The notes under the pieces: generated by a model | The model's input: the letters and a program-made list of their open reading frames with translations, nothing else | Database searches by the model: none | What the model was told of the DNA's origin: nothing | In this document: positions 1 through 11,520 of the stretch, in pieces | Numbering within the stretch: the stretch's first letter is position 1 | How the letters are laid out: every line of letters begins with the position of its first letter | Translations under genes and position numbers: made by a program | IMG/VR virus record: IMGVR_UViG_2671180727_000025 | Direction: 5' to 3' (one strand) | DNA length: 11,520 bases | Origin: a virus | Taxonomy: Duplodnaviria > Heunggongvirae > Uroviricota > Caudoviricetes

Positions 1-17
1 AGGGGAGCATATGACAC

Positions 18-47
18 ATAAAACAAAGGCGACCGGGGGCGGTCGCC
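18..47 (-). terminator. Rho-independent terminator for the leftward regulator gene
   Basis: Perfect 8-bp GC-rich inverted repeat GGCGACCG (28-35) / CGGTCGCC (40-47) with a 4-nt loop; on the - strand it is followed by TTTGTTTTAT (complement of 18-27). Lies about 90 nt downstream of the stop of the - strand CDS 136..438. Confidence 0.55.
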
Positions 48-135
48 AATGGGAAAACACTAAACATAAGCCCGAACATCATAGCGATTTGCTGGCTGGT
101 GGGCAATGTGATCAGTGTGGTGGTTTGCTGGTGGA

Positions 136-438
136 TTATTCCGCTTCTTTGGCCTTGCGACGCTGGAGTTCTTCGCGTGCAACGGTGACAAGTTGCCCGA
201 TTTCTTCCGCTGCTTTGATGCCGATTTGTTCGACCTTAGCCAGAGCATCCAGTGAAGACACAAGGGGATTTTCTCCGCTGCCTTCTGCCTGGCGGCGTGC
301 TATTTCTCCGCGCATGGCGGTTACGATAAATCCTGCATTGCTCTCGCCGTCCAGCTTAACGGATTCCATGCCTTGCATGACATCGTGAGGGACTCTGAGC
401 GTTGTCATTTGAGATTTTGCGTTTTTGTATACGGACAT
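136..438 (-). CDS. Putative ribbon-helix-helix (CopG/Arc-like) transcriptional regulator, divergently transcribed
   Basis: 100-aa ORF with a GGTGA Shine-Dalgarno 6 nt upstream of the ATG (read on the - strand). The N-terminus (TTLRVPHDVMQGMESV...FIVTAMRGEIARR) fits a beta-strand/helix/helix pattern by eye. It sits directly beside the operator repeat array and opposite the rightward operon. Fold assignment is inference, no search was run. Confidence 0.45.
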   Translation of the reverse strand: MSVYKNAKSQMTTLRVPHDVMQGMESVKLDGESNAGFIVTAMRGEIARRQAEGSGENPLVSSLDALAKVEQIGIKAAEEIGQLVTVAREELQRRKAKEAE

Positions 439-456
439 AATTAATCACCAGTTTAT

Positions 457-560
457 TGTGTGTATATCACTATACAGTAAAGTGAGATATAAAAAAACTT
501 GAAATGTATATCACATCAATGTAACGTGTATCTCACATGATGATTATGTGTATCTCATGT
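457..560. promoter_or_regulatory. Divergent promoter/operator region with periodic TGTAT(A/C)TCAC repeats
   Basis: AT-rich intergenic region between divergent genes. Direct copies at 461-470 (TGTATATCAC), 505-514 (TGTATATCAC), 527-536 (TGTATCTCAC) and 549-558 (TGTATCTCAT), plus an inverted copy at 482-491 (GTGAGATATA). Centres are about 22 bp apart. The first site is part of a 16-bp palindrome, TGTATA-TCAC-TATACA (461-476). Confidence 0.6.
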
Positions 561-635
561 ACGAAAAGACGAAACCCCGCAGTGCTGGAACACATACGGG
601 GCTTCTAACCACAAACACTATAGAGAGGTAAATTT

Positions 636-833
636 ATGGTTGCCGTAAATCATACTCCACGACTAGCACACACACAAACGGCCTTTGTGTGGCGTTTTCT
701 GGCCCTGAGTGCCGGAGAATCTCAAATCATCCACGTAACCGCCTGGACGGAACGCGAAGCGCGTAACCGTTGCCCGTCCGGTTGTGTTGCTGTATTTGCC
801 GCCCGTATTCGTCAGGAGGTGCGCCATGATTAA
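636..833 (+). CDS. Hypothetical small protein, first gene of the rightward operon (possibly Icd-like, tentative)
   Basis: 65-aa ORF with ATG at 636 and a GAGAGG Shine-Dalgarno at 623-628 (7-nt spacing). Its stop overlaps the next gene's start. The motif ...FVWRF...VAVFAARI... is loosely reminiscent of Icd-like small proteins of P4-type elements; this is recollection only, not a search result. Confidence 0.4.
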   Translation: MVAVNHTPRLAHTQTAFVWRFLALSAGESQIIHVTAWTEREARNRCPSGCVAVFAARIRQEVRHD

Positions 834-1038
834 TCTGTCACTTACTGACCTTAACCGCATTCAGTTTCGTGAGAAATTCACAGGGCAGCTACTGGTCAAT
901 GTGGATAAAGGTCGCGTGGTGTGTAATTACCACTTACCAGATGAAGCAATTGTCGCCACAAGGGAATCATTACAGGAAATCACAAAACGTGCCGGAATGA
1001 TTAACACGAATATTCAGGGGATGCTTTATGCACAATAA
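826..1038 (+). CDS. Hypothetical protein
   Basis: 70-aa ORF starting at the internal ATG 826 of track ORF 784..1038, preceded by AGGAGG (814-819, 6-nt spacing). Overlaps the upstream stop by 8 nt, suggesting translational coupling. Confidence 0.5.
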   Translation: MINLSLTDLNRIQFREKFTGQLLVNVDKGRVVCNYHLPDEAIVATRESLQEITKRAGMINTNIQGMLYAQ

Positions 1039-1288
1039 AACCACACCGGACGCAGCCGCCGAAGCCATCAAAACGCTGATGCACGCGCTGATTGATATTT
1101 CTGTTATCGCGGACAGGGCACATAAGCACGCCACCAGCGAAACAGAATATGCCGGGGCTTTCGTTCCTCATTCGCTGGCGGTTATGCAACTTAGTGCTGA
1201 TATGGCGCTGAATGAGGCCAAAGCTATCCTGATTGCTGATTGTGAAAATGGGGGGGGGTTATGCGTGATGATCGTTTTTATTCCCTGA
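1028..1288 (+). CDS. Hypothetical protein
   Basis: 86-aa ORF with ATG at 1028 and an AGGGG Shine-Dalgarno (1016-1020). Its 3' end reads through a G9 homopolymer (1250-1258) and overlaps the next gene by 28 nt. Confidence 0.45.
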   Translation: MHNKTTPDAAAEAIKTLMHALIDISVIADRAHKHATSETEYAGAFVPHSLAVMQLSADMALNEAKAILIADCENGGGLCVMIVFIP

Positions 1289-1494
1289 AACAAGAATTTT
1301 CCGGCGTATCTGATGATGCGGCTGATGCGCTTTCGTCAATGCCAGAACTTATTAGAGCGGCTTTTTTCTTACTTTCCACGAAAGAATATAAATCAACGGG
1401 ACTTGATGTACTGAATATCACCGCCGATTATGCGGAATATGTGGCAGAGGCGCGTTACAGAAGAAAATTTCCTGAGGATGTAAGCCATGCGTGA
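1261..1494 (+). CDS. Hypothetical protein
   Basis: 77-aa ORF with ATG at 1261 immediately after the G-rich tract, which can serve as its Shine-Dalgarno. Its stop overlaps the next start (ATGCGTGA). Confidence 0.45.
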   Translation: MRDDRFYSLKQEFSGVSDDAADALSSMPELIRAAFFLLSTKEYKSTGLDVLNITADYAEYVAEARYRRKFPEDVSHA

Positions 1495-1720
1495 TATTTA
1501 TCTTGAAACAATAGACCGCGCATCACTTGCACTTTCTCACAGTGAAAACATGATGGAAATATTGCGGATGTGCCTTGAATCCTTTGGCGATAATGAACGT
1601 AATGCAAAAAAAACGCGGATTATTACATCATTAATAACGCTTCTTGAGCCTGTAATAAATGAGTTGCAGGAAATAGAGACATTGCACGACAGATATAACG
1701 AACAGCACACCGGAGAATAA
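1487..1720 (+). CDS. Hypothetical protein
   Basis: 77-aa ORF with ATG at 1487 and a GAGGA Shine-Dalgarno (1474-1478). Overlaps the upstream stop. Confidence 0.45.
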   Translation: MRDIYLETIDRASLALSHSENMMEILRMCLESFGDNERNAKKTRIITSLITLLEPVINELQEIETLHDRYNEQHTGE

Positions 1721-1725
1721 AAATA

Positions 1726-2025
1726 ATGAAACTTAAATATTCTGGCTTAACTGCCAGTGGCAACACTCACCCTAAATTTACGCGCGGTGATATTTACCGC
1801 GACCAGTACGGCGGCACGGTAATGATTAAGGGCGTGGCGGGACGGTGCGTAACTTACCGCCGTGAAGGTTACGAATATGATTGCGTGATGCCTGTTTATC
1901 AGTTCCGGCGTGATTTTTCTCTGGTACAGACCGCGCCGCATAACGTGCCCACCAGCAACGCCAGGGCACGGGCAAACCTCCAGAAGCTGAAAACCATGAT
2001 TAACGGATTCAGGGGTAAAAAATGA
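1726..2025 (+). CDS. Hypothetical protein
   Basis: 99-aa ORF with ATG at 1726 and a GGAGAA Shine-Dalgarno (1712-1717). Its stop overlaps the start of the helicase gene (ATGA at 2022-2025). Confidence 0.5.
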   Translation: MKLKYSGLTASGNTHPKFTRGDIYRDQYGGTVMIKGVAGRCVTYRREGYEYDCVMPVYQFRRDFSLVQTAPHNVPTSNARARANLQKLKTMINGFRGKK

Positions 2026-3431
2026 AACTGGCACCGAACGTAAAACTATTACCGAAAGACAAATACACCGATGCGATTATTTTTGCGGGTATTGATGCTC
2101 ATTCATTCGCAGAGCATTACATCATTGCACAGGCCAAAAAAGCAGGCGATCCAGTCCCTCCCGTTTATCTGGGGCGTTATCAGTTAAGCGAACTGGATAA
2201 CCTCCAGATTGTTGATGATGGGCGATACAGGGCGACGGTGATACGCGCCGGAAATATTGAAGAGCCGCAGCTGTTAACCATCGCCACGAAACTGGCGATC
2301 GCCGGAGTCCAGGAGGCGCGGCTACTTTCTGAAAATTTCGAATTGCTGGAGGAATGGAGCGACCAGCTTCCACGGCTTAGGGAGGCATGGGAACGCGGGG
2401 AAAGCCTGGTCATGAAAAAAATCCCCCAGCGAAAAACCACGCTACCGATGAGCGTTGGATCTACCGGATACGACACACAGCTTGATTACGTGGTAAAGGG
2501 GATTATTCCGGCATCGTCGCTTTGCAGCATATACGGGGCGAGCGGTTCCTATAAATCATTCCTTGCCGGATCGTGGGCGTGTCACGTTTCCACGGGCCGC
2601 CAGTGGGGAGGCCGCAGGGTGGCGCATGGCGCTGTTCTCTATGTGGTTGGTGAAGGCGGTATCGGCGTTCCGCGTCGTGTAAAAGCCTGGGAGGTTGTGC
2701 ACGGTGAGCAGGTGAAAAATCTGTATCTGGTAAACCGTCCCATCTTTCCGGCTGTCCCGCTTGATGTTGATGAACTGGTTATTGCTGCCAGTCAGGTGGA
2801 GAGGGAAACGGGTAAACCTGTTCGCATGATTATTCTGGACACGCTGGCGCGCTGCTTTGGCGGCAATGATGAAAATGACTCCCGCGACATGGGGGCGTTT
2901 ATCCGTGGGTGTGACGAACTGAAACGACGCACAGGGGCCACGGTGCTGGTGGTTCACCATTCCGGCAAGGATGAGACGAAAGGCGCGCGCGGTTCCAGTG
3001 CATTTCGTGCTTCGCTGGATGCTGAATACCGGATACGCAGGGAGGACGCAGGAAGCGAAGCGCTGGTTATCTCATGCACCAAAATGAAGGACGCGGAGGA
3101 ACTCAAAGAGGCTGCCTATGATTTGCGGGTAGTGGAGCTTTTTACCGACGCTGACGGGGAGTTAATCACGTCGCTGGTGGTGGTGGATAAGCCGCGCCCT
3201 CCCGTTGAACTGGAGCGCATCGAAGAGGCAGGCAACAAGACGGAAAACCATACCGCGCTATGGGGGTGTATCCGTTCACGCACACAGAACGGCGACAAGT
3301 GCACGATCCCGCTGTTACGTGATGACATGAAAAAACTGGGGTACGAAATAAAGCACTTCCGGCGCTGGCTGGGCAAGCTGGAAAAAGACGGCGTTATCTA
3401 TGTTGACGGCGATGATGTAGGGCCACTGTAA
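2022..3431 (+). CDS. Replication initiator/helicase, RepA-like AAA_25 (RecA-fold) ATPase
   Basis: 469-aa ORF. Walker A-like IYGASGSYKS, Walker B-like VRMIILDTLARCFGG, and a downstream VLVVHHSGKD motif are typical of RepA/DnaB-like AAA_25 helicases of plasmids and PICI/satellite Rep proteins. No primase zinc-finger or TOPRIM motif recognised by eye. An iteron array begins 1 nt after the stop. Confidence 0.8.
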   Translation: MKLAPNVKLLPKDKYTDAIIFAGIDAHSFAEHYIIAQAKKAGDPVPPVYLGRYQLSELDNLQIVDDGRYRATVIRAGNIEEPQLLTIATKLAIAGVQEARLLSENFELLEEWSDQLPRLREAWERGESLVMKKIPQRKTTLPMSVGSTGYDTQLDYVVKGIIPASSLCSIYGASGSYKSFLAGSWACHVSTGRQWGGRRVAHGAVLYVVGEGGIGVPRRVKAWEVVHGEQVKNLYLVNRPIFPAVPLDVDELVIAASQVERETGKPVRMIILDTLARCFGGNDENDSRDMGAFIRGCDELKRRTGATVLVVHHSGKDETKGARGSSAFRASLDAEYRIRREDAGSEALVISCTKMKDAEELKEAAYDLRVVELFTDADGELITSLVVVDKPRPPVELERIEEAGNKTENHTALWGCIRSRTQNGDKCTIPLLRDDMKKLGYEIKHFRRWLGKLEKDGVIYVDGDDVGPL

Positions 3432-3634
3432 AAAGTGGGGGGCAAAAGTGGTGGGCATGGGGAATTTAACAAAATTTAAACACGACCCCCCACTTTTTGA
3501 CCTGTATACATCCCAAAAAGTGGGGAGCAAAAAAAATTCTTATGAAACAGTATGATAAAAATTACAAATCCCACGCCTTTAACGAGATGGGGAATTGTGA
3601 AAAGTGGGGAGTAAAAGTGGGTATAGGTGGGGAG
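3432..3634. repeat. Iteron array, putative origin of replication
   Basis: At least seven copies of (A)AAAGTGGGG(A/G): 3432-3442, 3444-3455, inverted 3486-3498 (CCCCCCACTTTTT), 3515-3527, 3599-3611, 3613-3622, and a degenerate 3623-3634. Two repeat clusters flank an AT-rich core (about 3528-3598). Position immediately downstream of the Rep helicase matches rep-ori organisation in PICI/SaPI-type elements. Confidence 0.6.
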
Positions 3635-3886
3635 ATGACACAAAAACGCAAAGACAGAACACAGCCAAAATATAAAGCGTTAGACATGACAGAGCACGCT
3701 TTAAAGGTGGCAATCAGAACGATAGACCGCCACGCGGGGGAAGGATACGCGAAGGAGCATCCCGAACTGATAAGCGCATTCATGACCACAGCGGCGGCAA
3801 ACTTTGCCACGCTGACAGAACGGGAGATTGCCGAAGCGGAACAGGTAACAACAATCAACGTTAAAACCGGAGAGGTGGAATCATGA
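3635..3886 (+). CDS. Hypothetical protein
   Basis: Internal ATG 3635 of track ORF 3497..3886, 83 aa. Chosen because the upstream in-frame portion merely translates the iteron repeats (KWGVKVGIGGE). A G-rich stretch (3626-3634) lies just upstream. Start is uncertain; alternatives are ATG 3587 and ATG 3542. Confidence 0.4.
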   Translation: MTQKRKDRTQPKYKALDMTEHALKVAIRTIDRHAGEGYAKEHPELISAFMTTAAANFATLTEREIAEAEQVTTINVKTGEVES

Positions 3887-4188
3887 GCGAACCAAAATTT
3901 GGTGAAAAATTTTACAAGCACAACGGACGGATCACGATTCTGCAAATAAGCGCAGCTACACCAGGCTGGTGGGTTGAAACAGACGAAGGATCCTCACCCG
4001 TGGCATCATGGGCGCTTTGTGTGCTTAGTTACCCTGACCGCGATGTGTATCAGGATATTCTGCCTGTGATATCCACAGACAAAGGCATGAAACCCGTAGA
4101 CATCAAAAGCATGGGTTTTCAGTGCGTAATGCTCACTGAAAAAATGATGGAAGAGATGAAAAAGAACAACGCCGGATCGCTTCACTGA
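3883..4188 (+). CDS. Hypothetical protein
   Basis: 101-aa ORF with ATG at 3883 overlapping the upstream stop (ATGA) and a GGAGAGGTGG Shine-Dalgarno at 3869-3878. Confidence 0.5.
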   Translation: MSEPKFGEKFYKHNGRITILQISAATPGWWVETDEGSSPVASWALCVLSYPDRDVYQDILPVISTDKGMKPVDIKSMGFQCVMLTEKMMEEMKKNNAGSLH

Positions 4189-4197
4189 GGTGGCAAT

Positions 4198-4608
4198 ATG
4201 ACAGCACAAATTGCAGCTTACGGGCGGCTGGTGGACGACCCGCTGGTAAAACAGAGCAGCAAGGGCACACCGATGACTCTGGCGCGTATGGCGGTATCGT
4301 TGCCATGCAGCCAGGCACATGACGGACAGGCGACGTTATGGTTATCGGTTATCGCATTTGGCAAACAGGCCGATTTCCTGGCTAAACATCAAAAAGGCGA
4401 TGTTGCCAGCGTATCCGGCACGATGCAGGTAAGCCAGTGGACCGGACAGAACGGGGAAACACGGCAGGGGTATCAGGTTATTGCGGACAGCGTAATCAGT
4501 GCCCGCGCGGCACGTCCTGGCGGGAACAGACGCAAAGCCACAGGCACACAGGGTAATCAGCCACCAGCGGGAGGTGATGACCCTTACGGTGATGATATTC
4601 CGTTCTGA
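4198..4608 (+). CDS. ssb: Single-stranded DNA-binding protein (short SSB with acidic C-terminal tip)
   Basis: 136-aa ORF. OB-fold-like N-terminal region, a Gly/Pro/Gln-rich linker, and a C-terminus DDPYGDDIPF that matches the conserved acidic SSB tail (DDDIPF). GAGGTGG Shine-Dalgarno at 4187-4193. Confidence 0.8.
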   Translation: MTAQIAAYGRLVDDPLVKQSSKGTPMTLARMAVSLPCSQAHDGQATLWLSVIAFGKQADFLAKHQKGDVASVSGTMQVSQWTGQNGETRQGYQVIADSVISARAARPGGNRRKATGTQGNQPPAGGDDPYGDDIPF

Positions 4609-4618
4609 GGGGGTGACG

Positions 4619-4891
4619 ATGGCACATGACCGCATAGCGGAGGAACTCGAGGCAAAAGGCTTTTACCGGAGGGCGGCGGCGCGATGGGGTGAAGTCATGC
4701 AACTGGTGGAGACAGACAAGGAACGGCATCAGGTTACGATGCGACGGCTGGAATGTTCCAGGAAGGCACAGAGGCCACCGGAGCCGCCGGATAACTTCGG
4801 AGACCTGAGAAAGGCAGTCGATCGCACTTATGCTGAAATGGGTATGGATGGTGTAAGCGATGAAATATGGCGTAATTACACAGACAGCTAA
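4619..4891 (+). CDS. PerC-family transcriptional regulator (tentative)
   Basis: 90-aa ORF from the internal ATG 4619 of track ORF 4499..4891, with a GAGGGGG Shine-Dalgarno (4607-4613). The N-terminal motif AEELEAKGFYRRAAARWGEVM resembles the conserved PerC/Pch N-terminus as I recall it. Followed by a strong terminator. Confidence 0.5.
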   Translation: MAHDRIAEELEAKGFYRRAAARWGEVMQLVETDKERHQVTMRRLECSRKAQRPPEPPDNFGDLRKAVDRTYAEMGMDGVSDEIWRNYTDS

Positions 4892-4896
4892 TCAAC

Positions 4897-4929
4897 AGCC
4901 GGAGCAATCCGGCTTTTTGTTATTTTTTG
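4897..4929 (+). terminator. Rho-independent terminator
   Basis: AGCCGGA (4897-4903), GCAA loop, TCCGGCT (4908-4914), followed by TTTTTGTTATTTTTTG. Sits 6 nt after the PerC-like stop. Confidence 0.8.
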
Positions 4930-5178
4930 TAAATTATTTGTTCGTGGTTGTTCCACGTTGTTCACTGAGCGGATCGGCATATTTTACCCGAACTGAATCA
5001 TGATTATTCTCGCCCGTGGTGCCAGGACGCTGGGGCCACTTTCCCGCCTGTTAATGTGCTCGCCAATATTCATTACCAGGCGGGAAAACGATCGGTGCGA
5101 TTACTGATTTCCTTATGAAAAACGGTTGAGTGTTTGCCGCGTCCTGGAGTTCCTTACTTAACCCCAGGACTTTTTTTT
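4930..5178 (+). promoter_or_regulatory. Leader/control region of the head-morphogenesis operon
   Basis: About 250 bp of non-coding DNA between a strong terminator and the capsid gene. Contains tandem GTTGTTC(C)AC repeats (4947-4965), a candidate sigma70-like promoter (TTGTTC 4958-4963, 16-nt spacer, TATTTT 4980-4985), a perfect 9-bp inverted repeat TCCCGCCTG (5042-5050) / CAGGCGGGA (5077-5085), and a hairpin GTCCTGG (5141-5147) / CCAGGAC (5164-5170) followed by T8 (5171-5178) abutting the capsid ATG. Confidence 0.4.
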
Positions 5179-6336
5179 ATGCAGAGAATAATCGAATTAC
5201 GCCAGCAGAAAACCGCCATTAAAAATCAGATGCGCGACATGCTGGAGAACGCGGAAAAAGAAAACCGCAGTCTTAACGATGCTGAGGGCGCAAAATTTGA
5301 CGAATTACGCGCTAAAGCTGAATCCCTCGATAAAGACATTTCCCGCCTTGAAGCCATTGCAGACGAAGAGCGCAGCAAGCCAGGTAAAAGCAGCCAGACC
5401 ACTGACCCCGCAGAACTACGCAGCTACATTCTGACAGGTGAAACCCGCGCATTAAGTACAGGCGTTCCCGCTGATGGTGGTTATACCGTTATCCCCGAAC
5501 TGAACACCGAAATCATGCGAATGCTGGCGGATGAATCCACCATGCGCCGCATCTGTACCGTGAAAAAAATCAGCAGCAACGAGTTTAAGCAGCTTGTTTC
5601 CGCTGGCGGTGCGACCGTTAACCACGGTGAAGAGGGTAAGGCACGCGAACAGACCAGCACCCCGCAGATTAACGAGGTGAGCATTAAGCTGTATCCGGTC
5701 TATGCGTACCCGCGCACCACACAGGAAATCGTGGATTTTTCCGATGTGGACATCCTTTCATGGCTGACGGGTGAGATTGGCGACACCTTCACGGAAACCG
5801 AAGAAAGCGATCTGGTTGTGGGCGACGGTGACAAAAAAGCAAAAGGTTTTTTATCCGTACCCCGTGCAGAGAAGAACGACAAAGAGCGTGATTTTGGTAC
5901 GTTGCAGGTAATTAAACCTTCCGAATCTCTGGCGTGGACATCTGCGGACCCGCTGATCGACCTGAAATTTGCATTACGTAAAAAATACCGCAAAAACGCG
6001 GTCTGGGTGGTTAACTCCACGACGGCGGCAAAACTCCAGAAGGTGAAGAACGCGAACGGTGATTACATCTGGCGTGACCGTTTACAGGCGGGTGATCCTG
6101 ATACGTTGCTGGGCCTTCCGGTCGAATATCTGGAGTTTATGCCTGATAACGTTATTGCCCTGGGTGACTTCAAACGCGGTTACTACATTGTTGATCACGA
6201 AACAGGTGTTCGCACCAGACCGGACAACCTCACAGAGCCGGGCTTCATCAAAATTTTCACGCAGAAATATTTAGGCGGTGGCGTGGTGGATTCGAACGCG
6301 ATCAAGATTCTGGAACTGCCACAGGACGACGATTAA
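5179..6336 (+). CDS. Major capsid protein, HK97 family, with N-terminal coiled-coil delta/scaffold domain
   Basis: 385 aa from ATG 5179; the track ORF starts at an upstream in-frame TTG 5134. N-terminal 90 aa are charged and coiled-coil-like (ELRQQKTAIKNQMRDMLENAEKE...). The C-terminal body has HK97-fold-like motifs (VVGDGDKKAKGFLS, YIWRDRLQAGDPDTLLGLPVEYLEFMP). No clear Shine-Dalgarno for either start. Confidence 0.88.
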   Translation: MQRIIELRQQKTAIKNQMRDMLENAEKENRSLNDAEGAKFDELRAKAESLDKDISRLEAIADEERSKPGKSSQTTDPAELRSYILTGETRALSTGVPADGGYTVIPELNTEIMRMLADESTMRRICTVKKISSNEFKQLVSAGGATVNHGEEGKAREQTSTPQINEVSIKLYPVYAYPRTTQEIVDFSDVDILSWLTGEIGDTFTETEESDLVVGDGDKKAKGFLSVPRAEKNDKERDFGTLQVIKPSESLAWTSADPLIDLKFALRKKYRKNAVWVVNSTTAAKLQKVKNANGDYIWRDRLQAGDPDTLLGLPVEYLEFMPDNVIALGDFKRGYYIVDHETGVRTRPDNLTEPGFIKIFTQKYLGGGVVDSNAIKILELPQDDD

Positions 6337-6346
6337 CAGCATACAG

Positions 6347-6375
6347 AAGGGGCTTAAAAGCCCCTTTAGTGTTTT
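6347..6375 (+). terminator. Intra-operon terminator-like hairpin between capsid and protease genes
   Basis: Stem AAGGGGC (6347-6353) / GCCCCTT (6360-6366) with a 6-nt loop, followed by TAGTGTTTT. Located 10 nt after the capsid stop. Confidence 0.6.
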
Positions 6376-6390
6376 ATGGGTGAAAAAATT

Positions 6391-6948
6391 ATGAAGAGTA
6401 TGGAAATCCGGTCATCGGAAATCACCACCAGCGGCAGCAACACGCTTACAGGCTACGTTGTTCGCTGGGATAAGCTTTCAGAACTGTTATGGGGTGAGTT
6501 TTACGAAAAATTCCAGCGGGGGGCGTTTACTGAATGGCTTGCGGCGGGTAATGACGTTCGCGGCCTGTATGAGCATGACCACAGTATGTTACTGGGGCGC
6601 ACCCGTTCCGGCACGCTGAAACTGGAAGAGGATGAAACAGGGTTACGCTTTGAACTGACCCCACCGGATACCAGTACAGGGCGCGACGTTATCGAACTGG
6701 TTAAACGTGGTGATATATCCGGCATGAGCTTTGGCTTTCGCTCCCGTAAGGATGTATGGGATACCACAACAGATCCATGCGTGCGCACCGTGCTGGTGGC
6801 GGAACTGTACGAAATTACCGTTACATCGGTACCGGCTTACCCCGATTCCGGCGTGGAGCTGGCCCGCCGTTCCCTGTATGAGCAGCACCCCGAAAAAATG
6901 CCGCGTGCGGATAATCGCCGCTGGTGGGTGGATTTAGCGGGGGTGTGA
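6391..6948 (+). CDS. Prohead serine protease, HK97 family
   Basis: Track ORF 6376..6948; preferred start is ATG 6391 (MKSMEIRS...), with GGGTGA 7 nt upstream. N-terminal ...GYVVRWDKLSE..., a candidate catalytic His (EHDHSMLLGRT) and Ser (DISGMSFGF) match the HK97 prohead protease pattern. Confidence 0.85.
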   Translation: MKSMEIRSSEITTSGSNTLTGYVVRWDKLSELLWGEFYEKFQRGAFTEWLAAGNDVRGLYEHDHSMLLGRTRSGTLKLEEDETGLRFELTPPDTSTGRDVIELVKRGDISGMSFGFRSRKDVWDTTTDPCVRTVLVAELYEITVTSVPAYPDSGVELARRSLYEQHPEKMPRADNRRWWVDLAGV

Positions 6949-6949
6949 T

Positions 6950-8161
6950 ATGTGGCCTTTCAGAAGAAAAAAAGAGCAGCGCAGCATGACGCTTGATGAA
7001 TTTATGGCGCTGGCTGGCACATCGAACACGGGGGCGGGTGAGTACGTATCATCGGGGACAGCGGAATCACTGCCTGCCGTCATGAACGCCGTTACGGTCA
7101 TCTCTGAGGCGGTGGCTACTATGCCATGCTACCTGTACCTGGTACGCAATGAGAAGGGGAAGGAGGCCCGCGAGTGGCTTGATTCTCATCCGGTCGATCA
7201 CATCCTCAACGAGCGCCCGAACGCATGGCAAACCCCCTACCAGTTTAAGCGAATGATGATCCGCCACTGCCTGTTAAACGGTAATGCTTATGCGGTTATT
7301 CAGTGGGGGCGTGATGGTTTTCCGGCGGCTTTACATCCTTACCCGCCGCAGTCGGTGAACGTGGAGCAGACAGGCGAACACAACTGGCGCTATTGCATCA
7401 CTGACGCCTACACCGGAAACACCCACAACTATTTACCGTGGGAAGTACTTCACCTTCGTTACTCCACGGATGACGGCTTTATGGGGCGCTCACCTGTAAC
7501 CATCTGCCGCGAATCGCTGGGGCTTGGGCTGGCCCAACAACGCCACGGCGCGAGCGTGATGCGTGATGGCATGATGGCGGCAGGGGTTATCACGTCAGGC
7601 GAATGGCTGGACGGCGTGAAGGGCAAACAGGCATTAGCCGCACTGGAACGCTACAAAGGGGCCAGAAACGCCGGAAAAACGCCCATCCTTGAAGGGGGGA
7701 TGAGCTATCAGCAGCTGGGCATGAGTAATCAGGATGCTGAATGGCTGGCCTCCCGTCGCTTTACCATTGAAGACATCGCCCGAATGTTCAACGTCTCGCC
7801 GATTTTTTTGCAGGAATACAGCAACAGCACCTACAGCAATTTCAGCGAGGCAAGCCGCGCATTTCTCACCATGACGATGCGCCCGTGGCTGGCGAACTTT
7901 GAGCAGCAGATAAAAAACGCCCTGCTGGTGGCCTCGCCTGTACCTGGTATCCGGTATCAGGTGGAGTTTGACAGCGCGGACCTGTTACGGGCCACACCTG
8001 GCGAACGCTTTGCCACCTATGAGCGCGGCATCAAATCCGGCGTTATGTGCCCGAACGAAGCCCGCGAACGTGAAGGACTGTCACCGCGTGATGGTGGTGA
8101 TGAGTTCAGTCAGGCATGGAAACAGGAAGTAAAAATCAGCGAGGGAGAAAAACCGGAATGA
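6950..8161 (+). CDS. Portal protein, HK97 family
   Basis: 403-aa ORF with ATG at 6950, 1 nt after the protease stop, and a GGGGGTG Shine-Dalgarno. Size and the conserved region around HPVDHILNERPNAWQTPYQF...LLNGNAYAV are consistent with HK97-type portals. Placement next to protease and capsid supports the call. Confidence 0.85.
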   Translation: MWPFRRKKEQRSMTLDEFMALAGTSNTGAGEYVSSGTAESLPAVMNAVTVISEAVATMPCYLYLVRNEKGKEAREWLDSHPVDHILNERPNAWQTPYQFKRMMIRHCLLNGNAYAVIQWGRDGFPAALHPYPPQSVNVEQTGEHNWRYCITDAYTGNTHNYLPWEVLHLRYSTDDGFMGRSPVTICRESLGLGLAQQRHGASVMRDGMMAAGVITSGEWLDGVKGKQALAALERYKGARNAGKTPILEGGMSYQQLGMSNQDAEWLASRRFTIEDIARMFNVSPIFLQEYSNSTYSNFSEASRAFLTMTMRPWLANFEQQIKNALLVASPVPGIRYQVEFDSADLLRATPGERFATYERGIKSGVMCPNEAREREGLSPRDGGDEFSQAWKQEVKISEGEKPE

Positions 8162-8496
8162 ACATAGGGCGACTGCGTGACAGGATAACGATTCAGACCC
8201 TGAAACAGACCAGAGCCATGACGGGCGAAATACTCGAAACGTGGGAGGACGGTCACACACTCTGGGCAAGCGTGAACATGATCAGCAGCAAGGAGGCCAT
8301 TTCATCGGGCGCAGAGCTGGCGATTGGTACCGTAAGGATCTGGATACGGTACCGGAAGGACATCAACGCCACCAGCCGGATAAAGGTCAGTACGGGGCCG
8401 CTGGCGGGGCGTGTACTGAATATCATCGGGCAGCCGTTGCCGGATGTCGCCAGGACACGCCTTGAAATTCTTTGTCGTGAGGGCGCGGAAAAATGA
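8158..8496 (+). CDS. Head closure / head-tail adaptor protein (SPP1 gp16-like)
   Basis: 112 aa from ATG 8158, which overlaps the portal stop (ATGA), with a GAGGGAG Shine-Dalgarno at 8141-8147. N-terminal MNIGRLRDRITIQ and the IRYRKDI core are characteristic of this family. The track ORF start 8116 lies inside the portal gene and is rejected. Confidence 0.7.
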   Translation: MNIGRLRDRITIQTLKQTRAMTGEILETWEDGHTLWASVNMISSKEAISSGAELAIGTVRIWIRYRKDINATSRIKVSTGPLAGRVLNIIGQPLPDVARTRLEILCREGAEK

Positions 8497-8789
8497 CAGA
8501 AGAACTTATCACCCTGGAAGAAGTGAAACTCCATTGCCGTATCGATGGAGACGAGGAAGACCAGTTAATCAGCGGATACATTGCCGCATCGCTTGAGGCG
8601 TGCCAGATACACATAGGCAGGCGCTTTGATGACGGGCTGGAGTTCACGCCAGCCATAAAGATTGGCTGCATGATGTTTATCGCTCACCTGTATGAGAATC
8701 GCCAGATTGTCGCGGATAACGCAAAAACACGCGTACCCATGACGATTGGCGCACTCTGGACGGCTTACCGTGATGTGGGGGTGTACTGA
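8493..8789 (+). CDS. gp6-like head-tail connector protein
   Basis: 98-aa ORF with ATG overlapping the upstream stop (ATGA). N-terminal ITLEEVKLHCRIDGDEEDQLISGYIAASLEACQ matches the typical gp6-like connector N-terminus. Confidence 0.7.
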   Translation: MTEELITLEEVKLHCRIDGDEEDQLISGYIAASLEACQIHIGRRFDDGLEFTPAIKIGCMMFIAHLYENRQIVADNAKTRVPMTIGALWTAYRDVGVY

Positions 8790-9229
8790 TGCCGTGGCAA
8801 CCATTAAGACGATGCACAGAACCAGGCTGTAACAGGCGCGTTAAATCCGGCAAGTGTGAGGAGCACAGGCGGGCGGCATGGCGTGCAGAGGATGCCAGAC
8901 GAGGACACCGCCGCGCGCGTGGATATTCCAGACAGTGGGACAAATACCGCGCCATGTATCTGAGTAAAAACCCGTTATGCGTGCGATGCCTTGAGAAGGG
9001 GATATATACGCCCGCCGTGGTGGTGGATCACATTATCCCGATTAATGGCGGTGATGATGTTCTCTTCTGGCCCGAATGGAACCATCAACCATTGTGTCAG
9101 GCGTGTCATAACCAGAAAACGAAATGGCTTGATCCGGCAACAAAAAGCAAGCGTGCCGCAGGTGGATTTCGTGAAGAGGAAGAACGGGCCGCTAACCGCA
9201 ATAACTGGATGTATGACGCTGATGAATGA
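8789..9229 (+). CDS. HNH endonuclease, terminase-associated (HK97 gp74-like)
   Basis: 146-aa ORF with ATG overlapping the upstream stop. Cys pairs (CTEPGCN, CVRC, CQACHNQ) and the DHIIPINGG...NHQPLCQACHNQKT HNH motif. Sits next to the terminase genes, as in cos-type HK97-like packaging modules. Confidence 0.88.
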   Translation: MPWQPLRRCTEPGCNRRVKSGKCEEHRRAAWRAEDARRGHRRARGYSRQWDKYRAMYLSKNPLCVRCLEKGIYTPAVVVDHIIPINGGDDVLFWPEWNHQPLCQACHNQKTKWLDPATKSKRAAGGFREEEERAANRNNWMYDADE

Positions 9230-9395
9230 TCGGGAACAAAACCGCCTTATCCGTGGACTTATAAGGCAGCGTGACGCATGGAAGACACAGGAAACAGGGC
9301 ATAAAGATAAAGCGTCAGGACGCGCAGAACGCATCACAGCGAAGCGATTAACCGACCGTGACCGCGAGGTTATGGAATGTTTCCGCAATCGCTGA
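9213..9395 (+). CDS. Possible small basic protein (hypothetical, weakly supported)
   Basis: 60-aa ORF (MTLMNDREQNRLIRGLIRQRDAWK...) from ATG 9213, overlapping the HNH 3' end in another frame. No convincing Shine-Dalgarno. The region could instead be non-coding packaging-site DNA. Confidence 0.25.
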   Translation: MTLMNDREQNRLIRGLIRQRDAWKTQETGHKDKASGRAERITAKRLTDRDREVMECFRNR

Positions 9396-9518
9396 TGAGG
9401 CTGTATGACGGGGTGGGGGGCGTTTTCAGGACAAACCCGACCCCGCCGGGCACCGAACGCCTCCTCAAATTTTTATGCACGGGAATTTTTTGAAAAATAA
9501 TCTGGCGAAAAAATAAGC
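9396..9518. other. Candidate packaging (cos) region upstream of the small terminase gene
   Basis: Non-coding stretch between the HNH and small terminase genes containing a G-rich tract (GGGGTGGGGGG, 9410-9420) and an imperfect GC-rich inverted repeat (9407-9418 versus 9436-9447). In HK97-like cos phages the cos site lies between the HNH gene and terS. Assignment is positional inference only. Confidence 0.2.
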
Positions 9519-9875
9519 ATGTCAAGACCACCGAAAGCCCCCGCCTACCTGGATGATATCGCCGTGAAGCAGTGGCGGGAAAAATCTAGGCAGCTTGCGG
9601 AACGGGGAGACCTGACCCCCGCCGACTGGAGCAATCTGGAACTGTATTGTGTCAACTACTCCATTTACCGGAAAGCCGTTGCAGACCTTGCGGCGCGCGG
9701 GTTCAGCATTGTTAACAGTCAGGGCGGTGAGAGCAGAAACCCCGCATTAAGCGCAAAATCCGACGCTGAAAGAGTGATGATAAAAATGGCCTCCTTGCTC
9801 GGTTTTGACCCGATAAGCCGCCGTAAAAATCCACCGGAAACAGAAGAAGAGGACGAGCTTGACCGCCTGGAATAA
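9519..9875 (+). CDS. Terminase small subunit, P27 family
   Basis: 118-aa ORF. The conserved pattern ...W..LELYCVNYSIYRKAVADL...NP...LLGFDPISRRK matches P27-type small terminases. Lies directly upstream of, and overlapping, the large terminase gene. Confidence 0.8.
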   Translation: MSRPPKAPAYLDDIAVKQWREKSRQLAERGDLTPADWSNLELYCVNYSIYRKAVADLAARGFSIVNSQGGESRNPALSAKSDAERVMIKMASLLGFDPISRRKNPPETEEEDELDRLE

Positions 9876-11520
9876 GTACGCAGAAGACGTAAAAACGGGC
9901 AAAATTCCGGCCTGTAAACGGCTGAAACAGGCCGTTAAACGGTACTTTTCGGACCTTGAAAGCCCCCTTTACACGTTCGATCGTGAGGTTGTGGAGCGGT
10001 TTATTGCCTTTTCCAGGGTGTGCCCGCACGTAAAAGGGCCGATGCGTGGCAGATCCATTGAGCTGGAGCCGTGGCAGCAGTTCGCCTTTGCGTGCATCCT
10101 CGGCTTTAAGGTTAAGGCCACCGGACGGCGCAAATACACGAGCGCCTTTATCGAAGTGCCGCGCAAAAATGCGAAATCCACGACCGCCGCGATTCTGGCT
10201 AACTGGTTTCTGATTATGGAGAACGGGCAGCAGGATATTTACACCGCAGCGGTGAGCCGTGACCAGGCGCGGATCGTTTTTGATGATGCGCGTCAGATGT
10301 GCCTTTTATCCCGACCGTTACGCAGGCGGGTGAATATTCAGGCCCACAAGGTGATGCACCCGAAAAGCAACAGCCTGTTAAAGCCGCTGGCAGCAAAAGC
10401 GGCAACCATCGAGGGCACAAACCCAAGCCTTTCCATCGTGGACGAATACCACCTACACCCCGATAACGGCGTTTATTCCGCGCTTGAGCTGGGGATGGGC
10501 GCACGTCCCGAAGGGCTGTTATTTGCCATTACCACATCGGGCAGTAACGTCGTTTCAGCCTGTAAGCAGCACTATGATTATTGCTGCCAGATCCTGGACG
10601 GCGAAGAGGTCAACGATTCAATTTTTGTGCTGATTTACGAGCTGGACGACGAAAACGAGGTTGATGATCCGGCGATGTGGATAAAGGCTAACCCTAACAT
10701 CGATGTTTCCGTGGATCGTGAAAAACTGGCCTCAACCATCCAGAAAGCGCGGGGTATTCCGTCGCAATGGGTGGAGATGATGACAAAGCGATTTAATATC
10801 TGGTGCCAGGGGGCTACCCCGTGGATGGGTAACGGCGCATGGGCTGAGTGTGCCGGAACGTACACGGAGGAAGATTTACACGGGCAGGAGTGTTACGCGG
10901 GGCTGGACTTATCATCAACCAGCGATATTTCCAGCGTGTGCTATGCCTTTCCGGTCGGTAAAAATATCATGCTGGTTTCCCGTCATTATCTGCCGGAGTT
11001 CCAGCTACAGAACCCCGCCAATAAAAACCGCGCTGTCTATCGCCAGTGGGCTAAAGCGGGCTGGATACGCACAACGCCAGGTGACTGCATTGATTACGAC
11101 CGGATCAGAGATGACATCATGCAGGATGCGGAGAAATTTAATATCAGGCTGGTGGGCTTTGATACGTGGAACGCCACGCATCTCAGGACGCAATTACAGG
11201 GGGCTGGTTTTGAGGTGGAGCCGTTCCCGCAAACCTACCTCAGATTCAGTCCGGCGGCGAAATCGTTCGAAGTTTTTGTTAACCGCAGGGTGATTGTGCA
11301 TCGTGGCGATCCGGTGTTGTCCTGGTCGATGAGTAACGTCGTGATGCAGAGTGACGCGAACGCCAATATCAAGCCGAACAAGAAAAAATCACCGAACAAG
11401 ATAGACCCGAGCGTGGCGGCGCTGATGGCGTTTGGTACATTCCAGGCAGAGCATGAGGATTTTGCTTTTGATATAAGCGACAGCCACCGCCAGAAACTGG
11501 AAGAATTTAGCGGGGTGTAA
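9859..11520 (+). CDS. Terminase large subunit (Terminase_1-type)
   Basis: 553-aa ORF. ATPase motifs (VPRKNAKST Walker A-like, SIVDEYH Walker B-like) and a C-terminal nuclease region. Apparent TTG start at 9859 overlaps the small-terminase 3' end by 17 nt, preceded by GAGGA (9849-9853); the first in-frame ATG is about 60 codons in and would truncate the conserved N-terminus. The stop is the last codon of the window. Confidence 0.9.
   Translation: MTAWNKYAEDVKTGKIPACKRLKQAVKRYFSDLESPLYTFDREVVERFIAFSRVCPHVKGPMRGRSIELEPWQQFAFACILGFKVKATGRRKYTSAFIEVPRKNAKSTTAAILANWFLIMENGQQDIYTAAVSRDQARIVFDDARQMCLLSRPLRRRVNIQAHKVMHPKSNSLLKPLAAKAATIEGTNPSLSIVDEYHLHPDNGVYSALELGMGARPEGLLFAITTSGSNVVSACKQHYDYCCQILDGEEVNDSIFVLIYELDDENEVDDPAMWIKANPNIDVSVDREKLASTIQKARGIPSQWVEMMTKRFNIWCQGATPWMGNGAWAECAGTYTEEDLHGQECYAGLDLSSTSDISSVCYAFPVGKNIMLVSRHYLPEFQLQNPANKNRAVYRQWAKAGWIRTTPGDCIDYDRIRDDIMQDAEKFNIRLVGFDTWNATHLRTQLQGAGFEVEPFPQTYLRFSPAAKSFEVFVNRRVIVHRGDPVLSWSMSNVVMQSDANANIKPNKKKSPNKIDPSVAALMAFGTFQAEHEDFAFDISDSHRQKLEEFSGV

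What the first reader, a model, noticed from the sequence alone, without database searches (positions are those of the whole stretch)
1..11520. Candidate capsid-forming phage satellite: replication module plus head-only HK97-type packaging module, no tail or lysis genes
Seen in sequence: a regulatory switch, Rep helicase with iteron origin and SSB, followed by capsid, prohead protease, portal, two head-completion proteins, HNH, small and large terminase, all on one strand in 11.5 kb, with no tail, tape-measure, baseplate, holin or endolysin ORF anywhere. Established knowledge: capsid-forming PICIs of Enterobacteria are described as encoding exactly this HK97-like head and packaging set while hijacking helper-phage tails. 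Inference: this is such a satellite, or a new variant, and the unassigned small ORFs may be its helper-interaction or interference genes.
Basis: partly seen in the sequence, partly recalled or inferred. Interest (0 to 1): 0.8.

Follow-up and report, generated by a model that had tools for sequence, protein, structure and literature searches.

The report
Known capsid-forming phage satellite (cf-PICI)
The window is most of a 15-kb E. coli phage satellite that builds its own small heads and borrows only tails from other phages; it is a close relative of the already characterised element EcCIEDL933, so it is real but not new.

Summary
Pfam confirms every named gene. On the + strand lie a RepA-type helicase with an iteron cluster just downstream, SSB, a PerC-family regulator, HK97-type capsid, S78 prohead protease, portal, head-closure/adaptor, gp6-type connector, HNH, small terminase and large terminase. 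One small gene lies on the - strand. There is no tail, tape-measure, holin or lysin gene.

The interpretation also holds. E. coli contigs 99.97% identical to the window carry a tyrosine integrase, a 264-aa ORF and AlpA just upstream. Downstream of the large terminase there is only a 93-aa ORF before thiM. A 14-bp att core bounds a 15.2-kb element. The reconstructed empty site is 100% identical to uninterrupted sites, which 4,727 of 5,426 complete E. coli genomes have.

The capsid protein is 381/385 identical to PDB 9GYI, the cryo-EM capsid of the prototype cf-PICI EcCIEDL933 (= CP-933C / O-island 51 / Sp7). The remaining head and packaging proteins are 95.5-99.5% identical to the O157:H7 copy. 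Two "unassigned" small ORFs are known host regulators, RgdR and PchE-like PerC.

The element is a mosaic member of a known, experimentally dissected family. It has a different integrase and att site and a 79%-identical RepA allele. Interest is low. Side observations are integration inside the thiM TPP riboswitch and phased TTGTTY boxes shared by both att arms and the capsid-operon leader.

The parts
11..133 (+). Truncated Icd-like gene fragment (pseudogene) directly downstream of alpA, which lies outside the window
   Evidence: RefSeq annotation of the 98.6% identical L001 reads 'Icd-like, incomplete'; ORF list
136..438 (-). YlcI/YnfO-family small protein (100 aa), the only - strand gene; candidate repressor side of the divergent switch (inferred)
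   Evidence: NCBIfam NF041551 E 5e-19; phrog_6522
439..635 (.). Divergent regulatory region with four TGTATMTCA repeats (461, 505, 527, 549)
   Evidence: 4 found against 0.09 expected; sequence
636..833 (+). Icd-like protein / PHROG 'transcriptional repressor' family, first gene of the rightward operon
   Evidence: NF033153 E 5e-18; phrog_1743 and phrog_6196
826..1720 (+). Four small ORFs (826-1038, 1028-1288, 1261-1494, 1487-1720) of phage/satellite families of unknown function. A G9 tract at 1250-1258 separates ORFs 2 and 3.
   Evidence: phrog_340, 5146/2512, 24341/2512, 2196; G9 versus G10 comparison; no PADLOC hit
1726..2025 (+). RgdR orthologue (DUF4222, 99 aa, RGD at residues 20-22), a known activator of LEE type III secretion and repressor of motility in EHEC
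   Evidence: Pfam DUF4222 E 2e-23; 99% identical to the O157:H7 copy; RgdR description in PMC3378721 and PMC6092414
2022..3431 (+). RepA-family replicative helicase/initiator (469 aa)
   Evidence: AAA_25 E 3e-43; RefSeq 'helicase RepA family'; 79% identical to the O157:H7 allele
3430..3622 (.). Iteron-type replication origin: AAAGTGGGG four times exactly plus two degenerate copies, about 85-bp phasing, A/T-rich spacers
   Evidence: the same iterons occur in L002 and L003
3635..4188 (+). Two conserved small ORFs (3635-3886, 3883-4188) of unknown function
   Evidence: phrog_1231 and phrog_27268
4198..4608 (+). Single-stranded-DNA-binding protein
   Evidence: Pfam SSB E 7e-16
4619..4891 (+). PerC-family regulator, homologue of EHEC PchE (88% identical)
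   Evidence: Pfam PerC E 2e-44; PMC3378721 places PchE on OI-51
4897..5178 (+). Leader of the head/packaging operon. It holds a terminator after perC (4897-4919), three phased TTGTTC boxes (4938-4963), a 17-bp-arm hairpin (5040-5087), and a hairpin plus U8 abutting the capsid ATG (about 5142-5177).
   Evidence: fold z-score -3.5
5179..6336 (+). HK97-fold major capsid protein with an N-terminal delta (scaffold) domain; the mature N-terminus motif STGVPAD starts at S93
   Evidence: Pfam Phage_capsid; 381/385 identical to PDB 9GYI, the EcCIEDL933 T=4 capsid
6376..6948 (+). HK97-type prohead serine protease
   Evidence: Peptidase_S78 E 4e-48
6950..8161 (+). Portal protein
   Evidence: Phage_portal E 2e-90
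8158..8496 (+). Head-closure / head-tail adaptor protein (a tail-specificity determinant in cf-PICIs)
   Evidence: Phage_HCP E 7e-23; 95.5% identical to the O157:H7 copy; role described
8493..8789 (+). gp6-like head-tail connector
   Evidence: Phage_connect_1 E 8e-12
8789..9229 (+). HNH endonuclease, packaging cofactor of the HK97-type terminase
   Evidence: Pfam HNH E 2e-8; role described
9213..9395 (+). 60-aa ORF matching by position (between HNH and terS) EcCIEDL933 'gene 1792', whose mutation severely reduces transfer
   Evidence: 98% identical to the O157:H7 copy; phrog_3173
9396..9518 (.). Probable cos region (G/C-rich GGGGTGGGGGGCG...CCCGACCCCGCCGGGC followed by an A/T-rich stretch)
   Evidence: Inference only. 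The linear record of particle-derived 'phage' vB_KppS-Ant ends at the homologous GGGGTGGGGGAGGTTTTCAGGAC and restarts 22 nt before terS. cf-PICIs have cohesive ends.
9519..9875 (+). Small terminase (P27 family)
   Evidence: Terminase_4 E 1e-23
9859..11520 (+). Large terminase (ATPase plus nuclease); its stop codon is the last base of the window
   Evidence: TerL_ATPase and TerL_nuclease

Best explanation
The window is the right-hand 11.5 kb (regulation, replication, head and packaging modules) of a roughly 15.2-kb capsid-forming phage-inducible chromosomal island (cf-PICI) of the EcCIEDL933 lineage, integrated in E. coli.

Proposed life cycle. Each step is marked as shown in the sequence, shown experimentally for the prototype, or inferred.

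1. The element sits integrated through a P4-type tyrosine integrase at a 14-bp core inside the thiM TPP riboswitch (shown in near-identical contigs).
2. A helper phage raises expression of AlpA. AlpA switches on excision and the rightward operon (shown for EcCIEDL933; inferred here).
3. RepA, with SSB, replicates the circle from the iteron origin just downstream of repA (genes and iterons shown; activity inferred).
4. The capsid protein, its delta domain, the S78 protease and the portal assemble a small T=4 HK97-fold head. This head fits about 15 kb but not a phage genome (inferred from 99% identity to the solved capsid).
5. TerS, TerL and HNH, helped by the small gene-1792 homologue, cut at a cos site that probably lies between that gene and terS. 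They package only satellite DNA (function shown by mutants in the prototype; cos position inferred).
6. The adaptor and connector close the head. Tail-less DNA-filled heads are released when some phage lyses the cell.
7. The heads become infectious by docking onto free siphovirus tails. The adaptor and connector alleles set tail compatibility (shown for the prototype, which uses HK106 tails; inferred here from 95.5% and 99% identity).

RgdR and the PchE-like PerC protein are cargo regulators that act on host virulence, motility and curli genes.
For: Gene content and order:
-.

Absence of tail, holin and lysin genes inside and beyond the window:
-.

Integrase (Arm-DNA-bind_3 plus Phage_integrase) and AlpA immediately upstream:
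- Seen in L001 (98.6% identical) and in the contig that holds L004/L010 (99.97% identical).

Defined ends and an empty site:
- The 14-bp core AGAAATACCCGTAT lies at L001 6471 and 21663, spacing 15,192 bp.
- The reconstructed attB is 100% identical to uninterrupted sites, and 4,727 of 5,426 genomes have the site uninterrupted.

Same packaging module at three different chromosomal sites with different integrases:
- thiM, tqsA and roxA/phoQ.

Identity to the prototype:
- Capsid 381/385 identical to PDB 9GYI, which is the EcCIEDL933 capsid: T=4, 47.5 nm, 15.5-kb genome.
- Protease, portal, adaptor, connector, HNH, gene-1792 homologue, TerS and TerL are 95.5-99.5% identical to the O157:H7 element.

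Genetics of the prototype:
- Every head or packaging gene is needed for transfer. Helper tail genes are needed. An alpA mutant is not induced.

Distance from phages:
- Almost no nucleotide similarity to 50,697 phage records.

Conservation:
- The syntenic head-only module is conserved in Shigella, Citrobacter, Erwinia, Gilliamella and Klebsiella.
Against: - Nothing in the sequence contradicts this explanation.
- int, alpA and the att ends are not in the window itself. They are inferred from contigs that differ from it by 2-3 bases over 11.5 kb.
- Function of this particular copy (inducibility, helper identity, tail compatibility, cos position) is untested.
- The adaptor differs from the EDL933-type adaptor at 5 of 112 residues.
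- RepA is only 79% identical to the prototype's allele, although the iteron core is shared.
Confidence: 0.93

Rival explanations
1. It is a decayed (cryptic) HK97-like prophage that has lost its tail and lysis genes. This is how CP-933C / O-island 51 was annotated for 20 years.
For: Historical annotation as a 'cryptic prophage' with P4 remnants. All structural genes have phage homologues.
Against: - All 21 ORFs are intact and tightly packed.
- The same head-only gene set and order recurs across genera at 35-81% protein identity, which indicates selection rather than decay.
- Ends are precise and the empty site is perfect.
- The module sits at three att sites with different integrases.
- The prototype is experimentally mobile and makes its own heads.
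- There is almost no DNA similarity to phages.
Confidence: 0.03
2. It is a genuine cf-PICI by descent, but this copy is inactive or helper-less in its host. It would then act only as a carrier of the host regulators RgdR and PerC.
For: - In strain EDL933 none of the 17 resident prophages induces the prototype.
- The left switch region of this variant is a mosaic with a truncated Icd-like fragment.
- The thiM-type int module is rare: 11 of 5,426 complete genomes at 80% cover or more.
Against: - No frameshift or stop occurs in any core gene.
- At least four assemblies carry copies 99.97% identical, and the same TerL sequence is indexed in 46 blocks of the collection. This fits recent spread.
- Prototype tail-less heads are made even without an inducing helper.
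Confidence: 0.12
3. It is a classical (non-capsid-forming) PICI or a P4-like satellite that remodels helper capsids.
For: It has a P4-type integrase, AlpA, RgdR, PerC and a unidirectional operon, as E. coli PICIs do.
Against: - It encodes its own MCP, protease, portal, adaptor, connector and TerL. These are 'forbidden' components for the PICI model.
- No ORF is left unaccounted for that could be a Sid/Psu/Delta-type gene or a P4 alpha primase.
Confidence: 0.01
4. It is a domesticated gene-transfer-agent-like head module.
For: The next-best solved relatives of the capsid are RcGTA capsids (E 1e-46).
Against: - It has its own integrase, att sites, replication origin and dedicated TerS/HNH/cos.
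- It is present in only a minority of strains and at different loci.
- GTAs are fixed, non-replicating and carry tail genes.
Confidence: 0.01

Closest known systems
EcCIEDL933 (= CP-933C, O-island 51, Sakai Sp7), the prototype capsid-forming PICI of E. coli O157:H7 (Alqurainy et al., bioRxiv 10.1101/2022.09.08.507074; He et al., bioRxiv 10.1101/2025.02.11.637232; capsid PDB 9GYI)
   Same: - Same gene order from rgdR to terL.
- Capsid 99% identical to 9GYI.
- Protease 98.9%, portal 99.5%, adaptor 95.5%, connector 99.0%, HNH 99.3%, gene-1792 homologue 98.3%, TerS 99.2%, TerL 98.9%, SSB 99.3% and RgdR 99% identical to the O157:H7 copy.
- Same iteron core.
- Same phased TTGTTY boxes at the att arms and the capsid leader.
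- About 15 kb in size.
   Different: - Integrated in the thiM riboswitch instead of between roxA and phoQ.
- Integrase 67% and AlpA 59% identical.
- An extra 264-aa ORF lies after int.
- The left switch and small ORFs are only 36-82% identical.
- RepA is 79% and PerC 88% identical.
- It lacks the two small ORFs that the O157 element has between perC and the capsid gene.
cfPICI family as defined by SatelliteFinder (de Sousa et al., NAR 2023, PMC10085698)
   Same: All 11 core components are present when the near-identical contigs are used for int and alpA. There are no tail or holin genes. It is chromosomal and from Enterobacteriaceae, i.e. 'Type A'.
   Different: Nothing at the level of the definition.
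Classical E. coli PICIs (EcCICFT073, EcCIED1a, EcCIMP1)
   Same: Same architecture of the int-alpA-rgdR-rep-perC left half and unidirectional transcription.
   Different: Those elements hijack helper capsids and terminase (Rpp redirection). They have no MCP, portal, TerL, adaptor or connector.
Phage HK97 and the helper HK106 head module
   Same: HK97-fold MCP with a delta domain, S78 protease, portal, gp6-like connector, and HNH-dependent cos packaging.
   Different: - The capsid is T=4 rather than T=7 and has no covalent cross-link (text of the 2025 preprint).
- The gene order puts HNH-terS-terL after the head genes.
- There are no tail, lysis or lysogeny-control genes.
- Sequence identity to phage proteins is low.
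'Escherichia phage vB_KppS-Ant' (LR881103.1), a 16.5-kb record from induced particles
   Same: Same head-only module and order. TerS 83%, TerL 81%, portal 81% and MCP 66% identical. The linear ends fall between the gene-1792 homologue and terS.
   Different: It has a different replicon (primase, GGTGAACAC iterons). The adaptor is 36% identical. A 765-aa ORF after terL is annotated as a tape-measure protein. It was deposited as a phage, not as a satellite.

Membership tests
Capsid-forming PICI (cf-PICI) | Tyrosine integrase at the left end | tested here: met
   Not in the window. It is present in L001 (98.6% identical) and in the contig of L004/L010 (99.97% identical): a 406/426-aa protein with Arm-DNA-bind_3 plus Phage_integrase.
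Capsid-forming PICI (cf-PICI) | AlpA-family master regulator downstream of int | tested here: met
   A 74-aa PF05930 protein ends one base before the window start in L001 and about 135 bp before it in L004-L007. It is not in the window itself.
Capsid-forming PICI (cf-PICI) | Own replication initiator with an adjacent origin | tested here: met
   RepA/AAA_25 at 2022-3431 plus the iteron cluster at 3430-3622.
Capsid-forming PICI (cf-PICI) | Own HK97-fold major capsid protein and prohead protease | tested here: met
   Pfam matches; 381/385 identical to the 9GYI cf-PICI capsid.
Capsid-forming PICI (cf-PICI) | [quoted passage not shown] | tested here: met
   Phage_portal, Phage_HCP and Phage_connect_1.
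Capsid-forming PICI (cf-PICI) | Own HNH, TerS and TerL | tested here: met
   HNH, Terminase_4, TerL_ATPase plus TerL_nuclease.
Capsid-forming PICI (cf-PICI) | No tail, holin or lysin genes ('forbidden' components) | tested here: met
   - All window ORFs are assigned.
- There is no holin-like hydrophobic segment.
- Flanks of near-identical contigs contain only host genes.
Capsid-forming PICI (cf-PICI) | About 10-16 kb, bounded by att repeats, with empty sites in other strains | tested here: met
   15,192 bp between the 14-bp cores. The reconstructed attB is 100% identical to uninterrupted sites, and 4,727 of 5,426 genomes have the site uninterrupted.
Capsid-forming PICI (cf-PICI) | Little overall similarity to complete phage genomes | tested here: met
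   Only 4 of 50,697 phage records match, at most 17% of the window. The best matches are themselves satellite-like records.
Capsid-forming PICI (cf-PICI) | Helper-dependent induction; small satellite-encoded capsids that carry helper tails | not testable with these tools
   Shown experimentally for EcCIEDL933. Inferred here from 95-99.5% protein identity.
Classical PICI | Absence of portal, adaptor, connector and TerL (uses helper capsids) | tested here: not met
   All four are present. The SatelliteFinder PICI model forbids them.
P4-like satellite | P4 alpha primase-helicase and Sid/Psu/Delta capsid-size and transactivation genes | tested here: not met
   The replication protein is RepA/AAA_25 only. 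No ORF matched these families in Pfam, NCBIfam or PHROGs. Only the integrase and AlpA are P4-like.
Complete HK97-like temperate prophage | Contiguous tail-morphogenesis and lysis modules | tested here: not met
   terL is followed by a 93-aa ORF and then thiM.

The most novel reading that the evidence does not exclude
The most novel reading the evidence leaves open concerns cis-regulation and host rewiring rather than the element's identity. It has two parts.

(a) One regulator may couple excision to head-gene expression.
- Three TTGTTY boxes phased at 10 bp occur upstream of the capsid operon and in both att arms of every relative examined, whatever the integrase type. In the O157 element they also occur between int and alpA.
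- A single element-encoded regulator, most plausibly AlpA acting as both excision factor and activator, would explain this.
- The regulator would act through a structured leader whose terminator-like hairpin abuts the capsid start codon.

(b) This variant integrates inside the thiM TPP riboswitch.
- That severs thiMD from its promoter and aptamer.
- It also places int downstream of the thiM promoter and a truncated aptamer.
- Island transcription and thiamine salvage and biosynthesis could therefore be linked.
Probability: 0.25. Interest if true: 0.4.

Novelty: already known. Interest (0 to 1): 0.15.

Why it matters
The result confirms that a reader with no tools can recognise a cf-PICI from raw sequence. 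[quoted passage not shown] This copy also carries RgdR and a PchE-like PerC, which are known to modulate type III secretion, motility and curli in pathogenic E. coli. The only parts that might add knowledge are the side observations: the thiM-riboswitch attachment site and the shared TTGTTY boxes. These are hypotheses, not findings.

Tried and rejected
- Rfam at gathering thresholds on the window plus L001 found nothing, so no known RNA family lies in the element. A permissive scan gave only sub-threshold TPP halves at the two junctions.
- tRNA scan: none, so this is not a tRNA-targeting island.
- The sigma-70 promoter scan gave fewer hits than shuffled sequence and none on the + strand. It is uninformative about the operon promoters.
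- PADLOC on ten small or flanking ORFs found no defence-system match. I therefore cannot support the idea that the small ORFs are interference or defence genes.
- Pfam and NCBIfam gave nothing for six small ORFs, the 264-aa ORF after int or the 93-aa ORF after terL.
- A literature search for thiM as an attB found nothing relevant. I could not check whether thiM is one of the 'six attB sites' reported for E. coli cf-PICIs, because that table is held only as an image.
- I first took the 71-nt direct repeat in L001 (D1) for the att site. I rejected that reading. Similar repeats flank elements at three different chromosomal loci, so they belong to the element (probably integrase arm sites). The real core is the 14-bp repeat further out, and the empty-site match proves it.
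- I considered the split of ORFs 1028-1288 and 1261-1494 to be a disabling frameshift and rejected that. Both halves exist as separate PHROG families and as separate genes in O157. The G10 version in L004 is the fused form.
- Structure prediction, the large protein-database searches and the metagenome scan were not used. The 99% match to a solved structure made them unnecessary.

Full report
**1. What is in the window**

The six-frame ORF list shows a tightly packed set of + strand genes and one - strand gene (136-438). There are no tRNAs. GC content is 46-58%, lower in the left third.

- RepA-type AAA_25 helicase, 2022-3431
- SSB, 4198-4608
- Phage_capsid, 5179-6336
- Peptidase_S78, 6376-6948
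- Phage_portal, 6950-8161
- Phage_HCP, 8158-8496
- gp6-like connector, 8493-8789
- HNH, 8789-9229
- Terminase_4, 9519-9875
- TerL ATPase plus nuclease, 9859-11520

The "iteron origin" is real. AAAGTGGGG occurs four times exactly and twice with one mismatch within about 190 bp directly after the repA stop. The repeats are phased at about 85 bp with A/T-rich spacers.

The "regulatory switch" is a 197-bp divergent region between a YlcI/YnfO-family gene and an Icd-like gene. It carries four TGTATMTCA repeats, against 0.09 expected by chance.

No ORF is left that could encode a tail, tape-measure, baseplate, holin or lysin protein. The small ORFs all fall into PHROG families of unknown or regulatory function. 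None has a holin-like hydrophobic segment. None matches a known defence system.

**2. Surroundings**

The window ends exactly at the terL stop codon and starts just after alpA.

An exact-protein look-up of TerL and of the YlcI-like protein returned E. coli draft-genome contigs 99.97% identical to the whole window, with 2-3 mismatches. Megablast against 5,426 complete E. coli genomes gave a 98.6% full-length match, L001.

In all of these the layout is the same:
- Left of the window: rcnR, then a tyrosine integrase (Arm-DNA-bind_3 plus Phage_integrase), a 264-aa ORF, and AlpA (PF05930).
- Right of the window: one 93-aa ORF, about 0.9 kb of non-coding DNA, and then thiM-thiD.

No tail or lysis genes follow terL.

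**3. Ends and mobility**

In L001 a 14-bp direct repeat, AGAAATACCCGTAT, lies at 6471-6484 and 21663-21676, a spacing of 15,192 bp.

I joined the left flank, one copy of the core and the right flank into a 569-nt sequence. That sequence is 100% identical to the rcnR-thiM region of many E. coli genomes. In 4,727 of 5,426 genomes the site is uninterrupted. The insertion is therefore precise and the element is not fixed.

The same head and packaging module, at about 98-99% nucleotide identity, also sits inside tqsA in an O145:H28 strain and between roxA and phoQ in O157:H7. In each case it has a different integrase (67% identical) and AlpA (59% identical).

**4. Identity**

The capsid protein is 381/385 identical to PDB 9GYI. 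The 2025 preprint states that 9GYI / EMD-51699 is the capsid of EcCIEDL933. That capsid is T=4 and 47.5 nm, uses the HK97 fold without the covalent cross-link, and holds a 15.5-kb genome. The mature N-terminal motif SxGxxAD is present as STGVPAD starting at S93.

The O157:H7 element between roxA and phoQ (L003) scores slightly higher against 9GYI. I treat it as the EcCIEDL933 lineage on that evidence.

Identity of the window's proteins to L003:

| Protein | Identity |
|---|---|
| Protease | 98.9% |
| Portal | 99.5% |
| Adaptor | 95.5% |
| Connector | 99.0% |
| HNH | 99.3% |
| Small ORF 9213-9395 | 98.3% |
| TerS | 99.2% |
| TerL | 98.9% |
| SSB | 99.3% |
| DUF4222 protein | 99% |
| PerC | 88% |
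| RepA | 79% |
| Leftmost small ORFs | 36-82% |

The window is therefore a mosaic. It combines the prototype's head and packaging module with a different integration, regulation and replication allele set.

EcCIEDL933 is the former "cryptic prophage" CP-933C / O-island 51 / Sp7.

**5. How it works**

The mechanism is taken from the experimental work on the prototype and transferred by homology.
- A helper phage raises alpA expression, and an alpA mutant is neither induced nor transferred.
- Mutation of each island head or packaging gene abolishes island transfer without affecting the helper. The exception is gene 1792, whose mutation severely reduces transfer.
- Helper capsid mutants still transfer the island. 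Helper tail mutants (major tail, tape measure) do not.
- Tail-less, DNA-filled heads are released even without an inducing helper. They become infectious by binding free tails. The adaptor and connector alleles decide which tails fit, and EcCIEDL933 uses HK106 tails.

Shown directly in this sequence are intact genes for each step, the origin, and candidate cis sites. Activity, helper identity and tail specificity of this copy are inferred.

The cos site is probably in 9396-9518. The linear record of the particle-derived Klebsiella element vB_KppS-Ant ends at the homologous G-rich motif and restarts 22 nt before terS. cf-PICI DNA has cohesive ends.

**6. The "unassigned small ORFs"**

- The DUF4222 protein (99 aa, RGD at residues 20-22) is the orthologue of RgdR/ECs1581. 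RgdR activates LEE1 and type III secretion and represses motility. It is reported to be encoded by all E. coli PICIs analysed in that study.
- The PerC-family protein is a PchE homologue. PchE represses csgD and curli and has little effect on LEE.
- ORF 9213-9395 sits where the prototype's gene 1792 sits, between HNH and terS, and is 98.3% identical to the O157:H7 copy.
- The remaining six small ORFs are conserved satellite or phage proteins of unknown function. There is no evidence here for or against a role in helper interference.

**7. Membership and novelty**

The SatelliteFinder definition of cfPICI has 11 core components: int, regulator, pri-rep, capsid, protease, portal, adaptor, connector, HNH, terS and terL. 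Tails and holins are forbidden. All 11 components are met, two of them only in the near-identical contigs. Size, att sites, empty sites and dissimilarity to phage genomes also fit.

The definitions of a classical PICI, a P4-like satellite, a complete prophage and a GTA are each contradicted by gene content or mobility.

The family is widespread. The literature reports 969 elements and presence in 13% of Enterobacteriaceae genomes. Here, 1,734 of 5,426 E. coli genomes share some part of the window and 82 share 80% or more of it. The syntenic module is also found in Shigella, Citrobacter, Erwinia, Gilliamella and Klebsiella. Across these the adaptor is the most divergent protein, at 35-47% identity.

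Verdict: real, correctly interpreted, already known. Interest is low.

**8. Things noticed that go beyond the finding**

*(a) The att core lies inside the thiM TPP riboswitch.* RefSeq annotates the riboswitch across the core in an empty site. In the occupied site neither half reaches the Rfam threshold: 34.6 and 19.5 bits against 54.3. As a result, thiMD is separated from its promoter and aptamer by 15 kb of co-directional island genes. No + strand terminator was detected in the right arm. int now lies about 190 bp downstream of the thiM promoter and the 5' half of the aptamer.

*(b) Phased TTGTTY boxes.* Three TTGTTC boxes spaced 10 bp apart (4938-4963) lie upstream of the capsid operon; none is expected by chance. 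The same phased boxes occur in both att arms of every related element fetched, whatever the integrase type. In O157 they also occur between int and alpA. A shared regulator, plausibly AlpA, is an inference that I could not find stated in the papers read.

*(c) The capsid leader is unusually structured.* The fold z-score is -3.5, and the leader ends in a hairpin plus U8 that abuts the capsid ATG.

*(d) A G9 tract at 1250-1258.* It is G10 in an otherwise near-identical contig, where it fuses two small ORFs into a 155-aa protein.

Noticed in passing
L001 6471-6484 and 21663-21676 (att cores); empty site L027 536-632: The element integrates at a 14-bp core inside the thiM TPP riboswitch aptamer.
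- In occupied sites neither half reaches the Rfam threshold (34.6 and 19.5 bits against 54.3).
- thiMD is cut off from its promoter and aptamer.
- int ends up about 190 bp downstream of the thiM promoter and the 5' half of the aptamer.
- No paper naming thiM as an attB was found.
   Followed up: partly
window 4938-4963; L001 6570-6595 and 21530-21555; L003 3577-3592, 4951-4976(-), 11589-11614 and 18941-18956: Three TTGTTY boxes phased at 10 bp lie upstream of the capsid operon. They recur in both att arms of every related element, whatever the integrase type. In the O157 element they also lie between int and alpA. None is expected by chance in the window. They are a candidate binding site for one regulator (AlpA?) that would link excision and head-gene expression.
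   Followed up: partly
window 4965-5185: The leader of the head operon is unusually structured (RNA fold z-score -3.5). It has a 17-bp-arm hairpin at 5040-5087 and a terminator-like hairpin plus U8 directly abutting the capsid ATG. This suggests attenuation, antitermination or translational control of the capsid operon.
   Followed up: partly
L001 6570-6640 and 21530-21600; analogous repeats in L002 and L003: Direct repeats of 71-76 nt lie just inside both ends of the element. Each ends in a tandem 11-12-mer that differs with integrase type: TGTGTGGTCAGT x2, GGTGTAGTTAAT x2 or GGTGTAGTCACT x2. These are probably integrase arm-type sites flanking the core in attP.
   Followed up: partly
window 1250-1258: A G9 homopolymer separates ORFs 1028-1288 and 1261-1494. 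A contig otherwise 99.97% identical (L004) has G10, which fuses them into a 155-aa protein matching the full-length phrog_2512. This could be slippage-prone phase variation or a homopolymer sequencing error.
   Followed up: partly
window 1-635: The left end is a mosaic: a truncated Icd-like fragment (11-133), a long (100-aa) YlcI/YnfO variant on the - strand, and four TGTATMTCA operator-like repeats (461-557). In the listed megablast rows only about three complete E. coli genomes (H1, H10, H23) match from the window's first bases; the other listed hits begin at position 558 or later.
   Followed up: partly
window 1726-2025 and 4619-4891: The island carries RgdR (RGD at residues 20-22; a LEE/T3SS activator and motility repressor in EHEC) and a PchE-like PerC regulator (a curli/csgD repressor in O157). 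It may therefore alter host virulence and adhesion phenotypes even when it is not mobilised.
   Followed up: yes
L001 20534-21660 (right arm, outside the window): After terL come a conserved 93-aa ORF with no family match and about 0.8 kb of non-coding DNA. That DNA holds three copies of a 40-nt repeat (GCGGTAACTGTTTGATATTCCCGATAACGCAAAATTGCGC; 20861, 20996, 21044). Function is unknown. The same repeats occur in L002.
   Followed up: no
L014 (LR881103.1, 'Escherichia phage vB_KppS-Ant'): This 16.5-kb record was deposited as a phage from an induced prophage. It has the cf-PICI head-only gene set plus int and a primase, so it is probably a satellite filed as a phage. A 765-aa ORF after terL is annotated as a 'tail length tape measure protein' and was not examined.
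   Followed up: no
L015-L019, L014 compared with window 8158-8496: Across genera the head-tail adaptor is by far the most divergent protein of the module (35-47% identity, and no hit in Erwinia). Portal and TerL are 65-81% identical. This fits the published role of the adaptor in tail specificity.
   Followed up: partly

Follow-up and report, generated by a model that had tools for sequence, protein, structure and literature searches.

A repeat array at the divergent promoters of an Escherichia coli cf-PICI-type satellite as the probable operators of a YlcI/YnfO-family protein

Five copies of a 10-bp repeat at positions 457-560 of the DNA analysed here are probably the operators of the protein encoded next to them, a YlcI/YnfO-family protein with a putative Arc-like ribbon-helix-helix (RHH) domain (gene at 136-438), whose dimers, coupled through a C-terminal helix, would repress the two divergent promoters of a satellite. 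We put the probability of this reading at about 0.8. The adjacent protein is taken as the binder mainly because the repeats co-vary with its N-terminal strand inside otherwise conserved flanks; temperate-phage immunity regions likewise show modular co-variation within conserved flanks. From the sequences we infer binding, cooperativity, repression and a role in induction.

A repeat array over two divergent promoters

The window (the whole stretch of DNA that was analysed, 11,520 nucleotides) matches, with 99.2% identity, an island between rcnR and thiM in the chromosome of E. coli S19-141. In the RefSeq annotation this island extends from int, at 11673 of its 29-kb genomic context (L001), to a last gene end at 25815. 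The left part holds an integrase, a hypothetical gene, an AlpA-type regulator, a truncated Icd-like gene, the YlcI/YnfO gene on the opposite strand, and the repeats; the middle part holds the Icd-like gene (636-833), small ORFs, DUF4222, a RepA-family helicase, SSB and PerC; and the right part holds the major capsid protein, prohead protease, portal, head completion, HNH, and the small and large terminase. The annotation of this 99.2% identical locus contains no tail or lysis genes. Because all of the genes that define a cf-PICI (10.1101/2022.09.08.507074) are present, we assign the window, by gene content, to the cf-PICI-type satellites of E. coli and not to the phages. A megablast search of positions 1-1100 against a phage database gave no match.

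The features of the region are as follows.

28-47, minus strand: hairpin GGCGACC/GGTCGCC, then TTTGTTTTAT (27 to 18), seen in the sequence itself; likely an intrinsic terminator for the ylcI-family transcript
136-438, minus strand: YlcI/YnfO-family gene, 100 aa, the proposed repressor
461-470, plus strand: O1, TGTATATCAC; next to, or overlapping, the leftward promoter's -10 box and start region
469-474, minus strand: inferred -10 box of the leftward (ylcI) promoter, TATAGT on the bottom strand (474 to 469)
482-491, minus strand: O2, TATATCTCAC; inverted, one mismatch, the weakest copy
499-527, plus strand: predicted rightward promoter P_R; -35 TTGAAA (499-504), 17-bp spacer, -10 TAACGT (522-527)
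505-514, plus strand: O3, TGTATATCAC; fills the P_R spacer straight after the -35 box
527-536, plus strand: O4, TGTATCTCAC; shares its first base with the end of the P_R -10 box and spans the expected start site
549-558, plus strand: O5, TGTATCTCAT; at about +20 of P_R
636-833, plus strand: Icd-like gene, 65 aa, first in the P_R operon; Shine-Dalgarno GAGAGG at 623-628

The array sits between the divergent genes at 136-438 (minus strand) and 636-833 (plus strand), in an AT-rich setting (GC of 0.35 at 401-600). Five exact or one-mismatch copies of TGTATMTCAY occur in it, four direct (plus strand) and one inverted (minus strand), with centres at 465.5, 486.5, 509.5, 531.5 and 553.5, that is, with spacings of 21, 23, 22 and 22 bp. 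Elsewhere in the 11.5-kb window we found only three matches within one mismatch, all of them isolated (1412, 4066 and 8417). The eight matches in the whole window compare with 1.66 expected, and eight was reached in 0 of 200 shuffles; across the 29-kb genomic context, the five sites form the sole cluster. The repeats are real and non-random, and the motif search confirms what the preliminary description had reported, namely four direct copies and one inverted copy of a 10-bp motif spaced by about 22 bp.

A consensus promoter scan of positions 350-900 returned no promoter at its strict thresholds, and the two promoters were instead placed by conservation across loci. We gathered related loci from one-genome-per-species contigs, from assemblies encoding chosen homologues and from complete E. 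coli genomes, and counted the offset of each site from the start codon of the YlcI-family gene. A common layout is kept in about 45 related loci from many Enterobacterales (L002-L048 include E. coli, Klebsiella, Enterobacter, Yersinia, Serratia, Erwinia, Pantoea, Xenorhabdus, Photorhabdus and others). Sites lie at offsets of about 25, 47, 70 and 92 in almost all loci with a full-length protein, and a fifth site, at about 114, is found in several (the E. coli loci of the L,T class defined below, L008, L018 and L024). The site at offset 25, equivalent to O1, is kept in nearly all related loci, and the one at offset 47, equivalent to O2, in most loci with a long protein. The preliminary description had set the periodicity in homologous elements as the test on which its idea could fail; the 22-bp period is kept there, and the idea stands.

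The predicted promoters are conserved in the same manner. Nearly all related loci carry TTGAC[AG]-17-TAnnnT at a fixed offset, which we read as the rightward promoter, and a bottom-strand TAnnnT box (TATAAT, TATACT, TATATT and others) adjoins O1. The leftward promoter of the window has a poor -35 region, with no recognisable box and a T-tract at 492-497; O2 lies within its spacer and also within the A-rich stretch that precedes the rightward -35 box. A pair of sites with a 22-bp spacing flanks each -10 box, O1 and O2 on the leftward side and O3 and O4 on the rightward side, and each promoter has one site in its spacer (O2 or O3) and one over its start region (O1 or O4). In other words, the repeats overlap core elements of both predicted promoters, that of the adjacent gene itself and the divergent one, and the latter heads an operon that runs from the Icd-like gene through the replication genes. 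O4 is direct in this window, as is O5, but in most other classes it is inverted with its centre unchanged; this is a difficulty for the operator reading, which then needs a binding unit indifferent to orientation.

Arrays of this kind are also known from plasmid partition. In R1 parC/ParR and in the omega system of pSM19035, RHH proteins bind direct or inverted repeats that flank their own promoter, and thereby serve both segregation and autoregulation; the repeats at 457-560 could by analogy form a centromere-like site of a partition protein of the ParR, ParG or omega type. However, no gene for a ParA- or ParM-type ATPase is present in the island, which is itself chromosomally integrated, and the sites number only three to five and coincide exactly with the core elements of two promoters. 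We hold a partition site to be extremely improbable.

The adjacent protein and its co-variation with the repeats

The 100-residue protein appears to consist of an Arc-like N-terminal domain (approximately residues 8-50), a Gly/Ser linker and a long C-terminal helix (59-99). Its N-terminal part matches the NCBIfam model NF041551 (YlcI/YnfO N-terminal) with 68 bits against a cutoff of 30, over residues 8-49 and all 42 model positions, and RefSeq also annotates the gene as YlcI/YnfO family; the model carries no function, and our literature searches on YlcI/YnfO returned no characterisation. The DNA-binding-domain family is small, with 38 cluster representatives at E <= 0.001 among 1.84 billion. 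In the AF2 monomer, helices span residues 18-27, 34-51 and 59-99, the last with confidence, and residues 1-14 have low confidence. This pattern fits a strand-helix-helix RHH domain followed by an oligomerisation helix, as in Mnt, although a monomer model cannot show an intersubunit sheet.

Several profile comparisons bear on the RHH assignment. Pfam at default thresholds gave no match for the small proteins; below threshold, 18 of 21 members matched PSK_trans_fac (best E 0.0011), which we take to be a VapB-like family of the RHH clan, and one distant member matched RHH_1 with 18 bits against a cutoff of 20.5. Among 177,635 PDB sequences, the top match of a diverse family profile was Arc repressor, at a non-significant E of 0.5-0.9, and hhalign to Arc gave a probability of 32% in the same register. 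In this alignment residues 11, 13 and 15 correspond to Gln9, Asn11 and Arg13 of Arc, and Arg15 is kept in nearly all homologues, without exception in alignments A1 and A2. Two homologues carry the UniRef name 'Arc-like DNA binding domain'. A Foldseek search of the AF2 monomer against the PDB returned noise only. A helix-hairpin-helix match of the full-length profile (Hef, E 0.012, residues 45-86) was dropped, as AF2 predicts one continuous helix at 59-99. Together these signals, none of which reaches the curated threshold of an RHH model, point weakly to the RHH fold.

The comparison of loci speaks more directly to what binds the sites. The repeat sequence differs between loci and falls into classes according to residues 11 and 13 of the N-terminal Arc-like strand, with TG...CA kept at the site edges in all classes. 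The classes, named by residues 11 and 13, and their repeat motifs are listed here.

M,T (this window): TGTAT[AC]TCA
L,T: TGTGTTTCA
Q,S: TGTGATTCA
Q,N and Q,T: TGG[GT]ATTCA
S,T: TGTAAGACA
[ILMV],N: GTGTG[TC]AT
K,E: GTGGCTGACA

A class found in distant genera has one motif. For example, the Q,S motif is the same in E. coli and Yersinia, and the L,T motif is common to E. coli, Serratia, Xenorhabdus and Photorhabdus. Conversely, E. coli proteins that are more than 90% identical after residue 50 nonetheless carry different classes. Between the DNA-binding domain of the window's protein and that of the common E. coli L,T protein, the differences are essentially M11/L14, His18 and the first few residues, and the operators of the two differ at two central positions.

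We quantified this relation by the cross-match of operators between loci. Cross-match correlated with identity in a ten-residue strand segment (Spearman/Mantel rho of 0.59, with 0 of 1000 label permutations as high), and showed no correlation with the C-terminal half of the protein (0.11), the Icd-like protein (0.05) or AlpA (0.04). Where residues 11 and 13 agreed, pairs of loci had a mean of 3.25 cross-hits, against 0.39 where they differed, and all four E. coli loci that were fetched after the code had been formulated fit it. Base contacts through alternate strand residues are thus indicated in a comparative sense only, by residues 11 and 13 and by Arg15. The co-variation of strand and repeat over about 33 distinct loci argues strongly that the sites are operators of the adjacent RHH-like protein, as had been proposed from the window alone.

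Operators of the L,T class, with their protein, occur in 260 of 5426 complete E. coli genomes, and the class of this window in only two; the C-terminal half of the gene is present in 254 of the 5426 (about 5%). On these counts the module is optional, widespread and diversified; that only about 5% of the E. coli genomes carry this C-terminal half or the commonest class counts against a general role as repressor. A truncated Icd-like gene lies directly after alpA, at 11-133 of the window. It suggests that a cassette was inserted into an older alpA-icd operon, and that the cassette comprised the repressor gene, the operators, the promoters, an antisense RNA (described below) and the 5' end of icd.

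The same comparison weighs against other binders. A period of 22 bp is classic for iterons, and with the AT-rich setting it resembles plasmid iteron origins, so that the repeats might be taken for iterons of the satellite's replication origin, bound by an initiator or a helicase loader. However, the RepA-family gene is followed immediately, at 3430-3616, by a different set of iterons with the sequence AAAAGTGGGG(G/A)G, some direct and some inverted, and this position matches where PICI origins are placed (PMC6092414). Because these separate iterons follow repA, we do not regard the array as the origin. Iterons of an origin would adjoin an initiator gene and vary with it, and the array at 457-560 does neither: it sits on promoter boxes, one operator class occurs with three unrelated replicases (RepA/AAA_25, D5_N primase and DUF927), and operator class does not track replicase type. 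An origin at this position is very hard to credit.

A second candidate is the AlpA/Vis-type protein, whose gene lies just upstream. Excisionase-type proteins bind direct repeats that are in phase, and the AlpA family is known to bind arrays of direct repeats. AlpA is also needed for induction, and it activates downstream PICI genes (PMC6092414; PMC11773190). Yet the operator class of the window is found with three AlpA types (those of the window, of L039 and of L040/L042), while one AlpA type (at least 95% identity) is found with three operator classes (L021, L030/L033 and L039). Specifically, eight pairs of loci have AlpA proteins that are at least 90% identical but different strand codes, and these had 0.00 cross-hits, in keeping with the overall rho of 0.04. 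We judge it highly unlikely that AlpA binds the repeats, though it might act elsewhere in the region.

Other factors can be considered in the same way, namely the Icd-like protein, a host protein such as LexA, or a protein of the helper phage. The Icd-like protein matches PHROG families 1743 and 6196, both of which bear the label transcriptional repressor, and TGTATATCACTATACAG at O1 superficially resembles an SOS box. On inspection, the spacing at O1 is one base too long for the LexA box CTGT-N8-ACAG, the motif is absent in the other classes, and we rejected it. Near-identical Icd-like proteins occur with different operator classes: 17 pairs that are at least 90% identical, but differ in the strand code, had a mean of 0.26 cross-hits (rho 0.05). 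Nor could a host factor explain the switching of classes within one species. There is only a slim chance that any of these is the binder, and we retain the YlcI/YnfO-family protein.

Further evidence for this protein comes from its short homologues. In L016, L017, L047 and L048 it has 61-64 residues and ends just past the second helix, and in all four loci O1, O3 and O4 are kept and O2 is missing, leaving three sites only. The distance from O3 to O4 is 25-36 bp in these four, as opposed to 22 bp in loci with the long form. Judging by these four loci, the two-turn phasing appears to go with the C-terminal helix, as coupling of neighbouring dimers through that helix predicts. Heptad analysis found the helix only moderately amphipathic, so its part in oligomerisation is put forward conditionally. 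The proposal that the two-turn spacing reflects a cooperative oligomer gains indirect support, in that a spacing of 22-23 bp is kept despite sequence change and is lost in the four loci without the helix.

A candidate antisense RNA over the Icd-like gene

A hairpin between O5 and the start codon of the Icd-like gene is kept in all loci, and we compared its folding on the two strands. In the window, the minimum free energy is -31.7 kcal/mol on the minus strand (z -5.8) and -18.6 kcal/mol on the plus strand (z -2.0); for the alignment, the values are -22.0 and -7.2 kcal/mol. Many of the pairs are G-U on the minus strand, where the plus strand would have A-C. Of the 22 consensus pairs, 11 show compensatory changes, and the covariation score was reached in 0 of 500 shuffles; 94.8% of consensus cells are paired, compared with about 40% when the partners are slid. 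The candidate features are:

562-642, minus strand (642 to 562): candidate cis-antisense RNA, about 80 nt, two hairpins
649-677, minus strand: candidate antisense promoter; -35 TTGTGT (677 to 672), 17-bp spacer, -10 TATGAT (654 to 649)

The 5' hairpin of the RNA is complementary to the Shine-Dalgarno sequence and AUG of the Icd-like gene, and the 3' hairpin (605 to 571) with its U-tract forms a terminator. The candidate promoter lies inside the 5' end of the Icd-like gene. Its -10 box is kept as TAnnnT in 22 of 22 aligned loci, a conservation that is ambiguous because the box overlaps coding sequence.

No Rfam family matched the antisense RNA at gathering score in 15 sources. Full-length matches to SymR (RF01809), below its gathering score of 61, were obtained at the same place and on the same strand as the candidate RNA in the window (32.2 bits), in L002 (38.7) and in L030 (24.7). 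The RNA fits best the picture of a SymR-like cis-antisense RNA directed at the Icd-like gene; it is so far undescribed, and is a candidate for a second layer of control on that gene. SymR, like this candidate, is a two-hairpin RNA of approximately 77-80 nt that arises from inside the 5' end of its target and covers the Shine-Dalgarno sequence and start codon; its target is SymE, in a type I toxin-antitoxin system, whereas the target here is the Icd-like protein. The c4-icd region of P1 and sar in the immI region of P22 are antisense RNA precedents. As proposed here, P1 has an icd-type gene under antisense RNA control, but C4 acts in trans and is encoded upstream on the same strand, and the C4 model has no match here. 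C4/isrK immunity RNAs of Rfam are reported for some PICIs in a PICI gene-zone survey (PMC10111431). They are not at this position; in one related locus (L021) such an RNA falls inside the Ash gene.

These features allow a narrower reading, in which binding of the sites by the YlcI/YnfO-family protein mostly serves, in the manner of an autoregulating antitoxin, to control a toxic Icd-like gene, so that the satellite would carry an addiction module made up with the antisense RNA. Many RHH proteins are antitoxins, and the weak Pfam matches of this family are to the VapB-like PSK_trans_fac. The Icd-like protein scores 64.9 bits against NCBIfam NF033153 (cutoff 25) and is annotated as such in NZ_CP075640; Icd of P1 inhibits cell division. 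The antisense RNA resembles the type I antitoxin SymR, and the module is optional among PICIs. However, the gene and the Icd-like gene are divergent and do not share a transcript, the rightward promoter has the entire replication operon behind it as well, and the C-terminal half of the protein is a single helix with no evident toxin-binding partner. We consider an addiction module unlikely, and prefer a repressor of the satellite's early genes.

A model of the switch and its place among known systems

In the repressor model, each TG-N5-CA site of about 10 bp would be bound by a dimer whose two N-terminal strands pair and enter the major groove, with Arg15 reading the constant outer bases and residues 11 and 13 reading the variable centre. 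Dimers at adjacent sites, which are separated by two helical turns, would be coupled through the C-terminal helix. O1 and O2 would then clamp the -10 box of the leftward promoter, the protein's own, and O3 and O4 (with O5 where present) the -10 box and start site of the rightward promoter, which would drive the Icd-like gene and the replication operon of the satellite. The outcome would be autoregulated repression of the early genes, with the cis-antisense RNA over the Icd-like ribosome-binding site as a second lock. It is plausible that the array is the switch of the element, as the sites bracket the -10 boxes of both promoters and one of these heads the replication operon.

The closest known arrangement is the immI region of P22, which comprises Mnt, Arc and sar. 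As proposed for this locus, a small RHH repressor there is divergent from the operon that it controls, the operators lie on core promoter elements, and a short cis-antisense RNA (sar) covers the ribosome-binding site of a downstream gene; the C-terminal helical oligomerisation domain of Mnt may be the counterpart of the C-terminal helix described here. Arc is the best PDB match of the family profile, with Arg15 on Arc Arg13, albeit at non-significant similarity (E 0.5). The arrangements also differ: Arc and Mnt bind one operator whose half-sites are one turn apart, while here four or five sites two turns apart serve two promoters, and the downstream gene of immI is an antirepressor in a phage, where here it is an Icd-like gene in a satellite.

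Two other RHH systems offer partial parallels. NikR carries, behind its N-terminal RHH domain, a C-terminal domain that keeps two dimers together so that they reach sites about two helical turns apart. That domain is a metal-binding tetramer core and not a single 40-residue helix, and NikR binds one palindrome and not an array; we detected no homology. The RHH dimers of omega (pSM19035) and of ParR-parC bind short direct or inverted repeats around promoters cooperatively, much as proposed here, and binding of that type may account for the variation of site orientation between classes. Their repeats are contiguous (period 7-11 bp) and serve partition or copy control, whereas those of the island lie 22 bp apart with promoter hexamers between them, and the island has no partition ATPase.

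In position and proposed role, the protein is comparable to the Stl/Rpr repressors of Gram-positive PICIs (SaPIs), in that its gene lies on the int side, is divergent from the replication operon and would silence the satellite. Stl proteins are larger, of the helix-turn-helix type and released by helper-phage proteins, and have no sequence relation to the protein encoded at 136-438. For Gram-negative PICIs, our literature searches for RHH proteins and for repressors found no characterisation, with only the activator AlpA described. AlpA is the necessary inducer of Gram-negative PICIs and cf-PICIs (PMC6092414; 10.1101/2022.09.08.507074), and work on EcCIMP1 and on cf-PICIs likewise centres on it (PMC11773190; 10.1101/2022.09.08.507074). 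A 2026 survey lists a 'YlcI/YnfO family protein' as a cf-PICI accessory gene, with the function not given (PMC13612085), and the passages of the PICI gene-zone survey retrieved by term mention Bro-type proteins and immunity RNAs and make no mention of a YlcI/YnfO-family protein (PMC10111431). Because AlpA is the necessary inducer in published work, the repressor may add no more than an accessory layer. The two might, for instance, interact through transcription that runs from alpA convergently across the repressor gene.

A broader and tentative reading, which we think possible but more probably wrong than right, is that a sizeable subset of Gram-negative PICIs, cf-PICIs and P4-like satellites have their missing immunity repressors in YlcI/YnfO-family proteins with the C-terminal helix. 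Under that reading, the classes may be interchangeable like the lambdoid immunity groups, each set by two strand residues and a matched operator array. The C-terminal helix may both build the two-turn cooperative array and be the target of derepression, so that a helper phage, or convergent transcription driven by AlpA, may lift repression through it, and an undescribed family of SymR-like antisense RNAs may gate the Icd-like gene.

An RHH repressor with an operator array at divergent promoters is of a well-known kind; what is new is the setting, for which no repressor had been described. If the protein is only part of an autoregulated accessory module, it is an ordinary ribbon-helix-helix regulator. 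The associated antisense RNA, itself undescribed, adds further interest. As it stands, the locus offers a repressor candidate for Gram-negative satellites that combines a named family with no function assigned, its probable operators, both predicted promoters and a two-residue specificity code. If true, the finding would explain the silence of part of these satellites, including capsid-forming ones that move between species, would predict which satellites repress one another, and would supply a set of small orthogonal repressor-operator pairs.

Candidate antisense RNA over the Icd-like gene

The region at the start of the Icd-like gene, the first gene of the rightward operon, carries two candidate features on the minus strand:

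562-642, minus: candidate cis-antisense RNA of about 80 nt with two hairpins, conserved and with covariation support
649-677, minus: candidate promoter of this antisense RNA

The candidate RNA overlaps both the Shine-Dalgarno sequence and the start codon of the Icd-like gene, and its 3' part is an intrinsic terminator. No Rfam family reached its gathering score for this RNA; matches to SymR were seen at three loci, all of them sub-threshold.

Probable transcript ends and operon boundaries

Beyond the 3' end of the proposed repressor gene, two features lie on opposite strands:

18-47, minus: hairpin GGCGACC/GGTCGCC followed by TTTGTTTTAT
11-133, plus: truncated Icd-like pseudogene that overlaps the sequence just 3' of the repressor gene

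The hairpin and TTTGTTTTAT are likely the terminator of the repressor transcript, approximately 90 nt beyond the stop codon. The pseudogene begins 10 bp past the alpA stop, which suggests that an ancestral alpA-icd operon received an inserted cassette of repressor, operators and antisense RNA. Its position after alpA also implies that alpA transcription would converge on the repressor gene.

Copies of AAAAGTGGGG(G/A)G, both direct and inverted, occur at 3430-3616, directly 3' of the RepA-family gene, and this repeat set is very likely the replication origin of the satellite. Further downstream are two more elements, which are probably the early operon's end point and a regulatory element for the late (capsid) operon:

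4889-4922: hairpin with a T-run, immediately 3' of the PerC-like gene
5040-5087: strong 17-bp inverted repeat upstream of the capsid gene

Rfam RNAs in related islands

Within an Ash-family gene of L021, a related E. coli satellite, P4-type immunity RNAs are found at 2280-2465 (Rfam C4, 75.8 bits; isrK, 81.4 bits). Because L021 carries a YlcI-type module as well as these RNAs, two different control systems can coexist in one satellite. Two other related loci contain matches to the Rfam int-alpA RNA (RF02996) near the integrase side of the island:

L013, 7752-7820: exceeds the gathering score
L007, 7521-7587: slightly under the gathering score

Proposed repressor: C terminus and class distribution

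In a profile search, residues 45-86 of the proposed repressor (136-264) weakly matched the helix-hairpin-helix of the Hef nuclease (E 0.012, motif VExIGxKxAEEI), but AF2 predicts one continuous helix. Four related loci (L016, L017, L047 and L048) encode short homologues of 61-64 aa that lack the C-terminal helix. Upstream of these there are three sites only, at offsets of about 25, 70 and 94-105 from the start codon; the operator-like repeat O2 and the 22-bp phasing are both absent.

Occurrences of 136-300 and of 380-570 were compared in complete E. coli genomes. Of 5426 such genomes, 254 carry the C-terminal half of the proposed repressor gene, 2 the N-terminal and operator class of the window and 260 the common TGTGTTTCA class. 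On these sequence counts, the distribution of classes in E. coli is an immunity-group-like pattern, in which the window's own class is rare.

Follow-up and report, generated by a model that had tools for sequence, protein, structure and literature searches.

A predicted antisense RNA at the head of the early replication operon of an EcCIEDL933-type capsid-forming satellite of E. coli

Analysis of the small genes that precede the replication gene in an 11,520-nucleotide stretch of viral DNA (hereafter the window) points, with a probability that we put at roughly 60%, to the early replication-proximal operon of an EcCIEDL933-type cf-PICI, expressed as one transcription unit and gated by an antisense RNA. 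The operon runs in the order Icd-like leader, optional ORF2, two-part ORF3+ORF4, ORF5, the DUF4222 regulator RgdR and the RepA helicase. A broader generalization, to which we give clearly less than even odds, is that PICIs and cf-PICIs of Enterobacterales possess an undescribed form of RNA immunity, in which a SymR-like antisense RNA would silence the operon and the replicase until a helper threshold is reached, together with a G tract that would alternate ORF3-4 between fused and two-chain forms within populations.

The cf-PICIs are a recently recognized and very mobile class of satellites, and publications on them centre on the packaging module and alpA. The genes between alpA and rep are uncharacterized save for rgdR, which has itself been studied only as a virulence regulator of EHEC.

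Satellite identity and gene layout

Judged by its gene content, the window is part of a capsid-forming PICI satellite of E. coli of the EcCIEDL933 type. The ORFs between 5134 and 11520 encode capsid, protease, portal, connectors, HNH, TerS and TerL, the packaging module of its own by which a cf-PICI is recognized. An E. coli locus 95.8% identical to the window (L001) is annotated with the same packaging genes and displays the order int, HTH regulator, small-gene operon, repA, ssb, perC, capsid, protease, portal, connectors, HNH, TerS and TerL. The annotated island ends at thiM and contains neither tail nor lysis genes. This cf-PICI layout bears out the earlier note, which had taken the element for a satellite. 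As a class, cf-PICIs have an integrase, an alpA-type regulator and a replicase in their left arm and measure about 15 kb. The L001 island spans ~14 kb, with a tyrosine integrase and an HTH regulator ahead of the operon, and the window begins after both. The note had also placed the operon between a switch and the replication gene, and it is indeed flanked by a divergent YlcI/YnfO-family regulator gene on one side and by rep on the other.

The layout found in L001 is that of EcCIEDL933 in the cf-PICI paper. According to the cf-PICI papers, a helper phage induces the EcCIEDL933 island and the helper tails are used for its transfer, alpA is needed for induction, and the elements make their own capsids. 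Gene order and packaging module are common to the window and the EcCIEDL933 and O157:H7 islands; in the latter, the operon DNA is 95% identical to that of the window and the Icd-like, ORF2, ORF3-4, ORF5, RgdR and RepA proteins are all shared. Since size, gene content and the shared CFT073/ED1a relatives agree, EcCIEDL933 is probably the same island as O-island 51 (OI-51, CP-933C) of E. coli O157:H7. The classical PICIs EcCICFT073 and EcCIED1a are also among the closest known systems. Unlike EcCIEDL933, the window and L001 have a divergent YlcI/YnfO-family gene and a truncated Icd-like remnant upstream of the operon, which in L001 follow the HTH gene and precede the operon. The prototype also differs from the window in that its ORF3-4 is fused (G7), whereas that of the window is split (G9).

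Operon architecture and coding signal

The six ORFs of 65-99 aa reported in the earlier note, each with a credible Shine-Dalgarno (SD) sequence, are all found on the plus strand (Table 1). For ORF2, the program-made ORF list has the start at GTG 784, and the RefSeq annotation of relatives has it at ATG 826. Neighboring ORFs overlap by 8 nt at the ORF1/ORF2 junction (ATGATTAA), by 11 nt at ORF2/ORF3, again by 8 nt at ORF4/ORF5 (ATGCGTGA) and by 4 nt at ORF6/rep, where the ATGA overlap is one by which rep, as read from the sequence, is translationally coupled to the operon; ORF5 and ORF6 are separated by 5 nt. The overlapping stop/start junctions proposed earlier are thus found at these four places, but the 28-nt overlap of ORF3 and ORF4 (1261/1288) is no ordinary coupling junction, because it reflects a frameshift at G9 within a single gene. 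No sigma-70-like promoter was found on the plus strand of 380-3600, and the only terminator-like sites on this strand are a weak hairpin within ORF1 and another within rep. The suggestion that the ORFs are expressed as a unit is upheld by the co-directional, tightly coupled arrangement, which runs on into rep.

Table 1. Position and strand of the features discussed, in window coordinates. SD-like denotes a purine run placed 5-8 nt ahead of the ATG.
Feature	Position	Strand	Details
Divergent regulator gene, YlcI/YnfO family	136-438	-	
Predicted cis-antisense small RNA	556-642	-	~85 nt; covariance model, fold, covariation
Predicted -10 box of the antisense RNA promoter	649-654	-	TATGAT; 7 nt upstream of the RNA 5' end
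ORF1	636-833	+	65 aa; SD-like GAGAGG (623-628)
ORF2	826-1038	+	70 aa; SD-like AGGAGG
ORF3	1028-1288	+	86 aa; SD-like AGGGGA
G9 homopolymer at the ORF3/ORF4 junction	1250-1258	+	sets the frame relation of the halves
ORF4	1261-1494	+	77 aa; SD-like is the G run itself
ORF5	1487-1720	+	77 aa; SD-like TGAGGA
ORF6	1726-2025	+	99 aa; SD-like CGGAGAA
rep, RepA-family helicase (AAA_25)	2022-3431	+	Pfam AAA_25, E 2.9e-43

The earlier note had held that a lack of coding signal would speak against these ORFs. None of them contains an internal stop in any of its 5-55 distinct variants, and pN/pS in the annotated frame lies at 0.25-0.42 (0.26, 0.35, 0.25, 0.37, 0.37 and 0.42 for ORF1 to ORF6), compared to about 0.5-1.7 in the two other frames and 0.11 for rep. 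For each of the six, purifying selection is confined to the ORF's own frame, and the stop-free variants together with the frame-specific pN/pS rule out that the ORFs are spurious. The count of six holds for the window, which shows one of several allelic states; the operon as a whole comes with five or six ORFs, with ORF3 and ORF4 fused in many relatives and ORF2 missing from others. The statement that no ORF has an assignable motif stands for ORF2-ORF5 and not for ORF1 (phage_ICD_like) and ORF6 (DUF4222); the sensitive profile searches that the note had proposed return families for these two and nothing functional for the four ORFs between them.

The Icd-like leader and a predicted RNA antisense to its start

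ORF1 is, on the strength of an HMM match, an Icd-like protein and the leader ORF of the operon. It matches the NCBIfam model NF033153 (phage_ICD_like) over residues 17-60 with 64.9 bits (cut-off 25; E 4.9e-18), and its relatives carry the RefSeq product name 'host cell division inhibitor Icd-like protein'. A tblastn search of the phage collection with ORF1 recovered only one 16.5-kb induced-prophage record and missed P1 icd at E<1e-3; the relation to P1 Icd, for which PMC8198154 reports inhibition of host cell division, is therefore remote. Searches of PDB sequences with ORF1 (phmmer or profile) gave no significant match, and a literature search for Icd-like proteins in satellites found nothing.

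On the opposite strand, we predict a gene for a structured RNA, equipped with a -10 box and a terminator of its own and lying antisense to the ribosome-binding site and start of ORF1, a position kept in related islands across many genera. This previously unannotated RNA appears to guard ORF1. Its 5' end is complementary to the ORF1 ATG (636-638) and SD sequence, the loop of stem-loop 1 bears CCUCUC (anti-SD), and the GC-rich stem-loop 2 runs into a U-rich tail, forming a predicted intrinsic terminator. The -10 box sits within ORF1 codons 5-7 (N-H-T), and a box reading TATGAT, TATAAT or TATGCT recurs at this spacing in four ORF1 variants with divergent N-termini, in many cases extended by TGn. 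Folding of the 556-642 region yields -31.6 kcal/mol (z -5.9) for the minus strand, compared to -18.6 kcal/mol (z -2.0) for the plus strand. A covariance model built in this analysis (R1) locates the RNA at 93 places in 95 related sources and, in other genera, at 36 places in 78 loci, on the opposite strand in every locus that could be oriented by the operon or the rep gene. In two alignments fitted to R1, a procedure which itself favours the predicted structure, 14 and 13 pairs have changed on both sides, compared to 6.7 and 8.7 in shuffles (0/500 as high), and 88-90% of cells are paired, compared to 38-51% in slid controls. No described sRNA at this locus was found in an O157:H7 Hfq-CLIP study.

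The hairpin region could in principle be only a leftward terminator or insulator, or a 5'-UTR structure of the mRNA, with no antisense regulator involved. Such a reading would account for the terminator hairpin being the best-supported helix, with 10/15 pairs covarying, and for the second copies of the element that lie elsewhere in some islands. We nevertheless consider it unlikely. The -10 box keeps its 7-nt distance in four divergent contexts, there is no minus-strand gene upstream whose transcript could end at the hairpin, and the element is still there in islands without a divergent ylcI gene (L083). A structure of the plus strand is opposed by the many G-U pairs and by the far better fold of the minus strand. 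Moreover, the predicted RNA can be aligned over its whole length to the model for SymR in Rfam (RF01809), albeit below threshold (32.2 bits, E 0.0064; gathering 61).

An antisense RNA at the start of ORF1 agrees in several respects with the SymR/SymE pair of E. coli (Kawano et al. 2007, PMC1891008), where the SymR promoter is embedded in the target coding sequence and the RNA covers the target SD sequence and start codon and folds into two stem-loops, the last of which is a terminator. All of these traits are predicted for the window RNA. Besides the sub-threshold score, the two differ in their targets, SymE being an AbrB-fold protein encoded by a solitary toxin gene, whereas the target in the window is the Icd-like ORF1 of a satellite operon.

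In phage P1, the c4 antisense RNA reportedly acts at the icd translation start, and the downstream genes are said to depend on this leader. The c4-icd-ant precedent is covered in PMC8198154, which cites Citron & Schuster 1990 and Riedel et al. 1993. By analogy, we infer that the window RNA gates its operon as c4 gates icd-ant, as the P1 immI operon (c4, icd, ant1/2) is likewise headed by an Icd-family ORF, with an antisense RNA, predicted in the window, acting at the start of that ORF. Unlike the window RNA, which would come from the opposite strand and be fully complementary, C4 comes from the same strand by processing and acts through short complementary sites; no match to the Rfam C4 family was found at E<=1 anywhere in the window, and P1 has an antirepressor downstream where the window has small ORFs and a replicase. 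The left operon of satellite P4 comprises the CI RNA that confers immunity, epsilon, orf151 and the alpha primase-helicase. It resembles the window in that small genes lie upstream of, and are co-transcribed with, a replicase, and in that a small RNA acting on the leader gives immunity, as we propose for the window. However, the CI RNA of P4 derives from cleavage of the same transcript and works by terminating transcription prematurely, and the replicase of the window is a RepA-type helicase.

In the mechanism that we propose, the antisense RNA, presumably constitutive, would pair with the leader and block translation of ORF1, and the resulting loss of translational coupling, or polarity, would leave the downstream genes and rep silent, in the way that c4 controls icd-ant and SymR controls symE. 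Strong helper-triggered (AlpA-dependent) transcription would then outrun the antisense RNA. Of the proteins released, the Icd-like one would arrest host division and RgdR would alter host transcription, as published, while the helical ORF3/4 and ORF5 proteins would most likely work through binding other proteins. Such an RNA would explain the silence of the replication operon and the need of the islands for a threshold signal. It would also recast the H..HTQT conservation at the N-terminus of Icd-like and Ash-like proteins as a promoter constraint at the DNA level.

ORF3 and ORF4 as one two-part protein split at a G tract

Alignment to PHROG 2512 indicates that ORF3 and ORF4 are halves of one 154-aa helical protein, split at the G run. 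ORF3 corresponds to positions 1-77 of the 154 in this family and ORF4 to positions 78-154, and the O157:H7 island has the two fused as one 154-aa protein. Residues 1-77 of ORF3 form the N-terminal half and are followed, past the G run, by a hydrophobic out-of-frame tail of 9 aa; ORF4 has its own ATG 2 nt past the G run and forms the C-terminal half with three helices. The AlphaFold2 model (pLDDT 78.6) places helices at 9-37 and 39-73, giving the ORF3 half the shape of a long helical hairpin, and generic helical hairpins were all that the model matched. A first model built from a 10-sequence alignment had a pLDDT of 51 and was discarded.

Among 145 related loci, the tract is G8 in 58, G7 in 34, G9 in 34, G10 in 5 and G11 in 2, in addition to interrupted variants. 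With its G7-G11 range, the tract is the kind of length-variable homopolymer, within or at the start of a coding sequence, that is one mark of a phase-variable (contingency) locus. Of the 18 haplotype groups that comprise at least two members, 8 show different tract lengths between identical 458-nt flanks. Length is nearly constant in the other homopolymers of 6-8 nt that these loci contain, so that generic assembly noise was rejected as the source of the variation.

Homopolymer runs such as G9 are common sites of sequencing indel errors, and part of the length variation could have this origin. With the break located in such a run and the fused 154-aa form present in the prototype island, the split might even be regarded as a sequencing artefact or as a decaying pseudogene with a strain-specific inactivating frameshift. 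We find this very improbable. Dozens of independent assemblies, from isolates and from metagenomes, show each of G7, G8 and G9, against the near-invariance of the control homopolymers. Whatever the tract length, the frame behind the ORF4 ATG runs without a stop for no fewer than 49 codons, and in most cases for 73-77, in a survey whose search pattern included this ATG itself; the G run lies where it could act as an SD sequence, and the pN/pS of ORF4 is that of a selected gene (0.37). The G8 form recreates the ATGCGTGA coupling junction seen at ORF4/ORF5. Finally, both split and fused forms occur in distant relatives, most of which are stand-alone N-half or C-half proteins, the latter beginning at a Met equivalent to the ORF4 start.

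A true phase-variation switch or a programmed slippage site, which would alter ORF3-4 activity and make satellite behaviour heterogeneous, seems to us rather unlikely. It would fit the variation in length behind identical flanks, the fact that all three frames are common, and the difference in linkage between fused and split forms, to which G9 adds the hydrophobic 9-aa tail. However, both halves are probably made in each state, fused (G7, G10) or separate (G8, G9), since the ORF4 ATG can draw on the G run for its SD sequence. With this SD-like run and an ORF4 frame that is open in all tract classes, a simple ON/OFF switch is unlikely. In addition, the O157:H7-type matches that were sampled (7, H17-H23) all have the 1392-nt aligned length of one O157:H7 locus with G7, which suggests that the tract is stable in this lineage. 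On our preferred reading, in which both halves of the two-part protein would be made at any tract length, the G tract is a warning for annotation, two hypothetical proteins being one gene, and it offers a natural allelic series of fused and split forms.

ORF6 as a probable RgdR orthologue and its junction partner rep

ORF6 matches Pfam PF13973 (DUF4222) over the whole 53-position profile with 82.1 bits (cut-off 27; E 2.1e-23), carries RGD at residues 20-22, and is 95% identical over 99 aa, with five substitutions, to the O157:H7 protein at the RgdR position. From this we infer that it is an orthologue of RgdR (ECs1581), with which it shares the length of 99 aa, the DUF4222 domain, the placement of the RGD motif, the position directly upstream of the replicase and the OI-51-type island. 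Flockhart et al. (2012, PMC3378721) describe RgdR as an activator of LEE1 and type III secretion that also represses motility. As single substitutions alter its activity (PMC3378721), the same activity is not to be assumed for the window allele. The published phenotypes concern host virulence genes and not the life cycle of a satellite. With RgdR coupled within the early replication operon of the satellite, the virulence phenotype would be tied to the induction state of the satellite. The RGD motif is not kept in homologues of other genera. Searches of PDB sequences with ORF6 gave no significant match, and the best match of the DUF4222 profile, CstF-77 (E 0.047), was discarded. The adjacent rep matches PHROG 2850 and has the RefSeq name 'helicase RepA family protein'.

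Turnover of ORF2-ORF5 and the case for helper-directed functions

ORF2 matches PHROG 340 (function unknown, E 1e-23). When the gap between ORF1 and ORF3 is measured directly, ORF1 is followed at once by ORF3, with ORF2 absent, in 82 of 141 related loci, and a window-type ORF2 is present in ~26; ORF2 is an optional cassette. ORF5 is acidic, to judge by its sequence probably helical, and matches PHROG 2196 (function unknown, E 8e-32); its best PDB sequence match, Rop (E 0.11), is non-significant and was discarded. No significant match was found for ORF2-ORF5 in Pfam, NCBIfam, PADLOC or PDB sequences, and PHROGs put them solely in families of unknown function. ORF3, ORF4 and ORF5, which all comprise 77-aa units, were considered as paralogues, a candidate dropped when BLASTP gave no alignment between them. 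Single-linkage clustering of all ORFs in the related loci merges them into one mass, because frameshift fusions link unrelated families.

The earlier note saw in the small ORFs helper-directed functions, namely derepression, interference with capsid or packaging, or exploitation of the helper, like P4 epsilon upstream of alpha. Their place upstream of the replicase does match the epsilon-orf151-alpha order of P4. They also appear specific to satellites: searches of 50,697 phage genomes with the small genes gave no match beyond two small satellite-like records, and none with ORF2 or ORF5, and by this measure the small genes are absent from bona fide phage genomes. The presence or absence of ORF2 and the quick turnover of ORF2-ORF5 between genera would fit an arms race. 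We still think helper-directed functions improbable, and the analysis turned up no sign that these genes come first after induction or that they derepress or exploit the helper. The ORFs have no homology to a known derepressor or interference protein, no PADLOC match, and no sequence similarity to P4 epsilon or orf151 was found. The induction of cf-PICIs is alpA-dependent, and since they build their own capsids, redirection of capsid size is unneeded. RgdR, the one characterized member of the operon, acts on host genes. An early replication operon gated by a predicted antisense RNA remains our favoured description of this region.

Turnover also shows in the cross-genus tblastn searches with ORF2-ORF5, which gave no match. 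The small-gene cassette itself is found not only upstream of RepA genes, as in the window, but also upstream of genes for DNA primase, DUF5906, DUF927 and P4-type primase proteins.

Layout and coding constraint of the small-gene operon

The six plus-strand ORFs that the earlier note had described as joined by overlapping junctions were all found at its coordinates, with one of the junctions, ORF5/ORF6, being a 5-nt gap. The remaining ones are ATGATTAA (ORF1/ORF2), an 11-nt overlap (ORF2/ORF3), a 28-nt overlap (ORF3/ORF4), ATGCGTGA (ORF4/ORF5), and ATGA between ORF6 and rep, the RepA-type helicase gene. Every ATG has a purine-rich, Shine-Dalgarno-like sequence 5-8 nt ahead of it except that of ORF4, where a G run that can take this role ends 2 nt ahead of the start codon. 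In a scan of 380-3600, no sigma-70-like promoter was found on the plus strand by consensus, and the only terminator-like sites on this strand are a weak hairpin within ORF1 and one within rep. From this layout, the small ORFs are probably co-transcribed and translationally coupled.

Coordinates of the operon and of the predicted antisense element
Feature	Position	Strand	Length	Remark
Antisense RNA, -10 box and terminator	556-654	minus		predicted, SymR-like; over ORF1 Shine-Dalgarno and ATG
ORF1	636-833	plus	65 aa	
ORF2	826-1038	plus	70 aa	counted from ATG
ORF3	1028-1288	plus	86 aa	
ORF4	1261-1494	plus	77 aa	
ORF5	1487-1720	plus	77 aa	
ORF6	1726-2025	plus	99 aa	
rep	2022-3431	plus	469 aa	

Coding constraint was analyzed on three sets of related DNA, namely 80 loci surrounding RepA relatives (one genome per species), 5 annotated E. 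coli loci, and 139 loci out of IMG/VR and metagenomes. None of the distinct full-length variants (5 to 55 per ORF) contains an internal stop, and ORF1 to ORF6, read in the annotated frame, have pN/pS values of 0.26, 0.35, 0.25, 0.37, 0.37, and 0.42, relative to 0.5-1.7 in the two other frames and 0.11 for rep. ORF1-ORF6 are therefore real genes, under purifying selection somewhat relaxed compared to rep, and the coding signal (dN/dS, conservation) on which the earlier note had let its proposal depend is present in the annotated frame of all six.

A hypervariable G run divides one gene into ORF3 and ORF4

ORF3 residues 1-77 match positions 1-77 of the 154-aa family PHROG 2512 and ORF4 matches positions 78-154, in line with the O157:H7 annotation, in which both form a single 154-aa protein (ORF3-4). 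The sole difference at the junction among the compared E. coli is the length of the G run: the window (1250-1258) and two other strains have G9, one further strain has G8, and O157:H7 has G7. Counted over 145 related sequences, the tract lengths are G8 (58), G7 (34), G9 (34), G10 (5), and G11 (2), besides a few interrupted tracts. G7 and G10 generate an in-frame fusion of ORF3 and ORF4 (ENGG(G)VMRDD), G8 ends ORF3 in ATGCGTGA, an overlap identical to the ORF4/ORF5 coupling junction, and G9 adds nine out-of-frame residues to ORF3. A count of six ORFs is therefore correct for the G9 split of the window and reflects one allelic state rather than a fixed number.

Tract length differs despite identical 458-nt flanks in 8 of the 18 haplotype groups with more than one member, and at these loci hardly any variation is seen in other homopolymers of 6-8 nt, taken as controls (T6 69/69, A6 37/37, A8 8/9). 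The ORF4 frame past its ATG is open in every tract-length class, the ATG itself being included in the search pattern. Given the tract counts, this open frame, and the nearly invariant controls, an explanation of the split by artefact or pseudogene decay is unlikely. Owing to the proximity of the ATG, the G run can act as the Shine-Dalgarno for ORF4. In our reading, the ORF3/ORF4 junction tolerates frameshifts, and both halves would be made at any tract length; a true phase switch at the tract is a possible alternative.

The ORF3-4 family has only 60 clusters among the 1.84 billion representative proteins searched; most of these clusters are stand-alone N-half or C-half proteins, and a few are fused. 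The AlphaFold2 model of ORF3-4 on 56 sequences (pLDDT 78.6, pTM 0.47) displays a long helical hairpin (residues 9-73), a glycine linker, and three more helices (80-146), and fold searches with it matched only generic helical hairpins. Three database proteins (P0128, P0143, and P0151) fuse Icd-like to ORF3 or ORF2-like to ORF4 sequences, which shows that some assemblies have read-through or a frameshift at other operon junctions as well.

Family assignment and distribution of the small genes

The earlier note found no assignable motif in any of these ORFs and considered them all to be of unknown function. Profile searches, which it had suggested along with fold searches, assign two of them: ORF1 matches NCBIfam phage_ICD_like with 64.9 bits (cut-off 25) and bears the RefSeq name "host cell division inhibitor Icd-like protein", and ORF6 matches Pfam DUF4222 with 82.1 bits (cut-off 27). 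For ORF2-ORF5 the view stands, as they have no assigned function: their PHROG matches are all to unknown-function families (ORF2, 340; ORF3, 2512 and 5146; ORF4, 2512 and 24341; ORF5, 2196), and no significant match was found in Pfam, NCBIfam, PADLOC, or PDB sequences. A weak, non-significant similarity of ORF5 (E 0.11) to Rop, an RNA-binding helical hairpin protein, does not count as evidence and is mentioned in view of the antisense RNA predicted at the head of the same operon.

ORF6 carries an RGD motif (residues 20-22), not kept in its Citrobacter or Xenorhabdus homologues, and shares 95% identity with the O157:H7 protein in the equivalent position, ECs1581/RgdR. Flockhart et al. (PMC3378721) found RgdR to be an activator of the LEE1 promoter and of type III secretion and a repressor of motility; its DNA binding is non-specific, and its activity is decided by single residues. 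The element is of a well-known kind and, with ORF1 and ORF6 assignable and the ORF6 orthologue experimentally characterised, the operon is less unknown than previously held. Two of its features stand out: the junction at the hypervariable G tract, and the antisense RNA of SymR-like type that is predicted to cover the leader ORF.

By tblastn, the 50,697 GenBank phage genomes contain no match to ORF2, ORF3-4, or ORF5, and a single one each to ORF1 and ORF6, both in small satellite-like records (16.5 kb and 8.6 kb, respectively). This near-absence shows that the small-gene set is specific to satellites. In E. coli, replicase genes of at least five different types are found downstream of the cassette. 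Islands with RepA in other genera have an equivalent architecture of small overlapping ORFs, although none of ORF2-ORF5 was detected there by tblastn. ORF2 is optional: ORF1 is directly followed by ORF3 in 82 of 141 loci, the window-type ORF2 is present in about 26, and a different insert of ~200 nt in 32. The small proteins may well have host-directed roles; helper-directed functions, like that of P4 epsilon, are a possible alternative.

A predicted antisense RNA faces the start of ORF1

Scanning the window against Rfam yielded one match at E<=1, to full-length SymR on the minus strand (568-641), with 32.2 bits, under the gathering score of 61. From 641 to 556, the minus strand is predicted to form two hairpins (-31.6 kcal/mol, z -5.9), the first exposing CCUCUC, the complement of the ORF1 Shine-Dalgarno, and the second being GC-rich with a U-rich tail behind it. 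Folding is far weaker for the plus strand (-18.6 kcal/mol, z -2.0). A predicted -10 box, TATGAT, is positioned 7 nt upstream of the RNA 5' end, within ORF1 codons 5-7.

R1, a covariance model that we built from five variants, recognizes the element at 93 places in 95 related sources. It is on the strand opposite to the operon in the five annotated E. coli loci, and opposite to rep at all 36 places found among 78 RepA-bearing loci of other genera (Xenorhabdus, Citrobacter, Leclercia, Kluyvera, Kosakonia, Pantoea, Rosenbergiella, and others; at least 10 genera besides the E. coli islands). Nearly all of these 36 lie ~0.7-1.8 kb upstream of rep, a second copy in one locus being ~2.8 kb upstream. 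In the six other-genera loci with a readable leader ORF, the RNA 5' end overlaps the ATG of the Icd-like leader, which is followed by variable small ORFs.

In two alignments, fitted to R1 itself, which favours the structure, 88-90% of the cells are paired compared to 38-51% with partners slid, and 14 and 13 pairs are changed on both sides compared to 6.7 and 8.7 in shuffles, with 0 of 500 shuffles reaching the observed values. The many G-U pairs indicate that the folding strand is the minus strand. The -10 box (TATGAT, TATAAT, or TATGCT, often with a TGn extension) is found at a fixed distance in four divergent ORF1 N-terminal variants, and its conservation accounts for the conserved N-terminal x-H-T ... 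HTQT peptide of Icd-like leaders. A hairpin serving only as terminator or UTR structure upstream of ORF1 is less likely, considering this conserved box and the lack of an upstream minus-strand gene. The candidate is thus a conserved structured antisense element with predicted promoter and terminator motifs; no account of it was found in the O157:H7 Hfq-CLIP paper and supplements.

The arrangement is similar to that of SymR/SymE, in which the small RNA is opposite the target 5' end and its promoter within the target coding sequence (PMC1891008). Functionally, it is akin to P1, where, according to PMC8198154, the c4 antisense RNA acts at icd and controls the downstream ant genes. Based on these two parallels, we infer that the antisense RNA may gate the operon: it would block translation of the leader ORF and, through lost coupling or polarity, the operon including rep would be held down. 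We estimate at roughly one in three the probability that PICI replication is subject to an RNA-based gate not described before.

On the plus strand, a terminator-like hairpin at 671-700, CACACAAACGGCCTTTGTGTG then GCGTTTTCTG, falls within ORF1 codons 12-22 and could behave as a translation-sensitive attenuator when ORF1 is untranslated. The same DNA also constitutes the -35 region of the predicted antisense promoter and codes for the conserved HTQT peptide. Second copies of the antisense RNA element are located further upstream in five related loci (L002, 2202-2287; L084, 752-837; L085, 702-786; L126, 8956-9042; L152, 8370-8454). They face the beginning of another ORF (MAIKEHSLLFIHTQT...), which makes the combination of RNA and leader look like a portable cassette.

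The element and its relatives

The region is matched by megablast in 1,361 of 5,426 complete E. coli genomes, with the best match (L001) at 95.8% identity. This annotated locus is an island of ~14 kb between rcnR and thiM. Its left part encodes a tyrosine integrase, a hypothetical protein, an HTH regulator, a truncated Icd-like remnant, and, on the opposite strand, a YlcI/YnfO-family gene; the middle, Icd-like, four hypothetical proteins, DUF4222, RepA helicase, two hypothetical proteins, SSB, and a PerC-family regulator; and the right part, major capsid, prohead protease, portal, head closure, connector, HNH, TerS, and TerL. No tail or lysis genes are annotated in the island, and its layout is that published for capsid-forming PICIs of the EcCIEDL933 type. 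O157:H7 genomes contain the operon at 95% identity, adjoining int and an HTH gene. The size (14.9-15.4 kb), the gene content (rgdR, PerC homologue), and the CFT073 and ED1a relatives in common suggest that EcCIEDL933 is the island long named O-island 51 (OI-51) or CP-933C.

At positions 11-133 of the window, a second Icd-like/Ash-type ORF survives as an N-terminal remnant, which the L001 annotation gives as a truncated pseudogene; this suggests that an older alpA-icd junction received the YlcI module and a fresh leader by insertion. An operator-like motif (GTATATCAC / GTATCTCAC) occurs in 4-5 copies at 459-560, one copy being inverted, in the interval from the YlcI/YnfO-family gene to the terminator of the antisense RNA; the copies are probably a binding array of the divergent YlcI/YnfO-family regulator. 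A PerC-family regulator at ~4619-4891 occupies the position of pchE in OI-51; together with RgdR, a single satellite carries two proteins whose families are linked to regulation of the LEE pathogenicity island.

Follow-up and report, generated by a model that had tools for sequence, protein, structure and literature searches.

A probable iteron origin of replication beside a RepA-type helicase gene in a capsid-forming PICI of Escherichia coli

Positions 3430-3634 of the window, the whole 11,520-nucleotide stretch of DNA analysed here (IMG/VR record IMGVR_UViG_2671180727_000025), are very probably the replication origin (ori) of a capsid-forming PICI (cf-PICI) in E. coli tqsA. The evidence consists of the repeats that fill the region, their conservation, their concerted variation between elements, synteny with a validated PICI ori, covariation with residue 445 of the adjacent initiator-helicase (Rep), and fold predictions for that protein. 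The sequence-only reading had taken the region for a putative satellite origin, and the type of element, the synteny, the conserved layout, the covariation of residue 445 and the predicted winged helix of Rep all support it. The finding is a well-supported, ordinary example of a published layout and leaves current understanding standing; only the correspondence between one Rep residue and one iteron base goes beyond the literature compared.

The host island

The element occupies an island of ~15 kb between fragments of tqsA, as judged by Pfam and by the gene annotation of an E. coli chromosome that is 99.9% identical. Its first half carries, in order, an integrase, an AlpA-like HTH gene, icd-like genes, small ORFs, DUF4222 and a protein annotated as 'helicase RepA family', followed by the gap that holds the repeats. 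Beyond the gap lie two small ORFs and then SSB, PerC, major capsid, prohead protease, portal, head closure, connector, HNH, TerS and TerL. By the same two sources, the ~15-kb island contains no tail or lysis genes. Its gene content is that by which cf-PICIs are recognized in the part of the cf-PICI preprint compared here (bioRxiv 10.1101/2022.09.08.507074), and the element is a cf-PICI integrated in E. coli tqsA. The prototype of this class, EcCIEDL933 (Alqurainy et al., same preprint, part compared), is likewise ~15 kb long and devoid of tail and lysis genes. The replication module is named in that part of the preprint, and no origin is described there.

The rep gene (2022-3431, + strand) encodes an initiator-helicase of 469 aa that PGAP names 'helicase RepA family protein'. 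Its start is overlapped by its conserved left neighbour, the DUF4222 gene (1726-2025, + strand; Pfam DUF4222, E=2.1e-23), while a conserved 83-aa ORF (3635-3886, + strand; PGAP start ATG 3635) forms the right boundary of the origin. Farther downstream, the island encodes an SSB (4198-4608, + strand; Pfam SSB, E=6.6e-16) that is a probable accessory replication factor; an SSB gene lies downstream of the origin in most relatives. Megablast matches to this region break at Rep residue ~131 and at window position ~3625, and these sequence breakpoints outline a swappable cassette comprising helicase core, winged helix and origin.

The repeat array

Read base by base, window positions 3430-3634 contain 9-10 clustered copies of the iteron (A)AAAGTGGGG. 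The repeats are present, clustered and non-random. Across the 11.5-kb window, AAAGTGGGG is matched at no more than one mismatch eight times, and six of these eight matches fall inside 3432-3622. A scan statistic found six AAGTGG cores in a span of 210 nt, compared with a maximum of three in 1000 dinucleotide-preserving shuffles; for GTGGG, the same scan (again with 1000 such shuffles) gave eight observed occurrences and a shuffle maximum of seven. The array fills the whole 203-nt gap directly 3' of rep, up to the start of the next gene, and this gap (3432-3634) coincides exactly with an intergenic gap annotated by NCBI in the 99.9% identical E. coli chromosome.

On the left, three direct copies (L1, L2 and L3; 3430-3466, + strand) form a triplet that recurs at the same offsets in ~70 related loci. 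L1, AAAAAGTGGGGGG (3430-3442, + strand), begins inside the rep gene, its A-run sharing bases with the stop codon TAA at 3429-3431; L2, AAAAGTGGTGGG, follows at 3444-3455 (+ strand), and L3, ATGGGGAATT, is a weak copy at 3457-3466 (+ strand). A short AT-rich spacer, AATTTAACAAAATTTAAAC (3463-3481), lies between the triplet and the inverted copy, and within it AATTTAAC is retained by most of the E. coli and Salmonella relatives in the alignment. The inverted copy, C1 (CCCCCCACTTTTT; 3486-3498, - strand), is the sole strong minus-strand iteron of the array. Its opposed partner, C2 (AAAAAGTGGGGAG; 3515-3527, + strand), stands at an offset of ~88 in relatives.

C1 and C2 together make a 19-nt imperfect palindrome centred on the conserved TGTATACA. 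The non-iteron element between them, the dyad centre CCTGTATACA (3501-3510), has related forms in Klebsiella (CCTGTATACA), in Xenorhabdus (CATATATAC) and also in Citrobacter. When 14 E. coli and Salmonella origins are aligned, invariance is confined to the repeat cores AAAAGTG.G, the CACTTT of C1 and the TGTATA of the dyad centre, while the spacers vary. Single-stranded DNA of 3488-3525 forms a hairpin with a folding energy of -11.7 kcal/mol (z = -4.8). The dyad centre may be a starting point of melting or assembly.

To the right of C2 lies the main AT-rich stretch (~3528-3569, 41 nt), the presumed DNA-unwinding element. GC content is 15% in 3530-3569, compared with 30-32% in the adjacent 40-nt windows and ~50-60% in the flanking genes. 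The stretch is A/T-rich in all aligned relatives, although its sequence itself is poorly conserved. The right iteron group (3570-3634) is on the + strand apart from one weak minus-strand copy, CCCAC (3570-3574, - strand). It continues with a weak copy, ATGGGGAATT (3587-3596, + strand), and then R2, AAAAGTGGGGAG (3600-3611, + strand), R3, AAAAGTGGGTAT (3613-3624, + strand), and R4, AGGTGGGGAG (3625-3634, + strand), the last of which doubles as the Shine-Dalgarno sequence of the 83-aa ORF. The opposed pair C1/C2 flanks the 16-bp TGTATACA spacer instead of the main AT-rich stretch, which has no symmetrical opposed iterons around it, and the assignment of the melting site is therefore tentative. 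A hexamer geometry, in which a spacing of 12-13 nt would represent a 60-degree step, was dropped because the copies are unevenly spaced (13 nt, then 9-10 nt).

This array agrees in outline with the sequence-only reading and departs from it in detail. At least seven copies in both orientations had been claimed; both orientations are found, but the count is 9-10 rather than seven, and only one strong copy is inverted. The array had been placed 1 nt past the helicase stop, which is incorrect given that L1 overlaps that codon. Two clusters around one AT-rich stretch had also been described. Left copies (3430-3527) and right copies (3570-3634) do flank the AT-rich 3528-3569, but the array contains two AT-rich stretches, at ~3528-3569 and at 3463-3481.

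Other signals that were searched for gave negative results. There is no DnaA box at two or fewer mismatches within 3432-3634, no IHF consensus in the origin and no terminator in the gap 3432-3634. Nor is a sigma-70-like promoter predicted in 3300-3750, a result that bears on the possibility that the repeats are operators, at which Rep or another island protein would control transcription or translation of the 83-aa ORF, SSB, PerC and the capsid module instead of initiating replication. In favour of this possibility, R4 overlaps the Shine-Dalgarno sequence of the next gene, and plasmid iteron-binding initiators commonly double as regulators. Moreover, the genes of the island all share one orientation, and read-through transcription would run into a bound array. 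However, besides lacking a predicted promoter, the region combines an opposed pair, an AT-rich core and direct repeats 3' of rep, as validated PICI origins do, and the validated ori of EcCICFT073 occupies the equivalent slot. A regulatory side-effect would, in any case, be compatible with origin function, and a role as operators in place of an origin is unlikely.

Conservation across Enterobacterales

The array was compared with that of 6 E. coli relatives, 80 further loci (one genome per species) and 12 loci obtained via exact protein look-ups. In the 200 nt after the Rep homologue, the layout recurs at ~85 of the 94 usable loci, spread over more than 25 genera of Enterobacterales, including Escherichia, Salmonella, Citrobacter, Klebsiella, Xenorhabdus, Pantoea, Pectobacterium, Serratia, Morganella and Erwinia; a clear array is absent at ~8 of the 94. 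The common plan begins with direct copies ~5, 17 and 27 nt past the stop, followed by an inverted copy at ~45-60 and a direct copy at ~75-90. An AT-rich stretch then precedes the direct copies of the right group, at offsets of ~147, 173, 186 and 196. The minus-strand copy at offset ~45-60 is found in nearly all related loci.

The relatives also bear on whether the gap is coding. In the window, the reading frame of the next ORF has no stop for 55 codons ahead of ATG 3635 and offers ATG codons in frame, which would allow an N-terminal extension of the protein (ORF 3497-3886) from TTG 3497, ATG 3542 or ATG 3587. In five of seven relatives (L002, L005, L006, L088 and L090), however, this frame meets a stop 1-2 codons before the ATG. 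The conserved N-terminal sequence, MT(Q/R)K.RD.T.PKY, starts at ATG 3635, which is also the start chosen by PGAP, and conservation across the gap tracks the repeat cores and not codon positions. A coding role for 3497-3634 is thus refuted by the comparison of relatives and hardly deserves credence; the repeats are non-coding, which removes an objection that the sequence-only reading had raised against itself.

Similarly, the distribution of the array can be set against a role in packaging, in which the repeats would be cos- or pac-associated sites for the small terminase of the island. The island has its own TerS, TerL and HNH, and short repeats are often found in terminase recognition sites. 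Yet the array lies ~6 kb from terS and varies with Rep, not with the packaging module: one ori type accompanies different capsid/terminase modules in, for example, L002, L005 and L094. Furthermore, classical PICIs without a terminase large subunit of their own, such as EcCIRM12579 (L002), carry the array too. A packaging signal is therefore very improbable.

Of 5,426 complete E. coli genomes, at least 640 contain origin-like DNA of the RepA type; among the matches listed in E. coli genomes it adjoins a RepA-family helicase gene. Outside E. coli, a related island of 16,971 bp from K. pneumoniae, with a GTGCGGC origin, has the same ori layout and was deposited as a circular plasmid, an indirect sign that such replicons may be autonomous.

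The Rep protein

Rep is composed of an N-terminal domain (aa 1-126), a RecA-fold RepA-type ATPase core (~aa 150-332; Pfam AAA_25, E=2.9e-43, with the match ending at residue 318), a beta-rich linker (~aa 335-390) and a winged-helix DNA-binding domain predicted by AlphaFold2 and Foldseek (aa 405-469; 3234-3428, + strand). AAA_25 is its sole Pfam match, and the N- and C-terminal domains match neither Pfam (E up to 10) nor NCBIfam. The core also matches the RSF1010 RepA helicase (PDB 1g8y) at E=0.0099, and Foldseek on the full Rep model returned only RecA-fold matches, namely RAD51, KaiC, RepA and T7 gp4. Because its core matches AAA_25, RSF1010 RepA and RAD51/KaiC/T7 gp4, Rep is a RecA-fold, SF4-like protein and not a member of the AAA+ family. 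A replicon with an SF3 primase-helicase of the P4 alpha or D5-like kind was considered and rejected, as Pfam finds no D5_N, DUF5906 or Pox_D5 in the Rep of the window. This Rep also lacks a primase domain; in other genera, a zinc ribbon and Toprim primase are fused to many of the homologues.

Since the full model yielded only RecA-fold matches, the C-terminal domain was modelled separately. Mean pLDDT is 77 for full-length Rep in AlphaFold2 and ~89-94 for the C-terminal domain, in the full-length and isolated models alike. The top Foldseek matches of this domain are the cullin WHB, MepR, HrcA, DtxR, the IclR-type PcaR and the MCM8 WH, with TM-scores of ~0.55-0.62 and probabilities of up to 0.99, though with weak E-values (0.03-0.2). 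Residues 405-469 are thus predicted to be a winged helix, which in the AlphaFold2 model comprises H1 (408-422), H2 (429-438), the recognition helix H3 (446-455) and a beta-hairpin wing (459-468). His445 (codon CAC, 3354-3356, + strand) comes directly after the invariant Lys444 within the motif K-x-F-x-R-W-L and caps the N-terminal end of the predicted recognition helix. The sequence-only reading had suggested that the C-terminus could be the iteron-binding domain, and both the covariation described below and the predicted winged helix speak for that suggestion. Its description as a tail of about 60 residues after the ATPase core does not hold, as ~150 residues follow residue 318, with the winged helix taking up ~65.

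A protein search with the C-terminal 150 residues gave for the most part fragments of genes and hardly widened the range of relatives. Phage records contained only relatives of the helicase core, at no more than 40% identity and with alignments that end before the winged helix. One 54% match among the phage records is a Salmonella chromosome contig filed there.

Iteron class and residue 445

The iteron cores of related loci fall into the classes GTGGGG, GTGGGC, GTGAGG(A), GTGCGGC, GTGGGGG, GTGGGGGA, ATGAGG and GTGCGC. The fourth core base switches in all copies together, being uniform inside an element and different between elements; the array of L099 is mixed. Across the 230 columns of the Rep alignment, residue 445 (window numbering) is the best predictor of iteron class (AMI 0.87). 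At loci with at least four scored sites, His445 accompanies G as the fourth base in 16 loci, Asn accompanies A in 31 and Ser accompanies C in 7, while Lys accompanies the G of the GTGGGGG class in 30 loci and Gly accompanies C in a single locus. Contacts of His or Lys with guanine, and of Asn with adenine, are classical in side-chain-to-base recognition. The rule has one clear exception, L007, which combines His445 with GTGAGG iterons. As its origin is nearly identical to that of L089, which has Asn, the simplest explanation of the mismatch is a single N-to-H change in one strain.

The association is also evident in closely related elements and on a tree. Over the last 44 residues, the Rep of the window and that of L088 differ only by I443M and H445N, so that ...EIKHFRRWLGKLEKDGVIYVDGDDVGPL with GTGGGG in the window is paired with ...EMKNFRRWLGKLEKDGVIYVDGDDVGPL with GTGAGG in L088. 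A second near-isogenic pair consists of L090 (His, GTGGGG) and L089 (Asn, GTGAGG). On a neighbour-joining tree built without column 445, the residue changes 12 times, the base 10 times and the combined state only 13 times, with changes in the residue and in the core base sharing branches.

The codon of residue 445 is only ~75 nt from the first iteron, so the covariation could in part reflect co-transfer of a linked block, and some apparently independent switches may be transfers of one such block. Against pure linkage, the association spans at least four origin backbones per class (His and Asn) and crosses genera. DUF4222 and the 83-aa ORF are conserved across unrelated ori types, which leaves Rep as the sole linked gene to vary with the iterons; judged from these sequences, neither the 83-aa ORF nor DUF4222 is a specificity determinant.

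Comparison with known replicons

The closest validated counterpart is the PICI EcCICFT073, whose rep-ori maintains a temperature-sensitive plasmid (PMC6092414, Fillol-Salom et al. 2018, ISME J). As in the window, its iteron ori lies directly 3' of rep, with short iterons grouped in two sets about an AT-rich region, in a one-direction island that starts with int and an AlpA-like gene. Between EcCICFT073 and the window, identity is 90% for DUF4222, 45% for the Rep N-terminal domain (residues 1-126) and 74% for the 83-aa ORF; both elements also have SSB and PerC. Because the flanking genes are homologous, the two origins occupy the same slot. The rep-then-iterons layout that had been likened to PICI/SaPI elements is therefore borne out, with an array syntenic with a validated ori. 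The initiators themselves differ, however. EcCICFT073 Rep is a D5_N/DUF5906/Pox_D5 (SF3) protein acting with unrelated, TCTACC-type iterons, and only its first 126 residues are homologous to the Rep of the window.

The Rep/ori type of the window is found in two PICIs in Table S1 of PMC6092414, EcCIRM12579 (L002) and EcCI11128 (H58), so this kind of replicon has already been catalogued. No functional test or dissection of the RepA-type Rep class was found in the literature compared. Iteron sequences of several E. coli PICIs are drawn in Figure 2a of PMC6092414; a search of the running text of the literature for the iteron strings of the window matched only unrelated papers.

In SaPIs, Reps are self-loading AAA+ helicases of SF3 or SF6 with 3'-5' polarity, and their C-terminal winged helix binds the iterons (PMC9371898, Qiao et al. 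2022, NAR). The SaPI modules (Rep1, PriRep5 and SaPIbov1 Rep) resemble that of the window in having a self-contained initiator-helicase with a C-terminal winged helix, predicted in the case of the window. They also share penta- or hexanucleotide iterons that come just after rep and lie on both sides of an AT-rich region with at least one opposed pair, and a Rep specificity that matches the cognate ori (in the window, by covariation). Unlike the SaPI Reps, with which it has no sequence homology, the Rep of the window has a RecA-fold core related to RSF1010 RepA, DnaB and T7 gp4. RecA-fold RepA-type helicases are expected to move 5'-3', a polarity established for RSF1010 RepA.

The ATPase core is what the Rep of the window has in common with RSF1010/IncQ RepA (Pfam AAA_25, PDB 1g8y and Foldseek). 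IncQ RepA, however, is a helicase of 279 residues with no winged helix. At the IncQ oriV, the iterons are bound by a separate protein, RepC, whereas the Rep of the window fuses the helicase and predicted origin recognition in one polypeptide.

Iteron plasmids (pSC101, R6K, RK2, pPS10 and F) likewise place repeated initiator sites beside an AT-rich unwinding element and use winged-helix recognition. Their Rep_3/TrfA initiators contain two winged helices and no helicase and recruit host DnaA, DnaB and DnaC, and their iterons of ~17-22 bp are usually upstream of rep and accompanied by DnaA boxes (PMC4980987 and general knowledge). In the window, by contrast, the cores are 9-12 bp long and downstream of rep, and the initiator is itself a helicase. 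With no Rep_3-type initiator, no DnaA box, and short repeats downstream of rep, a replicon of the Rep_3/TrfA kind was rejected, and the likeness to iteron plasmids suggested by the sequence-only reading was not upheld.

A model for initiation

From these comparisons we infer Rep binding, hexamer assembly, the melting site, self-loading, the primer source and polarity. After induction and excision of the island, Rep would bind the (A)AAAGTGGGG iterons via its C-terminal winged helix, with His445 at the start of the recognition helix reading the fourth base of the GTGGGG core. Rep molecules on the left and right direct repeats and on the opposed central pair around TGTATACA would then assemble into hexamers. 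Melting of the duplex would start in the neighbouring AT-rich stretch of 41 nt, or perhaps in the TATA-like dyad centre, and rings of the RecA-fold RepA-type helicase would load themselves onto the single strands without a separate loader. Unwinding would be supported by the island's own SSB. As the Rep of the window has no primase domain, priming would have to come from elsewhere, presumably from host DnaG.

Implications

Locating this origin provides one for a cf-PICI, a class whose replication module was named, and not dissected, in the literature compared (for the cf-PICI preprint, in the part compared). It also indicates that the rep-then-iterons layout of PICIs survives replacement of the helicase superfamily, from SF3 in EcCICFT073 to the RepA type here. 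The correspondence between residue 445 and the iteron base offers a way of sorting islands into replicon specificity groups from sequence alone, and it predicts that H445N by itself should re-target Rep from GTGGGG to GTGAGG origins.

A broader joint reading, to which we give slightly less than an even chance, is that one residue capping the recognition helix of a RecA-fold, self-loading Rep sets specificity at the fourth base of every iteron (His-G, Asn-A and Ser/Gly-C), that replicon groups of enterobacterial PICIs arise by swaps of a ~280-bp cassette of recognition helix and origin, and that this would be the first demonstrated case of a PICI origin fired by a helicase outside the AAA+ family. 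If the cassette-swap reading is true, the resulting specificity groups may let co-resident islands coexist.

Domain architecture of Rep

The first 126 residues of Rep (window 2022-2400) share 45% identity with the N-terminus of the Rep protein of EcCICFT073 (4542-4935 of that locus), an SF3/D5-type protein that is unrelated to the RepA-type Rep of the window outside this shared N-terminal domain. The DUF4222 gene that overlaps the start of rep is likewise common to both islands, at 90% identity. A Pfam search with the N-terminal domain (residues 1-126) returned no match, and its structural model is an alpha/beta fold with a pLDDT of about 90. Homologues in many genera have, ahead of the helicase and winged helix, a zinc-ribbon and Toprim primase fused at the N-terminus, in ORFs of about 700 aa (loci L009-L033 and others); in one such homologue, P0118, the primase part matches PF08273 and PF13362. 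The E. coli and Salmonella version of Rep lacks the primase and carries the 126-aa domain of unassigned function in its place. This domain may be an adaptor common to both Rep types, with DUF4222 or a host factor as its partner.

Features of the probable origin in the window and its relatives

Between the opposed iterons of the window origin (3486-3498 on the minus strand and 3515-3527 on the plus strand) lies an element, TGTATA(C/T)A or CATATATAC, that is not an iteron and is kept from E. coli to Xenorhabdus (window 3501-3510 and equivalent positions in relatives). Within 3625-3637, the last iteron, AGGTGGGGAG, also serves as the Shine-Dalgarno sequence for an ORF starting at ATG 3635, and because of this double role, Rep occupancy could be coupled to expression of the downstream gene. 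Two perfect DnaA-box 9-mers (TTATCCACA) occur in the window, at 900-908 and 10676-10684 (minus strand). Both are distant from the origin and probably arose by chance, since 40 matches with up to two mismatches were observed against about 30 expected. Elsewhere in the window, positions 4499-4891 encode a PerC-family transcriptional activator (Pfam PerC, E=6.8e-44), a known PICI accessory gene (listed in PMC6092414).

The sole mismatch to the rule that Rep residue 445 tracks the fourth iteron core base (His with G, Asn with A, Ser or Gly with C) is found in E. coli ETEC1738 (L007, 3007-3484), whose Rep has His445, yet all of its iterons read GTGAGG. The 478-nt gap of this locus also contains a second, partial origin-like array (CCTCACTTTTGCGTATATATAAGGATTAAAAAGTGAG...). 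In Xenorhabdus beddingii (L009, about 3556-3810), a complete GTGAGG array is followed by additional copies that belong to another class: AAAAGTGGGGAG, AAAATGGGGAA and GGTGGGGAA. They resemble either a remnant or a further origin with a different specificity, adjoining the first.

A possible episomal relative

One relative was deposited as a plasmid: K. pneumoniae pKp_Goe_795-4 (CP018459.1), a circular molecule of 16,971 bp. The record is itself a cf-PICI-like island with integrase, capsid and terminase genes, a RepA-type Rep (5081-6445, minus strand) and a GTGCGGC-iteron origin (about 4870-5080). A gene annotated as encoding a tail tape measure protein is also present. The molecule may be a satellite in episomal form, captured during assembly.

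Follow-up and report, generated by a model that had tools for sequence, protein, structure and literature searches.

The open reading frame at positions 4619 to 4891 of the window, by which we mean the whole stretch of 11,520 nucleotides that was analysed, is a known kind of gene that is already annotated in RefSeq, and it is one more copy of a known passenger. Its product is a member of the PerC family of the PchE type (group 3 Pch). The reading that we favour, and regard as fairly probable, is that this perC is a PchE-type passenger which stands as the last gene of an ssb transcription unit and acts as a regulator of the host by way of protein partners.

The gene lies on the + strand and codes for 90 amino acids, from the ATG at 4619 to the TAA at 4889-4891. 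In front of it we read the Shine-Dalgarno sequence GAGGGGG (4607-4613, + strand), which is five nucleotides away from the ATG and overlaps the stop codon of ssb (4606-4608). Behind it there is an intrinsic terminator (4897-4919, + strand), made of the hairpin AGCCGGAGCAATCCGGCT at 4897-4914 and a T-run at 4915-4919, that would end the ssb-perC unit. The first-pass annotation had credited the gene with its own Shine-Dalgarno sequence and terminator, and both are indeed present. It had also placed the protein in the PerC family, and a profile search leaves no doubt about this: the match to Pfam PerC (PF06069) reaches 150 bits (E 2.3e-44, with a gathering score of 22.6) and runs end to end, with residues 1-90 on positions 1-90 of the 90 in the model. 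The match to phrog_994 is equally clear (E 1.3e-45). The PerC core D..AE.LE.KG[LF]YRRAA.RW is present, the length of 90 residues falls within the 85-105 or so that are seen in the family, and all the invariant columns (D4, A7, L10, G14, R17, R18, A19, A20, R22 and W23) are found in the window protein. On a stretch of E. coli S19-141 that is 100% identical, RefSeq gives the name "PerC family transcriptional regulator" (WP_000929753.1). Note that a longer frame from an in-frame GTG at 4499 (130 amino acids, overlapping ssb) was rejected in favour of the ATG at 4619, because PF06069 is covered at its full length from 4619.

None of 68 homologous perC genes, which represent 37 alleles, contains a premature stop, and the median dN/dS is 0.22. 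Thus, perC is a real, working gene under purifying selection. Its GC content is about 60%, while that of the window is about 52%.

Within the family, the window protein is closest to the copies that are carried by E. coli PICIs. Its amino-acid identity is 94% to the copy in the EcCIEDL933-type island (locus L003), 90% over all 90 residues to PchE of the O157:H7 island OI-51/Sp7 (L004:9001-9270) and 84% to the copy in EcCICFT073. To PerC of the EPEC plasmid pMAR2 it is 40%, and to a PchABC-type protein of 104 amino acids 42%. Furthermore, the window protein ends at the same ...WRNY.DS position as PchE, and the PchABC type runs 14 residues further. The perC-family gene of OI-51 is PchE (PMC3378721), and Pch group 3 has no other member (PMC6265319). 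That E. coli PICIs carry homologues of PerC was noted already in 2018 (PMC6092414); those described include, besides PchE on OI-51, the PerC-like genes of EcCICFT073, EcCIEDL933 and EcCIMP1.

The nearest named relative, PchE (ECs1588) of the classical PICI OI-51/Sp7, shares with the window gene not only the 90% identity, but also the position directly after ssb, the terminator and the kind of host element. On the other hand, the module downstream in the window is a full HK97-type capsid and packaging operon, whereas OI-51 has a classical capsid-redirection module; in the window the late leader follows perC without an intervening orfX; and the chromosomal site is rcnR/thiM for the window-type element and pepT/phoQ for OI-51. 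PerC of the EPEC pEAF plasmid (perABC) and PchA/B/C of EHEC lambdoid prophages belong to the same Pfam family, have the same conserved N-terminal core and are likewise small, helical and borne by mobile elements. Their contexts, that is, a plasmid perABC operon and a prophage moron after the lysis genes, are unlike that in the window, the window protein is without the C-terminal tail of the PchABC type, and activation of LEE1, their founding function, has been reported for EPEC PerC and PchA/B/C, but not for group 3. Lambdoid prophages carry other members of the family as morons that lie between the lysis genes and Nu1, and further ones are found on plasmids, either as perABC or adjoining hha.

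The window itself is an EcCIEDL933-like capsid-forming PICI (cf-PICI). A RepA-type helicase gene at 2022-3431, identified from the window gene calls and profile matches, is followed by a region (3430..3634, + strand) with, at 3430-3621, three direct copies of the iteron AAAAAGTGGGGRGCAAAA, spaced by about 85 bp, plus inverted copies. This iteron region is probably the replication origin; among related PICIs the iteron sequence varies with the rep type. The single-strand DNA-binding protein gene ssb lies at 4198..4608 on the + strand (Pfam SSB, E 6.6e-16; RefSeq annotation), and the packaging module opens with the HK97-type major capsid gene at 5179..6336, also on the + strand (Pfam Phage_capsid, E 1.6e-61; RefSeq annotation), and goes on with genes for a protease, the portal, two connectors, HNH, TerS and TerL. 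The gene therefore sits next to the replication genes, as had been said of it from the sequence, and it separates them from the capsid module. In E. coli S19-141, a 98.6%-identical element of about 14 kb is located between rcnR and thiM. It begins with a tyrosine integrase gene and a small HTH (alpA-like) gene, ends with a small gene after terL and has no tail or lysis genes. An integrase, an alpA-type gene, rep, the genes from capsid to TerL, the lack of tail and lysis genes and a length of about 10-15 kb at a dedicated site are the features by which cf-PICIs are defined (bioRxiv 10.1101/2022.09.08.507074); all of this is seen in the S19-141 copy and the window genes agree with it. With this gene content and with the insertion at rcnR/thiM in a nearly identical strain, the earlier suggestion of a mobilisable satellite holds. 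Compared with the prototype cf-PICI, EcCIEDL933, the order of ssb, perC, leader and capsid operon is the same. The EcCIEDL933-type island carries between perC and the leader a 354-bp orfX cassette and a second copy of the terminator, neither of which is in the window, and the replicases differ (a DUF927 primase in the EcCIEDL933 type, a RepA helicase in the window), as do the iterons.

In another part of the window, positions 568-641 on the - strand, there is a weak Rfam match that resembles the SymR antitoxin (32 bits, where the gathering score is 61; E 0.0064). The match begins in an AT-rich block (401-600, 34.5% GC), where a gap separates a YlcI/YnfO-like gene from an Icd-like one, and with its final bases it reaches into the beginning of the Icd-like ORF (636-833). 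Either an antisense RNA lies here, or the match is due to chance.

For the transcription of perC, OI-51 is the best guide. There, RNA-seq and 5' RACE have placed the start of the pchE transcript 10 nt ahead of the small gene that comes first behind rep, and pchE is the last gene of a polycistronic hyp-ssb-pchE transcript (PMC7369912). Cells that are not induced contain this transcript at a basal level, and SOS induction lowers it about 2- to 7-fold (PMC7369912, PMC6265319). The layout in the window is the same, with one extra small gene. The first gene of the unit (3635..3886, + strand; 83 amino acids, phrog_1231) has ECs1586 as its counterpart in OI-51, and the second (3883..4188, + strand; 101 amino acids, phrog_27268) is optional, as it is found in only some of 80 related loci. 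Since the gap between ssb and perC is 10 nt and there is one terminator for the unit, we infer that perC is co-transcribed with ssb in the window, in the same polycistronic unit as in OI-51 (approximately 3625 to 4919). By the same comparison, the promoter of this hyp-hyp-ssb-perC transcript would lie within 3430..3634. A separate promoter for perC is probably lacking, and with a scan for consensus sigma-70 promoters we were not able to find one for perC or for its unit, the region 3430..3634 included.

The first-pass annotation had called perC cargo, and the distribution of the gene over related islands is in line with this. The 80 IMG/VR loci with close PerC alleles form a mosaic of modules, that is, an optional 101-residue hypothetical gene, SSB, PerC and an optional orfX, followed by either a cf capsid operon or a classical one. 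In E. coli W24 and ATCC 25922, ssb is followed by the same terminator and then by the same classical leader and operon, and PerC is absent across the locus. Among genomes with the W24-type ssb, PerC was missing from two of the 24 in an evenly spaced sample; the ATCC 25922/Nissle-type class is likewise without it. An E. coli cf-PICI (L121) has primase, SSB, ProQ, orfX and the terminator, and then the leader element of the window (4925-4963) at 97% identity, and no PerC. A scan of genome contigs with the capsid protein as query returned 12 loci, five of them relevant, and cf-PICIs of Rosenbergiella, Citrobacter, Erwinia and Gilliamella lack PerC as well. Because these PerC-less PICIs and cf-PICIs keep their leaders and operons, perC is dispensable, and the late leaders do not depend on PerC in cis. 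These observations support the view that perC is a frequent but dispensable passenger cassette in a variable slot between the replication and packaging modules, both in classical and in capsid-forming PICIs. It has been described that variable regions flank the cf-PICI packaging module on both sides (bioRxiv 10.1101/2025.02.11.637232). What we add is that the perC slot is defined and variable, that a recurring terminator bounds it, and that neither type of late operon needs PerC in cis.

This terminator, with the hairpin GCCGGAGnAATCCGGC and a T-run, recurs at the joints between modules of E. coli PICIs: after ssb where PerC is absent, after perC where it is present, once more behind orfX, and in classical islands also some 2.3 kb further on. 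Copies are found at 4897-4919 in the window, at about 7276 and 7630 in L003, in L004, at about 7420 in L017 and at about 7440 in L018. It may act as a recombination joint for the shuffling of cassettes.

Several further observations concern the same slot. In the cf-PICI of Shigella flexneri SFBU1023 (L005), whose capsid protein is 99% identical to that of the window, an in-frame deletion joins the first 25 codons of ssb to about the last 28 codons of perC (8173-8334), a further sign that perC is dispensable. The orfX family (74-100 amino acids), which is absent from the window, immediately precedes the capsid operon in cf-PICIs of several genera and is more widely kept there than PerC; its copies lie at 7398-7622 in L003, 9400-9624 in L004, 8398-8700 in L005, 3663-3926 in L006, 8013-8273 in L007, 8494-8769 in L009, 5330-5578 in L115 and 5712-5960 in L121. 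For the L003 copy of orfX we were not able to find any Pfam, NCBIfam or PADLOC match. In PADLOC, neither PerC nor the small genes beside it matched a defence family, so that we see no support for a function of the variable slot in defence. We also considered that perC and the capsid module had been inherited jointly from HK97-like phages. This was dropped, since a tblastn search of 50,697 phage genomes returned only two weak relatives of PerC, one of them in an IS-rich stretch of a P1-like phage.

Between the terminator and the capsid gene lies the leader of the capsid and packaging operon (4920..5178, + strand). It starts with the conserved element TTTTGTAAATTATTTGTTCGTGGTTGTTCCACGTTGTTCAC (4925-4966), which is common to PerC-less cf-PICIs, and ends with a terminator-like hairpin (5141-5170) and a run of eight T (5171-5178) that abuts the ATG of the capsid gene. 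The leader is strongly structured (RNA fold z-score -5.5); no Rfam family matches it and a scan found no consensus sigma-70 promoter on its + strand. From these sequence features it looks like a regulated leader of the antitermination type. A motif at its start, TTTTGTAAATTAT, is shared with the cf-PICIs of Rosenbergiella, Citrobacter and Erwinia. As a repeated operator this motif was rejected, as it occurs a single time in the whole element.

We next consider the protein itself. The AlphaFold model of the window protein is a TPR-like helical bundle without a DNA-binding fold, where the TPR-like match extends over only about 50 aligned residues; a profile search of the PDB sequences found nothing. 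The NCBIfam model of the ANR family (NF033650, 54 positions) aligns with residues 6-52 of PerC, and it matches 47 of 64 members of the PerC family at E <= 0.01, with a best E of 5.6e-8. For the window protein the match has 18 bits (E 0.0019), which is below the curated cut-off of 32 bits. The PerC family is thus related to ANR, and the window protein is not an ANR member. Like PerC, the ANR proteins (e.g. Aar) are small and helical, and both families have been linked to H-NS (PMC5570504; PMC4764244). They differ in that PerC proteins have about 40 extra residues at the C-terminus, and in that ANR proteins have been described as repressors of AraC-type activators. Aar, the archetype of ANR, binds H-NS as well as AraC-type activators (PMC5570504), and PchA-C activate LEE1 by displacing complexes of H-NS, StpA, Hha and YdgT and so relieving silencing (PMC4764244).

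Given the absence of a DNA-binding fold, the relationship to ANR and the precedents of PchA-C and Aar, we infer that PerC acts through protein partners. The unit that holds it, with a small gene, an optional small gene, ssb and perC, would start by the replication origin of the satellite and end at the conserved terminator, as it does in OI-51. Its TPR-like, ANR-related product would most likely bind other regulators or nucleoid proteins, for example complexes of the H-NS/StpA/Hha type. While the island sits in the chromosome, this would shift the transcription of the host, with silenced or activator-dependent host promoters as the presumed targets. Overexpression of PchE lowers csgD and curli and raises flagellar expression (PMC6265319, PMC7369912), where the phenotypes come mostly from overexpression on plasmids. 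Because of these effects, the rewiring of host gene expression that the first-pass annotation had envisaged is plausible for the window PerC as well, and by analogy with PchE one would expect genes for adhesion and motility to respond (csgD/curli down, flagella up), but not the LEE. A further point that we add is the prediction that PerC is a TPR-like, ANR-related factor which binds proteins, and not an activator which binds DNA.

Two more specific roles had been proposed from the sequence alone, and neither stands up well. One is that PerC is the late-gene activator of the satellite; in the form considered here, it would be an activator or antiterminator that acts on the capsid and packaging operon through the leader at 4920-5178. 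The gene is immediately 5' of the late operon in cf as well as in classical PICIs, and a leader that has no sigma-70 consensus on the + strand, folds with a z-score of -5.5 and carries a hairpin and T8 at the capsid ATG makes a dedicated activator or antiterminator plausible. However, PerC and the leader with its operon do not strictly occur together: leaders and operons are found without PerC in L017, L018, L121 and L006-L009, that is, the same classical leader and operon in W24 and ATCC 25922, and the cf leader element in E. coli L121 and, partly, in four other genera. Two unrelated leaders, which have no motif but the terminator in common, follow PerC alleles that are nearly identical (92% at the nucleotide level), and an Enterobacter satellite has almost no element genes after PerC. 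Moreover, the 90%-identical PchE is on at a basal level in uninduced cells and goes down on SOS induction (PMC7369912, PMC6265319), and the modelled protein has no fold for binding DNA. Silencing of the island's own late genes by H-NS was judged unlikely too, since the element is not AT-rich (about 52% GC, with perC at about 60%) and its genes would be poor H-NS targets. We therefore regard such a late activator as improbable; PerC is probably not the switch for the head genes of the satellite, and AlpA, a helper factor or read-through control would be a more likely regulator of the leader. The other proposal, namely that PerC activates the LEE virulence genes through ler, like EPEC PerC and PchA-C, is very improbable in our view. 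The protein is a true family member with the N-terminal KGFYRRAAxRW core conserved, and it is in the same length class as EPEC PerC, which is a LEE1 activator. Yet it is only 40-42% identical to EPEC PerC and PchABC-type proteins, and the expression of ler and espA reportedly does not require Pch of groups 2 and 3 (PMC6265319). According to a passage of PMC11773190 that cites Porter 2005, neither the PerC-like gene of EcCIEDL933 nor that of EcCICFT073 affects LEE1-lacZ, and another PerC-like protein of a PICI represses LEE1 (PMC11773190). By analogy with these relatives, activation of the LEE by the window PerC is unlikely.

A different question is whether the gene does something for the satellite itself. 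Homologues of PerC with 40-55% identity come directly after primase-SSB, or after a gene with a ProQ/FinO domain, in satellites of Salmonella, Enterobacter, Klebsiella and Pluralibacter, and PerC after primase-SSB/ProQ is seen in a second lineage of E. coli cf-PICIs as well. Furthermore, perC is present in every sampled E. coli genome that pairs the capsid type of the window with its ssb (353 genomes, at least 80% coverage). This primase-SSB-PerC linkage is tighter than expected for a random passenger, and it hints at a function tied to the satellite. PerC could then serve the relationship between satellite and helper, as a protein-binding modulator that tunes regulators of the helper phage or the host for the maintenance or induction of the satellite, with H-NS-type silencing of foreign DNA or a repressor or activator of the helper as example targets. 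The synteny at 40-55% identity in satellites of at least five genera speaks for this, as do the transcription of perC together with ssb from the origin region in OI-51 (PMC7369912), the predicted fold that resembles protein-interaction domains, the relationship of the family to ANR, and the retention of perC in all sampled E. coli cf-PICIs with the window ssb type. On the other hand, the presence of perC is polymorphic among PICIs that are otherwise syntenic, the GC content of the element (about 52%) and of perC (about 60%) makes its own genes poor H-NS targets, family members are also morons in lambdoid prophages and on plasmids, and we found no published life-cycle phenotype. As a whole we hold this explanation to be unlikely, if worth keeping in mind, and we give a role of PerC in satellite maintenance or helper interplay a clearly minor chance. 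A broader version is that the PerC family is primarily a satellite gene, a protein-binding regulator that is inherited with the primase-SSB module and acts on nucleoid-protein, helper or host regulators on behalf of the satellite, in which case PerC and PchA-C would have been co-opted only later for activating the LEE; this we consider doubtful. If it were true, the relation between PerC and ANR would link two families of virulence regulators to a common origin in mobile elements. Likewise, if the primase-SSB-PerC linkage does reflect a role in the satellite, these regulators need a different interpretation, and satellites, such as that in the window, which moves in its own capsid with borrowed tails, could spread modulators of adhesion and motility. 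For the window gene we keep to the reading of a PchE-type passenger that regulates the host.

In the course of this comparison we made two additional observations. The gene with a ProQ/FinO domain (RNA chaperone) replaces or follows ssb ahead of the PerC slot in Salmonella, in Pluralibacter and in one lineage of E. coli, at positions 5520-6008 in L024-L026, 4535-5017 in L119 and L120 and 5191-5721 in L121. Finally, elements of Klebsiella, Salmonella and Pluralibacter (L021, L030-L032, L024-L026 and L119-L120) have primase, SSB and PerC, followed by a superinfection-immunity-like gene and a tape-measure-like protein of 900-1000 amino acids, with no capsid genes in view. These may be a different type of satellite, and one copy of this element type has been deposited as a 22.9-kb circular "plasmid".

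Follow-up and report, generated by a model that had tools for sequence, protein, structure and literature searches.

The 288-nt gap between the end of perC and the capsid gene of a capsid-forming PICI (cf-PICI) was read, with moderate confidence, as the control region and 5' leader of the capsid operon, with the leader being of a bistable attenuator type. The leader is a well-conserved and newly described cis-regulatory RNA with competing helices, to which the lineage analysed here adds an intrinsic-terminator tail, and it probably gates capsid production. Its anatomy, the conservation and covariation of its first two hairpins (H1 and H2), the co-varying complementarity between H1 and a downstream segment (region 3) and its association with the capsid gene were established by comparison of related islands. 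In the cf-PICI and PICI literature covering EcCIEDL933, EcCICFT073, AlpA and EHEC small RNAs, neither a description of the leader nor a mapping of its start site or terminator was found.

Judged by its genes, the window (the whole stretch of 11,520 nt that was analysed) is itself a cf-PICI: it carries its own head and terminase set without tail or lysis genes, the criterion for such elements, and over positions 4600-5400 it is 97.7% identical to EcCIEDL933 (EDL933), the prototype cf-PICI. A replication module (DUF4222, AAA_25 helicase and SSB, then a PerC-family gene at 4619-4891) is followed by the gap under study and by an HK97-type packaging module identified by Pfam matches (capsid, protease, portal, head completion, connector, HNH, TerS and TerL). 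Neither int nor alpA was found within the window, and the left end of the island falls outside it. The HK97-type major capsid gene (5179-6336, + strand; Pfam PF05065, E = 1.6e-61) is the first gene of the packaging operon, and its conserved N-terminus starts at the same ATG (5179) in all relatives. A cos site in the leader was ruled out, as cos was placed elsewhere by the packaged genome of a relative. The linear record of this relative, vB_KppS-Ant (L238; LR881103.1, 16.5 kb; named 'Escherichia phage' in GenBank and a cf-PICI), begins 22 nt 5' of terS, and cos therefore lies between HNH and terS; the window counterpart is the 289-nt gap 9230-9518.

Loci encoding relatives of the capsid protein were drawn from E. 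coli genomes, GTDB species representatives, IMG/VR and metagenomes and gave 158 distinct 300-nt upstream regions, 139 of which held a recognisable leader; in about 150 related islands a leader with the same architecture immediately precedes the same capsid gene. Common to all recognisable leaders were H1, an abutting long H2, a linker and a last hairpin (H4) at the ATG. In the T-run type, which comprises the E. coli/Shigella lineage of the window plus the divergent relative L061, H4 is followed by T7-8. The second type is much larger, and its H4 (UGGUUUC...GAAACCA) ends 4-5 nt before the ATG without a T-run. A third type (L198 and L199, with a close variant in L100 and L189) has a CTGCATG...CATGCAGGAG hairpin immediately ahead of the start codon; in L198, L199 and L100 the 3' arm of this hairpin holds a good Shine-Dalgarno sequence, and a TTG start is used there. 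AT-rich relatives (Gilliamella and others) had no recognisable H1 or H4. When IMG/VR was scanned with the H1 21-mer, 120 independent loci were obtained; the capsid N-terminus followed 118-144 nt downstream in 118 of them, and the remaining two were cut by the end of the locus. The genes on the other side of the leader vary (PerC, a phrog_1957 ORF, other small ORFs or a divergent gene), and by its genomic position the leader is taken to belong to the capsid gene, not to its upstream neighbour. A BLAST search of 50,697 phage records returned nothing for the window-type leader and three matches for a second-type leader, the best being vB_KppS-Ant, itself a cf-PICI.

A PerC homologue was found upstream of every T-run-type leader with enough flank, including L061, and near 2 of 105 second-type leaders. 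The suggestion in the original prediction that a PerC-like signal gates the capsid gene was not borne out, as it comes down to co-occurrence in one lineage. PerC was rejected as a general regulator: it is absent from the flanks of the other 103 second-type leaders, and a TGTTC x3 array is present in >20 islands without PerC within 1.2 kb. From this distribution PerC and the leader type look linked by lineage; a role of PerC confined to this lineage may be conceivable. An ORF of 74-82 aa (phrog_1957), some versions of which have an arginine-rich C-terminus, lies directly upstream of the leader in EDL933 and in 86 of the 158 distinct leaders. A 354-bp indel (window 4892-4925 against L001 1793-2141) has left the window without this ORF, and the ORF product was rejected as a required partner on the ground of this absence.

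Directly after perC lies an intrinsic terminator (4897-4918, + strand; stem AGCCGGA/TCCGGCT, loop GCAA, T5; -12.6 kcal/mol), and a terminator upstream of the predicted promoter was present in every related island. It would halt transcription from the upstream genes and so insulate the capsid operon. In L073 the gene upstream of the leader is divergent, and the promoter must therefore be in the leader region; taken together with the terminator found upstream in every lineage, this makes the capsid operon probably a separate transcription unit. A conserved box, TTTGTAAATTAT (4926-4937, + strand), lies upstream of H1 at a distance that stays within 86-88 nt among relatives and is probably a protein-binding site; it occurs once per island, no second copy having been found elsewhere in the island. 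It is followed by three TTGTTC direct repeats (4938-4963, + strand, read from the sequence; starts at 4938, 4948 and 4958, 10-bp period) centred about -75, -65 and -55 relative to the predicted start. Phased repeats of varying sequence occupy the same position in relatives, and the repeats are candidate activator sites. A replication origin or iterons were considered unlikely, since box and repeats accompany the capsid module in islands with differing replication genes. In many islands (type B loci, e.g. L004 2340-2375 and L238 12095-12125) an intrinsic terminator is located between the box and the predicted -35, its stem co-varies and its T-run forms part of the promoter; in the window, unlike these loci, the corresponding terminator precedes the box.

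A weak sigma-70-type promoter was predicted at 4983-5010 (+ strand; -35 TTTACC at 4983-4988, 16-nt spacer, -10 TATTCT at 5005-5010), which would place the transcription start at about 5016, so that the RNA would begin at H1. When 106 distinct upstream regions were lined up on the first base of H1, the conserved positions read TTTAC/TTTTC at -34..-29 and TATAT[CG]TT at -13..-6. The predicted promoter has 8/12 consensus matches and was hence not listed by a simple promoter scan; a match of this quality would be expected of an activator-dependent promoter. With the phased upstream repeats, a weak and probably activator-dependent promoter is a plausible prediction, in line with the activator-dependent promoter proposed originally.

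Folding of 4995-5200 gave z = -7.6 against shuffles, and the original proposal that the head (packaging) operon has a structured leader here was supported. H1, the 5'-terminal hairpin (5016-5039, + strand; GUGGU-G-CCAG-[GACG]-CUGG-G-GCCAC; -15.6 kcal/mol), has a loop, GACG, that is constant in all but a few relatives (GGCG in L119 and L147, GATG in L091), and compensatory changes were seen in 5 of its 9 pairs across lineages. H2, a long hairpin (5040-5087, + strand; -22.6 kcal/mol, z = -5.6), corresponds to the perfect 9-bp inverted repeat with a 26-nt spacer that had been reported; repeat and spacer are real, and the perfect part measures 11 bp (TTTCCCGCCTG at 5040-5050 and CAGGCGGGAAA at 5077-5087) with the reported 9-mer inside it. 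The repeat extends to 17-nt arms (5040-5056/5071-5087) with one mismatch and a 14-nt loop. When 4930-5178 was shuffled 2000 times with dinucleotides preserved, a perfect repeat of 11 bp or more (loop up to 40 nt) turned up in one shuffle and one of 9 bp or more in 45. H3 (5090-5109, + strand) is a weak hairpin with 3 G.U pairs; it was assigned with low confidence and is not conserved in L061.

Covariation was scored in MAFFT alignments made from sequence alone, using a set of 18 sequences and a set that included the window. In the latter, 95% of cells were paired, vs 35-52% when partners were slid by 1-3 columns, and none of 500 shuffles was as good as the real pairing. For H2, 92% of cells were paired, 10 of 11 pairs had changed on both sides, and at least 12 unrelated stem sequences were found at the same position. 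Wobbles in 37 distinct H2 stems, with both types allowed, were 27 G.U vs 9 A.C, an excess which points to pairing in + strand RNA. Because compensatory changes affect 10 of the 11 pairs, H2 behaves as an RNA helix and not as an operator, and by this covariation the inverted repeat is helix H2 of the leader RNA. Its earlier interpretation as a protein operator or part of a promoter was not upheld: it lies downstream of the predicted start, and the arm sequence differs between islands with the pairing kept. Nor was a half-site conserved among the elements, as would be expected of a palindromic operator.

A covariance model (R1) was built from 18 leaders of the second (no-T-run) type. With default filters R1 recovered all second-type leaders searched, the E423-like sub-type at lower scores, and recovered no T-run-type leader and no AT-rich variant; with filters off it matched H1 and H2 of the window at 22.9 bits (E = 2.8e-5) and missed H4. 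In this alignment the capsid ATG of R1 was placed on the ATG (5115) of a mini-ORF inside the leader (5115-5129, ATG AAA AAC GGT TGA), which is without a Shine-Dalgarno sequence and absent in L061. A leader peptide was rejected, as this mini-ORF is neither preceded by a Shine-Dalgarno sequence nor conserved. Rfam 15, searched with permissive filters, gave no match in 4892-5178 at E <= 1. The only match in the window resembles SymR antitoxin RNA (568-641, - strand; 32 bits vs a gathering score of 61, E = 0.0064) and overlaps the 5' end of a 65-aa ORF (636-833) that matches the phage 'transcriptional repressor' family phrog_1743.

H4 and its U8 tract (5141-5178, + strand) resemble an intrinsic terminator. 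The 7-bp stem 5141-5147/5164-5170 had been described correctly and extends to 11-nt arms (5141-5151/5160-5170), consisting of 7 bp (5 G-C), one A.C mismatch, 3 bp and an 8-nt loop; the T8 (5171-5178) also lies where it had been seen, beginning directly after the last base of the stem and ending at the capsid ATG (5179). Folding gave H4 a free energy of -14.1 kcal/mol (z = -4.4), the other two terminators of the window having -12.6 and -14.8 kcal/mol. H4 was missed by a simple terminator scan owing to its interrupted stem. None of 2000 shuffles produced a 7-bp stem with seven or more T behind it. By prediction, hairpin and T8 have all the sequence features of an intrinsic terminator, in agreement with the terminator-like structure claimed at the outset. 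The T-run is T7 or T8 in all leaders of the window's lineage, and H4 with T7-8 was kept in every one of them including L061, the upper stem showing wobble or compensatory changes; H4 of the main lineage is conserved in sequence with little covariation, and it is weakened in three singleton variants (L021, L031 and L053). Because the T-run is confined to one lineage, termination cannot, on this comparison of leaders, be the function that the family conserves; T8 could have been added in this lineage, or could be a U-rich element for translation.

That the capsid gene has no Shine-Dalgarno sequence, as was stated originally, is nearly right: the only match is a weak AGGA (5166-5169) located 9 nt before the ATG in the 3' arm of H4, with an anti-Shine-Dalgarno pairing of -4.0 kcal/mol vs -9.9 for portal and -12.5 for perC. 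Further downstream, a strong hairpin (GAAGGGGCTTAAAAGCCCCTTT; 6346-6375, -14.8 kcal/mol) has a T-rich tail that runs into the protease ATG (6376), which is likewise without a Shine-Dalgarno sequence, and the operon therefore has two 'terminators' abutting start codons. In the HK97 record, putative terminators are annotated after several head genes. In a complete island of the second leader type, no internal terminators were found.

The 5' arm of H4 has a second possible partner. Region 3 (GCGUCCUGG; 5139-5147, + strand) can pair with 5164-5170 (OFF) or with the strand CCAGGACGC (5022-5030, + strand), which comprises the 5' strand and loop of H1 and would act as antiterminator (ON). The repeat finder showed CCAGGACGC to be perfectly complementary over 9 bp to GCGTCCTGG (5139-5147), and CCAGGAC occurs twice (5022-5028 and 5164-5170), i.e. 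the first 7 bases of the antiterminator equal the 3' arm of H4. One strand with two possible partners is the logic of an attenuator, and with this mutually exclusive pairing the term 'attenuator', used in the original prediction, describes the leader fairly. The H1/region-3 pairing was kept in three lineage states (GGACGC/GCGUCC, AGACGUGA/UCACGUCU and GACGGGA/UCCCGUC), and the same position was C-G, U-A or G-C across three lineages, plus a G.U variant. In the 18-sequence alignment 96.5% of cells of this helix paired, and one pair had changed on both sides. This covariation rests on three or four lineage states and hence few independent events, and its value as independent evidence is limited because the same H1 positions co-vary within H1.

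Nascent folding was modelled for transcripts from the predicted start at 5016 with successive 3' ends. P(ON) was 0.86-0.97 with the 3' end at 5148-5160, 0.01 at 5164 and 0.00 from 5168, and leaders of other lineages showed the same ON-then-OFF behaviour. At equilibrium the full-length leader was predicted to be entirely OFF, which was 4-11 kcal/mol below ON in most sequences tested; L061, where the ON fold is the minimum-energy structure and ON and OFF are equal in energy, widens the overall difference to 0-11 kcal/mol. With OFF at equilibrium, expression requires kinetic trapping or a factor to be invoked. Two perfect 10-nt complementarities are nested around these elements, one joining the end of perC with capsid codons 6-9 (4868-4877/5195-5204) and one joining the predicted -10 region with capsid codons 2-5 (5002-5011/5184-5193). 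These outer stems were not adopted, as they reach outside the predicted transcript and the latter has an uncompensated change in EDL933; they would be relevant in read-through transcripts only.

In the mechanism we propose, a weak promoter, probably helped by a protein on the box and the TTGTTC repeats, would start RNA at about 5016, and the leader RNA would fold into H1, H2, a weak H3 and H4. In the ON state region 3 would pair with the 5' strand and loop of H1, leaving the U-tract free of a hairpin and the weak ribosome-binding site and start codon open. In the OFF state region 3 and 5164-5170 would form the H4 terminator hairpin before U8 and bury AGGA. Nascent RNA would favour the ON helix until the 3' arm of H4 is made, and OFF strongly thereafter. 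Since ON is favoured in nascent RNA only, kinetics, or a factor stabilizing H1 or the ON helix, should decide the outcome, and in this folding model the leader behaves like a kinetically controlled expression platform. Promoter and start site, actual termination at U8 and regulation of the switch are the steps that we infer. Looking for a sensor, we found no Rfam aptamer, no conserved leader peptide and no universally linked upstream protein gene.

Several other readings were weighed against this attenuator-type leader. It is somewhat unlikely that the element acts on translation or mRNA stability only, with H1 as a protective 5' hairpin, H4 limiting access of ribosomes to a start nearly devoid of a Shine-Dalgarno sequence, the alternative pairing opening the initiation region and T8 serving as a U-rich landing site for the ribosome (S1). 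H4 of most relatives, which stops 4-5 nt short of the ATG and lacks a T-run, is in keeping with such a role, as are the capsid starts of the family, generally without a Shine-Dalgarno sequence (-3 to -4 kcal/mol), the Shine-Dalgarno-like bases in the 3' arm of the last hairpin in the window's lineage and in the third type (CTGCATG..CATGCAGGAG), and the ON/OFF behaviour, which is conserved without a terminator. Against it, a GC-rich stem of 7+3 bp followed by 7-8 U is the canonical signature of a terminator and was kept in both sub-lineages; the reading is a partial rival in any case, as control of translation and termination are not mutually exclusive. Unlikely, too, is a plain leader terminator (H4/U8) read through by means of a Q-like or AlpA-like antiterminator of the island or its helper. 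The promoter would then be constitutive or early, a terminator-resistant polymerase would pass both H4 and 6346-6375, and the H1/region-3 complementarity would be secondary. The lambdoid PR'-tR' region has the same layout with a short terminated RNA (PMC7547250), P. aeruginosa AlpA, which is loaded at a site within a promoter, overcomes a terminator before the first ORF (PMC7969949), EcCIEDL933 induction requires AlpA (bioRxiv 10.1101/2022.09.08.507074), and the several putative terminators annotated among HK97 head genes fit as well; the second strong terminator-like hairpin at the protease ATG makes processive antitermination a live rival in the window's lineage. This reading leaves the conservation of H1, H2 and the H1/region-3 pairing unexplained in lineages that lack the terminator, and the complete second-type island has no internal terminators. 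Moreover, no Q or AlpA (PF05930) was present among the window ORFs, the left end of the island being outside the window, the P. aeruginosa AlpA motif GGGACG-N5-GGTA is absent from 4983-5010 as read from the sequence, and kinship of this AlpA with the AlpA of E. coli PICIs is an assumption.

A speculative extension, to which we attach a low probability, is that H1 and H2 form a pocket that binds a signal from the helper phage or the host, or a put-like antitermination RNA, and that the leader represents an undescribed family of sensor RNAs devoted to satellite capsid operons. As a pocket, they would let a protein or small molecule pick ON or OFF, so that capsids would be made only when a helper can supply tails; as a put-like RNA, they would make polymerase resistant to both terminators of the operon. 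It is improbable that the leader is mainly a trans-acting small RNA of ~163 nt that ends in a terminator and U-tail of the Hfq type, is produced without induction and regulates host or helper genes in the manner of StxS. The layout does match PR'-tR'/StxS (PMC7547250), and the stable 5' hairpin, the terminator with U8 and the conserved exposed loop would suit such an RNA; relatives without the U-tract could not make it, yet they keep H1 and H2, and no Rfam match was found. Very improbable is a DNA operator at 5040-5087 that binds a dimeric regulator (PerC-like or other) and represses or activates the capsid promoter. A perfect 11-bp repeat near a promoter with PerC encoded just upstream in the window's lineage would be compatible with it, against which stand arm sequences that are unrelated between islands with complementarity kept over at least 10 contiguous positions, the strand bias of the wobbles, the location of the repeat downstream of the predicted start site and the lack of PerC in the flanks of nearly all second-type leaders (103/105).

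The bistable attenuator-type leader, the reading we prefer, bears on a step of the cf-PICI life cycle that is not described in the cf-PICI and PICI literature searched, namely how head production is timed or limited. These elements build the heads themselves and depend on helper phages for nothing but tails. A conserved, co-varying leader at the entry of the packaging operon offers a mutable handle on this step (H1 loop, region 3 and U-tract), and it would add a new family to the few cis-regulatory RNAs known from phage satellites. Should the terminated leader build up as a small RNA in EHEC or Shigella, it could act on host genes like StxS.

Among known systems, the P. aeruginosa PalpB-tB operon has an intrinsic terminator between its promoter and first ORF, as is predicted for the window, and is switched on by the small DNA-binding factor AlpA (PMC7969949, PMC9371919); the window differs in having neither the motif GGGACG-N5-GGTA at 4983-5010 nor an AlpA gene. 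The lambdoid PR'-tR' region (6S RNA/StxS, Q) is similar in that a promoter and terminated leader precede a late or structural operon (PMC7547250), and the head module of the window is HK97-like. The lambdoid leader, however, precedes lysis genes, whereas that of the window lies directly before the capsid gene, and neither a Q gene nor a Q-binding element was identified in the window. Unlike tR', the window leader has conserved co-varying RNA helices, which tR' leaders are not known to need. In operators that sequester the Shine-Dalgarno sequence (phage Mu mom/Com), as in the window, a hairpin at the start codon holds the only Shine-Dalgarno-like bases and an alternative fold frees them; the window hairpin differs in also carrying a U8 tail, and we know of no cognate RNA-binding protein for it. 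The put RNAs of HK022 are cis-acting antitermination RNAs of two adjacent stem-loops, and the leader resembles this architecture in having two abutting 5' stem-loops (H1 and H2) in a terminator-containing transcript; the head genes of the element also resemble those of HK97 and HK022. R1 with filters off gave nothing significant in HK022 20000-40751 and HK97 1-8000 (best E = 0.38), and the HK022 cro-cII interval did not fold unusually well. Compared with attenuators (riboswitch expression platforms and the trp, pyr and bgl leaders), the leader is without a leader peptide, a known aptamer or protein-binding motif or an Rfam family, and in most relatives its 'terminator' has no U-tract. It is like them in that one segment (5139-5147) joins either an upstream partner or a downstream partner next to a U-tract, and in that its antiterminator prevails in nascent RNA only. 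Its upstream partner, unlike theirs, consists of the loop and one strand of the 5'-terminal hairpin, and the H1 loop could therefore act as a toehold.

Follow-up and report, generated by a model that had tools for sequence, protein, structure and literature searches.

The window, which is the whole 11,520-nt stretch that was analysed, raises the question of why a set of HK97-type head genes precedes the HNH endonuclease and terminase genes, and of whether this arrangement marks a distinct element lineage, a decayed prophage, a very small phage or an error of assembly. The first-pass annotation had listed the order from capsid to large terminase as non-canonical, and this order was borne out by the ORF coordinates and the Pfam assignments. 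The genes on the plus strand were arranged as capsid, prohead protease, portal, head-closure protein, gp6-like connector, HNH endonuclease, a 60-aa ORF, a 123-bp gap, terS, and terL (Table 1). Curated Pfam matches were obtained for the packaging genes with the exception of the 60-aa ORF, for which the Pfam search gave no match. The packaging ORFs were all intact and tightly coupled, with overlaps of 1–17 nt or gaps of 1–39 nt, and the 123-bp gap (9396–9518) was the sole exception. With a probability of about 95%, positions 5179–11520 represent the packaging module of a proteobacterial capsid-forming phage-inducible chromosomal island (cf-PICI), a close variant of EcCIEDL933.

Table 1. Features of the packaging block and of the adjacent part of the island in the window.
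Feature	Position	Strand	Match or basis
Replication module, same island	1726..4608	+	DUF4222, RepA-family AAA_25 helicase, two small ORFs, SSB
DUF4222 protein	1726–2025	+	
RepA-family AAA_25 helicase, 469 aa	2022–3431	+	
SSB	4198–4608	+	
Gene for a PerC-family transcriptional activator, directly 5' of the packaging operon	4619..4891	+	PF06069, E=2.3e-44; RefSeq annotation of 98.6%-identical copy
Terminator-like hairpin after PerC gene	4897–4914		pattern match
Major capsid protein (385 aa, HK97 fold); opens the operon	5179..6336	+	PF05065, E=1.7e-61
Terminator-like GC hairpin and T tract, immediately 3' of capsid gene	6346..6367	+	pattern match only
Prohead serine protease (S78, HK97 gp4-like)	6376..6948	+	PF04586 (Peptidase_S78), E=4e-48
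Portal protein	6950..8161	+	PF04860, E=2.3e-90
Head closure/completion protein (HK97 gp7/Hc1 type)	8158..8496	+	PF05521, E=1.1e-22
gp6-like head-tail connector (HK97 gp6/Ad1 type)	8493..8789	+	PF05135, E=8.4e-12
HNH endonuclease, accessory to packaging in HK97-type cos systems	8789..9229	+	PF01844, E=1.8e-08
Conserved 60-aa ORF, between HNH and cos-like gap	9213..9395	+	phrog_3173 (no assigned function), E=5.5e-36
Putative cos region, non-coding	9396..9518	.	conserved GGGGTGGGG, GACAA, ACCG..CGCC.CCTCAAATTTTTA.GCACGG..ATTTTTT.GAAA.TAA
Small terminase terS (P27/Terminase_4 family)	9519..9875	+	PF05119, E=1.3e-23
Large terminase terL (ATPase and nuclease)	9859..11520	+	PF03354 (TerL_ATPase) and PF20441 (TerL_nuclease)

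The temperate HK97-like siphophages HK97, HK106, and HK022 shared with the window the protein family of each packaging gene and HNH-dependent cos packaging. The HK97 annotation runs terS, terL, portal, protease, MCP, Ad1 (gp6), Hc1 (gp7), and tails, with HNH at the right end. The head genes thus follow terL in HK97, whereas in the window they precede HNH as capsid, protease, portal, gp7-like, and gp6-like genes. The placement of the closure homologue ahead of the gp6-like connector, also claimed in the first-pass annotation, was confirmed as Hc1 followed by Ad1. The proposed departure from the HK97 order held for the head block, which was displaced and internally reversed; however, HNH, cos, terS, and terL are also contiguous in circular or prophage HK97 and are hence canonical. 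Relative to circular HK97, only the placement and the internal order of the head genes are permuted. The description of the large terminase as the last gene did not hold. It appears last because the window ends exactly at the terL stop codon, which occupies the last base, and in near-identical E. coli copies terL is followed by a 93-aa ORF and about 0.7 kb of DNA before attR is reached. The terL gene used a TTG start, identical to the RefSeq start, and overlapped terS by 17 nt. When compared with published descriptions, the order matched that of proteobacterial cf-PICIs, for which a conserved packaging-gene order has been stated (Alqurainy et al., bioRxiv 10.1101/2022.09.08.507074) and used as a search criterion (He et al., bioRxiv 10.1101/2025.02.11.637232). 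The Pfam assignments and coordinates agreed with these published statements on gene content and order.

The capsid protein was identical at 381 of 385 residues to PDB entry 9GYI, the cryo-EM model of the EcCIEDL933 cf-PICI capsid (He et al., bioRxiv 10.1101/2025.02.11.637232). Residues Asp257, Lys290, Asp295, Glu319, and Arg345, loop 227–248, and the SxGxxAD motif all agreed with the published EcCIEDL933 numbering; those residues were mutated, and the loop was named, in the same study. The portal protein matched portal structures in the PDB, with a best E value of 2.2e-39. The hairpin that follows the capsid gene is possibly an attenuator, as judged from its pattern, and a putative terminator is annotated at the same place in HK97, after gp5. 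A scan for sigma-70 promoters upstream of the capsid gene gave no match on the plus strand, an uninformative outcome that is compatible with expression dependent on an activator. Downstream, the HNH protein was 41% identical to HK97 gp74 (tblastn). The position of the 60-aa ORF was kept in 26 loci and in the Klebsiella element, and the ORF was annotated in RefSeq copies.

The closure protein is the tail-proximal neck protein and is named 'head-tail adaptor' in the cf-PICI papers, in which the gp6-like protein is named 'head-tail connector'. The two differed in their relationships. The closure protein was 47% identical to HK97 gp7 with all 112 residues aligned, and 47–55% identical to homologues from full-size Klebsiella and E. 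coli siphophages, but only 35% identical to its Klebsiella cf-PICI homologue, whereas the connector was 22% identical to HK97 gp6. The identities of the closure protein and the connector between the window and vB_KppS-Ant agreed with the values of 35 and 63%, respectively, published for EcCIEDL933 and KpCIDSM30104 (bioRxiv 10.1101/2025.02.11.637232).

The island boundaries, int, alpA, and att sites lie outside the window and were taken from near-identical copies. In E. coli S19-141, a 98.6% identical copy formed an island of ~15.0 kb, from int and AlpA to terL and one further ORF, between rcnR and thiM. It was flanked by a direct repeat of ~73 nt, 14.96 kb apart. The AlpA gene of this copy (PF05930, E=2e-16) ended one base ahead of window position 1, and its tyrosine integrase contained the Arm-DNA-bind_3 and Phage_integrase domains. 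The size and state expected of a cf-PICI (about 10–18 kb, integrated, and with a terminal integrase gene) were therefore found on near-identical copies rather than on the flanks of the window itself. The AlpA and replication modules of such an element were found in the S19-141 copy and inside the window (DUF4222, helicase, and SSB), respectively. None of the ORFs in the window or in the 98.6% identical att-bounded copy matched a tail or holin/endolysin family; ~1 kb to the right of terL and ~2.4 kb to the left of position 1 were covered through that copy, in place of the window's own genome. The unannotated ORFs, 60–264 aa in length, matched PHROGs without an assigned function or transcription regulators.

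When the island was compared with EcCIEDL933, the cf-PICI prototype from E. coli O157:H7 EDL933, the packaging-gene order was alike, and the island of about 15 kb was close to the reported size of 15.4 kb. The nucleotide comparison was indirect, through PDB 9GYI and the genome of O157:H7 MB41-1 rather than EDL933 itself. The MB41-1 copy occupied the same rcnR/thiM site with the same layout, and its packaging proteins were 93–100% identical to those of the window: 100% for the connector and HNH, 99.3% for the portal, and 93–96% for the protease, closure protein, and TerL. However, the replication gene of the window encoded the 469-aa RepA/AAA_25 helicase, whereas MB41-1 carried a 710-aa DUF927 protein. 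Because the replication module is unlike that of the O157:H7 copy, the island is a mosaic variant and not EcCIEDL933 itself.

The order was identical, with the closure gene before the gp6-like gene and a small ORF after HNH, in the Pasteurella 'phages' Pmp7 and Pmp8, the Klebsiella 'phage' vB_KppS-Ant (LR881103), and the KpCIDSM30104/EcCIGN02175 type. Pmp8 (15.3 kb) and vB_KppS-Ant (16.5 kb) were annotated in the gene order of the window. Identities of other proteobacterial cf-PICIs to the window were 68–82% for TerL, 62–81% for the portal, about 58–66% for the capsid, and 43–62% for the connector; the closure protein was 35% identical in vB_KppS-Ant, and none was detected in Pmp8. The cos-like block was conserved among these elements, whereas their replication and accessory genes were different. 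In full-size phages, TerL and capsid were at most 36 and 40% identical to those of the window, respectively, and the genes stood in the canonical order, terL lying at about 0.4–2 kb and capsid at about 4.4–5.5 kb. The TerL and portal of HK97 were 27 and 26% identical, respectively. The capsid and TerL thus appear set apart from those of complete phages, as gauged by the identity gap between elements of 10–16 kb and full-size phages rather than by a tree.

The classical Gram-negative PICIs EcCICFT073 and EcCIED1a resembled the island in the left half, with a P4-type integrase, AlpA, and a replication module, and in helper-phage dependence. According to published descriptions, classical PICIs have no capsid, portal, connector, or terL and redirect the capsids and terminase of the helper; these four are 'forbidden' components in the PICI model of SatelliteFinder. 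The window carried a portal, both neck proteins, and terL, and so fell outside the classical group.

The arrangement was not confined to this genome. The block was colinear at a coverage of at least 80% in 407 of 5,426 complete E. coli genomes (7.5%), Shiga-toxin-producing lineages among them. In other species, 61 loci had sufficient upstream sequence to be informative; 46 of these showed the full order and 10 more matched it except that no closure protein was detected, a total of 56 of 61, drawn from about 30 genera. The related loci L044, L050, L070, and L019 were visibly degraded.

These distributions bear on the explanations other than a cf-PICI. A chimeric junction joining head genes to HNH, terS, and terL was the least probable of them. 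Such chimeras exist, as in a public 106-kb 'phage' record with a cf-PICI glued to unrelated DNA; no support for one was found here. The whole 6.3-kb block aligned in one piece, at 96–99.8% identity, in hundreds of E. coli chromosomes that were finished independently of one another, the connector/HNH junction was an ATGA-type 1-nt overlap, and the order was unchanged in distant genera. The mis-assembled junction that the first-pass annotation had named as a possible refutation was ruled out by the colinearity in the 407 complete genomes. Decay of an HK97-like prophage, with tail and lysis genes lost and the rest scrambled by deletions and rearrangements, was very improbable as well, although each of the eight proteins is a member of an HK97-type phage family, the closure protein is close to HK97 gp7, and a few related loci are degraded. 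Independent decay would not yield the same order in about 30 genera and 407 E. coli genomes, and the cross-genus conservation of the order together with the intact ORFs and the att-bounded size of ~15 kb ruled it out. The left half of this discrete unit was of the PICI type (int-alpA-rep), TerL and capsid were remote from any complete phage, and functional capsids have been shown for a 99% identical capsid protein. An HK97-like prophage would also carry the canonical order, tails, and a lysis cassette upstream of HNH, whereas the order here differs and the tail, lysis, and lambdoid regulatory genes of the 39.7-kb HK97 genome are absent from the island. The conservation of the order in 56 of 61 loci therefore excludes both an error of assembly and the random decay of a prophage.

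Just as improbable as decay was an autonomous phage of very small size, complete but with its tail or lysis functions hidden among unannotated small ORFs. Several island ORFs have no assigned function, and relatives have been deposited as 'phages'. However, none of the unannotated ORFs matched a tail or lysis family, a siphovirus tail module is too large for about 15 kb, as that of HK97 alone spans roughly 15 kb, and the prototype depends on the major tail and tape-measure genes of a helper phage for transfer. Nothing in the sequence spoke against the assignment to the cf-PICIs. The proposal of a distinct element lineage rather than a decayed prophage, for which the first-pass annotation had pointed to described cfPICIs as the comparison, was accordingly upheld by the published gene order, the 99% capsid identity, the int/alpA island without tail or lysis genes, and the identity gap. 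The gene order is a fixed, inherited layout of a satellite lineage and no rearrangement peculiar to this genome.

For EcCIEDL933, helper induction, self-made small (T=4) capsids that take up no DNA but the island, and a requirement for helper tails have been demonstrated experimentally. By its 99% capsid identity with the prototype, this copy would be expected to behave likewise. Upon AlpA-mediated induction, as in the experiments on the prototype, the island would excise, replicate, and express a single operon that runs rightward. Small T=4 HK97-fold proheads would be formed by the capsid protein, the protease of the S78 family, and the portal, and TerS, TerL, and the HNH nuclease would recognise the cos site of the island itself, cleave it, and fill only those small heads. 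The gp6-like and closure proteins would close off the portal and provide the surface on which helper-siphophage tails dock, leaving the tail as the sole virion part that the island does not encode.

This cos site probably lies in the gap that separates the HNH/small ORF from terS, as judged from the conservation of the gap and from record termini. Among 66 distinct sequences, most columns of the gap motifs were at least 90% conserved. A conserved block of roughly 100 bp, consisting of the G-run GGGGTGGGG, a variable spacer, and then ACCGCCCGCCCCCTCAAATTTTTACGCACGG..ATTTTTTTGAAAATAA, extended from Enterobacterales to Pasteurellales and Orbales. The ends of two virion-derived Klebsiella records were located in or at the HNH–terS gap. 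When compared with a chromosomal Klebsiella copy, LR881103 lacked ~63 nt of the conserved block, corresponding to window positions ~9434–9497, and the chimera PQ569648 broke at the same gap, which adds weight to the assignment, although it derives from a near-identical Klebsiella element; record termini could also reflect assembly or trimming choices. The LR881103 termini were therefore taken as suggestive of cos ends and not as proof. The gap and the HK97 cos junction had in common a G-run, a T-run, and a similar spacing to the terS ATG, in a weak pairwise alignment that served as a lead and was rejected for placing the cut site. A hairpin formed by the G-rich and C-rich elements was also rejected; short inverted repeats were present, but G- and C-runs pair promiscuously, and no clean compensatory pattern was seen. 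The Rfam search of the window, including the gap, gave no match at gathering thresholds, and a structured RNA or known RNA family was accordingly rejected as a reading.

A broader proposal appears on balance probable: a family-wide cos in the gap, with cleavage within the ~63 nt and possibly, as is the case in HK97, ~49 nt ahead of terS, combined with a reversed Hc1–Ad1 pair between portal and HNH that would act as a swappable tail-specificity cassette exchanged with helper phages.

The cf-PICI family, its gene order, capsid structure, and tail-stealing life cycle were already described in 2022–2025. The first-pass interpretation is correct, yet it restates a described family and is no discovery; the anatomy of the HNH–terS gap may be the sole part not yet in print. 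For annotation, the gap should be flagged as a probable cos site and the closure/connector pair as a probable determinant of usable phage tails. The block should be labelled as a cf-PICI and not as an 'incomplete prophage', and the element is common in E. coli, its packaging block being present in 7.5% of complete genomes.

All long ORFs of the window were located on the plus strand; gene identities were assigned from curated Pfam models, and the refined starts agreed with RefSeq. The packaging genes overlapped by 1–17 nt or were separated by 1–39 nt, with the sole exception of a 123-bp gap between the 60-aa ORF and terS. In the deposited annotation of HK97, the order is terS, terL, portal, protease, major head protein, Ad1 (gp6), Hc1 (gp7), and tail genes, with HNH as the final gene before the right end. 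When the Pfam-assigned genes were compared with this annotation, the block differed in order as the first-pass annotation had described, and the closure homolog preceded the gp6-like gene, the reverse of Ad1 then Hc1. The placement of HNH and terS at opposite ends in HK97 held for the linear map, whereas in the circular or integrated state HNH, cos, terS, and terL are contiguous. For HNH–cos–terS–terL, the window follows the canonical order. The true permutation affects the head genes, which lie upstream of HNH instead of downstream of terL and also differ in internal order. The HK97 order is not convertible to that of the capsid-forming PICIs (cf-PICIs) by one rotation or reversal, which fits the published view of the packaging module as an old, independently evolving lineage.

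Features of the window, with the family or annotation supporting each
Feature	Coordinates	Strand	Support
Icd-like gene, truncated pseudogene	11-133	+	RefSeq copies
YlcI/YnfO-family gene	136-438	-	RefSeq annotation of copies
Icd-like gene, intact, 65 aa	636-833	+	RefSeq copies
Small ORF, 86 aa	1028-1288	+	phrog_2512, residues 1-77
Small ORF, 77 aa	1261-1494	+	phrog_2512, residues 78-154
RepA/AAA_25 helicase, 469 aa	2022-3431		
PerC-family activator	4619-4891	+	PF06069
Terminator-like hairpin	4897-4914		
Major capsid protein	5179-6336	+	PF05065
Terminator-like hairpin	6346-6367		Pattern match only
S78 prohead protease	6376-6948	+	PF04586
Portal	6950-8161	+	PF04860
Head completion/closure protein	8158-8496	+	PF05521
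gp6-like connector	8493-8789	+	PF05135
HNH endonuclease	8789-9229	+	PF01844
60-aa ORF overlapping HNH end, function unknown	9213-9395	+	phrog_3173 (PHROGs)
Cos-like gap	9396-9518		
P27-family small terminase (terS)	9519-9875	+	PF05119
Large terminase (terL)	9859-11520	+	PF03354, PF20441

The large terminase, described at first as the last gene, was last within the window only, because the window ends on the terL stop codon; near-identical copies continued 3' of terL with a 93-aa ORF (phrog_1561) and ~0.7 kb. In two E. coli copies, this ~0.7 kb between the post-terL ORF and attR (19816–20527 in the E. coli copy L001) was free of annotated genes, and the slot is where other cf-PICIs have accessory genes.

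The chromosome of E. coli S19-141 matched the whole window with 98.6% identity over 100% of its length. The S19-141 island was inserted between rcnR and thiM and was bounded by direct repeats of ~73 nt that differed at three positions and lay 14.96 kb apart. First in the island came a tyrosine integrase and a hypothetical protein of 264 aa, followed by AlpA, which ended one base 5' of window position 1, then by Icd-like and YlcI/YnfO genes, several small ORFs, DUF4222, a RepA-type AAA_25 helicase, SSB, and PerC; the nine packaging genes made up the right part, together with one small ORF. No tail or lysis family was matched in Pfam or PHROGs among the unassigned ORFs. This set of components, with no tail or lysis family, is how a capsid-forming PICI is defined in the literature; SatelliteFinder applies these components as well and forbids tail and holin genes.

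In the left part, the YlcI/YnfO-family gene was the only minus-strand gene in the window and was flanked by the two Icd-like cell-division-inhibitor genes, of which the intact one also matched PHROGs labelled transcriptional repressor. The two overlapping small ORFs matched consecutive halves of phrog_2512 (154 aa, unknown function). The pair may represent one gene that was split or frameshifted, or else a naturally occurring two-gene form, given that there were also matches to separate 74- and 77-aa PHROGs. The PerC-family activator was full-length (E=2.3e-44) and lay directly upstream of the capsid operon, with a terminator-like hairpin directly 3' of it, and no sigma-70-like promoter was found on the plus strand between PerC and the capsid gene. 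One report (PMC11773190) links PerC homologs of E. coli PICIs to LEE regulation.

The island was closely related to EcCIEDL933, the prototype cf-PICI of E. coli O157:H7 EDL933 (Alqurainy et al., bioRxiv 10.1101/2022.09.08.507074). The window capsid protein was identical at 381 of 385 residues to PDB 9GYI, which He et al. (bioRxiv 10.1101/2025.02.11.637232) deposited as their capsid model. The residues of EcCIEDL933 mutated by He et al. (D257, K290, D295, E319, and R345) were at the same positions, and the extra loop 227–248 and the SxGxxAD motif were also shared. In O157:H7 MB41-1 (not EDL933 itself), the island was likewise located at rcnR/thiM with the same order; the connector and HNH were 100% identical to those of the window, the portal 99.3%, and the other packaging proteins 93–99%. 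The replication gene was swapped, with a 710-aa DUF927 protein (6950–9082 of the MB41-1 locus, L086) in place of the RepA-type helicase, while DUF4222, SSB, and PerC were retained around it in both copies. The window thus carries a mosaic variant of the prototype and not the identical element.

Mis-assembly of the block was contradicted by complete genomes, in which the 6.3-kb block was colinear with coverage of at least 80% in 407 of 5,426 E. coli genomes, chromosomal every time. Scanning one genome per species for TerL gave 80 loci in ~30 genera (Enterobacterales, Aeromonas, Pasteurellales, and Orbales), which were searched by tblastn with the nine window proteins; gene order was scored at the 61 loci that extended 5.6 kb or more upstream of terL. 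The complete order was present in 46 of the 61; ten more had the same order with the closure protein, the most divergent gene, undetectable by tblastn, and five were truncated or odd (L019, L044, L050, L055, and L070). The Klebsiella element vB_KppS-Ant (16.5 kb) and Pasteurella Pmp8 (15.3 kb), deposited as phages, are annotated in the window's order. In many draft contigs of Xenorhabdus and Serratia (L017, L024, L034, L037, L043, L052, and L053), the break lay immediately 5' of terS or terL, and 3–5 separate TerL loci each were present in several Xenorhabdus genomes, which suggests multiple cf-PICI copies per genome and assemblies collapsing at the conserved terminase region.

When TerL and capsid were compared with 50,697 phage records, with separation judged by identity gap, both stood apart from complete phages: full-size phages were at most 36% (TerL) and 40% (capsid) identical, and matches above 57% were confined to small elements, a 3.8-kb fragment, and the cf-PICI portion of a 106-kb record. 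The full-size phage matches had terL at ~0.4–2 kb and the capsid gene at ~4.4–5.5 kb, which is the canonical order. The att-bounded island, the conserved order, and this identity gap uphold a distinct element lineage over a decayed prophage. The 106-kb record, a 'complete phage genome' (PQ569648.1, Klebsiella phage P12620-1), carried the cf-PICI at 90.6–106.5 kb in packaged orientation (terS to HNH and the small ORF) with an abrupt join to unrelated sequence, and probably arose when a phage and a satellite packaged with it were assembled into one chimeric sequence. In LR881103.1, deposited as 'Escherichia phage vB_KppS-Ant', the 765-aa post-terL gene (2036–4333) carries the name 'tail length tape measure protein', a label that may be wrong given the gene's place in the accessory/defence slot of cf-PICIs.

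The 123-bp gap between the 60-aa ORF and terS was unusually conserved for non-coding DNA. Among 66 distinct sequences, most columns of the motifs GGGGTGGGG, GACAA, and ACCG..CGCC.CCTCAAATTTTTA.GCACGG..ATTTTTT.GAAA.TAA were at least 90% conserved; the flanking HNH, TerS, and TerL proteins at those loci were ~51–88% identical. LR881103, a linear record derived from the induced Klebsiella element, ended with ...TTTTCAGGAC, restarted 22 nt before terS, and was without ~63 nt of the conserved block found in a chromosomal K. pneumoniae copy. The cf-PICI portion of the 106-kb record, spanning terS to the small ORF, was also broken at this gap. These sequence features point to a putative cos within the 123 bp. 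The HK97 cos junction resembled the gap in its G-run, T-run, and ~49 nt to the terS ATG, which is a lead only for the cut site. In L055 (Symbiopectobacterium sp.), the HNH–terS gap was 538 nt, and a weak closure-protein-like match (25% identity) was located after HNH at 9156–9473, outside its usual slot; upstream of terS in L050, the cos-like block had its G-run expanded to GGGGTA x4.

By near-identity, the life cycle of the prototype would carry over to the window element. Induction would be alpA-dependent and set off by a helper phage, small T=4 heads would be built from the island capsid, protease, and portal, and the island HNH, TerS, and TerL would package island DNA exclusively, each step having been observed experimentally in the prototype. 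There, any packaging-gene mutation abolishes transfer and leaves the helper unaffected, the helper major tail and tape measure genes are required, filled tail-less capsids can be released and joined later by free tails, and tail compatibility is set by the adaptor/connector pair.

The closure protein is the tail-proximal component of HK97- and SPP1-type necks, and no other protein of the module was as phage-like. The closure protein was 47% identical to HK97 gp7 over the full length and 47–55% identical to homologs of full-size Klebsiella and E. coli siphophages, but just 35% to the Klebsiella cf-PICI homolog; TerL was 81% identical to that of the Klebsiella cf-PICI and 27% to that of HK97. 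The two neck proteins of the window and the Klebsiella element were 35% and 62% identical, reproducing the published pair for EcCIEDL933 and KpCIDSM30104 (35% and 63%). The closure-protein identities fit the prototype-based picture of island function, as do the hairpin after the capsid gene and the conserved 123-bp gap. The hairpin directly 3' of the capsid gene has a counterpart in HK97, where a putative terminator is likewise annotated after the capsid gene, and this shared position suggests that the downstream genes may be attenuated in the same way.

Given a cos site in the HNH–terS gap and att 3' of terL, packaging would yield a linear genome in the order terS, terL, accessory genes, att, int, regulation, replication, head genes, and HNH; the LR881103 record has exactly this layout, starting with terS and terL and ending with the head genes and HNH. 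In the integrated or circular state, the capsid-to-terL operon stays contiguous. The gene order is already known as the textbook arrangement of a satellite family that has been described, and the window copy is a near-relative of its prototype; the only modest novelty lies in delineating the conserved cos-like block.

Follow-up and report, generated by a model that had tools for sequence, protein, structure and literature searches.

A probable HK97-type cos site, preceded by a small accessory gene, in a capsid-forming phage-inducible chromosomal island of E. coli

Introduction

[quoted passage not shown] The definition of these elements includes the gene order hnh-terS-terL (Alqurainy et al.), and packaged cf-PICI DNA forms concatemers via cohesive cos ends (He et al.). 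Induction by a helper phage and transfer with helper tails have been demonstrated for EcCIEDL933 and KpCIDSM30104 only. Transfer of EcCIEDL933 needs all of its packaging genes, with hnh, terS and terL each being required, and experiments have established that its packaging is helper-independent and that island packaging and helper packaging are mutually exclusive. In the cf-PICI literature searched (Alqurainy et al. 2022/2023; He et al. 2025), the cos site has not been mapped, and a small open reading frame (ORF) beside the HNH gene is not discussed.

Where, then, is the DNA of such an island cut, and what would make the cut its own? The stretch of DNA analysed here (the window, 11,520 nucleotides) carries an HNH endonuclease gene followed by the genes for the small and large terminase subunits (TerS and TerL). 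A first-pass annotation of the window placed a candidate cos site of the HK97-like, HNH-assisted type in the roughly 290-bp gap between the HNH gene and terS, and suggested that this gap may define the packaging specificity of the element. We conclude that the region is very probably the cos site of a cf-PICI, built on the HK97 plan and preceded by a small accessory gene.

The Element and Its Packaging Genes

The window is an E. coli cf-PICI that has integrated between roxA and phoQ. Its best identity to E. coli chromosomes is 99.8%, and a relative is present in 533 of 5,426 complete genomes. At the locus in FORC_041 (99.8% identical to the window), an island of about 15 kb, i.e., within the 10–18 kb of a cf-PICI, lies between roxA and phoQ. 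Its early part comprises genes for an integrase, an alpA-like HTH regulator and a replication module (RepA helicase and SSB), followed by PerC; its middle comprises the major capsid, prohead protease, portal, head closure and head-tail adaptor; and its end comprises HNH, a 60-aa hypothetical protein, a P27-family TerS, TerL and one further hypothetical protein. Annotation and profile searches thus agree on an element with its own capsid, protease, portal, connectors, HNH, TerS and TerL, and no tail or lysis genes are present in the annotation of the FORC_041 island.

The features around the site are listed in Table 1. The HNH protein aligns with HK97 gp74 over 85 aa at 39% identity (E 2e-19). 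TerS scores 83.7 bits against PF05119, for which the gathering cut-off is 24.7, and belongs to the Terminase_4 (P27) family; no sequence similarity between it and HK97 gp1 is detectable. The distance from the HNH stop to the terS start is 289 bp, in agreement with the size first given for the gap. About 60% of this distance is coding, because the small ORF is a real gene (see below), and the true non-coding part is only 9396-9518 (123 bp), within which the cos site occupies about 90 bp. The module thus sits where an HNH-assisted cos site is expected, between a packaging-type HNH gene and terS.

Table 1. Features of the HNH–terS–terL region, in window coordinates
Feature	Position	Strand	Basis or sequence
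HNH endonuclease, HK97 gp74 homologue (packaging-associated)	8789..9229	+	PF01844 E 1.8e-8; phrog_144 E 8e-45; PGAP
Small basic protein gene, FRNR-ending family phrog_3173	9222..9395 (PGAP 9213)	+	phrog_3173 E 5.5e-36
Upstream cos element, G-box (probable)	9410..9432	+	GGGGTGGGGGG then CGTTTTCAGGAC; full block GGGGTGGGGGGCGTTTTCAGGAC
Spacer, length fixed, sequence hypervariable	9433..9450	+	AAACCCGACCCCGCCGGG
cosN core (predicted)	9451..9475	+	CACCGAACGCCTCCTCAAATTTTT; near-invariant block in relatives
Cohesive 10-mer (predicted)	9454..9463		CGAACGCCTC
Presumed TerS recognition site (cosB-like)	9477..9500	+	GCACGGGAATTTTTTGAAAAATAA: G/C triplet, then A/T tract from +23 of predicted left end
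Small terminase, P27 family (Terminase_4)	9519..9875	+	PF05119 E 1.3e-23; phrog_83
Large terminase	9859..11520	+	phrog_9 E 6e-178; PGAP

The Small Gene Overlapping the HNH End

The basic ORF of 60 codons that overlaps the end of the HNH gene (9213-9395; hypothetical protein WP_000174068.1 in PGAP) had been noted at first as unproven. The ORF itself stands, and the doubt does not: 9222-9395 is a genuine gene, restricted to certain lineages. Its product matches phrog_3173, a family of unknown function, over profile positions 1-57 of 57. As the profile begins at residue 4 of the 60-codon ORF, translation likely starts from the ATG at 9222, giving a protein of 57 aa. This ATG sits within ATGAATGA, an overlap with the HNH stop codon that is kept in relatives, and the small protein thus arranged appears to be translationally coupled to HNH. 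The homologue in the vB_KppS-Ant record matches phrog_3173 with E 2e-27.

A word-based protein search with the small protein retrieved close E. coli relatives only, and the diversity considered here comes from the translation of more than 120 loci, which yielded 61 distinct variants of 46-58 aa from many genera of Enterobacterales. All of them terminate in ...R(D/E)RExxE(C/A)FRNR. The reading frame is kept in all 61, insertions and deletions are of whole codons, and amino acid replacements across genera are conservative. In pairwise Nei-Gojobori comparisons the median dN/dS is 0.34 in frame and rises to 1.50 and 1.64 when the frame is shifted, and the entropy at third codon positions is 55, vs 35 and 33 at the other positions. 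It could be argued that the ORF is untranslated and that its conservation reflects packaging signals at the DNA level that reach upstream of the G-box: at its 3′ end, which adjoins the cos module, the ORF is very highly conserved in nucleotide sequence, no Pfam family was found for the protein, and the same module is used for packaging in lineages that lack the ORF. The frame-specific purifying selection with its excess of third-position variation, the whole-codon indels, the conserved ATGA-type start/stop overlap and the membership of an established PHROG family all speak against this reading, which we regard as very unlikely.

The gene is carried by most relatives in Enterobacterales. It is absent from those in Aeromonas, Citrobacter amalonaticus, a Leclercia metagenome-assembled genome and Symbiopectobacterium, and from all relatives in Pasteurellaceae, and in these the downstream non-coding module is kept. 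Thus, the small protein is not essential for cos recognition in general, and its gene, not being universal, is an accessory one. As it is co-expressed with HNH and adjoins the cos site, our guess is that the protein is most likely an accessory factor, and not part of the core, in cos cleavage or packaging. In the packaging module of EcCIEDL933, a mutant in "hypothetical gene 1792" transfers poorly; no locus-tag link from that gene to the small ORF is given in the text of the paper, its supplements or its cluster names. In an AF2 model of the small protein (pLDDT 76), a disordered linker joins a long helix at the N-terminus to a short one at the C-terminus; the pTM of 0.35 is too weak for a meaningful comparison of folds.

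The Non-Coding Module and Its Conservation

Downstream of the small gene, the module at 9410-9500 comprises a G-box, a spacer, a predicted cosN core and a presumed TerS site. The G-rich tract that had been remarked upon in the gap is GGGGTGGGGGG, at 9410-9420; GGGGTGGGGGNNGTTTTCAGGAC occurs once in the window, vs 0.01 occurrences expected by chance. The core sequence of 9451-9500 is CACCGAACGCCTCCTCAAATTTTTATGCACGGGAATTTTTTGAAAAATAA. Within the presumed TerS site, AATTTTTT comes after CGGG, and the T-run occupies 9486-9491, i.e., +23 to +28 of the predicted left end. The segment that would correspond to the TerS site of HK97, whose TerS is of another family, lies at +14 to +28, is conserved in relatives and is present in one copy in the window.

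The exact pattern of the first block is found in more than 120 IMG/VR contigs. To guard against circularity, loci were also retrieved by the TerS protein alone, with one genome per species, giving 43 loci from Enterobacterales, Aeromonas and Pasteurellaceae. GGTGGGGG is kept in TerS-selected loci of all three groups, and the pattern of the whole module is found in 40 of 44 sequences (the 43 loci plus the window), with at least two of the four misses being slight variants. Over 32 unique loci, the mean consensus frequency of the 50-nt core (0.87) is close to that of codon positions 1 and 2 of terS (0.88), and that of the spacer (0.59) is close to that of terS third codon positions (0.58); the G-box segment has a value of 0.79. 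All 46 distinct variants have 40-42 nt between the G-box and the C-box, and 44 nt, a fixed distance, separate the G-box from the first predicted nick. The module is thus under strong purifying selection across three bacterial orders.

A possible reading of TCAAATTTTTA, by the IHF consensus, is that of an IHF site; the corresponding sequence of the Pasteurellaceae variants is AATCAAATTTTTA.

An imperfect GC-rich inverted repeat had also been pointed out in the gap. It is present, with arms of 10 nt at 9409-9418 and 9436-9445 that are 90% complementary, and it is incidental. The DNA fold of 9396-9518 is no better than that of shuffled sequences (z = -0.97), no pair of columns in the spacer covaries in fixed register among 63 distinct relatives, and the 3′ arm of the repeat falls in the hypervariable spacer. 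A hairpin or cruciform was rejected on the grounds of the z-score and of the absence of covariation among the 63 sequences. Given that the fold is not significant and that there is no covariation, the repeat simply follows from a G-rich box lying opposite a stretch rich in C.

The module lies directly upstream of terS, and it could therefore be read as a control region of terS-terL (a late promoter, an antiterminator target or an mRNA element), with the cos site being elsewhere. Weak -10-like hexamers do occur in its A/T-rich segment, and a "promoter" is annotated in the equivalent region of some HK97-like phage records. Against these, the plus strand of the gap has no sigma-70-like promoter and no terminator-like site, and the single promoter-like match on the minus strand corresponds to chance expectation, on which grounds a promoter or terminator was rejected. 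The module has no Rfam match at E ≤ 1, on which an RNA element was rejected, and it has neither a significant fold nor covariation. Its layout also matches that of a mapped cos site position for position, and the ends of contigs and records fall inside it (see below). We consider a control region highly improbable and keep to a cos site.

Termini and Predicted Nicks

The positions of the nicks can be predicted from a 15,518-bp metagenome contig of a relative, IMGVR_UViG_3300022664_000095 (loci L208 and L085). It contains no host genes, its order is terS-terL-hyp-int-alpA-...-capsid-protease-portal-closure-adaptor-HNH-small ORF, and it reads as an excised, cos-opened permutation of the island. 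It begins CTCAAATTTTTACGCACGG... (its start being CTCAAATTTTT) and ends ...TTTTCAGGACAAAACCCAAGCCGCAAGGCAC (the last bases being ...AAGGCAC). In integrated relatives, ...GGCAC is followed by CACCCGCCCC and then by CTCAAATTTTT...; as these carry CACCCGCCCC between the two, the contig lacks exactly 10 nt. Since the 10-mer is missing from both ends of the contig, the packaged molecule would have had 10-nt 3′ overhangs that were lost in end polishing. A 5′ overhang is disfavoured, because fill-in would show the 10-mer at both ends.

By homology to this single contig, whose TerS is about 82% identical to that of the window, the bottom strand of the window is predicted to be nicked at 9453/9454 and the top strand at 9463/9464, with the left end starting from C9464. 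CGAACGCCTC is the 10-mer thus predicted to be cohesive, and its overhangs are probably 3′, judging from the missing 10-mer and from HK97.

Other records bear on the same place. The vB_KppS-Ant record (16,548 bp, described as an "induced prophage") is really a cf-PICI; it ends ...TTTTCAGGAC and restarts 22 nt before terS, with about 69 nt around the predicted cut being lost. In the chimeric record P12620-1, the cf-PICI part begins with the terS ATG and closes where the small ORF ends. Both are particle-derived GenBank records, and both are broken at the module. An isolate contig that resembles the window (L062) ends ...GGGCACC, 1 nt from the predicted bottom-strand nick, and this break could be an assembly effect of an isolate draft genome. 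Apparent ends near the motif in L021, L108, L121, L014 and L048 were rejected as storage boundaries rather than contig ends, and the end of L238 was discarded as a non-terminal position. No other contig with both of its ends at cos came to light in further scans of IMG/VR and metagenome contigs.

The existence and the extent of the cos module are well supported. The exact place of cleavage leaves more room for argument, as the nick positions derive from the contig of one relative, the end of L062 is 1 nt off the predicted nick, and the first four bases of the predicted 10-mer differ between lineages. The module might accordingly be only the terminase-binding (cosB-like) part, with cleavage some tens of bases away, e.g. 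in the spacer, or with an overhang of another length or polarity. Yet the 10-nt gap of the contig equals the overhang length of HK97 and is at the homologous position, and the length of the module between its anchors is constant in all relatives, making displaced cleavage improbable. A headful (pac) mechanism, in which the conserved module would be the pac recognition site, can be entertained to the extent that small terminases of many families serve pac systems. It is opposed by the unit-length contig with defined ends 10 nt apart, by the concatemers that cf-PICI DNA forms via cohesive ends (He et al.), and by the packaging-type HNH gene beside terS, which is the hallmark of HNH-dependent cos systems (Kala 2014 and Quiles-Puchalt 2014, as cited by Alqurainy et al.); we give it almost no credence. 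Cleavage at a cos site within the module is the reading that is retained, and the proposal of an HNH-assisted cos site between the HNH gene and terS is supported by the gp74 homologue of this cf-PICI, by the HK97 layout, by purifying selection and by the termini of the relative.

Proposed Packaging Scheme

In the scheme that we infer, including which protein binds which box, the P27-family TerS of the island would bind, after induction and replication, the element of a G/C triplet plus an A-tract at about 9477-9500, just upstream of terS. TerL, together with the gp74-like HNH, would then introduce the two staggered nicks, leaving 10-nt cohesive ends that are most likely 3′ overhangs. Packaging would proceed from the new left end (CTCAAATTTTT..., on the terS side) into the small capsids made by the island, and would halt at the next cos to arrive. 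The upstream G-box, held at a fixed distance and helical phase, would probably be a positioning or termination element. In this it can be likened to cosQ of lambda.

The suggestion that the element has its own packaging specificity fits this scheme. Because the 10-mer and the presumed TerS site differ from those of the HK97-type cos of the helpers, the terminases of island and helper would not be expected to cross-package, and this would be in keeping with the mutually exclusive packaging of EcCIEDL933. A further step can be imagined, in which the small protein and the hypervariable spacer of fixed length form a lineage-specific layer of specificity on top of an HK97-type cos: the protein, coupled to HNH, would bind the G-box and spacer or their vicinity and license cleavage of the island's own cos variant only, and co-resident cf-PICIs and helpers would thus be kept from packaging each other's DNA. 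If true, the small protein would represent a new class of cos accessory factor, and we put the idea forward as a speculation that is more likely wrong than right by a wide measure.

The cos site is an expected component of a known type of element, now placed almost to the nucleotide. The nucleotide-level prediction runs from the G-box through the fixed spacer and the 10-nt cohesive end to the TerS site. It makes direct the design of minimal cos cassettes for DNA delivery based on cf-PICIs, swaps of the 10-mer or the TerS site that address why island and helper terminases do not cross-package, and the detection of packaged cf-PICIs in viromes by read starts. In addition, a conserved small gene beside cos is a candidate packaging factor.

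Comparison with Known Systems

Among the closest known systems are EcCIEDL933 and KpCIDSM30104, which share with the window's island the gene content and order, the size of about 15 kb, and an hnh-terS-terL set that closes the packaging operon. What is likely to be the EcCIEDL933 sequence comes from a phage preparation grown on ATCC 43895, as a contig of low coverage. This contig has the same module, and its member of the small-protein family is 50 aa long. It differs from the window in nucleotide sequence (about 75-84% identity) and in its TerS (80% protein identity), the window being of another sub-lineage, which is inserted at roxA/phoQ. The helpers of EcCIEDL933, HK106 and HK446, have the HK97 cos (95-97% identity) and not that of the island.

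The cos of lambda (cosQ-cosN-cosB) has three parts, namely an element upstream whose distance is fixed, a central site with staggered nicks, and a region bound by the small terminase on the side that is packaged first, and the element described here shares this logic. The two are unlike in other respects: the 5′ overhangs of lambda are 12 nt long, no HNH protein is needed, gpNu1 has R-sites alongside an IHF site, and the sequences are unrelated.

The cos of HK97 and its relatives (HK022, HK106, HK446) is the model that the module follows. In both, the site is flanked by the HNH gene and terS, homologous HNH proteins are encoded, and a small ORF is found at the same place, overlapping the HNH stop. 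The HK97 record ends ...GGGCAGGGGGGGGGATCAAATCTTCAAAACCTTTGCCCCAAATGACCGCCGCCAAA and begins GTTTGAATTTAACGCTAACCCGATTTTTTTAG..., and its ends have 10-nt 3′ overhangs. At the homologous position HK97 reads GAC, then CGCCGCCAAA, then GTTTG; CGCCGCCAAA is identified as the cohesive 10-mer because the HK633 and HK140 records end 10 nt before that of HK97. The cohesive segment is C-rich and 10 nt long in HK97 (CGCCGCCAAA), in the relatives (CACCCGCCCC) and, as predicted, in the window (CGAACGCCTC). The distance from the G-run to the first nick is 33 nt in this element (counted to the predicted nick) and 32 nt in HK97; the T-run after the G/C triplet starts at +23 and +24, respectively; and the terS ATG is at +56 and +50. 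The minimal site of HK97 TerS extends from +15 to +29 (CTAACCCGATTTTTT), with an A-tract from +23/+24, and the protein contacts the G:C pair at +21 and the adjacent A-tract (PMC11331095). Since the TerS of the island has no similarity to gp1, the analogy between the two TerS sites is one of layout.

HK97 is unlike the island in that it is a phage of 40 kb rather than a satellite of 15 kb, its small ORF of 67 aa belongs to phrog_10282, which is unrelated to phrog_3173, its cohesive end and TerS site have other sequences, and its TerS is of a different sequence family from the Terminase_4 (P27) protein found here. Nevertheless, the layout of the HK97 cos has been retained with this different TerS, which suggests that the layout is determined by TerL, HNH and the capsid machinery rather than by TerS.

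Loss of the cos core from one Shigella island

The copy of the capsid-forming phage-inducible chromosomal island (cf-PICI) in Shigella flexneri SFBU1023 has a deletion of approximately 98 nt, which is flanked by two short CCCCGCC direct repeats. The entire cos core has been lost, together with codons 1–7 of terS; on the sequence, this island copy should therefore be unable to package itself.

The predicted left end

The sequence TCAAATTTTTA is invariant at the predicted left end, and its counterpart in Pasteurellaceae is AATCAAATTTTTA. The consensus for IHF binding is WATCAANNNNTTR, which the Pasteurellaceae sequence fits; a host bending protein might be involved here. Several Pasteurellaceae islands have extra short palindromic repeats (e.g., CCAATTTTGG and TGTACATATGTACA) between the cos module and terS, and the genome of Pasteurellaceae bacterium Macca has at least nine TerS-related loci.

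Coordinates of features in the window and in related loci
Feature	Locus and position	Remarks
Site of the S. flexneri SFBU1023 deletion	L129 2490-2510	Counterpart of window 9441-9546
Invariant sequence at predicted left end	Window 9464-9476	
Pasteurellaceae counterpart (example)	L128 1437-1449	
Pasteurellaceae loci	L154-L161, L170; L162, L164, L166	L154-L161 and L170 from Macca
93-aa hypothetical gene after terL	L001 16835-17116	Just past window end; matches phrog_1561 (PHROG label: unknown function)
vB_KppS-Ant genes	L002	terS, terL, int, primase, capsid, protease, portal, connectors, HNH, small ORF
HK97 67-aa ORF	L127 595-798	Between gp74 and cos; unannotated

Islands in deposited phage and virus records

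Two records deposited as phages have cf-PICI content. The 16.5-kb ‘Escherichia phage vB_KppS-Ant’ (LR881103.1) has the gene content of a cf-PICI, and its 2.3-kb gene located 3′ of terL is annotated as ‘tail length tape measure protein’, a label which looks doubtful because the gene occupies the accessory slot of the island. The 106.5-kb record of Klebsiella phage P12620-1 (PQ569648.1; loci L003 and L124) was deposited as a ‘complete genome’; its final ~16 kb are a cf-PICI, and the junction with unrelated phage sequence lies exactly at the terS start codon. Probably a phage and a satellite packaged alongside it were assembled here into one chimeric sequence.

The 21.3-kb contig IMGVR_UViG_3300016725_000266 (L346 and L226) contains a complete island, from int to terL, and immediately after it an incomplete second set comprising HNH, the small ORF, cos, terS and terL. 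Either the satellites are in tandem or the assembly has run through a concatemer.

The small ORF between hnh and cos

In Kosakonia cowanii (L143), the spacing from HNH to the G-box, the upstream cos element, is the usual 161 nt, yet the frame of the small ORF is broken; the ORF is apparently a phrog_3173-family pseudogene. In HK97, in which the cos site has been mapped, the corresponding interval has an ORF that overlaps the HNH stop codon and matches phrog_10282 (E 1e-47; PHROG label: unknown function). HNH-dependent cos systems may recurrently have a small ORF in the interval from hnh to cos.
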